Positions 1-64,000 of a stretch of DNA of 64,000 bases are shown piece after piece; the first letter of the stretch is position 1; every line of letters begins with the position of its first letter. A model generated the notes under the pieces. It was given only the letters and a program-made list of their open reading frames with translations, did no database searches and was not told the DNA's origin. The DNA is taken from the NCBI GenBank assembly GCA_977030845.1, contig OZ365118.1, positions 17,794,001 to 17,858,000 of the forward strand, in the 5' to 3' direction. The position numbers and the translations under genes are program-made. This stretch comes from Fimbriosthenelais zetlandica (taxonomy: Eukaryota).

Positions 1-1700
1 GTTTAGGTGTGGGTGTATCCGTGCCCGCACACCCATACCTGGGATTTAACCCAAGTCAACACACTCTCAATTCCCTACCTATATGAACCCTAGAACAATG
101 CATTACCTCAACTTTCGGGGCCAGTTTACAAGGAAATATTCTTAAGCATTGAATCACCACAACAGAAAAATTTGTGGAACGCCAATTTATATTCATACAT
201 TTTCAAAGAACTTATTTCCAATTGAGAAATCTGAATTATCGTGTTTTAATATAACCCTAAGTTGGTTAGTTTTCATCCAATAATTGGATCGAAATTCATT
301 ATGAATATCCCCCATTTTGAAGTAGACCCATGTAGTGAACCATTTCTCAAAAGCAATTCCTTTGCCGGGGATAAGAAAGAGACCGCTTAAAGATGAAGGA
401 GCGCCCATAATTCTGTCAGTGAATTGTAAAACATTCAGAAGTCAGTGAGAAAGTAGCTTTTAATCTTACATAATGCCCTATAGCTCCACGACAGGTTGTG
501 AAAACACTTGTAAATGCCCCCTCTCCTTGTTGGCCTGCTTTGTTAAGACCCTATTTATTTTAAGTATTGACTTCTTCGGGTGTTGGCACGCTTTGTTCTA
601 CCCAGAATTGTTCTCCCCTCAAGAGCCCTTTCTTATTGTCCCCAGGGGGCCGTCCCTGAAAAAAAGATGTGCATAAATTAAACCATAGGCTTAGCATTGT
701 TGAGCGTGTCGCGCATCGTTTTTTCTGACGCACCCCGCTACAATCGTTTAATTACACGTGTTGTATCGGCGCTAAGAGGCCATGTCACTTTCTTGTTGGA
801 CGCCTCCTTTCTTTTACAGCTGCTTATTTGGTTCTTTATACCTCTGATCTGTTACTAAACCCTCCCCAATCCCCCCGCCGGCCGTTTGTTCTTTAGAAAT
901 ATTTACTTTGTCCGTTAGAAAGAAATGAAAGCTGGAGATTTGATGTTCTAAGCAGGGGATTATGTTTTGCTTTGAATGATTAGTAGACTTGAGATATAGC
1001 CCATATATTAGACATATTTTAGATGGAAATGGTTTACTTTGTAGTGAACTTTGTAGCTTAGATGTGCCCCTCAAATCATGGTTAGTTTGAATTGGTAAAA
1101 CAAACATTTTCAAGTCATCAAATATGTGTAAGAGAAATTGGAGAAATTTATAATTAGAATGCAAAGGCATGTGTCATTTAATTTCAAGTAGGGTTACAAG
1201 TTTGAATTTCTGCTGCAAATTTGAAACCCTGAATCAAATTGCTGTCCATCTGGCCTTTCAATGCATCATTGAGAACTTTCTATTTTAACCACTTGTCGTC
1301 CATTGTCACTGCTCTATGTGAGACCCATCATTTAACCTGAAGCCACGCGGCTATCCCAATTAAAGCTGTCACCAGCCAAGGCTACAATGGTCTACTGGCC
1401 CCAATTTTCAAACCTTTCAGTTTAAAAGATCTTGACAAAAGCAAATCCCCAAAGTATGTAAGACAGACTTTGGAAGCTTGATTATGTTTGTCTTGAAAGG
1501 TGTGAAGGACTTCTGTCAATCTCTATCATATCTTTCCCTCCACAATTTCCATTAACAATGTCCTGGGATTGCCTGCAGTGTTGTGCATTGCTTTCCCATT
1601 GTATTGCTTGCATTGCTGACACCATCATTGCCTCGCTTTATAACACTTGATTTGCTATATGCCTGTTTATATACACAATTGATTAATTTGTAATTATAAA

Positions 1701-1766
1701 TTTTGTCTTTCCTTAATTTCAGGTGAGTGTGAGCTATTATTCCACAAATTTGGTGAAGGTAGGAAT
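1701..1766 (+). other. Recursive splice site 1 (AG 1721-1722 | GT 1723-1724) with a 36-nt cryptic exon
   Basis: Sequence ttttgtctttccttaatttcAG|GTGAGT. A downstream donor AAG|GTAGGAAT has its GT at 1759. Confidence 0.75.
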
Positions 1767-3817
1767 TCTTAAATATTTGAGAGAATTATATTTAAGATAT
1801 CGATAATGAAGAATTTTATTTCATTTTGAATGAATTTAAGCACACATAAAATAGGATTGCACTGTGCATAGCAGTGCACCATCCGGGAGTCTAGGTATGA
1901 TCCTATAGGCTCAGATTACCTGACTGAGTAGATTATCAGATTATCCGGGCGTTAATCCGCCTTCTAATATAACACCCTGGAGCATTATACCTGCAGCAGA
2001 TCAGTTTGCCTATTCTCAGACACGCCACCAGAGTCCGGGTATCATGGGGGTCATTTAGGCCATATACATGAATCCCCTGACTATAGGCTACCTGCACCTC
2101 CACACCTGAGCCCGCCCTATCCATCTCTATCTCTTTCCATTTGGGACTCGGATATTTGATGGAATGATAAAAATATCTGTTTTTCACTGAAAATATTCGT
2201 TGCACAGATGTTGAATGAACATGGCACAGCTGAAGATCATGACTGCGTGCTTGAAATAGTCTGCACTTAAAACATGCTGAAAAGACTAGGCCATAAAATT
2301 ACTTATAAAATGTATATATATTTTTATGAAACGCGCTGTGCATTATAAGAACATAATGGAGGATGTTGCTGCATCTGTTGCATTTGACAAAGGACAATTA
2401 ATGGCTCTTTGCATTGGAGAAATGGAGGTTAGCCATGACAAGTGCTTTCCTATCCAGTTTATGGACTGATAATATCAAAATTAATGACCAGATGTGAAAA
2501 AAAATAGAGAAAGATATGACTGCCAGTCAAGTGAGTCCATGTTAATGAGTGGGCCAGTGATGGGGGATAATAGTCAGGTCTGGTAACACTAGTCTCAGTG
2601 GTCCTCACTATGGCAGGCTGTAACTCGGTGTTTAAGTCGTTAAACATGTTAATTCCTCATGCACGGCATGGGGTGTGCATGCCTTACATGCTAATACTGT
2701 GAACATGTATTTTCGTGCAAGTAAAATTTCAGTGCCCCTTGAAAAATAATAGATTTTGCCTCTGTCTCTCCCATAAGAAAGACCATACAATATGTATTGG
2801 ATCTGAAAAAATGCCTTTGTCCATTTGCCCAGTTGTCTGGAGCTTTCCCCCAAGAGGAAAAATTGCAAAAAATTGATTCAATCAAAATTTGTTGTTGACA
2901 TTGGTGGGAGACAGGTGTGATAGCTGCTGTAGGTCCAGACTACTCAACATGTCAATCAGTAATTAGGTCAAATTCAATTTAGATTAATTGAAACCAATCT
3001 GATTCATTAATATGGATTTTTTTATTATAATCTTCCTCTGACAGAGCAGAGCAACCTTTCCTGCATGTTAAAATGCAGTGTAAAATATTGCTTGCATAAT
3101 TTGTCCTCAGTCTTTGGCCTTTACGATTTTAATAATTTAGATTTATTAAATAGTTAAGCTGTTTTATCTGATATCCTTTTACTCAGAGGATGCCTCAGGG
3201 TGGGTGAAAGTTGCTTAGCAAGCATAAAACCATATTTTCTTTGCCTTTGAGCAACCATACCCATTTGTAGAATCTGTGAGACAGTTTGGGATCGTGTCAA
3301 CCATTGGTTTCACATAGTAGAGACTGACTCCGGCCAGGATGGAAGCACAAGTGCTCAATGACCCTCAACGTGTCAGACATGTCTGGTATTCCATGCTTCA
3401 TGCTAACCACCTCCGCCTTACAACCCCAAGTCTCGGCGTCTCCCGATGTCCACGTGTTCTCCCAACGTGGCTTCGCGAGATTTCTGCCCCTAAGGTCATC
3501 TTTCACATATTTTCCCCGATAAAAGAAAACTTGAAAATTTGAAACTTGAGAAAAGTTTCTCCCAAGCAGAAAGATACTTTGGAAGTTATTTATTCGGCTC
3601 AATATTAAAGTGAAAGGGTATTTTCATCAGGTTTGAAACTTGAGTTTTCTTCTGTTTGGTTTGCTGTATATAATAGCGATATGAGAGTGAGATTAAGCTT
3701 TGTTGAGTGCATGTTGATATATGTGTATGAGAGGGAAAATTATAATAGGTTTTATAACTCCACATTGGAGCCATTGTCATCCACCCTCTCAGAACTCTCA
3801 TGTCAGACATGCTTGCA

Positions 3818-3890
3818 CGGAAGTACGCCAGAACGCTGGGAAGGCGAAGGCGCTTACGTCACGCCACAGCGCTCTCTGATTGGTCAATAC
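3818..3890. promoter_or_regulatory. CpG-retaining element with ETS, CRE-like and CCAAT motifs
   Basis: CGGAAGT at 3818-3824, TTACGTCA at 3854-3861 and CTGATTGG at 3876-3883. Confidence 0.35.
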
Positions 3891-6800
3891 AATCACATGG
3901 CCTTCCATAAATCATACTAGCACATCTGCTAGAAATTTACAGGGCCCTCATGCCACATTTTAGGGCATTTTTCACTTGACCTGTTTAAAATTTTATCTAA
4001 AAAATGTCGCTTATTATCAGAGGTCCTCTGATTTCTTTTCCAAAGAAATTTTCCAGTTCAATATGATGATTAGTTGGTTTTAATACATGAAAGGAAGGCC
4101 AAACAAGCATTATGTGTTCTCATAATTTATAACCCTGGCTTATGTGAGGGGTGGCTAATAATGGGTGAATTGTAATGAAGCGTTCTTATGAATAGATCAT
4201 GGAATTTCCTTCCATATGTGCCTCACATGTGAAGTGCCCATCTTTCATGCACCATTCACATTGTGTCCGTTGAGTGATGGTTCACACTGCCTCTCTCAAT
4301 ATCGCCAAACACGCTTCATACTTGACACAAAGCAGCCCAGCCTTCAGATGATGTCTATTGAACAAAAAAGGCCCTGATCCACTAAAACTTAAGAAGGTCT
4401 ATCAATCGGTTGACCACTTGGAAGATATCCACATTTTGGGTACCTCCCTTGCAAACCCCTCCCCACTCTTAAATTTAATTTATAAGTTTTCACCCATAAT
4501 AATCTTTGGGCGAGGATTTAAGTTGCAATAGTGAGACTAGGCCTTAACCTATGACACCTCATGCCTTGTTGAATCATGCTCAGCAGACATTCCACCATTA
4601 AAATATACATGTACATGTATAAAGTACAAGTCATCTCTCTGCTAAGTTTCCTTCCCCCACCCAATAAATCCATGGCCTGACGATGTGATACAACCCAGAC
4701 ATGTCCTGCCAACCATTCCTTGACTTATACTGCTTGCCAAGGCACTGGCTACCCATTATGACTTTTTTGTCCAAGATATCTTTGATAATGGCATAAGCAA
4801 AGACCTGTTGCATGTATTCTATGCATTTCATGTATATTTACGATTTTTTCTGGTGAATTTAATATATTTTCCATGAAGTTCTGTCTTAAATTGAATACTC
4901 TCTGACCATTAATATGCATTTGATACATGATGATTATATAGGGTTCCATCAGAGAGTATATCTCCTGAGAGCTTACGCCATGCCTATTAATCAAAAGCGT
5001 TGAAGGCTGGCAGGACCTGGTATATATTCATCACAATATTATCATCTCCCGGGTTCTGTCCTTCACGAGACTCTATGAAATAAATGCCATGAAGAAGTTA
5101 ATGCTATAAACCAGATTCTCCTGGATGTTCCGATTTTAACTTAATCACTTACTGAATGAAGCCTTGCAGCAATCCCCATCAGAAAGGGCATGAGGATCTG
5201 TGCCATTTTGCAACCAAAGTCTTCTAGCTCATAAATGTATACAGTCACAGCCTTTTAACCGTAGCCCCACACATGTAATTCAAACCTGGCACTAATTTCC
5301 TGTGTTGTGGACATATACGACCTGCGTCTGCGACTTATATGCCTGTTTCCCTTCACTAATTTGCCTTCTCGTTGCCATAGAGAGGGCCAGAGATAAGATA
5401 GAGATAATATTATGGGTGTATGGGCCATCAAATGCCCGCGGGCGCCATGTTTTACCATTTCCCTGCCCACACCAAAGTGAGTCAACATCCTCCTCTATAG
5501 CTCATTTAGTGCCGCTATCGCCCGCTTGGAGTGTGGGTGTTGAGTGAGCTGCTCGGTGATTTGCTCACCAGATGGCGCGCTGGTGACAGACGAGGGGTCA
5601 TTAGGAGCTTTTTGCCGTGACCTCTGTACAGCCCTGGGGGGAACTTCGGGTAGGTCTGCCATGCATTGTAGGTATGGTTCTGTTACACTGGTTCCACAGT
5701 ACAAGGATCTTCTTTCAGGGTACACAGAGGGACACTGGAAGTGATCAGGCAACCTCACAAATCAATCCGCCCTCGGGCATGGTCCCGTTTCCGTTTTCTC
5801 AGAAGAAATCTTCATGTTATATGCGTTATCTTCTTGAAAACAATTCTTTACCTTTAGCTTATTTGAAGTCATTCTTTTAGAATCATACTTGAATGTTGAG
5901 TCAATTAAATGTAATCTTTTGATCCACCATTTCATGGCGGTCATAAACCGTGGGCTGCCCCCACATCACAAGTGTTTATCTCGACTACGCACCACACCCT
6001 GAGAAGGGTCCTTGAAAGGCAGGCCCTAAATAAGACCAAGTGTTGAATGATATTGCAGTGATTAGTGGTACCGGGGGTCCCCCTACCCCCGGTCCAGCAC
6101 GCTTATTTATGAGCCATGTGTTTGGTCTATGGTAGAGGGAAACAAAGGAGGGTTTGTCACGTTGGAAATTCCAGCATGAATTTCTAGACATGTAGATAGA
6201 CTTCAAACAGATAACAGGGAAATATATATCACTTCATTACAACAATTTTCATTTTATGTTCGTCTGGAATCTTCATCTTTCACCATAGTCTTAGGCCTTA
6301 GAGTAAAATGATTGTGCTCCAAGCTTGAATAGATGGCATCTTATCAATGAAGATGTTTGGGATACTTTATTTGAATGAAAATTTTGACATATCTTGGAAT
6401 TTTCCCAGTGAAATTAAGTGCCAAAACATTGAAGTTCTAGATGATAAAATACCAGGGTATTTTGAAATATTTGTATTGTTTTATGATAAGGAACCCGTCT
6501 CAAATATCATTTTATCATTAGAATGAAATGTAAGCAACCAGAGCTGCAGAGATAAGTGAGAATTGTTAAAATTCTGAGGTCCCCGTGTCAGTTTGTCTCC
6601 CTACCCCCTACCCCGACTCCTGGGTGGTCGGAGGGTGACATGGGGGACTTTTAATTTCACGCTCAGGTCAGAATTAATGAATTCATTTTTCTTAGTATGT
6701 GTCACAAGTCAAGTTCTCTGTCAGAAACCGCGCCCTTCTAAACCACCATATGTATCTCTGTCACAGATACAAGTCACTGTTGACACCAGTTTGTGACAGC

Positions 6801-7178
6801 AAGGAAAATGCATGAGTTGTGACACGAGAACATATTCAGTGCTATCCCAAAGCCTGAACCTAGAAATAAGATATTTTCCTAGTTGCTTGCCTGTAATGTG
6901 ACATTAGGCTGTACCTTTTCACTGATATGATGATTCCGTCTGACCGTGTACCTGTTATGGGTGTTTGTGTACACGCGTGTATCGTATCTCACCCACCATT
7001 ATGGTAGCAGCCTATATTGTGACATGTTAAAGCCCACCACTCAATGCTGCACCATGTCGCCATGTGAATACATGTGGTATCATGTCTGTAGAAACAGGTA
7101 ACTCTATAGCCACCCATACCCGATACAACGATGCCACCTGGGTGGGCACGGGGTGGCATGTCATAAGAATACCTTCAT

Positions 7179-7435
7179 AAAAGAGGAAGGGTGAGGGGAC
7201 AGAGAGATAGGAGTGAGAGGGAGGATGGACAGGGTTGAGGTTGGGGACAGAGAGGAGGGAGAGGTGAGAAGAGGGAGAGTGGGAGAAGGAGGAGAGAGAA
7301 AAGAGGGAGAGAGAGTGAGTGAAAGAAGAAAGGAAGATATAGGCCAGTGACATGAAGAGAGAGAATGAAAGGGAAACAGGGATAGAAAGTGGGAGAGAAT
7401 GAGTGAGAAAAGGCGAGTGGGGAGAGGGAGAGAGA
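7179..7435. repeat. GA-rich (purine) low-complexity tract
   Basis: About 250 nt that are almost entirely A/G. It explains the spurious S/L/P-rich minus-strand ORFs. Confidence 0.85.
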
Positions 7436-8070
7436 TGACCGTATGCATGTTTCCCCTATCATGGAGCCCCCCTAGTAGGCCTATATATCTATCATTACAT
7501 CTTCTATTACTGACTAATCCTACCCCCTACTGCTCGACGTCCCTACTGTATCACCCCCAGTCTTATCACTCCCCGAGACGCCATGACGTCATACTGTTCA
7601 CAACCCACCAACATCAAGCTATTAAAATTTCAGATTTATTGAATTTTAAATGAATTAAATTTGATCACATTTAATGATTTTCTGTACGAGGTAGCCCCAA
7701 AACAAAATGTTTGATCGAAAACCATACATTTTGGAGTTTGGGAATTTCAATGCTGGTTCTGCTTGAGAAATATAATGTGATTAATTATGTAATTACTTTG
7801 TATTTAATCATGTACTATACATATAGTTTACTATGGTTCTCACGTCCCCTGTCTCCGGGGCTGGGACCCACACATGCACCTTTGTACACCTGTGAATTGG
7901 TCCCTCTGACATGCTACACCAAGGCCCGCTGAATGTGGAGTAATTTTTCATTATGTGAAATATAACGTTTCGATTCAATCTACTCCCTGTAGTTGGTAAA
8001 CATATTAAAGTGTTAACTTTCTCAACCGATCTTCTTATAATGTACATGGGAGATCCGGGCTCTCTTATAC

Positions 8071-8200
8071 CATCTCTCTCTTTCCCCCTCTCTCCGTTAT
8101 GCTCTGAATGTTTCACTGACCTACCCTTCCCCTTCCCCTCCCCCTCCCCATACAACCACTATACCATCTCCCCTAACCCCTCCACCAACTCCTCCTCTAT
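8071..8200. repeat. CT-rich low-complexity tract
   Basis: Pyrimidine-rich, with ccccttcccc-type units. Confidence 0.7.
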
Positions 8201-10092
8201 TCAAACCATTGAGGGAAAATGTCCATATATTCACATCTTTGAGAGAAATGTCCATATAACAGTCAAGTGACTGGCCATGTAACAATGAGGCTTTGGCTTT
8301 CTCTAGAAAAGAACCATCTGGAAGAAAAATATGAGACGGTACTTAGGATATCATGTGAAAATTTACATAAAATGTATACCTCCATTATTCATATGATATC
8401 ATGCAATTAGATATGTAAATTTGGAATTCAGAACATTTGTCGTTGGATTTAAATTTACTCATTTTATAATCAAAATCTAGACAAAATATATAATTATAGT
8501 AGGGACTGCGCTGATTTGTGGTTTATATATTAAGAAATAGACATTTACTTGGTATTTTCTTCTTTTCTATCATCATTACTTTGTGATTTATCTTCTTTTC
8601 GCATCCCCCAAACCTTTGAACCCTTGTGGAGGCGATGAATAAGATCCGAGTTAGCTTTGTGATTAATGTTAAAGATCCACCGTTCTCACGCTGCTACAAT
8701 GACCGATTTTACCCCATTCAAACCCTATTTAATCACCCCTCATCCCTAACATTAAAGGGCAGTCTTCAACCAACCGATTCCCCATCTGATGCCGATTTTC
8801 CAATTTCAAATTTACCCAAAATATTGATATAACAGTTTGGAAACGGCGACCAAAGAGTCCTTTCTGATATCATTATAAAATCCCCTGATATTCTTTTAAT
8901 GGAACAACCGATTGCCAACCGATGGGTTAATGGTGGATCCGGGGTCTAAGTGTCCAGGGTCGCAGCCAGGTCGACCTGTGTGGCAGTTTAATATTCATGT
9001 GGGACACACTGCGCACGGGATGTTAAATGACAATTAATTTTAAGAGTAGGACAGAAGTAGGACGGTCTAAGTTAGACCCCCTCTCTATACCTACCTGTCC
9101 ACACACCACCCATCCATCAACCCACCATATTTGTCTACCTCTCCATTTAAAAACTTTAAATATTTTGTTGATTCACTTTAGAAGTTTTAAGTCTTTCCAT
9201 TTATCAATGTTTTGTGCTATGGGCCTATGAAGGTGCACATGAAATATATATTTTTAAAATTATTTCTTTATCAGTTAGGGCAGGTAAAGTTGATAGAAAT
9301 TTATCGAGCCTTTTCGAGGCAATGTTGAGGATATACTGTTTAATGCTTTTCTCCTTAAATTAATTTCCTTGTGTCGAGTATTTCTCTTGGCCTCAGTACT
9401 GTGAAGACTGGTCAGCTGTGGGTGTGAAGGCTGGAGTGATGGAGAAGTGTCTTATCTGTAAGACGCAGTGGGTGATAAGGGTACCTGATATGGTCAGTTA
9501 CTGATAACGTCACTTCAGTGTTACCTTAGCCTTCCTACAGGTGTAGGACATACATGCAGGTCATTGGCAGATACCATGGCTCAAACTTTATATGAACAAA
9601 AATTGATATGGGCTTAGTTCATTTATTTATAATCAAATCAGTAGCCATATATATTCAGGGGTACAAAGGCAACCTTGTGTTATTGAAAAATTCTTGAATT
9701 ACATCAGCATGTAATTTCTACCCCAAAATCTTGTCTGTATTTAGTTGAGAAATTGTCCTTAAAAGAACTATTTTTCGTTGGGGAAGGAAATTCCACTGGC
9801 AGCCTGAATCAGGCGACTACCGGGCTAGCTGGAGTAGAGATCCCTGTGGAATATTATATGTGAACATACTGGAGTGTGGTATGGGTATGATCCATCACGT
9901 TTGATTCAGTGTTAACAAATTCTGTGTGTGACAGATGTTCATCTCGGATCATTGACTCCCGTCTTGAGGTGTATTGAAATGGGACTTCATCCACTGATGT
10001 GGCTGGTCACTGCCTTGCTATATTAATGCCTATATATTTGCTCGCCATATCTGACTGAGTAGTCTCTCCCGCAAGCCTCTCCTCCCCCACTT

Positions 10093-10095
<3 letters not shown>

Positions 10096-10126
<31 letters not shown>
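10096..10126. repeat. (TC)n microsatellite, about 15 units, inside a pyrimidine-rich block (about 10063-10320)
   Basis: Direct reading of the sequence. Confidence 0.95.
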
Positions 10127-10131
<5 letters not shown>

Positions 10132-10350
10132 TCTCACTCTTTCTCTTTCCATGTATGCCCCTGTTTCTACCCTCTAGTCACTCCCATTCCAGTACTCCCC
10201 AGTACTCCCCATTTTCGCATACTTTCCTGTCCCTCTCTCCCTCTATCTCCCATCCCCTGTCTCTTCTCTTTCTATCTCCCCACTCTCCTGTCCCCTCCTG
10301 CCCCCCCTTTCCTCCCATCTGACAACCTATGATAGAGGGGATACATTTCT

Positions 10351-10364
10351 GTTGCTATGGTGAC
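10351..10364. promoter_or_regulatory. RFX X-box-like element
   Basis: GTTGCTATGGTGAC, immediately followed by a CpG-rich stretch (10368-10440). Confidence 0.4.
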
Positions 10365-12855
10365 TGCCGTGTTCTGGCGCGCCAGGTGATCGATGAGCGG
10401 TTCGAAATCATGTCGCAAAACGGCGTAATGGAGTGTCGTAAAACAAGAGCTGAGGTGTGAAAGGTGTACTCTTGGCATGTAGGCTACTTGGTCTGGGTTT
10501 TAAAAATGTTTTACTTTTAAAGATTAAACGGCTGTTTTTAAGATGATGTATCAAAGGGGAAAAGGAAAATATTGTTCATTCACTTTCTTACAGTAAATAA
10601 TGTCTTAGAAAAATTTGATTGCATGTGACTAGCTGTCGCAAATGCATTCTTAAAATTATTGATAGTTGAAATATTTTAATTGCTTAGCAGCTGCCCCAAT
10701 ATGGGATAGCAATGCACGTTCTAAAAAGGTTGATAATCTTGATAAAAATTTGAACAATGTGAGAGCAACAACACATGGTGAAAATGGCTTGACATTGTTC
10801 TCTGTGGAAGAATCGGTACTTTGTTTTCTGTATGCCATGTGAAAGCATTCAACATATCTCACATTTTCTACCCTTATATGAAGGTATATTAAAATTGCCC
10901 GCTTACAGTGGGACCTATGTTTTGAAGGCGTGGCAGGCTATTTTCCCTCAATATTTCGAGCCCTCTTTCATGGCATAACCACAGACCTGTCCCTCCGCGC
11001 ATGCGTGTGCTTTTGCCTCACTTCCTGTGAGATCGTGGTGATAATGACATGGCACTATCCTCAGAAAATTATGACTGGCGAAGTTTGGATCTGAGCTAAT
11101 AACAAGTGTCAAGAACGCTGGGGCTCATTGACATTTTTCCACGCTCCCAAATTATGGATCATTTTTAGCGAGATTGTCACATGAGGCGCCTATGCTTTAT
11201 AATACATGCGTGATGCCTTTGATGCCTTCCCTGCATTGCACAAGTCGCCTCTTGTTTGAATTTTTAATGCCAGAACATGAGATCTAGTAGTTATGGAGGA
11301 AGCTGCAAAAGTATGGCTATATAATAACGCCATAAAAAAGTAATTGTCATTCTTTTTCCGGTTGGACCATGAAACAAAAGTTTGAATGTCTTTGTGTAGT
11401 CTTTGTGAAATTACTCTCCCATGGTCCCTGTATTTCTCACAGTTACCCACATAATGTAAAACAGTTTTTTTTTCGGCAAGACATAAATCTATAAATCTTG
11501 TGTGTAATTTACATAGTTTATTAATTATTTTGGTGAGAACAGGCCTTGGAAGTACCTCGGGTCATGCTCGGGAGAAACACAAAAAAGGAATTAGCCTCAT
11601 AAATCGTGGCCATTATAGCACCTTAATTCCATCCACATCTGTGATTCCCCTAACGCGAGGTGTCAATGGTAGAGGACCTGATTACAGGTCTGTACCTATA
11701 CCTGGGACGGCCGAACAGGGTGATCTACAACCCAGACAGATTACCCGTGATTGGGGCACACACAGTGACGCAGGTATAGGGCCTAATGATTATGATTGAC
11801 GGTCTGTGATACATATTTGTTTAATTATGGGAGCAGAGATATATATGTGTGATAAGATGTAATATAGATGTTATCTCAACCGCCTTGGTGTGCAGGATGG
11901 GCAATAGATTCTTGGTTATGTTCTGAATGTCAGATTACTACTGAAAAGATCAAGTGCTTCTAGAAGTATGTTTATGACACTTTATGGAAAAGGTAAACAT
12001 TTCGAAGCATAACATTTTCTAAGAATTAGAACCCTCAGAATTATACCTAATTATATTTATCTAAGTTGTCTCTTTTTGTCCATTAACTGAATTTTACTTG
12101 CATTTTGCATACACTAAATTGAAAGTTTGAAGACTTTTTTCTTTATGAGTGTACTTATTTCAGAAATATAGATAAGTTCTATGTATAGCAGATGTACACT
12201 TCACAAAAAAACCTGTTTCACCACCCCGACATAGACACTTTACTAATCATCCAAGCATTGTACACTAATGCCTCTCTCTCCAGGAGGCAAAACCACTCTC
12301 TTCAAAAACATACACACAACTTTAGAAGAGCCCCTTTGGGCAAGCAGAATAAGTCGACCAGACAAATACGAACCTATTCCCCGGGTGGCTATTGGGCCCA
12401 TTGTTTTCTATGACAGAGCCAGAATGAGGAAAGGTAGAGTGTCTAGAGGCTAAAGAGAATGCCAGACCTGGGGTGCTTAGACAAAATTCATACCCCCTGC
12501 TAGTCGCTTTAAACTAGGATTTTCAGTGAACCACCTGTCTTTTTTTTGGGTCGAATTTACCTACCAGGAGCTTTCTCTAATCTCTTTTGCTGAAAGTTTT
12601 ATCACCTCTCCCAAGAGGACATATGTAAAAAAAAAAAAATAACATAACAGAGGACCTAGTACTTGTTTTGTGGTTGGTTGTGCAGCAGCTAGGCCTATAC
12701 ACAACCTCTATTGTAATATTTAATACTCTTTGAAGGGGAAAAGCGTTAGAAATGTATATATTTAATCTGTCTTGTATAAGGCTGGTCGTGTGAATGCATT
12801 AAAGTTCAGAGGGAGAATGAGGCTGGGATGGAGAGGACTTTATTCGAGTGGGATC

Positions 12856-13296
12856 CTCAGCAGGGGGCCGGCCACCCTTGAAATTGTTACCTATCGAAGC
12901 TCAAAAGCTTTGAACTGTGGATGAAAGGCCCTGTCCAATCATAGGACGTGTTACATCACTGAGGAAGGAATGAGACACGTATTCCTATTGAACAGTGGCT
13001 CGTTAAGGTGTGAGGGCGTTCCCCCAGGGGGCCACCTTTGATTAAAAACGTCACATTCAGTTCTGAATCAAGCTCAATTGACGACCCTTCAAACCAGTGG
13101 GCGATATTAGAGGGATTTGTCCATTGACGCTGAATGATCCTGGGCGATATTAGGGGTAGAATCCCATTTAAAGCCGGGGTATTGTTATTTGAGGTTCCAG
13201 GAATGTGTCCCTGCCAATTACGAGAGGTGTGGACTGGGTAAGGGGCGGAGGTCACGTCATAGGGCATCTAGACCCTGTCATGACGTGAATGACCTC
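12856..13296. promoter_or_regulatory. Dense putative cis-regulatory module
   Basis: CTCAGCAGGGGG at 12856, T-box AGGTGTGA at 13006, two TGGGCGATATTAG copies (13098, 13141), GC box GGGGCGGAG at 13242, inverted TCACGTCAT/ATGACGTGA (13252, 13280), and AGGTCA/TGACCT half-sites (13249, 13290). Confidence 0.45.
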
Positions 13297-16200
13297 TGGG
13301 GACGACGTGCTATGTGTGTTTGACCTTTACAGGGCGCGAAAAGGTCGTTTCATGACAACAGCGACCTGTTTATCCTCTCCCTTAAACATGGAACACATTC
13401 CTTTAAAATTTTTAAAGAACGTTCTCCCACTCTTTGCATGTAATAGTATGAAATGTTGTCTTAAAGCCACCGATATTGTGTGTTCCAAGCCCTTTTTTAC
13501 TACAATTTGACAGCCCTTCTAAATGTATCTCATAAATTAATACTTGATGGACAGAACAGGCGGAATACAGCAGTTTTGAGTACCCCACTGAACTGCTGCA
13601 TTAGGCACTCTTGAATAATCAGAATGAATTAGACGTGTCCACCTCAAAGTGGACAAGCTCATTGGGGTTGTAATCCACCTCCCCTGTGTCCACTTACTGT
13701 CCACGCAGTGTCCACTACAGCCATGTTGCACACCTGGACCCTCTAATGACCCTCCCTGTTGGCATACATTCGTTGGGGATATTTTGGCGTTAGCCTTCAC
13801 ACCTTTTTGGGGCCATGACAGTTAGTTAGCTGTGAGCGACCTTCCTACTTGGATTTTAAGTTAAATTTCCACACTGAGGCAATTTCCCACTCACCTAACC
13901 ATTCCAATATTAAAATCTCATTTTCCATGATGTTTCAACTTAAATTATGCAGGAAGCAATCAAAAGTGATCGTTTTAAGTGAGCAGTTTCAAAGCCCCCA
14001 AAAATCTCCCTTCAGAACAAAGGGCCCCGAAAGCCCTCTTACTGCTGGCCCATGATGAGATAACCATCTCTGGGGTGACACCAGTTAAAGTGGGACGCCC
14101 TAATTAGGTCATGTCATTAACGAACATGATAATAGGCAGGTGTGAACGACAGCAATGTAACATGTCCATTGGGGATTGCATGTGAAGAGCCTACATGATA
14201 AGCAGGGCAAACGAAAAAACAATTCTCAAAAAACAGAACCGAAAAAAGAAGGATTTATCGCGAAACAATTAATATTTATTTGTACTGGTGACAAATGTAA
14301 TTTTCCAATGAATTGCTTCATGCAGAATTGAGATAAAAGTTGTGGCGATCTCTTTGGCTCAGAGTATATCGATTGGAGTTGAGATGACAGGGGTTTTGAT
14401 ACAATAGCTTCAAAGCATCCCCAACACTTTTGCTATAGTAAACCGCCCCACCCCCCCAGGGTGGTAAAAGTTCTGTGGTGATTGCCCTAGAATAAAGGGC
14501 TACATAGTGACGTAATTCGCCTGTCATTAATATTGTATTCTATTAACTACATTCATAAAACGAGGGCTCCAATGTCACTTCATTGTCAAATCTTCAGGTA
14601 CGTGCTTCCCCCAAGATTTAATCCCAAACCATTTTGTGAAAACCAAGATATTTCTCCCATAAATGATGAAATGACAAACCATTCGAAGTATCCCAGATAT
14701 TGGAATGACGGAAAGTAAGGTATTGGAGGTTATTCTCTGAGAGACCATTCCATTGGCTTTAAGTGCATGGATTTTATAGTGTCTACAGTCTATATCCGCG
14801 TTTAAGTGACCTGACTCACTGGTCATTCGTCAGCACTAGGCTCAATACCTGAACCTTTGGTCATTGTAATGTATATGGCCATTTGAATGCGAACCTGTAA
14901 TTAAGAGACTTAATTTTGAACTGGCTGGCTAGTGGATAGGGCTTATGTAAGCGTGCAGGATTTCCTGGTCACATTCCTGAAAGTATTGTAGCTGTAAATG
15001 TGTTACTAGATACTCCACAACACTGTGTAGTACTGAATGAACCATTGGTTCTAATGGGAGATTCCAGTCTATGGGAGAAGGGGAATCCACCAATAAATGT
15101 GAGAGAGGGAGAGAGATAGAGACTTTGGCATGGGCTTTGATATTGCGGAGAATCCAATTTTCTGCTTAATAATTCAAATAAATATAATTGAAATCTTTTA
15201 GCATGAAGTCTCTGTCATCATGTTACTACAGGTCAGACCAATGCAAAGTTCCTCAACAGGAGCCCAACTTCTGAAAGCTTTAATGAAATGCTCGCAGGTG
15301 AAAATTGCTGTGGATTGAAGCTACTAAATTGGCACGCGTCTGTTGTATTTCATTGGACCCTAAACCCATTAGAACACAAGTATTGAAAGTCTCTCGAATA
15401 GTGGCATCCAAACAGAAGTTTGAGACATTGAAGAAGAGATACCAAGGGCTTTAAGGTTGTACAAGTCGGACGTTAATGGTCATACATCAAAGGGAAACTC
15501 TGCACCGAGGGCGTAGACAGGGGATTGGGTAATGAGAGGTTAGTACTGGACCCCCATCAGAGTCTGTGATTTAGGGTCTTTTATAAGTTAGGGGTCCACT
15601 GGCTGAGGTCCCAGGGTCCTGATGGTCAGTGATGGTCAGAAAAAGGGCCTGAGGTCACAAGGAAAGCTTGACCATAGCTCTTGGTGACTCTGTTGGTCAC
15701 TTTTAAAGTTATAATTGAAAGGTATCCTCCTAATCAAGTTTCCTTAGATTTTCATTCTTTTTCATATACTGAGATGGGTTCATCTTTCAGGAAATGGTTG
15801 TTAAAACGAGACAAGAAGACCCTCAAATCCCTTAGAATATCTTAGTATATAGCATGACGCAGGAACTTTCCCTTTCAAACCCAATCTTGGCTGGTATCAC
15901 TTTGAAAGTTTTACTGCTAAGAGAGCCTGGATAGAATATTGCCTGAGGGGAACTAGAGGCATGGGTCAGAGTGGTGTAAGAAGCACACCTGGACAGGTAA
16001 AAATCCCTTTGATCCATCCACTATAGGCTGCTGGTAGGGGGTAAGGCTCTAATTGGTAGGAGGGTGTGGAGTGATGCTGGACATAAGTGAGTCAAGGGGA
16101 TGGGTCAGCCACACACCCACCTGGTCAGTATTCATTGATGGACAGTCAGAAAACTTCTGTCTCCATTATATGAAGTGACAAAAATGTTGCTCAATAGCCA

Positions 16201-17730
16201 CCTTTTTACCTGACTAATTGGACAATTAGTCCGGGGAAAGTTACAATGAAACGGACTTTATTTTGGATGTATTGTCCAGTTTCTACATTTGTGACTTGAT
16301 TTTTGTCATGAAATTCCTCGAACATGGACAATAAAATACTTTGAACTTTAAACTTAATTTCGTTCATGCCTTCAATTGCTTTTAGTACTTAAAAAAATTA
16401 ACATATTAATATATTTCTCGTTGACCAACTCAGTTTGTAGTCAGAGATTTTTCTCTAAGCCTTAGTAAGGTGGAAAGAGATTTTTGGGCTTTGATTAAAA
16501 CAGGACTGGTCACAAAGCAGAAATGCCGCCAAGATTTAAAGAGAATGAAAGGTGGGAAAAGCAGCAGTCAAATATTTGCCTTACATCTGTGTATGCCATG
16601 GTGGTTGGGTGAATGTTTAATTCATTGCCGCAGCTCTTTGCTGTTGAACATTAGCAATGGAGGAAAACGGACCTAAAAGCCTCGACCTATTACAAATACT
16701 GCCCTGCCCTCTTCCTCCCACATTCCCCCGGCCTAAGCAGGCATTGGTGTAAGCCTCAATGCATGGGTCTCAATCCGTCCACCTGGCTCCGCCATGCACT
16801 ACTCCTATTACCTTGTAAATTCACCTCAGGTGTTAGATTCATATGTTGTGTAATGTCATCTCAAAGTTTTTCTATTGCATATTCATAATTGAATGAAATC
16901 ATCTGGGATTTCGCTCGTTTTTATAGGTAAATCTCAAATGGTTGTTTCATTGCTTATTTTCCAAGGCTGTTCTTTTAATATTACATTATTTTTTTCTTTT
17001 GTTTACTAGATATGACTGTATTAACTTTATAGTTATCCCTCAGGGCAGCCAAAGATATATGAAGCACATTCTAATTTTATATTTCCTGCCATTTGGATAT
17101 TTCTAATTCCCCAAATTTTATGACCTGCTCTCAAATTGGGATCAACATGAAATTTCTAGGACTAGTGCCTTCTAAATTATTGCTAGGACTACAAGAACAA
17201 TATAACCTTTTTCTTAAAATTCATTCATTTGCAAACGTTGCAAGACCAAGATTTTTTGTCTTTCAAAGGACAAATCTGAATGAACTGCTGAACCTACACA
17301 AAGTCATTTCTTAGAAAGTATATGAGATAATATTCTTGTAAACTTATGAAAATTTTTTCTGTCTCTGCCCACTCTGTAATCATACTTTCTCTTGGCCTTG
17401 TCACCGTCCTTCCCACTTCACACTGTAAGGTGTGAAAGGTAAACTGTAGGATCACCAAAGCTAAGACTCCTACACGAGCAGCGAGTCAACAACAAACAAG
17501 GAGCGATATGCTCCACATAGTGTAAACTAGGTCACAATGCCCGGCTCTTTGTCAACTACCGTTACTGCGGGCCTAAATGTCCAGTGGTAAACCACTAAAA
17601 AGGCTTCCTTATCACACCTGTTTTTTTTTGTAAATATTTTTTAATTGATGAGTATTTTATTAGGGTCAGATTGATTAATGACGTTTGGAATTATTCCATT
17701 AAATGAAACCTGTTAAATACCCTCCATGTA

Positions 17731-17808
17731 CTCATGCGTTTTCTCTTCTTTTTTATTTTAGGTGAGTGAAAAATTGTTCAGTTTCGTGGTATTTATTATT
17801 GTAAGTAT
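17731..17808 (+). other. Recursive splice site 2 (AG 17760-17761 | GT 17762-17763) with a 39-nt cryptic exon
   Basis: Branch-like CTCAT at 17731-17735, then ttttctcttcttttttattttAG|GTGAGT. A downstream donor ATT|GTAAGTAT has its GT at 17801. Confidence 0.8.
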
Positions 17809-20800
17809 GCATATGAGTTTGGTACTTTGAGAATTCTCTGAGGTTGAACAAACTTTTTGTCCTAAATTTTCTGTAGCTAGATCTTTTTTGATGGGGATTA
17901 TCTAATCCCAATTTGGAAAAATGGGCACATACTCTCTCTGTTTTCCTTTGGTGGAAAATAATTTTTACAAAGATATGTGTAGACTCGCGCTCTGTCTTGA
18001 TTTTGCTGGCCTCTTAGTCTCAATGTCTAAACAAACTTTGTGGCCACATTTTGAAGATCAGACCTGATCCAAATGACAGCAGGGTGGGAGGGAGAGTGGC
18101 AGGAGACGGGGTGTAGCCTTACAGGAACAGTTGACTGTATAGGTATTCCTCGTCCACCTATTGCCATCTCAGTCAATAAACACGCCTTAAAGGCTGAGTA
18201 AAGGCGAGCTAAAGGCAGGCACAAGTCTGATACCTGACACTGTCTGAGATAAAACCTCCACTAAACCCCGCTAACAGATCACCTTCCCTTTACTAGACCC
18301 AGCGAAAAGTTCATATGGCATATGGCTAAATATGGTCCATTCTAAATGAACTGCTACAATTTTTGCCATTTTTTTCTTTTTTGAGTGATGAATTTACCTG
18401 CATAGGCTACAATGCACTACCTGCCATGGGGACATAAGGCTTACCTCAATTTAAAAAAAGATATTGTGTGGCGTTTTAAAGTTTCCATTGAATTTGCACT
18501 GGGGATTCTAACCCAAAAAATATATATTGAAATCCTATTAATAAAATAGTCTTGCTATAGTTAAGGTGCAGGGCAGTAATAATGCCACCTAGACAAGCAC
18601 CCATGAGTTAAGGTTAAGATATTTGTTTTATATTGGAACACGATGCACAGTGTATGGAACCCGTTACAGCCCACTCTCTCCTCTAGCCTGACGAGCCAGG
18701 GGCACACAAATCACTGCCTCATGGTGTGTATTCAACACAAATCCAATATTAGTCTCATCTATTGACTACCTCTACATCACTCACACATTTATTGGACTCA
18801 AAACTCACCTACTCAGGCCGAACAATTAAACATTTTGTTTCACAATTCCCCAGTTTCACCAGCAATTTCATTCTGGTTGCCTAATTTTTCAACATCAAAT
18901 TGATGTTGCACCTCCAATATGAGTTTTGATTTGATCCAATTTGAGAGAAAAGAAATCAAATGAAAATTGTTGGACATGTCACTTGTAGCACAAAGACTTA
19001 TTTGTCAGGCCTCACCAGCCAAATGGGCTGGGCAGGCAGCAGTAGCATGTTTTACATGGTAAATGGAGTGATTTCTATGCTAACACATGGAAGACTTGAG
19101 TGGAGGAGGCATTCCATGAAAATTTATGATACATGGATAAAAGGCTATTGACCCGAGCTTTGGACAAGGTCAAAGGGGAATGGGGTGAAGGTCTCAACTG
19201 GAGTTGGTTCTTCTTACAAGTGGAGATACTGGAACATTTATTAAAAACTACAGATAAATAATACTTTGTGAAAGCAACACTGGGGAGGAATTATTTGAAT
19301 TCTTCAGGGTTCGAGATTGTGTCCAGATCAATGGAAGTTTCTTGGTATCTGAATGGAAAATTATTGTTGGAAGTTTTCGATAACATTTAGGAATGTGAGT
19401 TAGAATTTCTTGGGGTGGGATCGATGTTCCTGGGATGGTTTAGAGAGGGTGGGTGTGTTGGGAGTGGGGGGTGGGGGAGAGAACAGTTATCATGATAAAG
19501 TTGAGTCCACACCAGCCTCGCCGGCATTGCATGTCACCATGTGAGATGGTTGGAGATTGTGAGCGCCGAGCATTCTATGTCCCTGTAAAAACATGTTAGA
19601 ACTTGTGAAACAAAGCATGAAAATTCACATGCTAATCCATGGGAAAGTATAGAAACGGAGCGGAGTCCATATTATGGGGACCTGCGAATGAAAGGAACAT
19701 CAAAGCTGCAGTTGCTATAATCTTTTACAATTTCTAGGACGCAGTTTATCCTTATCATAGTTATTACAGTGAATGAAAAAGCTTGCCATAATTTAAAGGG
19801 AATGATCTTGTGTTATGAAAGATTACAGTTTTTGGGGAATGGGGGAAACCTCAAATTAGGTATTCTTTTACTTTTAATAAAAGGGAAAAAAAGCTAAATG
19901 GAATTTCCCCCCCAAAAAAGAGGGCGTAATGAAAGGAATCATTTCAAGTTGTGAAGTGTTAATGGGGTCTTTGTAAGAAGTTGATGGGATTCTGAGGGTA
20001 GAAATGAAAATGGAAATAATGGCTGAAGAAAGGATGACAAAAAAATGACAAATTTGTCAAAAAAGGAGCCTTTTGGTTTTTTGTCGTTTGTCCCTAGCCA
20101 GGTGAGGTGGTCCAAGCAGAAACGTATGCCACACTCCAAATTTTCACAAGGAAAAAACTTTTAGTTTTTGATATTTAATAGTGGAAATTATCACGTGGTC
20201 GTGATGTACTCCAGGTATAATAATGGAGCTTTATTGTAGACAACATTTTTACATTTTTTTCTCTCTCCTTTGTCACTAGACCTGCGATAAGGTTAGGTTT
20301 TCATGCCGGGATTTTTGACATGCAATGTGAAGCATGGAAGAAGGATTTCATTTGACCCCGTGTCCTGCGAATTGAGAGCATGGACAAAGAACTGCATTTC
20401 TTAAATACAACTATTCATACAAAATATAAAATATGAAAATTGAAAGTACAAAGGAGCCCAATATCCCTTTAATAAGAAATATAAAATTTCATATATCCAA
20501 TATGAAAAGATTGTTTCAGAGGTCAGACTTGGAAGCAATGTGTTGATTCTATAACAAAAGGGACAATGAAGAAATTAAAGATGTGACGATGAAAAGGAGT
20601 GAGTTGAAATGGTGAAACTAATGCCAATTAATGTTGTTGTCACAATGAGTGACAGCTCCGCAGAAGCACTGTCATGTACACATATACTATAGCTGTAGGC
20701 CATTTCTCAACTCCCATACCTTAATATCCTTCAAAACTCACTACCTGTTGAGGATTTAGCTGGAATTTTAAGAGGTTTCAACTCAGTTTGGCTGTTTGCT

Positions 20801-21918
20801 TTTTTAACGCAAAGTGGCCTCATCCATTCCATCCATACAGGATTTCAGAGAAAAACGGGAATCTCCATGGCATTTGATTGCAGATAAGAAGTATTTGCAT
20901 TTTTATGTGTTGAAAAGAGTCCAAGGAACTATTATTGGGAACAATATTCCTTTGGACGGATGGCCTTTTAATCACAACGGGACGTATATTGAAGATCCCT
21001 ATCTACTTCAGTGTACATTTCAAATCCTTGATATTTAAAAAGCATCTGATTTTTTTTCAGTTTGCTATGAATGGCTGTGTTGAGATGGTATCTGAGGTAA
21101 TGCAGCTTTAAGCAGACGCTGATTGAAAACTCGGTTATCTCTGAGACCTTCTGAGACTTCATCTGATGTGGCCCTGTGTGGCCACATCTCAATTGATGTG
21201 GCACGGCCATTATATCTTATACTCTGTTGAAGCACAAAAACTGACACTGGCTTTCTATGCTAAGGATTTGAAAATACCCCATTGTTGATTTTTAGAAATC
21301 CTGGGAAAATATTTAAGGTATTTTATCTGATTACAAACAGAAGAATTTCAGAAGGACATCCATGATCCGTGGGCTTAGGAATTCACCAAAAAATGCTTTG
21401 GTGTCATGATATTATCCCAAATGGTTAAATTGCGAGGAGGATAGGAGATTTCATTGTGATTCCAATCAGGATCCATCAGGTGTCATTTGAAATTTGATGG
21501 TAAATTGCCTCATTGTGCCACTCTTCAAACTTGTTGCGTTAAGACCAGAGGAAGGAAGTGTCATTTTGGGTGGCGGGTGGAGGATGGGAGGGTGGGGGTG
21601 GGTGAGAATCTTGATTATAAATAGTGAGTGGACTTGTTTCTGTCACTGAGTCTTGTTAACAGTGAGGAGTGGGACACGGGAGGCCTGACACACATAGTAG
21701 GGAGAACTTGGTCTGTGTGTTTTACAACCTCAGCCTCGGGCCAAGTAAATTCTCTCTACCATGACTGACAGGAAGGCCCTCCCTGTAACCTCCACTACTG
21801 TCATCTCTATCTTATCATAGCAGCAGGCCGACAGCGTGTTTCCTCTCATCATGAGATATCTGAATAATTGGTGACGGGACAATATACTTCAGGGCTCCAG
21901 CTAGCAGGTACCACTGGG

Positions 21919-22037
21919 GCTCCCTATAAGCCAAATGGAAAAGAAAGAAGCAGTGTGAGTGGATGTGGTGGGGGGGGGGGGGGTGCACCTGAGGGTAGCT
22001 GGTGGCGGATTCGAGGCACAGCCTGGGTCATAGCTTT
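21919..22037 (+). repeat. Dispersed two-module repeat, copy A
   Basis: GCTCCCTATAAGCCAAATGG (20/20 identical to 59261-59280), then a poly-G tract, then GTAGCTG-GTGGCGGATTCGAGGCACAG...TAGCTTT, which is similar to the reverse complement of 59469-59519. Confidence 0.6.
21970..21983. repeat. Poly-G tract (G14)
   Basis: Direct reading of the sequence. Confidence 0.9.
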
Positions 22038-22373
22038 TACCTTAACACTCCACTGGTTGTATGCACTGTTTCAATATCTCAGTACCCCTACCCCGGTATC
22101 TCTTCCAAGTACAAAGTTTCAATATTATGACTGTATCTATAGTTCTGTGATTACATGGACTTAATGTGGTATAAATGTGAGATGCGCTTTACAAGGTAAA
22201 CTTGGTATAGTGTTACCAAATAGCTTGTGGTTACCTTGATACACATAACAGTGTATTGAATGGATAGTCGCATGATGGCATGGAAAGCCAGGTATTGTTA
22301 GAAGGGGGTGGGCCAAGCTGGAGGTGGGGTGGGGGGTACTGATTGTCAGAGGGAGAGGAGAGTGGGTGAATGT

Positions 22374-22389
22374 GGGGGGGGGGGGGGGG
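22374..22389. repeat. Poly-G tract (G16)
   Basis: Direct reading of the sequence. Confidence 0.9.
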
Positions 22390-23103
22390 AGGCAAGCTTG
22401 GGATTAGTTGGGATTAGTATTTAGGGTCTGAGTGAGGTGGGTAGGGGTGGCCGTCACATTGGTCACATTTCAGCCACATTGAATGTCTGTGTGTCAGTGA
22501 GTGTGTCTACCTGCGTGTATTACGTGTTGGGGATCAGTCTCTGCGTGTGTTATTTAGACAGGTAGGGGGTTGGTGTGTGTTGGAGGGGTCAGGGGGGTCA
22601 AACCCGGGGGGTGGGGTAGTTAGAGGGGTGAAAAGGACCGTGGCATGGTAAGGCTGGGGGTGACAATAGTGTGGACCACTACTACAGCCTTCACCGTGAG
22701 ATTGTTAATAGTTTGTTAACATTATTAGGTCCAATCATACCCTCTCTATAGTCTGTCAAATTGAGTGTTGAAACCAGGCCATTAAGGCCAATAATAAAAG
22801 GCTTTGTTCAAGCCTGGAGAAATTATACCAGAGAGAACTGGTCTTAAAATAATAGCGTCTGGAAAATAATCTCCCAAAGTATCGTTCACGATAGATTTTA
22901 CTGTTTATTTCTGTTTAAAAACATGTTTTTATTAAACAAATTTAATATGAAGCAAGCTAATATAAAATTGGATGGTAAATTAAAGAATTATGGGATTGGG
23001 AAATATAAGTTCCTCCTGGGGTGTTTTATTGCAGTTCTTAAACTCTGTCGATGTACATTGCTTATCATGAATGATCTTATGAAAAGCATGCACAATTAAA
23101 TTA

Positions 23104-23209
23104 GTTTCCATGGCAACGGTCATGCAATCATTACACAAAGAGGGTGGCATGGAAGAGGGGGAAGAAAAAGAGGGTGGGGGAGAAATGTCCCAGGGTTACC
23201 CGAGGTAAC
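23104..23209. promoter_or_regulatory. Pair of RFX X-boxes
   Basis: GTTTCCATGGCAAC at 23104-23117 and GTTACC-CGA-GGTAAC at 23195-23209. Both fit GTNRCC(N0-3)RGYAAC or its common GTTTCC variant. Confidence 0.5.
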
Positions 23210-23216
23210 CCCTCAT

Positions 23217-23261
23217 CCCCCCCCCCCCCCCCCCACCTACCCCCTTCCCCCCCCCCCCCCC
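23217..23261. repeat. Two poly-C tracts (C19 at 23217-23235, C15 at 23247-23261)
   Basis: Direct reading of the sequence. Confidence 0.9.
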
Positions 23262-24260
23262 TCCCCCTCACCCCCTAACCTGAGATTTCCTGACGACCAC
23301 TCTGAAATGCTAAGGTTGTCATAGTTACCGAGCATGTAATCCGTCAGCCAATACCATGTACTTGAAGCCATGGATTCGGACCCCGACTGCTTCTGAGATT
23401 TTCTCATGCTTTTCAATGCATGCCCCCAGAAAGCCTGTAATGGTACCCCAAGCAGAAAAAAACCGCTTGGCCTGTCCACGCAAAGTAAATTGGATCCTAC
23501 AATTCTTGTAGAATTTACTGACCTTTGGTTTCGAAAAAGAAATTGGAAAAGCAAGGAAAGTTGCTAACCTGGTTGTTAGAATTTGAAGCATTGCACCAAG
23601 GTGGCAGGGAAAGGGTGAGTGCCACCCCGGCCCCCATCTTACCCCCTCCCTCCTTACCCCTACAAATGAATGGAGATATTACTTCCAGTATGCTGGGTCC
23701 ATATAGGGGCAGAGGGAGAGAGGGAGAAAGAGAAGGTGGAGAGCATTGGTACAATGCTTCACTGTTGTCTCAACACGAAGAGCACACAATCATCTCTGCT
23801 CCACTCTCCTCCCAAAATCCCTTACGGTTCACTCATATACCCCTCACCATCAAAATATGCACAACATTCCAATTACGGAGGACATATAAACTATTCTGTG
23901 CATTTTGGTTAAGTTTCTAGAGTCTATTGTTACTTAAATTCATTGGGTTCTACGTCAGAAGTTATTGACTTAATATGAAGTCTAAATATATAGCCTTAAT
24001 ATCAGGATTCAATATTTAGATTAAATTTATGTAGATGGGCACAGTATGTAAATGACCTTTCTTCTTTCAAGCCCCTCTGATTGTTACACTCTCTGCCAAC
24101 TTGTCTTCAGAGCGGCACATCAGAGCCTTGTCATACTCAGCCTATTAGTTTAAATTATGACCATGAGGTGTCACACGGAATAATAAGCTTTTATGGGGCG
24201 AGGTGATATCAAAGCGTGAGATATGCTCGCTTAACATGCATTCTGCCCCTTTGCCACTTC

Positions 24261-24326
24261 ACCCCCTACCCCCTCACACTACCCCCTACCCCCTCACACT
24301 ACCCCCTACCCCCTCACACTACCCCC
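24261..24326. repeat. Minisatellite, 20-bp unit ACCCCCTACCCCCTCACACT x 3.3, perfect
   Basis: Units start at 24261, 24281 and 24301, plus a partial unit at 24321. Confidence 0.95.
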
Positions 24327-26184
24327 GCTCCCACCCCTCCTCCAGAACCCTCGCGCCATGTTAACCAATATAAATCATTCATAATTTGCCCTCATTCCTC
24401 GCCCCTGGTCCTCCCCTCACCCCAGCCACCCCTCGCTCCCAGGTGAGTGGAAGGAGTAGGCAAGGGGTGAATTAACATGAATTAAACTTGCTCCATATTT
24501 GGTCAATAATTATCTGCTCTTGTGGCTTATAAACATATACCCTTCCGACTCTTTCAAGTCTAAAATCATGAAATATCTTAAATCCATCAATTCTAAGCCA
24601 ATTCTAAGTTTGTTTTTAAAAGTTACCACTGGTTTCATTTCCCCGTCTGAAGTTTGTTCATGGTCCACCCCACTGTAATGGAGCATTTGTTTTCTTCATG
24701 AATTCCTAGTAAACTTCCCTCAAAATAGTCCCTCGACGATTAAATAAAACACAAGTTTTTCTCTTGTTCAAACAGGTTTCTCTGTCGTTCATCACTATGT
24801 ATATGTGGCATTCCCACAGTACATGTTAAAACACTTATAAAAGGAATTGAAACTGAATGTGGCTGGAGGGTAAGGAGAGAGTGAGTTGGGAGTCCTCATT
24901 TAAAGCATGATTTATGGAGGTAGAGAATGGCATTACAGAAGAATGATTTGTATTCTCTCACTTTAATCACTGGTGTCGCAGGCTTTGACCTGAGAAACAA
25001 AACTGTGGCATTTTCCTGCATGGCTCCAAGCCAACTCCGCCATGGGTTCAAGGGGCTGGGGGTGGGGGCTGAAAGGGCACAAGGAATATATTACTCCATA
25101 AAGTTATGAAAGAAATAATAGGAAATTTATAGGTATAAAGGTAGCATGTATTGTAAGCAGGTCTATGAATAGCGAGGGAAAATTATGGGGAATATTTGGG
25201 AGGACGTGGGATGCGGGTAGGAAATTGTGCTCTAGTCTCTAATTTATATTGGTGGGGAAATAGTGAAGACCATTGTGTCCCAAAACATTCGCTATTTTTT
25301 GCACAAGAACTGCTGCTAACTGGGAAATCAAGGCTAGCCACTGCCTAAGCTGAGAAGCATGTTTAAGTCCAGTGATAGCTGAAAAATTACTGACTGAACA
25401 CCTAGATTCATCCACTTTTCATTTGGGATGAAATAGCTGCACAGTGACAACTAGAGATGACTATGTGAATTTTTACTCTCTCTCGCTCTAGTATTATAAG
25501 GGGGGAGGTATAAAGGACTATTATATTAGCTGACGGGTAACCTGGGTGCAGCTCATCAGATGTGGGAATCAGACCCATTAATCCTCACAAGAAAATTAGC
25601 CAAAATACCTCCTTTGATCCTCGCTCTAAAAATGGATGTGTGAAAAAATGGGCCCAAGTGCCTGCCTGATCGAATGAAGATATAGGCGGATAGGACGCGA
25701 GAGATAGCATCTCTGGTCGGTGGTAACATGAAGAAAGACCCCGTTATACATTACATGGATATGGTGTGCAGCGAAAAAAAAACAAGAAAAGTTTAGAAAA
25801 TCTCCCAATCTGCTTATAAAATACTGAATTACATACCATTTGTTTTTGCAGTAATATATAGATTCTTTTCTATTAATTCAAGCAATATTGTTCAGTTATT
25901 TGAAAGAATCCACCGTTTTTAAAATTAGATTTATCTGTGGATGAATAATAGCTCAGTTTGGTCGTTTTGATGGCCATCACCTCCGCGGATCACTCGGCTT
26001 TAAGAAGCGTTATTTGATTAGGAGCAGATATATATCTGCGGCATAATTAACTCAAAAAGAAAAGCCATTCATCAAGTGTTTATTTCAACTGCAATTAGAT
26101 AATTTATCTTTGATCTGAGATGGATTGAGACCCGAGTGAGAAGGTGGCACGATTGAAACATATAGCTCATGCTTTTCTATGTAA

Positions 26185-26197
26185 CCCCCCCCCCCCC
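26185..26197. repeat. Poly-C tract (C13)
   Basis: Direct reading of the sequence. Confidence 0.9.
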
Positions 26198-27058
26198 TAT
26201 GTTCCATAATTTCATATCATGATTAATTAATATATTATGTCTCTTCGCCCTTTGAATTAACGATCTTGTGATTCATTAAGGTGACATAAGTAAGTTTAAA
26301 TCTTTTATGTGTATGTTTATAGTCTTTTAATTGATTAAATTTGTTTGGAATGCTCACCATGGGAACATAAACAGCAGTCATCAAATTAAGACGGTGACCT
26401 AGATTTTTGTTTAAAAACAACTTTTTTAAAATCACCTCTTTGATCATTCTAGAATCAGGCATCCTAATTATCCAACTTTTTTGTGAACATTCTTTCATTT
26501 ATCTTGACTTTAGATCAATCATTTTAGAGGTAATATGCCGGGATTCCGTCATCTCTTGGTGCCTCTGTTAATCTATGTGATATAATTCACCCTCATCTTC
26601 AGTTTTTTCATGTTGTTTTGACGTAAGATACCATCTTTTATTCGGTCAGGAATCATTAATAATTTGTGCCGCTATCTTCTGACGATGACAAATGTTGATA
26701 AATATACCTGAAGTTGGTGACTTAAGGACACAAAAAAAACACTAGACCTATTATTTGTTTCCGGCAAAGACCGATGATTCACTCTTAAAAAGATCTATTA
26801 AAATTCCTCGCTTCTACAATAAGAAAGACGCTCAATATATTAAAGATGTTTACTCAGTGGTTCTGTATTGAATCTGAAGTGTTGGTAGCAAAAAGTATTC
26901 TGATTGAATTTGAAGTTCTGGTGGCGTTTTGAGGTCTGATTTCAGGTGCATATTGCATCAGAGTATGTCTAAAGATGTCTATATTAGTTTAAACTACAAG
27001 GTCTATCATCGAGCTCTAAAAGTATCTTTATTCATACTAAATGTTTCCCCTTCTCTAG

Positions 27059-27183
27059 TATGAGTTTTCAGGGCGTAAACCTGATCTGCAATGGATCTCT
27101 TGAATCATTTCCATATTTGTCAGCCAACAAAAAGCTGGTCCTTGCCTCTTGCCTAACCTATATCTGTAGTGGTTCGTGTGTAG
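27059..27183 (+). other. Candidate cryptic or poison cassette exon (125 nt)
   Basis: Branch-like TACTAAA at 27035-27041, pyrimidine tract tgtttccccttctct, AG at 27057-27058, and donor TAG|GTGAGT at 27184. In phase 0 it has TGA at 27101-27103. No cadherin similarity. Confidence 0.35.
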
Positions 27184-30037
27184 GTGAGTGGAGGGGAAGT
27201 GCATCTCCCCTGCCCGGCTTTACCCATGCAATGCTTGCCCTCTCTGTGTGTGCACCTCTGAAAGACGGCAAAGAAACATCTTTCAATGTTGTCCCAACAA
27301 ACATTATCTACATCAGTTTCTGCCTGTAAAAAAGGGCAACCTCTGAATGTATCCACCCTTCCTCTCATAAAAACACTCTTCAGCTTTTAAGGTGAGGGTT
27401 TTTTGCTGTTTGAAATCATTTATTTCATAATAATTTTTTTATATAAAATACTTTAATCATATGTAATAATCTTGGCCATATCCATAACATTAGATTCAAG
27501 TATAACTTGCCATAGACATGATATTAAAAACTTATTACAAAATGAATATCTTTGTCTCTGAAGCATGCACTTCGGTATGTCCAAACATGCCAAAAAATGA
27601 TGGGTGGACCCCCTCTTATATTCTGTACCAATATGGGTTCAGTGCAGGTGTCCATAGGCTCAGCTTGACAAGCCTTTAATTGCCTGGTCTGAACACAGGT
27701 TGACACAGAGTATAGATGTATACCCAAAGTAAAAGCAAGGTGTGCTTTAATCTCCTGTAGTGCTAGTGGATATAGTAATGTGTATACATGTCTAATCCTC
27801 TCATCCTCTAAACGTGCACCTATTCTATACATGGGATTAAGGTTGGGATATCCCTCACTGTATTTAACACACCTTTAACACAGGTGTGTCCAATTATAAA
27901 TAATCTCTGTGAGACTAACGGGTGCTTGTAGGTGGGCTATAGGTATGGAGGAGACCTAAATCTGTTATTTTTTACAATGGCATGTCTACACATATCTTGA
28001 TAAGATTCCATTTCAATCTACAGTATAGCCAGCCTACAGCCTTCGCTAATTTATCCAACAATTTCAATGTTATGTTTAGCAATTGCATTACAAAGTCTAT
28101 CATACGATTTGCTTCATAATAGTCTTGATGATATTTAGTAAAGTTATAGTTAAATTTGGACAAAATTGAAAAGGTTTGTACACTCAGTTATGTAGCTTTT
28201 GCATATGATTTTAAATCTCTTTTAGATCGCTGAACTATATTCTCATTCACCCTATATATTATCCACACTAAACACCATTGTTTATTTAGCATATAAAACG
28301 GAGCTGAAGGGCAGAGCTTATTTTTAGTGCCAACTTTTTGAAAATTTTTGTCTCTCTCCCTATTTGTGTCTTGACCACCTTAGGCGAGGAAGAACAGAAA
28401 AAGTGTGGACACATTCTAGTCTTGTGTCTCCTTATAGATAGAAGAGAGGTAGTCGTTTTTATAAGTATCATGCCTTGTGTCACTAAAATTAGTGGGATAC
28501 ATGCAGACATGGAAATAGGTGGCAGATTCAAAGGTAGGAGTGCTAGGTGTAGGAGATAGGAATGAAATATCGGAGAGAAAAGGAATGTTGTGTAAAGGAA
28601 AGGCCTGGAACAAATTAGTATGCTTTGTGTACCTGTGCCCAATGAGAGTGAATCATGAGGCCACTTAGTGTGGTTCGGGATGTGTACTTCTTCAAAGGAA
28701 TACATGATAGGATGCTTAATGGTATGGGTGGTGGGTTTCTCTAGTTATGGCAGAATGATTTATGCCTAAAGTCATTAGGGTTTTCATTAACAAAACCCAT
28801 TAGGATTTCACCAGCAATGCCTATATAATTGAATATAATGGTATTAGAGGAAATAGATCATTATTGCGTAGGGAAATTTCAATTATCATATCTAACGTTA
28901 TTGTCATTTCACTGGTTCTGAGAACACTTCTTGTCGATGTTCCTTGATATTGTTCGTAGCTGGTGCCTGTCTTTAGAGCATTGTATTCCTTCCATCTGGT
29001 GTGGGCCTGTCTTCAGTGCCTTGTATCACTCGCATCAGTGTGAGCCTGTATTAAGATCTTGCTAAGTGCTAACAGGTCTTGGTTAGCATTGCTGTGTCTC
29101 TGCTAGCCTCGAGCTGTTGGTTTTTTCTCGGTCTGCGAGCCTCGTGAAGGAGGGAAGCCTTCTGGCCTGAGGACGCTCTCTCTCCCCCTCCCATCAACAG
29201 GCAGTCAGGACTGTATTTCATGCATCAATGTGCACGCTTTCATTGCCCTGCTCCATCCCTATCACACTCCCCCAATCTTCAGAGGTATAGAAAGCAATTG
29301 AAGATCCATGCATCAATAGATTCATTTTACAATTTTTATCCATTTTAGTTTTTGGCAATTTTTTGATATACATCATATGACATACAAGTTCATCATTTGA
29401 TATACAAATAGTGATAAAAGTGGCTTCACTGGTAACATTTCATCTTTGAACAAGATCGGAAATTCAACTCCGATGAACAAAAGACAGAAAAAAGTGTCGG
29501 TACAGCTATGTATTCATTAGGAACCAATGTTTCCTATATTGGTAGGCTATTAATACATACCCACAAAGGCCCTATATTACTGGGGCTGAAGGAGTCAGTA
29601 TATAATAATGATAGATGAAGCGGGAGCAAGGATAAGGTGAATAGAGCATGTACTAGAGGTGTGTCCTTGTTAGATAAATATATGAGCTCCTTCTCTCCTC
29701 CCTCATCCGCCTCAGGCTCTTACCTCTGCCTTAACAAAAGCTGGCTTGTTTACTTTACCAGACTTATCAAAGAATGTTAATTAGTCCCGACAGAGAAGTA
29801 CATTCTGGTTTTCCTTCCAGAATAATGTCCTCAGAGATAAGATTCATTTATTTTTTCTCTCTCCTACCTTTGGGTAATCTTTCATTTTAGATTTCCTTTA
29901 GATTATGTACATAGACATTGCCGTGGACTTGTTACTGTGGCTTACTCATTTGTTTCAAAACCACAAGAAACGGTGAATTTTATATTGTGTAATTTCCTGC
30001 ATAACTTGATATGATAATCAGACCTTTTTTGTTTTGT

Positions 30038-30109
30038 CACTAAATCTTTTTCTCTTCATTTGCAGGTAAGAACATTCGCAGTGCTTCAATGAGTGGTAGT
30101 GATAAGTAT
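30038..30109 (+). other. Recursive splice site 3 (AG 30064-30065 | GT 30066-30067) with a non-canonical U1-like site 36 nt downstream
   Basis: Branch-like CACTAAA at 30038-30044, then tctttttctcttcatttgcAG|GTAAGA. Downstream is GTG|ATAAGTAT (A at 30102). Confidence 0.8.
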
Positions 30110-32715
30110 ATGATTATTTATTTAAGTTATTTAATTCGATAAGTAAATTAATTAGGGAAATATAGATCTTCGTCTCATTGGAATGTTCGCTTAACAAGGT
30201 ACTTCTTTCCTAACTTTTTTTTACAATTTAAAAGTCAAAATGTGTGTTCAAGAAGAGATGTAAATCTCTTCCTCTTGGATGATGATCTCCAGGTTTCCCA
30301 CCCACTTCCCATTCCACAAGCCTGGAATACCACTCACTATTCAAATTGCGCAGTCCCATGTACCACCCCGCCTAAGCTCGGGTGAGAAAAAAAGATATGA
30401 TTGACCAACAGCTAACATGGAGCCCTCTTCCAAGGACAGGGGGGTATTGTGACGAGACACCTTCCAATCTTAGAACCAGGCTTTATTTTCGGAACAGAAA
30501 AGGTAATATGAAGAAGGTGTGAAGCGAGGCCATGTTGTTAGCTGTTCTATTTTTGTCCCATAATCCGCTGGATCCACATCTCATGTGGGGTGAAAAGGAC
30601 TCGGGTTTTATGGCTCATATTCTCAACTTTTGCCCCCCTCACACCCTGCCCTTTCATATCCCACAAAAAGCTTTTCTTCCCTGAGGATCCGAGCTTTAAA
30701 TTTTGGAGGGCTTCTTATTTTTGACGTGGCCAAGTAGGACAGAGATTGATGGAGATACAGGGATGGAAGGAGGCTGGATTTTGATGAGATCTAAGAGAGT
30801 GTTGGAGAAAAGTGCTGAGAAGTGTCTTCATGAATTATGCTGTGTAGAATGCATCTTGGAATATGACTTTAATTAAATCCCTGCATGTAACCTTAGATGG
30901 ACTTTGTAGAAATGCAGGGTGAAGGTGAACTATTTGTCGGTTTTCACTGTTTGCCAACATTTCATGTGCTCTCTTTCCATGGGACCGTTTTTTGCTCAAC
31001 CTTCTGAAAAACCGCCTAAAGAATCTGTCATTGGAGCACGTCCCTGCACACACCAACTAGGCAAACGAGGAAAGTTTTTTTTAAAACTTTTTCTCCGTAC
31101 TCTGTCCTTACCTAAACCTGCCAACATCAACACAAACCAAGTTTGGTGAAGACAACTAAGTGTTTTTCAATTTGAGATGACAATAAAAGCTCAGGCATTC
31201 AACTGGCCCATGTGTGGGTGTTGCTTATAGAAGTTAATGTCCTTCTCTTAAGGCCCACAATGTCCGGCTGTGTGCGGATACCGTTTAGGCCTACATAAGT
31301 GATGCTTTTTTCTCGGGCGTGATTCCATCTTTCTTTTGTCCCTTGCATGGTTTGATCAGGCACCTTTATTTGCACTTTATACATCTTTGCCGGCTGCGGA
31401 CAAAGGTGGTTTTTGTGGCACCTGCAGCAGTTATCACAAAGGCAGAGATTTCATAGAGGTCTCAAGTGCTCAAATATGCCTTAATACATGTCCTTCAAAG
31501 AAGGGGGAAAGCTTCAATAGGTGCGACTATGCTTTAACAGTTGTGGTATGGATCCCCCAAGATGAAGAACTTCCCCAGCTCTCCTATTCCTCTCATGATC
31601 CTAAAATATTTAGTTTTGTATCTTTTTTAGCGGCTTTCTTGTTTGGGTGTATGAGAGTAAACTAGGCAGCTTAGGCTGACCAGAATTAATTAAAGCCAAA
31701 TCTGGTTCAGACATTTGTGGTTTTGAAGAAAGGTGATGAAGATGTGTCACGTTTTGCTAAAGTATAGATAAAGGTCAACTTAGGAGGGCCATGCAAATCT
31801 GAAGGAATGTATAAGCCCTGTTGTATGCTAGATCCATATATTTTGTTCGAGAAATAAGGATGAAAATAATGCTAAATATTCTGAGAAATGTTGATTGTAA
31901 ATGTAATTTGTAGTGATAAATTATAAGCTGAAAAAGCTCAACTAAGCGCCCTAAGCCAGACGACAATCCTCACAACGTCAACCCCCAAATTATTTCCTCC
32001 TTGAAACTTATTTGCACAAGTAAACTGGAAGTTGCAGGATCTCAGTATCTCTCTAATGAGTACTATTCACATGTTAGCATGCCTTCTGGCGTCCAAAAAA
32101 ACTCCACCTATAGACAGCCATGTCCACATGGCCCTGCATGGAGCCCATTAGCTATGGCTCCGGGCGATATTAGATGAAAGTGGCCAATGACAAGTTGATG
32201 AAATAAGAACACCTTGACCGCTGGCAAGATGACACTGCATCAAATGGCCACATGCCCCGATTATCGCCCACTTCTCAGACGTACCTATCTTGTACCAGGA
32301 AGCTGGAATGAGGTTTTGCTTGGGACCTGGGTGTCACCTTTCTCAGATTTCATCAGTTATTAATATGTATCTCGTCTGTATCTGCGGCTAGGGGTTAATC
32401 ATGACTTGAGTGTAGGGCCGCCAGATAATTGGACAGATAGCAGTGGAAATATCCAAATCTCATACACCAAAATCATATTGTGCCAACTGTTTCATAAATC
32501 CCTCATCAATTTAATGAATTTTTTCTCGAATTTCCAATTGAAATCTCCTTCCAAATAAGAGGTGAAACACAAAATCTTTTGAAATAGTTACATTAATTCC
32601 CTTTTATACATTTATGATTGGCAATGTACAGACCATCTTTCCATTCAACCACTGCGCATCCTCCTCATCCTCCATCCCATCTCTTATCAGCTCCACCTTG
32701 AGGGGGCAATCCTGT

Positions 32716-32769
32716 AGGTCAGAAGGTCAACCAGGATCAGGAGGTCATTGACCTTGTACAGTAGAGGTC
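32716..32769. promoter_or_regulatory. Nuclear-receptor element cluster including a perfect IR1
   Basis: AGGTCA at 32716, 32724, 32742 and 32764. AGGTCA-T-TGACCT (IR1) spans 32742-32754, and 32716/32724 form a DR2. Confidence 0.5.
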
Positions 32770-33272
32770 AGGTTGGGGATATGAGTAGTGGGTGACCCTA
32801 GGAGCAGTGTTCTTCTCTGGATAGTCAGAGAGAGTGAGTCGGTGGGAGCTATTGTTTGAGCTGATATGAACAGTGAACAATTTAAACTTGCTCTTTGAAA
32901 CTTCTAAATTTTATCAGGAAGTTTAGTGGTCAATGTTGAGGGATTTTAAACATATATTGGAAAAGAATCTGCAATGACGCACACTTGATTGATCATACCT
33001 CTTGAGTTAAGTCAAATATTTCTTGAAAAATGTTCCTCTTAAGAAAAATTTCCTCTTAAAAGGCCATGCCTACTTGTTTTGAAAGCCTGTCATGTATGGT
33101 ACAGGTGGTCATGTATTGTAAACATGTATGTCCAGTATACCCATTCTTAACATCACAGGGCAGGGGGCACATACATACATGTACGGCTTGTCGCCTCCTA
33201 GCGGTGAGGAGGGTGAGTTAATAAGCTGGACATGGCGGGGCATGACGGGTACAAATTAATATCATATAGAGA

Positions 33273-33285
33273 AGGTCAGAGGTCA
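33273..33285 (+). promoter_or_regulatory. Perfect DR1 nuclear-receptor element
   Basis: AGGTCA-G-AGGTCA, followed by a CACGTG E-box at 33288. Confidence 0.45.
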
Positions 33286-34650
33286 AACACGTGACTCCGT
33301 GACAAGCTCCTCCTGGCGGGAGGGGTAGTCAGACCCTGGGATCCCCGGGCTGAACTAGGGCTGCATTTAGCAGGAAAATACATTTGTTTCCGGGCACGAG
33401 CCTGATCAAGTTTTCACCTCCCCCTGACTTGAAAACATCCTCACTTCCACCATTTTTGCATTAATATGTACAAACTGATCTGCACTTTCCTTGATTTTCA
33501 TACATATTTATACCATTTTCTAAAAATAAAATGGTAATTATTTTTCCTTGGCCTATCTCTGGCTGTTAACATGTAGTCTACACCTATACTGATGGCCTTG
33601 AGGCCTCAAGTTGTTGCTAAATATGTGCATGACCTCGTCAGGTAGCCATGTCCATGCCACTCCAACCCTTGCTACTTCTCATGTTTACAAAGATTATTGC
33701 GCTCCTCCAGAAAATGCAATTTGACTACAGAAAAAATAGCCGAGCCTCCCAGAGACTAGACGATGGATGAGCCTTTGACATACCGAGTCTGAAATACAAG
33801 CCTATAGTAAATAGCAGTCAACTGTTTATTCCTCTTACAGTTAAATACTGCACTGAGGACTATTGCTGTCACATAATGCTTGACACCAAGACTGTATGCA
33901 TATTTATTACTGTGACCATTACTGTCAACCGTGCAAGATATATGTGGGAAAGTGAGCTAGTTCCTAGGACTGAACCTTTGCTGTTTCTTGATGAAATATC
34001 TTTGCATTTGGCTTCAGATTTCTTTACATATTTTCACCCAAGAAAATAATCTCTTATCATCTCAGATCAGAGATAGACTCTGCTCAGATTAAAACAGATC
34101 ATGGCTAGGTGTCGGAGATTAAGTCATCTGAACTGGCTATCAGTGGGGGAATGTTTATCCCCTGAGGTGGACAAACAAAGGGAGGGCACATAAGGTGAAA
34201 GGGTTGGGGAATAGATCAGTTTAAGATATTCTATATTAAGATATTCTTATTTTAGTCATCATGAAGTCCGTGCTTTGTGAGTTAACCTTGGGGTTTGCCT
34301 CTTCATGGATTCATGCATTGATGACCAAGGCCCCAGACCTAAGGGCTTAATATTGACTTTATGTGCCTTGGTGGAGTGTATAGCCTCTAGATTGGAGTAG
34401 GTGCTAAGAGAATGGAATCTCTCATATAATCCTCGCCAAACAAACGGAGGCTCGCCAGACAGCTGTATTTCACGCGTCAGATATTACTAGAATATTGACT
34501 TCAGCTTGGCGAGGACACCACATCATGTTCCTCTCTAAAAGACCAGTTATTTGCTCCAACAAATGTTTACCCCATATCAGTGTACGTCCCAAACCTATAG
34601 GCACACCCCCATTCTGAACCTCTACAAGACTTTCATTCTCAAATCCCGAT

Positions 34651-34754
34651 CATGCGCACGAGACACCGGAAGTGGATGCGCGGGGATGTCCTCATGATGC
34701 GAGGTGAGGGTCAGGGATGAGGAATGAGGTATCCCTTAACGATAATCACGTGAC
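34651..34754. promoter_or_regulatory. CpG-retaining element with NRF1-like, ETS and E-box motifs
   Basis: CATGCGCA at 34651, ACCGGAAGTG at 34665-34674 and TCACGTGAC at 34746-34754. Confidence 0.4.
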
Positions 34755-37320
34755 TGCCTATCTAAGCAACTGAAAACCATGGGACATTTAACTAAACGGT
34801 TATAGATTTAAACCAAATTCCCAGGCAAAATAACGTTTCCACTAAAAACGTTTTGCAGTTTGCTCAACCATTTTGCATGTAGGTGGACCATTGTCTCCCA
34901 AACAAATAGGAGCAGCCCTGTGTTGAAAACTCCTTACAAAGGTTATGAGTGCTAAAACTCTTTCTAATGAGCCAAACACAATTGTGATTAGCCATACCTT
35001 TCTAATGATATGTTACAATTTGTGGAATGGTGCCTAATTCTGGTGTAATTAGAAATTGCCTGCTTTGTTCCTCACTGCTCTGCACCCCACGAACTTAGAC
35101 AAATGTATGTAAAACTCCTGCCCAACCCATTCCTCAATAAGATAAAATCAGTCCTTGTTTTATCAACGTGGACCTAATTTCCAAATTGCCCCAGTACCAG
35201 AGTCAGTAACTAGGTGTGACAGTGGAGCCAGTTACTCAACTTAAATTGCTTTTTTTTCTTTGCCTGGAAGTGCTAATTTCTCGGTGTAGGCCAAAAAGAG
35301 TCTATTATGAAAGATTCGTACCTTTGAATGTATATCTTTCTAAAGTAAATAATACAGTTATACAGATCCCTGTTAACTGGAGCCATGAGAGTAAAACATA
35401 TTGGAGTTCAGGTGGTTTACATTTGTTCTAGTTAAACTATTCTGCCCCTTGAAGTTACTGTTCGCTTGGCCAGAGTCTCGGGCGTGATTGGACATAGCTC
35501 GAGGGTCCACCGCTCGTTTACAGACCACTTGGAAAAAGTCTTGGAAAAAATGAACAGCATGTGAAACTTCAGGCATATTGAATCTGTGGTTTTCTACTGC
35601 AGCTCATGGCCACGTAACAGGGCGAGTGAGTTGGGTAATGATAGGGCTGGCTTGATACATAATGTCAGTCTCTCTTACAACTCATTTACATCGAACAAAG
35701 CTAGAAAATCTAGAGTTTCATGAGAATTGCATACCTCTGCTTGAAAGTATGTAAATTAGATACTCGTAATTAGAAAAATGTGGTAAAAAGTGTATTGAAA
35801 GTTTATTTTTCCTCAGTCTCGAGGTTAGTACTGGATTTCCTGAATTAAATTGCCTAAATGGTACAGAGTAATCATGAAGAATTTGGTTTATTTGTGATGA
35901 AAGAACCAATTTAACTTTGGCCTGTCCCTTCCTTTCTGCATTGAAGGGCTGTTGATGGAAAGATCCCTTTTACTCTATAGTTGACAGTTCGCTTTTCATG
36001 TAGATGAAACACCGAATTTCTGGCCTAAAATATAGAGTGTAAAGCCATGAATTTGTAGGCTTGCCCTCAGTAAGCCTACCATCAAAGCATACATCAGATA
36101 GTGCAGGCGCAGATCACCTGGACGTGTAGAGATAAGTCATGTGCTCCTCTACTTTATGTGATCTACGTCCCTCTAACATGTGAAATGCACATTGAGTACA
36201 TGTAATTAAAGCAGCTACACCAGGGTTAGCCCCTGCTCCCTGCTTTAATTCATCTAGATGGAGGTGTACAGGACAATGTGTATAAGATAGGTACAGATTG
36301 TTTATGTGCCATTAATGAGGTCAGTCTTCATCCTCCCATTCATCAACTCTTACTTCATAGTGGCGTTTGTTTCTGCACCAACAGGGAACACTTTATGTCA
36401 TTTTCTCTATCTTTAAATCTTACCTATCATTTCTCTCCTATCTCTTCTGTCCTCCTTTGGATTTGTACTTTGGGTGTATTACAAGACACTGACAATTCAT
36501 AAACCAATCATACAGAGGAATTGGTATAAAAGTATGAATAGATTTGCAGTGAGTTATCAATCTGGGAAGATCTCATTGAAATAAAATGAATGATAAGTTT
36601 GTGAATTAAATTATTTTTATTAGATTAAAAATTGTTACCATGGAAATACCCAAAAGAATGTAGAAAGTTGCATAGACAAAAGTCCAATCCAGTTAAAACT
36701 CCTTCAAAAGTCAACGTTCCCCCCTTTTTCTTCGACCTCTTTTAGAGGCTCCCACTTCGCTTCCCCTGTACAAGTGATTTTCTTTTTAAAAAGAATCCAG
36801 ACGAGTCATTTCTGTCCACGTATGGCTGAAGATGGATATTAATGATGGGTTAATTACTGGTTACCAAGACAACCTGACCTACTTTATGATCAATTTCTCC
36901 TCAAATCACTTGAAACAGAACGCTAACTATTAATCACCAAGGCAACTGTTACCAGGCAAATGTTTGAGCCTGTTCCTTTCACCGTGAGAAGTTTAAACGC
37001 TTTTAAAACCCCATTCCTTTCAGATTTGTATCTGAAATTGGGTAAATTATCCAGTACATTTATTCCGATACAAATCTGTGCACCTAAAGTTGTTACTTAT
37101 CTTCCTTATCTACCGATATATCTTTTGATAAAGGTGCTACCTGCCAATGAAACAAATGGAGAAGGAGATGTTTAATTAAATGTGTCAAATTAAAATGAAG
37201 GCTCCTTGATTGGGCTGGATCCATTTGAAGCAGGTCTTTTGGCAGAGGACCAAGTCAAATTTAAGTACTTGTGTCAGAGGTTAATTAGCCCAGTTCAGGG
37301 TTTGTCTCTGAAAGACGAAC

Positions 37321-37530
37321 AGCAGGAAGGAAGAAGGGAAAGATAGGCTGCGTATTGGAGAGTTTCACCCTGGAGGTGGGAGAGAAGGAGAGAGAGAAAG
37401 GCAGTCTCTTCAAATATAAATTGAGACGTGAAAGGAAAGAGAGAGTATAGAGAAAAGCCTAGGCTTAGACAGGAGTATAGAGGACGGATAGAGAGAGAGG
37501 GAGAGGGAGAGAGGACAAAAAAGAACAAAA
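37321..37530. repeat. GA-rich low-complexity tract
   Basis: Purine-rich stretch. It explains the spurious L/S/F-rich minus-strand ORF at 37295-37555. Confidence 0.7.
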
Positions 37531-40500
37531 CAGGTTGTGTTAGATGAGGCATCATGTCACTTTCCTGTAATTAGGTCAACCATCTCAGTCTCTCTCTACT
37601 AAAACGAGGAAAAAACATCCACAAAGCTGTCATTAACCTAGGAGGCATCCAAAGTGACGACCAAATTATCTAGTTGCCAAGACCCCACACGTTATCAAGC
37701 CCCCCTTTCTCCTTCCTTTATGCTTTCCTCAACTAAATTAATCTGAGAAAATAGCCCAAGTATCTGTTTGAGAATTATACTGTGATATCCCAATATTATA
37801 TTAACTTCCAACGGACATACTTATCTCAAAGTATTTCAAGTGCGTTTCAACTTTCCCTAGGGCACATCACTTTTCATGAAACTTTCATGGAAATTTTTTT
37901 GAATATTCATTTTTTCCCTCGTGCACTCTTGAATAGGCTTCTCGAAATGAACAACTCATCATTCAAAGGTATGGAAGGTCGATTCCTGTGGTAATCAAAT
38001 ATTACATATAAGAGGGTGTAGAAATGGTTTTATTCAGTGAGGCAGGTCGCTCGGTTCACTTGTATTTGTCATGAGCGGAAACCCTTGACATCTATTCATA
38101 AAATACTCATAACACACGCATACATACATATATATGGTGATTCCTGTGTGTGTATGTATGTGTGTAGGGATGGGTATACGATGTGGAGGTGTATTTACTG
38201 AATGACTGACAGGTGCATTTCTGTTTTTGTCATATTAAGCTTGATTAAGTGATGTTTATAATAGTGTTTCAATATTATACAACCCATCGATCCATATTAA
38301 AACTTGATGTATCATGAACCATCAGAACATGACATAGAGTATTTGAAGGCCTGAAAATCCATCCTGAATATAGGTTAATTCTTCGCTATTTGGGCCAGAG
38401 ATTATCCTTTTGTGTCCTTAAGAAAAACTGAGGGTATAGCCATCACAATAAAATCGACACAGTGATAATCATTTTGGGTGGAAATCATATAAAGCAGGAG
38501 TGCTCACACGAGGGGCACTGTAGTGCATATTTAGCCAGGTGTGCACAAGTAGGAGTTATTTTATGCTATGATTAGTGATTTCTCTATGGATTTGGCACTA
38601 CTTTCACACCTCGGAGAGGGAGAGATACAGGTGAAAGGGAGTCCATCTCAGCAGGGGGTCAGTGAGACTGGGCGAGGGTCAGCCAAGTCCAGGGTGGTAG
38701 AGACCTAGTGTTTTAACCACAGAAAAGACACCTACTCATTACATATACCCACTCATTGGTGTTAGGTGTACACATGTATTCACTAGATAAGCACTAGGAG
38801 AGCCAAAATCTCAATGTGCATACATCTGTGGTTGTGCATTTACATTGGAGACTCCATGCTGGGATCTGATGGATCCAGATACTCTACTCTGTCCCTAACA
38901 TCTTCATCATCAGGCCACAAAATTAATGTTTTGTTTCATATCATGGGAAATCTAAATATTTTGAATAGAAGGCCCATTAAGTCATACTGCCTACATTTGA
39001 AAATCCCTCCAATTCTATGGTAATGAAATCCCTAATTTCTGCTTTGGTTTTGAGTAAAATGCATTTCAAAGAGAGATCTTCGTAGGCCAAAGTCTGTCCA
39101 TAGTTTAATTTCCACTTTTTGTTGCTTAACCATGTGAAAAAGCATCATTTTTGCCCTGGCCTCATGAGGTATCTAATACAAGTATAAAGGAAGAGATGAC
39201 GGTATAGAGACGTGGGTTTATAGGTCCATCACTAGTGTATAAAGCGTTACTTTGTAGTGCTCGCCGCCTCCTTCTCTCTCCCCATTAGCCTATACCTGAG
39301 ACTACCCGCCAAGATCAACACCTTTCCTGCCAACTCTCTATTGTTCACCTTCTATCCATCTTGAGATCAGTATGGGTCAGATGCTGCCTCATTGGCTTAG
39401 TACTTCCTAGTCCGACCCAGCTTTCATATACTTTATCGCATAGATATTTATGAATTGACCAAATAGATTTTGGTTACCATATGTCCTATACTTGTGGAAT
39501 TTCCATGCGAATACGCAGTTCAAAGTATTGACCAGATGATGGATATTCTGGGCTTCAAATGGGCAATTGAATTGATTGCTTTCATTTAGAAATTTTCAAA
39601 TTTGGACAGATGGCGCTTACATGTCAATGCATGTTTAGTTGGTGCTCCGAAATTGAATTAGAATAGTTTTAATTTTCAAAGCCCCCCAGTGGATTACTTA
39701 ATTAATTGTAACACATGTAGGTCAATAGAAATAGAAATATAGCAACCGATTTATATGTTTTAAACCAACATAAATGGTTTTAAATATCACTGAATGCTCT
39801 TGTGTGAATTGTGACATCTAGTGTCAACGATTGTCAGCTTAATTCAATATTACCTCAATTTGTTCCCCATGAAGCTGTCAAAAAATCTTTAAGCTGTTTA
39901 AAGATATTTCAATGATGAATTTATTACCAGAATCTGCTTCATTAGGGCTTCTAATTTCAATAGTGAAGGCTTGTTTTGAGCTCGTTCACAACTCCAGATG
40001 CCAGCCTGATACGTCAGTGATGTAACGTATTGATGTGTATATGACGTAAGCAATTGTTGTGTAGATGAGGTCATCGTTTTCAGCGTACCTCAGATGCTAT
40101 CATTACGGGGTTCGCCCCGCGATGGCCACCTGGTTGAAGAGGGTCATTTTCAAAACAAACCCCTAATGAAAAATCTATTTCGATTCCTTCTTCCTGATCT
40201 TTTTCCCATCAAAAATCTAAATGAACCATAACGTCCTTCACTTAATGACTTACAAATTGTTATTGTATACATTAAGGAGTGTTTCCCAGAAGTCTTGCTT
40301 TCTTATATCAAGCTAAATTGCCCCATTAGCAGTATTTTGACAGATTTTGGCACAAAAAGTACAAGAGAATGGTTGAATGAGAGAGAGAATCAGAAAATAT
40401 ATCCAAGTCCAGGCTACTGGAATTACGCTGTACAAAGGGGCGAGAGACAGTGTTGTGACACCTAAATGGCAGGGGGTAGCTCAATGTCCAGGTGTGTATT

Positions 40501-43500
40501 GGGTGGGGGACAATGCACTGGTGAGTAACACCACACTACTCACACTGTGAGTAAGGGTATCCATGTGTACGTATATATATGTGTTAGTTCACATGTGAAA
40601 AAAATAAAACTATTCATGAAAAAATACTGCACAATAGCCCATGTCCGAGCAACGAGAAAGAACCAAGCTGATGTTAAACATTAGCCTTACTTTCAAAACA
40701 GTTTAGACAATGGATTTGGATACAGTTCATATATTTCAAGACCTCGGACACTCTAAGGTCAAATACACATTGATCAGGTCAATGAATTCCCTTCAATCTT
40801 AAAAGATATCACCCTCAGCCCCTCCCCCTGTCCTACCCAGACATTCCTCAATAGCTCAGAGACAAAAGCAACCTTGGCAGTCCTTCCTATTACCATTGGT
40901 GGTCCCTTCCCTTGTGGTCACCCACTCTTTTCCTACTCCAGCCAAAAGAAATAATATCATTCTTGGCAGGACAGAATTTATGGCCACTTCCAACCCCTTT
41001 TCTATTGTATACAGAAGCACCCGCCATCTTATAATTTCCTGGTATTGTATTTTACTTGTGGTTTTAATTTTAAAAAGGCTTTTTGAAGTATCTCAAGCAC
41101 CTGTCTCTAATTATGACCGGGTGTATGGGAGGTCTGGTATGGGAGTGGACAGCGGAGCATGTGATGTGGGCTGACCATTTCTTGTATGGATATTTCATAT
41201 CCTGTTGGGAAGACACTCTATTGGCTGCAGATGCCAGATCGAGTACTTAGGTAAACCACATAATATCTTCTTCTGAACATATTAAACGCCGTCTCTGAAT
41301 ACAATAACTTATTCTGGAATTGGCTATACATTTCGGTTCACTGGATGGAAAAAATATCTATGACTTTTTCTAACATACCTGTCGCAAAGAGAAGTAAAAG
41401 TCCTAAGGAATATGAATGTGAAGGACTACCTTATAATTCTTTATGAATTTATGGAATTAAATACTGTGAAAAGAATACAAGCTGTCATCTACTGCGACCC
41501 CTCCCATGAGCTTTTTAGTAAAGAATTCTTATTTTTAAGGGGAAAAGAACTCGCACCTTTGTCACAAACCATTGTCACTAGTGTCATCGCTCGGTCGACA
41601 TATGACAATAGGTTTTAACCAGAATATGACAACATATAAAAATAGCTGGCAATGTTGGGATGGATGTATGCCTTGATTTCATTTGCACTGAATACAAAGG
41701 CTTGTCTTCCTCCAAAAATCATATGCACATTAATTATAATGGTGGGACTGAGATGGGGCGGTATTGGGGGTATATGTAAATGTATATAAGTTGTGTTAGT
41801 ATGTGTGTATATGGAAATGTGTGAGTGGTAAGTGTGAAATGATGACACACGGTTAGAATCCACATCCTGAGTCGCACCTATTGCCGTGGTTGCCTATTGA
41901 TGCCTACCTGTGAGTATAATGGTTTGGGGGAGAGGTGAAGGGGAGGAAGAGGTGAGGTGAGGGGAGGAGGAGTGGGGGGAATATACCTGTATGCACTAAG
42001 TGACCCACCTGAGCGCTCTTACCTGGCCGGGTAGAACAAACCCACTGTTTGTTAAGCACCCCTTTTATACCCTCTCTCTACACAAAGTCACTTGTTATTT
42101 TACCTTATCCAGATTGATAGTGATAAAGCTATTGTGATCATATTAATAAGTGCATTGTGTAATTAGTGGCATAAAGGATAGGTTCAAAATCTCAAGTGCT
42201 GAGAGGGAAGGTCAGGGAGGAAGCTCGTAATATCTACTAGGAAGTATAATATCTACTCTTGTGATAAAGAGAAATGGAAAATTTCTAGAATATAATTCCT
42301 ATCTTTATTTTCTCTCTCTCTCTCTCTGTCCATATCTATCTCCCTGCCTGGTAACTGACACACAGGAAGAATATCCCACTATAGATTGGTCGCTGATCAT
42401 TTCCATAGCAACCGATTGGATTTAACTCTCAAGCGGTGCCTTTAAAATCGTCTTTACTTTGGATTATTTCCTCCACCTCAACCAAACTAGAACAATGATA
42501 TCTTATCGCCTGGAGGGAGGGGACTACCGGAGTGTGGTAGGTCTGAGGCTATCAAAGGGAGGAAAGGGGAAGAGGGATTGAGGGGGAAGAGGTGAGGGGA
42601 CTAAGTGAGTTATGACTTGATTGCCTTTTATCTTCAATGCCCTAATTATTCCCTCTGTGCTATGCACGGCCATTCTTTCTCAAGGCATGACCACAGAGTC
42701 TTTCCCTCAGGGAAGACTCAAAATTTGCGCTTTTGAAATCCTTCCGCTGAATAATCATTGTTTAAAATTAATCTGGTTGTCCTTGTACCTGCCCAATTAA
42801 AAGCTATTGGGCTTGGATGTTTGGGGGAGGGTCTTTGCCCTTCGGTTTATGGAGGGGGAAGTGTGGCTTGGGTCAATGGAGGGGTCAGGAAGGGGGGCAC
42901 AAGCATCGCTTTGAGGGAGGTGAAACGAGGAGCGGAAGAATTCACTCATTGTGATGTGTTCATCACAATCAAGCCTGCACTACACTAACTCTAACCTATG
43001 ACCTCAGGCTCTCACAATACGGCTGTAATTAGAAGAATTTGGGGATAAAAATCTACCTTGAATACCATAGGACAATGGTGGTATACTTAGCAATATATTA
43101 CCCCTATAAAATTAATGATGAAAGAATAATTTGGCCAAATTGAGATGTCCTCTTGGTATTTGTTGTTATTCTGAAAGAACCTCAAGGAAACGTTCATAAT
43201 AGACTACATATATATATTATGAACATTTAATAATTTTTAAAAGTACTGGCGAAAATGCTTGAATTTACTTTAGTAAAATGTTCTTGTACTGGTCATATTC
43301 AGTTTTCTGTAACATTTTTGGATGACTTTCATTTTGGGTGACTTTCAGTACATTACCTGTTAGGCAGTCACAGCACGCGCACCTTTTATAAGGGCATGAA
43401 TTTGGACAAGAAAGGAACTTTAAAAAACCTGGAGTAAAGAGAGAAAGAATGTGTTTTTGGCAGAGAAAGAGGAGAAGATCCAGAGAGTGCCTGCTATTGA

Positions 43501-43946
43501 GTGAATAGGTTCAGATTTAGGACAATGATATATCGTTTAAATACACCTTGCTATGGAAAGATAAGAAAATTTTCCAGGCACTTAGCTACAGAAAGGAAAG
43601 CTTTTAAGATGGGATAGGGTATTAATTGCAGTCTTTGAGTGAGGATAGAGGGGTTCAGATTGGTGTTGTGATATTGTATATGGATCTGAAACCTTTCTAT
43701 TGAAAATATGTCAGTTTGATGATAGATGGGTATATTGAGCGGGGTGTACTTGTGTTTCTCAAGGTTTCTCAGTTAAATGGTTTAAGTCTTAGGCTGTCAT
43801 GTATTCGTGGGAAGATGCACGACTGTCCAGGTAACATTGTCTCTCTCCTGTCTATTTATTTGTCCCTGTCTCTCGATCCCTCCTTCTGTCGCAATCAAAG
43901 TATTTGCATTTTATATGACCAGGTCTTTCTTCAGTAGATTCTGAGG

Positions 43947-44013
43947 ATCCATCATCTATCCATCCAATCTATCCATCCATCTACCAACCCATCCACTATA
44001 CATCCATCCATCC
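43947..44013. repeat. Degenerate (ATCC)n microsatellite
   Basis: atccatcatctatccatccaatctatccatccatctaccaacccatcc...catccatccatcc. Confidence 0.8.
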
Positions 44014-47000
44014 CTTCTCTGCCATAAGGGATCCTGGAAGACTATACACCATATAACATTACACATTACACAGGAATGGTACAAGTCTAGGACAGCTCAC
44101 AGACACGCACATTGCCAGCCTGAGTGTGTCACTTTGCACGCATGGCTTCTTCAGGCTCGTCGAGTATAGAAAGTTCTGTCCACTAAGTTCACAGTTATGC
44201 ATGGTTGAATCCCCCCTTCCCTCCCTCCCCAATCTCTCCCCATTTTGTTGTGTCTGAAGCCATGGTGGCCATTTACTCATAGGCTTTTTTCCGTGTCATG
44301 TTAAATTATCTAACCACCGCCAACGGTCGCCACCGTCTATAGTCAGATTTTTTCGTGTGGTAAGAATTTAAAGAACATTCTCTCACATTTCTTCTTCAGC
44401 TCTTTGTGAGCACTGAAAGTGGGACAAGTTTGAGTGAGGCTATGTCAAGAAGAAAACCTGACAACAAATTGGTTTTGAACATGTTGAACTGAATAACTAA
44501 ATGTGCGAAGAGAGAGAAATGCAGTCGAGGATTGATGGGCATATATTTGAAACACCAATCCCTTTCAAGTCCACTCATAGGTGCAATATATCATTCTGAA
44601 AAACACTATCTGAGAGACTCATTGACGGACAGCTTTCCATGCACTATAATTGGAGTTTCCAGGTTGTCCCTGGCATATTGAATGGCGTAGTGAAGGTGAT
44701 GTTTTGATTTGGCTTTAGTGAAACGATTTCAGGAGCCCAAAAGGTGTCAAGTGGAGCTTGTGACCATACAAATCATATCGGCAAATATCTGTCATTGTTC
44801 GTGGTAAGAAAGTGGCCATATAGCCGCGAAACTCTCACAGAGCAAAGCTTGACAGCTAATACAAGAAGCTGCCCTCTCCCACTCGCCTGAATTAAACTGA
44901 TTCTTGATATTCTTTTGTAGTTGTGTAAAGAGATTGATGGGGTTTATATGTTGAGCTTCAAAAAGCACGCTAGCGACATCTTCAGGGCCCTAGGCTTACT
45001 ATTGCAGTGGCCTGGATTTCTTGGGTGATGCCTTTCACCAATACAAGTTATTAGTTTGTTGAATCCCTTCCATCTTTTCTCCTAATTCTCCAAAAATGTT
45101 AGATATTGAATTAAAAGAACATTTCATCCAAGTTATTGGCGATCTATCGGTATATCACGAAGTCTGAAAGACTGCGATTGTCTATACGCATGGTATAGAG
45201 AAGTTTGACCATACTTTTCGCCATGTCCTCCTAAAAAGGCATTCCTCTCTGCAAGTATACTCTGGGCATGCGCTGACATTGCTCTCGTTACGTTACTATG
45301 GTCCTATATGACGTAGAGCACCACTCACCGCGACAACCGTCACCCAAACTTCCTACCCCGACCTTAATTCAATCTAGTATCTCTCCCTGGTTGGGACAGC
45401 ATCCTGACTGAAGTACCAGAAGAGAGAGACAAGCAGAAAACTTCATTAGGCTAAACAAAATGTCATGTATTTCATAACATTTCATATGTATATGTCGTTT
45501 TTGAGCTCATAGCATTTCAAAATTATCCTAAAAATAAAGGAACACACGAGATTGGTTTATCATGGAATGCTGTACACCCCTGATAGAGTGTCAGAAGTAA
45601 TTTTTCTCTCGGTGCTTTCTACCAGAAACAAATAGTTTTTCTGCTCGGCTAAGTCAACCTGTCGATAACCCCAACCAATCAGGCAGCTCAGACTGCTCAT
45701 CAGGGTTTGTTCATGTCTCTGCATGGCCTCACTGATCAAAAACCTTCATACCCATTAACCATCTAGAAAATGTCCGAGTCTACCATATGACAAACTCTAT
45801 AAATACTGTTCGGAATAGTCGCCTCTTTTGACTAAGAAAATCCACTTATTGGCAGTCTAAAGGGCTTTCAATTCAATCCCAGCATCTGCCGCTTCTCTTG
45901 ATGCCCCATCCATTTTCAAAGTTTTCCTAACAGCCTTCCCAGAATGCACCTTCATCGAAGGCCTGTCGCAGCAAATAATCCCCCTCCTCATCACCGGGAT
46001 GTCCATGGAGAATATTCTCCCCGGAGGCGGAGTGGCCTCGCTCTCATATCGATGTATTCTAGTACAATGGTCGCTCACCAGAGGTCTCTATGACGGCTAA
46101 TGTCTTTAACCTGGCGGTTCAAGCGGAAGGGAATTCCCAGTCCAATTTGATGATTTGTTCTGCAGAGAAGGGCCTCTCTGTAAAGCCCTCTCCGCCCCTG
46201 GAGAAAAATGCCCTCTCTGGTATGACGATGGGTCCCTCTGGGTATTTCTTAGCACCCTGCTATGGTCCAGACCCTAGACATACCATTGTTGGTGTGGATA
46301 ATGCATTTTAACAATGCTTTTTATACCAAACACAAAAGTGTGATTATTGAAAGGTGCTCTTTGTGGATGGCCTTCACCACAGAGAGATCTGGAGGCATCG
46401 GACTGTGTAACACCAACATTATTTTAATATCTGCACTTAGTTTTGAAGCAACAGATTTGTGATCCGCTGCTCAAGGCTCGAAGTTAAGATTTTACATAAT
46501 GTTTGAAGGGGGTTATTGAAGTGTTCGTATGCCTATTCCAAATGGCAGATTTCATAATCTTCCAATCATCCGAGATGGCATAATGCCTGCACGTCACAAC
46601 CAACACCTCAACACTGAGAGTTCACCAATTTCACGCTAGGGTGAAGTGGTGCATCCTAATAGGTCTAAATTTACTGCTGTCTGGCCTGGGGAAAAAGCCC
46701 CTACCTTCTATGGTATAAATGTTATGGTCAGATGACCCTTTTGTCCACTGCCAACCATTGGCCAGGACAACAGGTACCTGTATGTAGTACACCTTCGTCC
46801 TAACAACCACTGAGGCCCAGGGTGCTGAGGGCAAAAAGACACCCACAATATTGGCTGCTTTTGAAGATTCAACTTTGCAGTTCAATTTACTGGGTGGAAA
46901 TATGGCTGTGAACTTTGCTCATTTTCCACCAGTTGCAATAAATGTATGATATTAGATCAATGTCTAATAGATCAATGATCCGCAGCAAATATATTTTTGT

Positions 47001-48231
47001 TTAGAATATCAAACATGCTCTTGAAAAATCCCATGGCTGGGAGCTAGGAAATACAGTCCCTGATTCCCATTGAGCACAAAAAGTACTTAGCCAAGTATGG
47101 TGGAGTTTCTATTTAAATCAGCCATCAATGTCTTGTGTGATGTGTTTTTACACTGGTTATAAATGCCTTCTACATCGACCAGCCACTCCTATCGTTGGCT
47201 TCCCACTCCCCCTGTGGCTTCCGTTCTAAGGCAGTTAAATTGTCCTTCTCTTCTTTGATCTCCCAACTCTTCTCCATCATCTTCTTCAAGTGGCCCTGCC
47301 CCTGGGGGAGTTGATGTCTTACATGCATGCTTCCTTGTCTAAGACTTCTTTTCAAGGATCTCTTCTTACCTCTCCTTCTACATTCTTCACTTGCCGAGCC
47401 TTTCTAAGTACTCTTTCTTTGGTTTAATACCTCAAATTGTTAATGTCATTTCGTACTTCAGTCAGATAGTAGTTCAACATCCTTCAAATATTGTTGAAAA
47501 GTATGAGGGAATTTGTGTGAGAATCTAGTGATGGGTCAATAAGGGTGGATGGAGTAGCTTGTAAGTTACCCGCACTATGACACACCTGTTCCCCTGATCC
47601 CACACCCCTGACTCACACCTGAATTATAGCCCTCACCTGAAAACCTCCCACTCCGGGGAGCCCCCTGCCCCTACCACCAGAAAACACGGGGTTAAAAAGT
47701 GGAATGATGATTGAAGGGAACAAAATGGACATCTCTACAATAAAATGCCTGTCATACGATCCCTCCAGATCGGTCTCTTTAAAGCCTCCCTCCATGCCCT
47801 CGGGCTACCTTAGCTTCTTCCAAAATTGTCCCCAACTTCTAGTTTTACTTCGACTTTCGTAACAATATCTAGACTTATGGCCTATTTGCCGTGGCTTTTC
47901 CGTTAGTATGTCCAATCGTACACCCTCATTTTTTCAAATGATCATTTTTCATATGGGAAATCAACATCATATCTGCCCCCATGTCGCGGGGTCGGAGGTA
48001 GGGGACTTGACCGCCAGATGGCCTAATCATAATGACGTGGCAATTTTCATGTCATCTGACGATAGATGGCATTCCTCAGTATAATCACGTGTTACCTCTG
48101 TATGATGCCTTATGTTCCCCACTAAAATTTCCACCGCTTACTTCACAGAACCTGTCTCTGCCATGTTCGAAATTCATCTATCACATCAAATTACTCCATC
48201 TCTCTGACTGATATGAATAGTCTGTACATAA

Positions 48232-48305
48232 TACTCAATGGCTTTGTTCTTTTTCTTTCCAGGTACGTGAAACACTTGATATCGAGTTGGTGTGAAGCTA
48301 AGTAT
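48232..48305 (+). other. Recursive splice site 4 (AG 48261-48262 | GT 48263-48264) with a non-canonical U1-like site 35 nt downstream
   Basis: Branch-like TACTCAA at 48232-48238, then ctttgttctttttctttccAG|GTACGT. Downstream is AAG|CTAAGTAT (C at 48298). Confidence 0.75.
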
Positions 48306-49689
48306 AGAGATTTTCTTTTGATACAGTCAGGTATCTAATGGCATATCCTGCCAATAAATTGACCCAGACATGATCAAGACCTTTTAATGCAGAAGGTTTT
48401 AATGGTAAAATGTCAAGGAAGTCTGGGTTCAACTTTAGAAAGTATCTCTTAATGCGATTGTCAGATTTGACCTTAGTGTGAGAACTTTTAACAAACGTTT
48501 TGGGATAGATTGTGACTGCTGATTAGAAACTGCTTAATTGTTCAAGTATATTAACCGACCGGAAGTGCTCTGATTGATAGAAAATATGTCTCAGTGAATG
48601 TGTGTTGAAATGCATGAAGTTCCATGAATGTTTAGAAATGCAATTGCCATTAGATTTAAGATGTCTTAGACCTATAAAGCTCTCAAAGCATTTTGGGGTT
48701 AGAACGTGGGATGGATGGGCATTTTCTTAGTTCCTATGGGTCCAAAACGAACATAGGTCCTACAGATAGTGCTGTGACTGTACCATTGACACGTTTATAG
48801 CAGAAACCCAATGATGGGGGCTGAGGAAGACAGGTACATTTGATGGTGATAATTTACTGATCTCTGAGGGTGAGGATCGGCAGTGAGACGGTCCAGATGG
48901 CCGGTAAAAATGGGCGATAATAGGGGTCGTACATCACACAGTGAGGGAGACACACAAAGTCCATCAACACCTGCGACAATTAAAACCTAACGGAGCAGAA
49001 AAAGCCAGAAACGGAAAGAAAAAAAAACTTGGTCCCAGTATTCCCCTCACCCGCTTGTGATTTATTTGCCACTGAAAGTCTTAAAGATTTTCTGCAAATT
49101 TTAGTAAACGGTCCAAAGTCCTTCCAAATTTTTGTTGGTTTTCAAAGTATTAAATCTCTGTTCCAAGATTGATATGTATTTTCCCTTTTTTCTCTCCTAA
49201 ACAAGGAGTTACTCACGGTTGATTGACCTCTGAAGTGAGCTTCTTTTAACCGTTATACCAAATTTAAATATTCATTATTTACCCGTTTAAAAACCCTCTG
49301 AAGATTCCAATTAAATGTAGGCATTTGAATCCCATGAGGTCCGGGCTCACTGAGTGGTCATGGTAACATCGGGTAGCTGTAGAAGGTATGCCATTATTTT
49401 GGGCGATAATAGGCACAGAGCCTGTTTTATCGCCCATTTATAGCCCTTTCCTTGTTATATATGGTTTCGGCTACGTCCATCCGGCTGGAAGGGATCGAAA
49501 AGAGATAACCAAGATGGCGTTCTGTATCTTGCCTGGTGATTAGGCCTATAGGCAGAGGGACGATTAAATTACTTGATCCCAATGATTTTCACCTGATTTT
49601 GGCAGAAATTGTTCTGTATTCACTGAGGATCATTGAGTGGAGATTTTGGACATTACGTTAAATTATATGAGTGACTTTTGCCCTGGACA

Positions 49690-49750
49690 TGGACCTGGGT
49701 TTGAACCTAAGACCTATGGATCCTAAATTGTCCACTTAACTTACCAACGG
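49690..49750 (-). mobile_element. Degenerate tRNA-derived SINE head (possible)
   Basis: The minus strand reads gttggtaag...atccataggtcttaGGTTCAAACCCaggtcc. The B-box-like sequence is at 49697-49707, with an A-box-like remnant about 33 nt upstream. No cloverleaf is formed. Confidence 0.3.
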
Positions 49751-52700
49751 GGCAAAATGCCATTTCAGAAGCCACTTTATTTGGGGCTGAGGTAAGCTAT
49801 GAAGGTCAACTAGTGGCCAATCTTACAGATATCTTGGAGGTCTGGTAGGCAATTACATATCGCCGCGGGGTGACCTCAGGGTCCATGTCCCTGGTGGTAG
49901 GAGTGGGTATTATCCAGATAGGGGGCAGGCCTAGGGATAAAGAGGGACTATAGGAGGTAGAGGGATGTCTTAATAGTGAGGTAATGGGGGGAAAGAGGCC
50001 CAAGTAGATAACCAGTGGTTAGCTGGGTTGGGCTCAAGATAGTACATATCAGATGCCTTCCCTAATACATGTACTTTATCAGTACTTTATCTGTATTATT
50101 ATACCTTTTGTGTATGACAATATCCAACAAAGACATTTAAATTTGTATACATGATACGCCTATCCATAAAAAGGGAGATTGGACTAACTAATGTCCAGGA
50201 AGTTTTTCTTGGGAACTCTTGAAACATTTTGCCCTAAGGGACGTGAAAATACCTTTGCATTTTCTTTGCAATTAGTTGGGATGAAAATGTCCACTGAAAG
50301 GACAGGCAACGGTCAGTTAAATGGAGAAGGCGCCTGGTAGATGGGTCAAGGTGTGACTCAAATATTGACCAATATGTCCGCCCTGCAGGTGGGGGAGAAG
50401 CCTTGTATACTTGTTAACCACGGGGGGTCAACCGCCCCCAAACTCCAATATATAACCCTCGTCTCTTTCCTCATTCCTCAGCTCCATTTCTCACTTCATT
50501 TGCTCGACCCCCGGCAGTACCTCCCTCTCATTCACACCTCTATCTTGTCCCCCTGTCCCTCTGCCCTCAGGTCCTGATTAAGAATGTTCCCCCCAATAAA
50601 ATCCCACGACTTTTCATACACAAATGTATGAACTTTCAATGCCCCCATAGAAATACAAAGTGTGCCAACGAAGCTTTATCCGCCGAATCAAAAAAATATT
50701 AGCGCCCACACTTTGAAGACCTCGATGTACATACTTTCAAAGAAGAGGCTTGCAATTACCATACTTAGTTGTAAAGGCCCTTAACTAAGGTTCATTATGT
50801 GGGTCTAATAAACAAGAATTTATATAGGAAAACTGGTCATACATTTCATCCTCTCAACTTTCTATTGTCACCCAGAGATGTTCCAATAATCTACCAATTT
50901 AATACCATCTTTCTTCCGCCTCTGTGCTCTCACCGATTAAATTCAAAGCAGGACATTTGAAAGCCAGAATTTCAATGATCAAAATGGATGAAATAGAACA
51001 GGGCTTGTGGCATTGTGAATGTGCCGCCTGCTGGCGACCTTGGAGTCTATCTGATGACCTTGTTTATCAGGCGTGGCCATCTAAAACGCTGTCCATTGTC
51101 AGCATTGTCCTGCTTTCAAGATCCCCCACTACTGACATTTAATAGTGACCTTTCTCTTTTAAAATGGCTACAAATTCCTGGCTAAGTGACTCGGGCAGAT
51201 CGCTATAGTGGGTGTTCTAGGAACTCCCAGGCGGTAGTGCACATGGTATCCGAGGGACCTTAGAGCAAAGAGGGACTAAGGAGTTATGTTTCTTCTACTT
51301 TCTGCTGAATCAGATGCTACCAACCCCTGAAATAAGCTTCCCAGAAGAATACAAATATTAGCAATTCAAAAATCTGTACGATGAAGTTAGTTGGGAACAA
51401 CTCAGAACTGGAACCTGAGGCCTCTGAGGTCTTTATTATCGCCCATAGATACCTCTGTCTGATGCCTCCCTCTATTTGAGACACATTTCATGGCTGACCC
51501 TCTAAACCGTGCCTCTCTTTTGTCCTCCCTTCTACCTAACCCATCCACCTTTGTGGATTCATATTTCCCATACAGATTACCCAGTGCTATTTGAGAGTCC
51601 CACGTCAATTGTGGCTACATTACTTGTCATTGCTCAGCGTGGTTTCCATTTAGCATTAGGAAGGTTGTTCAGTCATTAGAACCCCTACCTGTCATCTTTC
51701 ATTATTCCATCACCCCAATCACAGCTAAAGATGGCAATTGTTCATGTGGTTCCACCACAATTTTCCACTGCAATTCTTGGTCATTTTCACTATACATGGA
51801 ATGTGATAACAATGGTTGTTAGGCTCTAAACAGCAGGTGGGGAACATGGGCAAAACGTCCTATTATCGCCCGTTTGCTGATCATTTCCTTGTCACTATGG
51901 GCTGAGAAACTTATATACTTCAATGACTAATGTCCCCTTCTGCATGTTGACAGGACACTTCAGGTTTTGAATGCCTTTTTTGTCAGTTAACTTAGGTGAT
52001 ATTAATGTTAAATATCAAGAAAGGTGCAAAAATAATTGAGTATGATGAGAAATCAGTTTCCCTGGTTAGTTCAGAGGTAGTGTTATATTCGAAACGGAGA
52101 ACAAAGCATTTCTCCATGATATTCTGAACAAAAAAGGTGCCATCCAGTGTCAGTCTTTTTACTATCCAACAGATAAGACACCCTGAGATCCACCATTCGA
52201 TCTGTGTCTCCCTCAGGCCCTTTTAAAAACCAACTCACTCAAGTGTCTGATCCAAACCATTTGATAGGAGCTTGTGGGGCATTAATAAACCACTTGATCT
52301 GCACAAAAACCTCGCCCCGCTAGCCCTACAGATGTGTGTGTAGTGTATGGAGATAGAGACACCCTCCTGTGGTGAATTAGAGTGGGGCTGCACACCGATA
52401 GCATGTGTAGGAAACATGGGTAAATTGAGACCATGTAAAAAGCCTCTCCCGTCTGCTACAAACTGCTGTCCCCGGATCATTTGAAGTCACTTTGTATCAA
52501 CTCTTGCCTTAGGTTTAACTTAAAGCATGATGGGGGCCATATTTCAAGACGCTGGTGAAAATAAAGACCATATTTCAGGTCTGGGTGTAAAATGGAGACC
52601 AGATTTCAGTGAGGAGCACGGCCTAAAGCACCTATAACTTTCCTCTGTATATTTTATAAGGCAGGGTGAGGTTAATGGAATGTGACCGGCAGACATCAGA

Positions 52701-54455
52701 CTTGATGGGTCACAAATGATAACCATGTCCATCCATACAGTATGAAGACTATTACTACATCTCAGGTGCTGGAGAAAAAAGACACCATTCTTATTCTGTC
52801 TCTATTGATTACAATATGTAAATAAATTTATATATATTTTGTCTTATAAAAAATGATTATATATATTTACCTTTCATTTTAACTTTTCGGCCACCAATGC
52901 ATAGCCTGATTCTCACTGCCTTGGCCTTGAACAAGGAGTATAGAATGACTATATGATCCTATATAGTTGCTTTGAACCAAACATAATCAGGTACATATTA
53001 GGTTGCTCATTGCCATTCCTCAATACATAAATACATGATTCACCGTGTTTTATGCTCTTACCACTGGACATACACCTATATCTGAATGACTTTTTGGGCT
53101 GGATGTAAGATGATCCTCCCACAGGTCTTATTTCTGGCCGTGGGTTGTCAGTGAAACCCATGATAAAGTGTCTGGGCACCTATCGAAGCCACGTGCTGCT
53201 ATCTTGTAGCTGATAAGATTGGAGGAGGGTCAGGCATACCCCCCTACCTTCCATAGATAACTGGTGGTCGGCCAGTAATGGCCTGCCTTTACATGCCTCA
53301 CTGTTCTCATTTAGGCCAATAGTGATCGTTTTTATGTTCACCCTCATTCGATACACCCCAAAATATTCTTGTTCATTATTTTAGTGAAAGTTATCTCTGG
53401 TATTGCGGCGGGATATACGAATTCTGATGTCCATGAAAGGATAAGACATCTGGATGGAATCATCTATTCCATATTCTCCTGAAAAACCAGCAAGAAATCA
53501 TCCTAAAAACCACAAAATAAATGTAATTGGAGTCTAGCGTAGCGAGGGTGGTCCGTGAGCATGCCAGCATTGTAGGTGATGGTATGGCTAGGTTCTATAT
53601 AGAGCTTGTATTGGACCATTTGTCTGCCATTTGGGCCTTTGATGTGATCTTGTTTCAATCTGGTGGGCAGAATTTATGACTGTTTTACGGGGATATTTGT
53701 CTGTTAGGTCCACTGCTCCATGTTGTCTTACCTCTACATATTCCCTGTATCTATAGACATTGAGTGATCATGATCGATAGTGGAGTACCTTTGTAATATT
53801 ATAGCCTCACAAGATGGTACCGATCTGGGGTATGTCTCATAGAAAGAGGCACTATGTGTATCAATAGGCTATCGGCTAATGCAGGACAATTGTTTGTATG
53901 AAACAGGCCCCCTGAGTTGAGATAGGGGAACTGTCGTTAGAAAAATGGACATGGGAATAAGGGAGTGAGAGGAAGGAGGTGCCAGTCAACTGCCAAGCGT
54001 TTGTACATGTTATAATTACTGGGAAATTACGATACTTAAGACCTGTACCTCTTCTTCATGGTAGCGTCTTTAGTCATGTATCTTAGTTCCATTTATATAG
54101 CCAAAGATGGAGAATATAATATTTGATGAACGTGGGTAAAGATTTACCAATCAGATCCTGATATATTGTATTTAATCTGGGATGCTGGAGAAATTTTTAC
54201 TAGAGAATTTCCTATTTTTTCACCATTCACTTTGTTAGGGCCATCTGGCCACATTCTCGATAGAGTACGCGTTTAATCTGCCCATTTATAACACAAAGTA
54301 AAGATGTATGGCTTTAAATCTTTGATCTGATGTCCATTCACCAGGGTTAAGGTTTGTTGGGGGTCCACCCCAGACACATGCATCACCCCAACATGCCCAC
54401 CCTCAGACACAGAATCAAGATTCTCCCCCAGAGGGCACCTCAAGGTCATGGAGCT

Positions 54456-54552
54456 ACTTCCGGTTGTGTCGCCGGGCACGTGTCGCGATGCTTAGGTTTT
54501 ATCGCTGAAATTTACAAGACACAAATTTTAAATTTAATGTTTCCATGGCAAC
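54456..54552. promoter_or_regulatory. CpG-retaining element with ETS, E-box and RFX motifs
   Basis: ACTTCCGGT at 54456-54464, CACGTG at 54477-54482 and GTTTCCATGGCAAC at 54539-54552. Confidence 0.45.
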
Positions 54553-54694
54553 CTATAAAATATGTTCCTGGGAACACATGTAAGTGTTCACCTTTGAATT
54601 GAAATCATCTCGACGCACTTCAAGAGTTGCATGTGATTTTAGGATGAAACCTTCCACAGACCATGGGAATTGTTACTTCATTTAATTTCATTCC

Positions 54695-54785
54695 GTTATG
54701 ATCTGAACTGGATTTGAACCCGGAACCATGGAGAATGATTGACAATAACTTTACAACCCTCCCCACTGGACCCAACAGGGCTGCT
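54695..54785 (-). mobile_element. Degenerate tRNA-derived SINE head (possible)
   Basis: The minus strand reads GGTCCAGTGG (A-box-like, 54763-54772) ... GGTTCAAATCC (B-box, 54710-54720), with tRNA-like spacing of about 42 nt. It is not an intact tRNA. Confidence 0.4.
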
Positions 54786-57700
54786 TCTACTGTTACCCAC
54801 CCCCCAATCGCGTGCCAATTGTTACAGTGATGAGTGGGAGATGGGAGGGGTATGGTTCTCACCTGTCTGTACAATGATCAGCTGATGCCTCAGTCCAAAC
54901 AGGGCAAGTTTACATCCAGGGCGCTCAGCCAATCTCAGTGCATTTTTAACAAAACCAAACAAACCAAAATAGATTTTATGACGTTACTAATAATTCATTA
55001 AAACTATAGGAAAATCATCCCAAAAATGTTGGTTCCATGGCAAATTATGGCCTGCAGAAAGAAGTAGTTATTTTTATGCAGTTAAATTATGTTAAGTATC
55101 GATTTGGATTACAACTACAAGAGATTATAGTTTTTTGGCATTTTTTCAAGAGGTTGAGCTTTCAATAGATAACTACACAAGCTCACACACCCTCTAATCT
55201 ATCGGTACATTTGTGTGGGTGTGCTCTATCAAATCGATAAAAAAACAACTTAAAACAACTTTTGTTTTGCCATAACATAACAACCTACCTGTCTGTTAGC
55301 TTCGTGCTTCCATAGAAGCCTGCCAAAGTTTGATAAGTTTGTTCGATACGGAAAATACATTCCAAACAAAGTCAGAGACCACCATACCCCTTATTTAAAC
55401 ACTAAATGGACATAAACATTTGCTTTCATTGGCCTTAATGTGTGGTAATATACAGTGTCTTTGGCAGATTATTAGCATGTTTATGCCCTGATGATTGTTT
55501 TGTACTATACGCAGGACCATACCATATAGGGAGGGGACATGGGGCGCCAGACTCATTCCATGCCAACATCTCACATAATATTTGGTAACCCCGGGGAGCG
55601 TAAGCTTTTAAAACTTTAATCTCACAAACTTTGGCTTGGTTCCTATTTTAGTTTACAAAAGTTGGGACAGAATATATACTCCTCCTCAGATAAATTCCAA
55701 ATTGTCCAAGAGCGCATCCTGCCTCCTCCACTTTTCAGAGATGATTATTTTTCATTCAAAAAATAGATTTTATGGGCAAAAAGCTAGCCCCCGCCCCGTC
55801 GAAAATCCTGGATCCAACCCTGACCGATTATACCATCTGGAAGCTATGGAGAGAAGTACTGATTATAATCTAATTTATCTGATACCAATTTGCCCTGTTG
55901 CCTGAGAGCTGGCTATAACGGATCAGTTGTGGCTATATATTTGATGAGATCTCGTGGAGCGTGAGGGCTGTGACCCCACAGTGGAGGTGTGACCCCACAC
56001 TATTCTATGAGAAATGCAGGTGTTCCCAGCTATGCTAATCACACCTGCCCCCAGCTCGAGGTGGCGCCACCCGCTCCCACCACCAGGTGTCTCTGTGTAC
56101 CTAGCTGGGGGCAGAATCTCTCTATGCTGGTGCCATTACCTGTCCCCATCATCCGGGTCCCACTCCAGCTCATCCGGGTAACGAACATACTGCCAAAAAT
56201 TATATTTTTAGGTCCTTTTAAAATCTTAAACGGTCGTTTTCTCCGGGCTTTATTGGAATTTTCAATTCCCAATCTGTAACCCTGTATAATCTTCAGAAAC
56301 CAATTATTCAATTTGTCAAGAATTATCATGAATCTAATCAGTTTGTTTCCACCCAGTACTTAATGTTAATATGCACCTTTTCCATTATGGAATTATACAT
56401 TAATTCTATATGATCTTTATATCTGTGTTGACAAGTGAACATAGTGTATCATTAGGATCAAGTTGTCTGTAGATTTAACCAGACAGCCCCCTCATTAACA
56501 CCCACCGTGTTTGACAAGCTCAACATTCTTCAAATTAACATTTTGAAAGGCACAATTTACTACAATTTTCATGAACATTTCATTCAGTTTTTAGCACATC
56601 ATAAAAAGCCCTCAGAAACAATTTATTACACCCTATGTCAATCACACTGACGCGTTTCAAAATTGTTATTTCAAAAGGAAACACTTTTGGATTTGAAAGA
56701 ATTTGTACTATTTTCCCAAGGGCTAAGTTAAGATGAATGGGCAACAAATTTGGAGTTAATTTTGCTTAGCCCGCACCAAAGATATACCGCTCATTGATTG
56801 GACATGAACATATGTGACCCTGACCTCACTACCTCGACCTTGACCTTAATGTTTGACCCCAGATAGAGGTCTGGCTGACCAGTGGGCATTTAGGCCAAGA
56901 GAATGTTCTGTTTCCTTCAAAAACGCAGATGTTCAAGTTTCTGTTTTCCTTTGTGTTTCACATGTGGTAATCGTGTAGTATTTTCATCAAAATTAAACCT
57001 ATTCCATCAGATCTGGCTTGGGATGATCGAATTCTTGTCTGTCAGGCCACTTTCAAGCAAGTACACTGGAAGCAGATTTGTGGTCTCTGGCCTGAGCAGC
57101 AGTGGTCATTGCTCACACTGGAGGAATGCCCTGGAGCAGCAACCTGTGTACTGTTTGATCCTGTACGGGTCAGTTAATGGTCAGCTGGTGGTCAGCGAGG
57201 GTCAGTGACGTGCTGATAACTGGTATATTAGCCTTGCTCCACGGTCCTTAACCCCTTCCCTCTCATATCCCCAGGTCCACACGTGTTTCACCATCAGACA
57301 TATGTCTCTATTCCTATATGGACTCTGTAGGATTATTGACATTTTGGGTAGACATGGTAAAATAACTTCAGCAACTGTTGAAATATGCTTCAGTTGCTTC
57401 CAAATCTTCACGCAATATAAGAAAGAAGATAAAAATTGGAGCAAAAGCCTTTCAGAAGTTCTTTCAGAAGTCTTTTCCTTTTGGAAGTTGAGGAAATGGG
57501 TACTTAGGAGAAAGTGAGAAGCGGACCCATACGCCTCCCTCAGGCCTGCCTTCTATTATAGAAGCATGAAGAATACAGACAAATGTTGTTTAGACCAAGT
57601 TAAATGGCCGAGGTGTCGGGTGATGGGATGGAAGGGTTTCATTTTCCTTGATGTCTGGCCTTGCTGGGAAGAAAAAAGTGGCATGAGAAATGCAGGTAGG

Positions 57701-58309
57701 GTTCTCTGAGCATGGGGAAGGAGAGAAAGCTCTGGTTTGTTTTTCTTTGGGATTAAATGGATGGAGGAGCGCAGTGTCTAATCTACATGCCTTTCTCCGG
57801 CTTTTTCTGAGGTAGTTTTTTTCTGAGGGGGTAAAGTATCACATGAAATGGCTTTTAATGGAGTTCAGCTCCGTGTTCACTCTTAAAGGTGATTACATCT
57901 ATGTATTTGATATAAGCCTTATGGTTTTACATAAATGTATAACTTTTTATAGATGTAACCTAAGTTTAGCAAAGTTTAATGGAGGCAGGGACAACTCATC
58001 TAACTTTTTGGCATTCTTTTTAATGTACATATCTTGTCATTTCATCTGGATTTAGATTGGATTTTCTATAGATAAACCCTTAGATATCCCCTGAGGAATT
58101 TCAAGTCAGTAGTATCATTGTTTTAGGCTAATACATGCCACCAACGAAGATAGTTTACCCACTCCCAAGGAACGTGAAGGTAATATACCTCCAGTGTGAA
58201 CCCTCACTGTGCACTACAAGACCCTGCCTACCACCCTACATCACTCATCTGTCAATCACTCCCTCCCCGAGGCCCCACCCCTTCCTCCTCGCCAGGCATT
58301 CTGGGAGTA

Positions 58310-58480
58310 CACATGTTTCCGTTTCCGTTGCTTATGACGCCCGCCCGTGTTAGGGCCGTCTGACAGGTCTATCATGGCGGATTTACACTTCCCGCCATGC
58401 CTCGCCCTCAGGTCAACTTCCGGAATTATGGGAGACATGCGCAGACGCCGGGTAGATTTGCCTCCCTGGAGGATGCGGTT
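58310..58480. promoter_or_regulatory. Promoter-like CpG-rich island (YY1-, E2F-, ETS- and NRF1-like motifs)
   Basis: CATGGCGG at 58373-58380 with inverted CCGCCATG at 58392-58399, TTCCCGCC at 58389-58396, ACTTCCGG at 58416-58423 and CATGCGCA at 58436-58443. Confidence 0.45.
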
Positions 58481-59260
58481 GTCTCGTGTGAATAAATTGT
58501 TTAAGGGGAAAACATATAGGGTGCAGGGTATGATGAGACAAGATGGAAATTAGACATAAATGCCTTGTAAGAGTCAGAAAACTTTCCCAGAAAAAAATGG
58601 ATGAATTCTAATGTGAATATGAGATCAAACTTGGAACTTTCTCATTCAAAATGGATTGAAAATTCACTTTAATGCAATGATTCGTTATTCAAATGCAAAT
58701 GTACAATAACTAATGCAATGCATTATTCACCATCCATTCATGTATATGCAGAAACAGGCTCTAGTCACCCACACACATACACACCCTACTCCAGGTTTTG
58801 TAAGGGGATCCGGCCCTGATCCTGACCCTCTCTCGTCGAGGCGTTACCCCGGCCATACTTTTGTCCCTACCTGTCTGTTTCAATCGAGTGGGATCCTTGC
58901 CCGGCACCCCGTCTCCTTCTATTTCACTCTCCCTGATGGATAGGGCTCTAGGGAGGAAACAATTCTGACAGGCGGGGGCTCAAAAACATGGCCGCATATC
59001 AGATAAACTTTCTTATCCCCTTCCCTGACAAGCTGTCGCCGCGTCGCGCGATGATTACAGGCGACAGAATATAACTTCAGGTTCTTATCCGACAACATAT
59101 CATACATATCACTTCATATCCTGGTTAACAGTGGCGAAGTGTTAAAAACACCATGTCAAAACTTTGGGAAAGTATTTTAATAGATTGTGTAAAACAACAT
59201 AGCAAGGCGGAGTTCCAGCTACATCTCAAAATGTAGGAGCCATTTCTGACGCCAATTGGT

Positions 59261-59519
59261 GCTCCCTATAAGCCAAATGGGAAAGACAACTAACCACTGT
59301 CAGTGGTGAGGAGGGGGTGTTCGGAACTGCTGTGTTCAAGCTTTTGACCCCCTGTGAAGTTTTCTACCTACTCGTGTACTTGTCAAATACAAAGCATGTT
59401 CACCTGAATAGTTGCTTCCAACTAAACTACCCACCCCCTCTCCCTCCAGAGCGTCTGCTGAAGGTGTGAAAGCTACTTTAAGGCCCGACCTGTGCCTCGA
59501 ACCCACCACCATCAGCTAC
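59261..59519. repeat. Dispersed two-module repeat, copy B (module 2 inverted)
   Basis: Module 1 is on + at 59261-59286. Module 2 is on - at 59469-59519, and its core GGTGGTGGGTTCGAGGCACAG is 19/21 identical to 22001-22021. Confidence 0.6.
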
Positions 59520-60003
59520 TCCCACCCCCACCAAACACACCCCCAGTCATCCAAAGTTTGGAGGTTTTTCCTAGATAATTGAAAATGGCCGACGACTTAT
59601 AAGATTCATAGCTAAGCCAAGCTCGGGGTTCAAATTACCATTGTCTGACGGACCAACGCTTCATCTCCCGCAGTACTGACTTATAGGACTATAAATCTCA
59701 CCATGTCTCGTTTGATCTCGCGATATTTGCTTCTCACGTAACCCAACTTTTATTCTGATACCATCCCTCCATCAAACTCCCAAGTCCAAACTATAAATCT
59801 TATGTAATATGATGCACTTCTTATAGCTAAGTCAGTTAAGTAGGTGAAAATACCATTGATGAGCAAGAAGGATCTAATGGTGAATTGGCCTCAGATTCCC
59901 AATCATAAAATTTAGTGGAGAAAGATCATTCAAAAGGAGTCCTTTTGTGAAGGGTCACAGTTCGAGGACTATGTGGTCTACATCATGTTATCTATTGGTG
60001 CAT

Positions 60004-60077
60004 GTTTCCTTGGTAACGCTTACCACTGACCCAAGAGATGATTCTAGACACAGGAGGTGTTCAGTTGCCATGGTAAC
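60004..60077. promoter_or_regulatory. Pair of RFX X-boxes
   Basis: GTTTCCTTGGTAAC at 60004-60017 and GTTGCCATGGTAAC at 60064-60077. Confidence 0.5.
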
Positions 60078-62185
60078 TATCTCCCCATGTCATCACTGCC
60101 ATTTGTTTTAATGAAAAAAATACCCCATGTTTTTTTATTCTCTGAAACTTGATCTAATATAAAATATTTGATCCTCGGATATTTTTCTGACCCGGAGGCT
60201 CAAAAAGATGGATGCTTTTTCAATAAATAAAATGTGTGTTCAAGTTTTGCTCCTTGAAAAATGTTAAATACTGCCGATATTTTTCATGGAGCACCAAAAG
60301 CCCTTTGGGAGCAAAGTGTAGCATGTAAGAAAACAGATGGTTAGCACAGACAAGGGGGCTTCACCCCCAGGGGCCCTTACTCTGACACTCGACCGGCTAC
60401 AGTCTTTCTCCAAATATTTTCCATTGCAGGGGGTCCTATATTGTATACCCTATATTATATAAGTGGGTTTTCATATGTTGTTATCTGGTATTTCAAAGCA
60501 GCTGTCAAAATCCGTGGTTAAAAGGACTGCTTTGAACTAACCAAGATTCATAACCAAGAGGCCCCCTGAATCTCTGAAGCACTGACCTGTTTATAGCTAG
60601 CAGAAAGACTGTAAATAGTCCACCATTGCCTTCCGACCCCCCTTCGGTGTCTCTTTCAACCTCTGGACTCATATTCCAGCTAAGAAAACATATTTTCAGT
60701 GAACCTCAAAACTTAAACCTGTTGCTAAGCGCCCCCTTGCAAGGAGAGAGTTCATTACGTGTCTGTTTGTCTGTCTGTTTTTCTATATTTCCTTGTGACT
60801 CTGTGTCTCTTCTGTCTCACCCAGAACAACCCAAACAAACTAAAAACAGTAAATCATGTCATCTTGTAAGATGATCTACCTCTCCTGATTGCTTTCCCTG
60901 TATGTTTATCTATGAAAGAATCCCTTTCATAAAATACATATTTTTACTTCTAGACAAAGGCCTGAATCTCCGGGTTTCTTTTATCCTCAAGGTGAAGGAA
61001 ATACTATATATGTTTCACACAATTCTCACCGATTTCTCACACGTGCATTGGTCAAATTTCTTAAGCTTTGGCTTAGTATTTCTGTCCACTGGCAATTGGT
61101 CAAATGTGTTAAGGGGGTTGAGAGAATTGTAGCCGACATGCCACTCCACACATGGACATGGTGCAGTGATATATTATTCCAAAGTAAAGTTAGAGATAGA
61201 GCCTCTGGGCTTTTAAAAAGAAGGTACTTTGAAGTGGCGTGTCTTTCAGGGTTCTCAGAAGCTGGGATGCATTAAAGGGTGTGTACTCGTCTACTCCAGT
61301 ATCAGGATCATATGACCAGCAGGTTGAAATGTTAGGGTAGTCAAAATAAAGCATGACCAACTGACACTGGCCACTGACACTTGTTCCTAACACAGTGATG
61401 ACCTCTTATGAAACTACACTACAAGTGTTTTCATTAGGAAATTGTGAACTTGAATCTGAAATTTTCTACCGGAATAGTATAAAGAATCATTCCCATTGTT
61501 GAGAAAGTTTTGATATGTTAATTTGCTACAGGAATTTGCTTTGCATTTCCCCGATTAACATTTCTTCTTAACCTTGATTTTCATGAGAATTCCCTAAGTT
61601 AATGGTATGCTCTTTTAAATGTAGAAATACTTATTCATGAGAACCCCTTCTGTTGGGGAATGCCCACTCATTTAGAATATTACCCCTATACGCGGAAGGA
61701 TACATATGTATGTCCTTGTTACATGTTAGGTCTTTGTATATTTCCGCGGCTAAATACAGGGCTCTGTAGGAAATCACAGGGATACTATTACATGCGACAC
61801 CGCTGACTTCCTGACGGCGCTGTCGCGGCTTTTATTCGCCGGACTAACTTTTATGGAGGGTTTGATTTATATGGGGACCTTTAACCCTCCTCATCTAACC
61901 CCACCTCTGATCCCTATGGTACGCCCTCTTCCCTACCAATTTGGAAAGAATCCCTTCTTAGTTACTCAGTAAAACGGAGAGATTTCTCTGATAAATCTGA
62001 ATAGGATCTGTGGGAACATTCCAGGAAGTTATTTCTTACTTAGTAGTCAAGAGAAAATGATATAATCATGGGTTGTAAATACCCCCACTACGCTCCCCAA
62101 TATTCAACAGGAAGATCCAGAATAATTTTACACAATTTGATGATAAAATGTGCATTTATTTAATGGTTTTTACATGTATTTCCAG

Positions 62186-62387
62186 GTTCACATCAAGCTG
62201 TTGGATCAGAACGACAGCCCGCCGATCTTTGTTCCCTCCGAGTACAATGTCGACGTCAGAGAGGACGTCAATCCCGGACATGACGTCATTAACGTCATCG
62301 CTACGGACGCTGACGAGCAGGGGGCGCTACTGTATAAGATCGTGGACGGAAATGACGACAACACGTTCTCCGTGGACGCTACTAGAG
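62186..62387 (+). CDS. Internal coding exon of a cadherin-superfamily gene (end of one extracellular cadherin repeat and most of the next)
   Basis: Translates in phase 0 as VHIKLLDQNDSPPIFVPSEYNVDVREDVNPGHDVINVIATDADEQGALLYKIVDGNDDNTFSVDATR(G). It has the Ca2+-binding DxNDxxPxF linker (DQNDSPPIF), the VRE/D motif, AxDxD (ATDAD) and the YxIxxGN..F pattern. The acceptor is ttttacatgtatttccAG (AG 62184-62185) and the donor is AG|GTGAGA (GT 62388-62389). The exon is 202 nt, phase 0 in and phase 1 out. The ORF-track extensions on either side are intronic. Subfamily cannot be assigned from one exon. Confidence 0.93.
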
Positions 62388-64000
62388 GTGAGAATTCCTT
62401 CCTCTTTTTAATATATTTCGTTTCACCTAAAACTTCTATACTCTTCTATAGACATTAGGCCTATACAGGGATGCGTTTACAAATCCCCCTTAGTCACCGA
62501 TCCAAGTTAAATACCAACAATCCCAAGCAATACATTTTCTGAAAGGGTATTCAGATCCGAGAACTCAGGACAACAAAGTGTTTCCCTAAAGTCACTTTTA
62601 AGCAGACTCAATCTCACATCCCCCAAAGCGAGCCCCGTGTGCCTGATGGAATACCTCCCTCACTGCCCCTCTAGTTCACCAGCTTCCCACCTGGGGCTCT
62701 CCAGGTACAGTTTGGGGGCTCTCCTCCCTTGTTTGACTTAAGATTCAATTTAAAGATACCATGAAGTCTTTAGGGGGAAACCAATACGATTCTTCCAATC
62801 TAGTTAGGATTTCCATTTGCCAACGGCTGCCACTGCTCGCCAAGACCTAATGAATATCAATGAAGGTTGAATTCAATTGGAAATGGAAAACATTGATTTA
62901 ACTGGAAGGCCTGACCGCTGATAACTTAACCTGGGCCTGTATAGGGCTGGATAAATTAGATGAATATTCCCCGCTCACCCTCTCCTTTCATCCTGATCCT
63001 GGAAATTGATACCAAATCCACTTTAGTGATAGCATGAATTGACTATTGAATTTTCTTCAAGAAGCGCCCATTGCGCTACTGAAGTATGAGACATTCCATT
63101 GAACAATATGCATAAATAAAACTGGCTTGTTTCATAATAAATTGCAATTGATAGACCAATATGGTGAGCTCATGGGCTAATAGAGCTATTTTTATAAAAC
63201 GGTCCCTCTCCGATATGTGATGCTCAACTTTCATCCCTGGCTTTGTTGTTTCTTTCCTGTCAACAGCAGCACATGATTCACTGATATGTGGAGAAAGGGA
63301 TGGGGGGTGTAGGTGAGGAGGGGGGAGGGGGGATGATGAAGGGGGCTTCCCCACTACTTCACATCTTTCAGCCAGAATCCAGCCCCGCCCTTGTACCTAA
63401 GAACGTCCTCTGAATGAATATGCTTCAGCTCAAGTGCTGATGAAAACGCCTCGCTATCGCCTTATCTGACAATTTTAGTGTTTCCTGTGATATTAAAACT
63501 ATTGCCTTGGAAATAAATTTCTGGTTTATGTTGGCAATTTTGGGATGGTTTTTGAGCTATGAACTAATGATGTATCCGTGGTCTAATTTGGAGGATTTAT
63601 CTGTAGGTTACTCACTAATATCAGAGCTCTGGCGCCATGTGGTTCATTTCTCTGGTTCCGTTTGCCATGTCCAGCGTTTCACCTTTTATCACGAGCACTG
63701 GTAATGGCGAGTGATTGAGGTACATTATGTCGCCCTGCCCTGCGCGCCTCGTTCATCATTACAGGCCACCGTACAATGGCCGCCCTGACTGGGCTGGATG
63801 AGGACAAACCAGGCCCCATGTTGGAATGTGACACTTGTGGCAGATCTAGTTCTGCATGAATCATTTGTTTGGAAATGGTCAGAAATTGGAACCAGTTAAA
63901 AACAAGGTCAAGAAAATTGCAATTTTCTGATGTCCAATGGTTATTGGAATACAAATGTAATACAAATTTCCATATCCTATTGCATTTTCTGTGTTTGGGA

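Follow-up and report, generated by a model that had tools for sequence, protein, structure and literature searches.

A predicted array of four recursive-splice sites in a giant cadherin intron

Recursive splicing in flies and vertebrates, and its prediction in other animals

To our knowledge, recursive splicing has been demonstrated experimentally only in Drosophila and in vertebrates. The number of intronic recursive sites used is very different between the two. The ratchet points of flies lie in introns of over about 11 kb, and their conservation is a hallmark. In these sites, a strong 3' splice site is directly followed by a strong 5' splice site, giving the consensus (Y)nNCAG/GTRAGT (Burnette 2005; Duff 2015; Joseph 2018, as relayed in PMC8605326 and 10.1101/006163), and TT is present at -5/-6 in 99.5% of them (Duff et al., 10.1101/006163). 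The segments removed have a mean length of 17.95 kb and a median of 16.4 kb (10.1101/006163). For flies, there is also an established RS-exon model, which involves a cryptic exon of ~50 nt and a donor downstream of it (Joseph 2018, cited through PMC8605326).

The long introns of vertebrates, on the other hand, usually have one RS site, and the fully suppressed sites known are few (nine to ten; PMC8605326, PMC6224609). Shepard 2009 (PMC2773006) reported an enrichment of RP-sites on the sense strand of large introns in sea urchin, bee, beetle and mosquito, and an RS site has been predicted in locust NPF1 (PMC8892266). Like the array described here, these are sequence-only predictions from non-Drosophila invertebrates, concerning introns over 50 kb and a sense-strand excess of combined acceptor-donor motifs. 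However, the data of Shepard 2009 are genome-wide rates of 0.5–1 per 100 kb without locus anatomy, whereas the density here is about 6 per 100 kb, and a helper element and a regular spacing can be described. The suggestion in the earlier note on this DNA, that the lineage is one without characterised recursive splicing, is weakened by that RP-site enrichment.

Four AG/GT sites in a giant cadherin intron

The window, by which we mean the whole 64,000-nt stretch analysed, contains a single cadherin-coding stretch, a plus-strand exon of 202 nt (62186–62387) that ends at the donor AGAG/GTGAGA. Its acceptor (62140–62185) ends in tttccAG at 62185, where the earlier note had placed it. The exon starts in phase 0, within an EC repeat of which it encodes the last strand and the linker (VHIKLLDQNDSPPIF), and carries the linker motif DxNDxxPxF of the cadherin superfamily. 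Its score against the Pfam Cadherin model PF00028 (E 3.4e-6, 27.8 bits) is just below the cut-off of 28.8, since the exon holds only half a repeat. With HMMER, 6384 proteins of a representative library matched at E <=0.001, and giant cadherins, including Fat4-like, dachsous-like and cadherin-23-like proteins, came out on top when ranked by summed repeat scores. No orthologue was found by HMMER in this library, the best single-repeat identities being 44–51%, to paralogous EC repeats. A word-index search with the 67-aa exon gave zero candidates, and an exact look-up of the exon-bearing ORF returned no record. (A single metagenome contig matched at 33% identity, too distant for an orthologue.) Upstream of the exon, more than 62,000 bases are coding-free: positions 1–62185 hold no cadherin coding sequence, and tblastn with 150 giant cadherins as queries found none elsewhere in the window. 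The intron must therefore span over 62 kb and begin upstream of the window, and nearly the entire window appears to be one giant plus-strand intron of a large FAT/dachsous-type cadherin gene. An Rfam scan of the window found zero RNA families.

Within this intron, AG is immediately followed by a donor-like GT at 1722, 17761, 30065 and 48262, and all four motifs read as first described. Site 1 (1682–1728, plus strand) has branch-like TTGAT/TTAAT elements (A at 1682 and 1686), a pyrimidine tract, tttcAG to 1722 and the donor GTGAGT at 1723–1728. In site 2 (17730–17767, plus), a branch-like CTCAT (A at 17734) precedes a long T-rich tract, ttttAG to 17761 and the same GTGAGT at 17762–17767. Site 3 (30038–30071, plus) combines a branch-like CACTAAAT (A at 30043) with a pyrimidine tract, ttgcAG to 30065 and GTAAGA at 30066–30071. 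Site 4 (48234–48268, plus), with a branch-like CTCAA (A at 48237) and ttccAG to 48262, has the strongest pyrimidine tract of the plus strand and a mediocre donor, GTACGT, at 48263–48268. Thus a consensus 3' splice site directly abuts a consensus 5' splice site in all four cases. As in the fly ratchet points, each has TT at -5/-6, and its pyrimidine tract goes beyond that of ordinary acceptors; the Y fraction is 0.74–0.91, whereas the exon acceptor at 62185 reaches 0.65. The AG-free zones upstream extend for 142, 90, 42 and 40 nt in sites 1 to 4, versus a median of 8. The flanks are not repeats of one another, and the sites are not copies of a mobile element.

How unusual are these sites? As the earlier note had proposed, the AG/GT sites of both strands were scored (279 plus, 298 minus, 577 in total), using a log-odds sum of a 16-nt pyrimidine tract, Y at -3 and donor positions +3 to +6. 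The upstream exon, which would supply positions -3 to -1 of the regenerated donors, lies outside the window. With these matrices, whose weights are generic values, neither those of MaxEntScan nor species-specific, the four sites took ranks 1–4 of 577 with scores of 11.3–13.6 (site 3, 13.63; site 2, 13.47; site 4, 13.15; site 1, 11.28), followed by 8.6 for the next best site on the plus strand and 9.1 on the minus strand. In simulations with window-trained Markov models (orders 1, 3 and 5), 0.013–0.053 sites per strand are expected to score at least as high as the weakest of the four; the plus strand has four and the minus strand none. The absence of minus-strand equivalents, first judged by eye, is thereby borne out (0 of 298), and the sites are confined to the transcribed strand of a long intron. 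Counted in another way, 4 of 27 acceptor-like sites on the plus strand have a donor-like GT directly after them, where 0.07 would be expected, compared to 0 of 20 on the minus strand. Cadherin loci from three other animals (Glandiceps, Saccoglossus and Branchiostoma; 166 kb, both strands), whose introns are non-orthologous and serve only as negative controls of real DNA, have zero sites at this level and a maximum score of 9.8; the 35-kb intron of the Glandiceps locus has zero ratchet-like sites.

The next-best AG/GT sites were rejected: that at 24442 (plus) has an upstream AG nearby, no helper, no T-rich tract and no TT at -5/-6, and that at 41379 (minus) likewise has an AG nearby upstream and no helper.

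The distances from each site to the next, and from the last to the exon acceptor, are 16039, 12304, 18197 and 13923 nt, exactly as reported earlier, or steps of 12.3–18.2 kb with an average of 15.1 kb. The evenness claimed for them also held up (CV 0.147); when three interior points are placed at random, ~0.5% of trials are at least as even (P about 0.005). The array resembles those of Drosophila, where a very long intron likewise carries several sites on its sense strand and is divided into segments of ~16 kb, and its four sites in 62 kb have a fly-like density that sets it apart from vertebrate introns. It differs from the fly cases in that the host is presumably not a fly and the array is a prediction from sequence.

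Downstream U1-complementary elements and competing explanations

All four sites are followed, at +35 to +39, by a U1-complementary element that resembles a 5' splice site and would bound a short RS-exon. Together with the AG-free zones and the TT at -5/-6, this element sets the four sites apart by features outside those on which they were selected. The helper of site 1, AAG/GTAGGAAT (1756–1766, plus; +1 at 1759, 36 nt past the ratchet point), has a donor score of 4.47 and is the least distinctive, its U1 complementarity being equalled or exceeded by 5.9% of AGGT sites (34th of 573). In site 2, the helper ATT/GTAAGTAT (17798–17808, plus; +1 at 17801, 39 nt past the ratchet point) has eight contiguous matches to the U1 complement and the top complementarity of the 573 AGGT sites tested. 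At sites 3 and 4, GT is missing from the helper in the U1 register: GTG/ATAAGTAT (30099–30109, plus; +1 at 30102, 36 nt past the ratchet point) has A instead of G at +1, seven contiguous matches and the fifth-highest complementarity of 573, and AAG/CTAAGTAT (48295–48305, plus; +1 at 48298, 35 nt past the ratchet point) has C instead of G, seven contiguous matches plus those at -2/-1, and ranks second of 573. Weak donors, TAA/GTATAT and TAA/GTATAG respectively, are found 4 nt farther. TAAGTAT occurs six times on the plus strand, three of them at the helper positions.

The RS-exons of sites 1 (36 nt, 1723–1758, frame 0) and 2 (39 nt) consist of 12 and 13 open codons, and could be expressed as micro-exons; those of sites 3 and 4 have TGA in frame. 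The fly ratchet points, as described in the account of Joseph 2018 given in PMC8605326, also include a short cryptic exon with a U1-type site at its downstream end. However, the present RS-exons are shorter and nearly fixed at 35–39 nt, while those of flies are ~50 nt and variable according to the same account, and two of the four elements here lack a GT in the U1 register. These two GT-less sites may represent a variant. Other likenesses are to vertebrates, in which long cell-adhesion genes are hosts and RS-exon inclusion leads to a premature stop, as it would at sites 3 and 4. A further parallel is that in the long neural genes of vertebrates an RS-exon is first defined as an exon, after which the regenerated 5' splice site is used (Sibley 2015; Blazquez 2018, PMC6224609). 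For U1 binding itself, the nearest counterpart is a functional intronic pseudo-5' splice site in Drosophila mod(mdg4) that binds U1 snRNP (PMC4387717). Its strong intronic U1 complementarity, with a proposed role in U1 recruitment over cleavage, parallels the ATAAGTAT and CTAAGTAT helpers, but the mod(mdg4) element promotes trans-splicing and has no paired upstream AG/GT ratchet point.

Might these modules be something other than ratchet points? The sites were, after all, first chosen by eye, and weaker AG/GT sites do exist at 24442 and 41379. A chance origin is nevertheless very hard to credit, with four sites where 0.01–0.05 are expected per strand, none at all on the minus strand or in the control loci from three animals, and independent features that coincide at all four sites and are missing from the next-best ones. 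A more serious alternative, though still an unlikely one, is that the sites are the acceptors of cassette or poison exons of 36–40 nt, subject to ordinary alternative splicing, and that the GT after the AG never acts as a donor. A candidate donor does follow every site at +36 to +40; the first two exons would be open in the phase of the intron, and the last two would be poisoned by their TGA. This explanation leaves unaccounted for the near-consensus donor right after all four AGs (0.07 expected among 27 acceptor-like sites), and the donors farther on either are weak or, in the U1 register of sites 3 and 4, have no GT. In addition, the protein would be unlikely to tolerate 12–13 mostly hydrophobic residues just ahead of the final strand of an EC repeat, and equal anatomy is recursive in flies (PMC8605326).

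Alternatively, the modules could be landing pads for U2AF and U1 that do not splice, acting as telescripting beacons against premature cleavage and polyadenylation, or as tethers for the 5' splice site, with the intron removed in one step. Each module has two U1-complementary elements within 45 nt, and functional intronic U1 sites that remain uncleaved have been documented (PMC4387717). Yet telescripting needs no branch point, long pyrimidine tract, YAG or long AG-free zone immediately upstream, all of which are present at all four sites, and this option appears improbable. Recursive splicing, by comparison, is supported by every one of the sequence tests run, namely strength, strand, AG exclusion, TT, the U1 element and the segment sizes, and the array is a strong candidate for a new example of a known mechanism.

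A predicted stepwise route and its meaning

The four ratchet points thus probably divide the >62-kb plus-strand cadherin intron into steps of 12–18 kb that would be removed one after the other. The motif anatomy, the statistics and the strand specificity come directly from the tests described above; at the RNA level, we infer the following course. The unusually strong branch, pyrimidine-tract and YAG signal at each point would be recognised by U2AF and U2, while U1, bound to the complementary element 35–39 nt downstream, would define the tiny RS-exon. The upstream cadherin exon would then be joined to the AG of the ratchet point, and the junction would regenerate a 5' splice site, with the exon followed by GTGAGT, GTGAGT, GTAAGA or GTACGT at sites 1 to 4. 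This regenerated site would drive the next step, in which the RS-exon is discarded, and the cycle would repeat up to the acceptor at 62185.

Why do two of the helpers lack a GT? One possibility, which we put forward tentatively, is that ratchet points in this animal are paired with a U1 docking site at a fixed distance (~36 nt downstream), for which a cleavable donor is not required. TAAGTAT alone would be kept, pairing with U1 nucleotides 1–7, and the +1 base would be free to vary (G, A and C at sites 2–4). GT-less docking would be found where the RS-exon is a poison exon (sites 3 and 4), so that the exon would be defined and not easily included. If so, it would constitute a fail-safe variant of recursive splicing, of which no description was found in the fly and vertebrate literature surveyed. 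The GT-less U1 helpers also raise the question of which is required to define an exon at a ratchet point, the binding of U1 or a donor that can be used. More broadly, if the prediction is true, the presence of a dense, fly-like array in another animal, with four sites in 62 kb and an RS-exon helper at each, would suggest that this dense ratchet-point strategy is older than flies or extends beyond them.

Four AG|GT motifs in a cadherin intron

Four AG|GT motifs lie on the plus strand, with the positions and letters reported in the earlier note: tttcAG|GTGAGT (site 1, G of the AG at 1722), ttttAG|GTGAGT (site 2, 17761), ttgcAG|GTAAGA (site 3, 30065) and ttccAG|GTACGT (site 4, 48262). Recomputed, the intervals to the next site or, from site 4, to the exon acceptor, whose AG does end at 62185, are 16039, 12304, 18197 and 13923 nt (mean segment 15.1 kb). 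The even step claimed for them holds, the spacing being more regular than random placement (CV 0.147, P ~0.005). Origin of the four sites from a repeated element is ruled out, since their flanks, when compared, have nothing in common beyond the motifs, and a repeat search found no long repeats in the window.

The cadherin exon (62186-62387, plus strand, 202 nt) ends at the donor AGAG|GTGAGA, contains a Pfam Cadherin domain (E 3.4e-6) and opens in phase 0 with VHIKLLDQNDSPPIF, which covers the last part of one EC repeat and its linker. Starting partway through an EC repeat, it requires a further cadherin exon upstream, and since that exon lies outside the window, the intron is longer than 62 kb. 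With 150 giant cadherins as tblastn queries, 62186-62387 was the only match in the window, which holds no ORF of appreciable size that looks like protein and no Rfam families. The nearest EC-repeat matches are hemichordate and amphioxus proteins (44-51% identity), which are not orthologues. T exceeds A on the plus strand in most 2-kb bins, in weak agreement with plus-strand transcription throughout. A (TC)n microsatellite of ~25 units occupies 10096-10146.

Scores, strands and control DNA

Could such sites have arisen by chance? Every AGGT on both strands was scored with a log-odds model (16-nt pyrimidine tract, Y at -3, donor +3 to +6), whose weights are generic values, not those of MaxEntScan. 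Sites 1-4 take ranks 1-4 of 577 AGGT, with scores of 11.3-13.6; the runners-up score 8.56 at 24442 (plus) and 9.07 at 41379 (minus). On average, Markov chains fitted to the window (orders 1, 3 and 5) yielded 0.013, 0.043 and 0.053 sites per strand with a score of 11.28 or more, and two at most. The real sequence has four such sites on the plus strand and none on the minus strand, which bears out the earlier by-eye impression that the minus strand lacks an equivalent. A donor-like GT directly follows four of the 27 acceptor-like sites on the plus strand (expected 27 x 160/64000 = 0.07) and none of the 20 on the minus strand. Three real cadherin loci, 166 kb in total (Glandiceps talaboti Fat4-like, L002; Saccoglossus kowalevskii dachsous-like, L003; Branchiostoma belcheri cadherin-23, L004), have no site at or above 11.28 on either strand, the top score being 9.8. 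For practical purposes, these statistics exclude chance as the source of sites 1-4.

The next-best AG|GT at 24442 and 41379 were rejected, each having a short AG-free zone and no U1-complementary element downstream. The latter, gcgacAG|GTATGT (41340-41400, minus strand), is the best antisense AG|GT in the window at 9.07; it has another AG ~22 nt before it, lacks a U1 element downstream and is compatible with a chance occurrence. A C-rich low-complexity tract (23208-23276, ~60 nt, mostly C) is followed ~1 kb on by an exact tandem repeat of a 20-nt unit, ACCCCCTACCCCCTCACACT x 3.3 (24261-24326), and the weak AG|GTGAGT at 24442 comes shortly after that repeat. In the Glandiceps locus, log-odds scoring of the 35-kb intron (13814-48910) found no ratchet-like site. 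There (L002:10001-63096), the Fat4-like model (1841 aa) stops 47 nt before the next one (2710 aa; cadherin, EGF and laminin-G domains), and the two look like one FAT-type cadherin cut in two by annotation.

AG-free zones, helpers and putative RS-exons

Three features not used in the ranking, the AG-free zone, TT at -5/-6 and a downstream U1 element, likewise set sites 1-4 apart. The upstream AG-free stretch measures 142, 90, 42 and 40 nt, respectively (median of all AGGT, 8 nt), and within each zone, 22-40 nt from the AG, lies a branch-like element (TTGAT/TTAAT; CTCAT; CACTAAAT; CTCAA). TT occupies -5/-6 in all four, as in 99.5% of fly ratchet points vs 44% of all introns (Duff et al., 10.1101/006163). 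Downstream on the plus strand are helpers, elements complementary to the U1 5' end: AAG|GTAGGAAT (+36 nt), ATT|GTAAGTAT (+39 nt), GTG|ATAAGTAT (+36 nt) and AAG|CTAAGTAT (+35 nt). By U1 complementarity within +25..+60, sites 1-4 rank 34th, 1st, 5th and 2nd of 573 AGGT sites, and three of the six TAAGTAT on the plus strand are helpers. Across the window, AAGTAT occurs 38 times on the sense and 23 times on the antisense strand, and words matching GTAAGTAT at 7/8 or better 30 and 18 times; this excess is not significant alone and may stem from sites for U1 telescripting along a long intron.

Between ratchet AG and helper lies a short putative cryptic exon (RS-exon). At sites 1 and 2 it has 12 and 13 open codons in frame 0, the intron's phase, and the helpers have GT. 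At sites 3 and 4 it contains a frame-0 TGA, and in the helpers A or C replaces G at +1, seven contiguous U1-pairing bases being kept; a weak GT follows 4 nt downstream (TAA|GTATAT, TAA|GTATAG). The pairing of GT-less helper with in-frame TGA may be new, and at n = 4 carries no statistical weight. A precedent for intronic U1 sites that function uncleaved is mod(mdg4) (PMC4387717).

Probable ratchet points and recursive splicing

Experiments have demonstrated recursive splicing in Drosophila and in vertebrates. In Drosophila, the ratchet point is a tandem acceptor-donor pair with a ~50 nt cryptic exon, whose downstream donor enables exon definition and is outcompeted by the regenerated donor after splicing (summarised by Joseph et al., PMC8605326). 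The predicted sites here have the same anatomy, and sites 1-4 are most likely ratchet points with a cryptic RS-exon of this Drosophila-like kind. Ordinary cassette or poison micro-exons would leave unexplained the consensus donor straight after all four AGs, while non-splicing landing pads for U1/U2AF would not account for the branch points, the long tracts or the AG-free zones. As ratchet points, the sites would let the giant intron be removed stepwise, in at least five pieces; motif anatomy, statistics and strand specificity are read directly from the DNA, and from them we infer every step at the RNA level.

The mean segment matches that of flies (mean 17.95 kb, median 16.4 kb; 10.1101/006163), and the spacing is even, as is described for the ratchet points of the fly kuz intron. 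A 2009 computation, the only one in our literature search to score sea urchin intronic recursive sites, found RP-sites enriched on the sense strand of large introns in sea urchin (8-fold) and in bee, beetle and mosquito (PMC2773006); an RS site has been predicted in locust (PMC8892266), and for molluscs the search found nothing published on recursive splicing. The four-site array is a probable further case of a known mechanism, not a categorically new one, and is worth testing at the RNA level.
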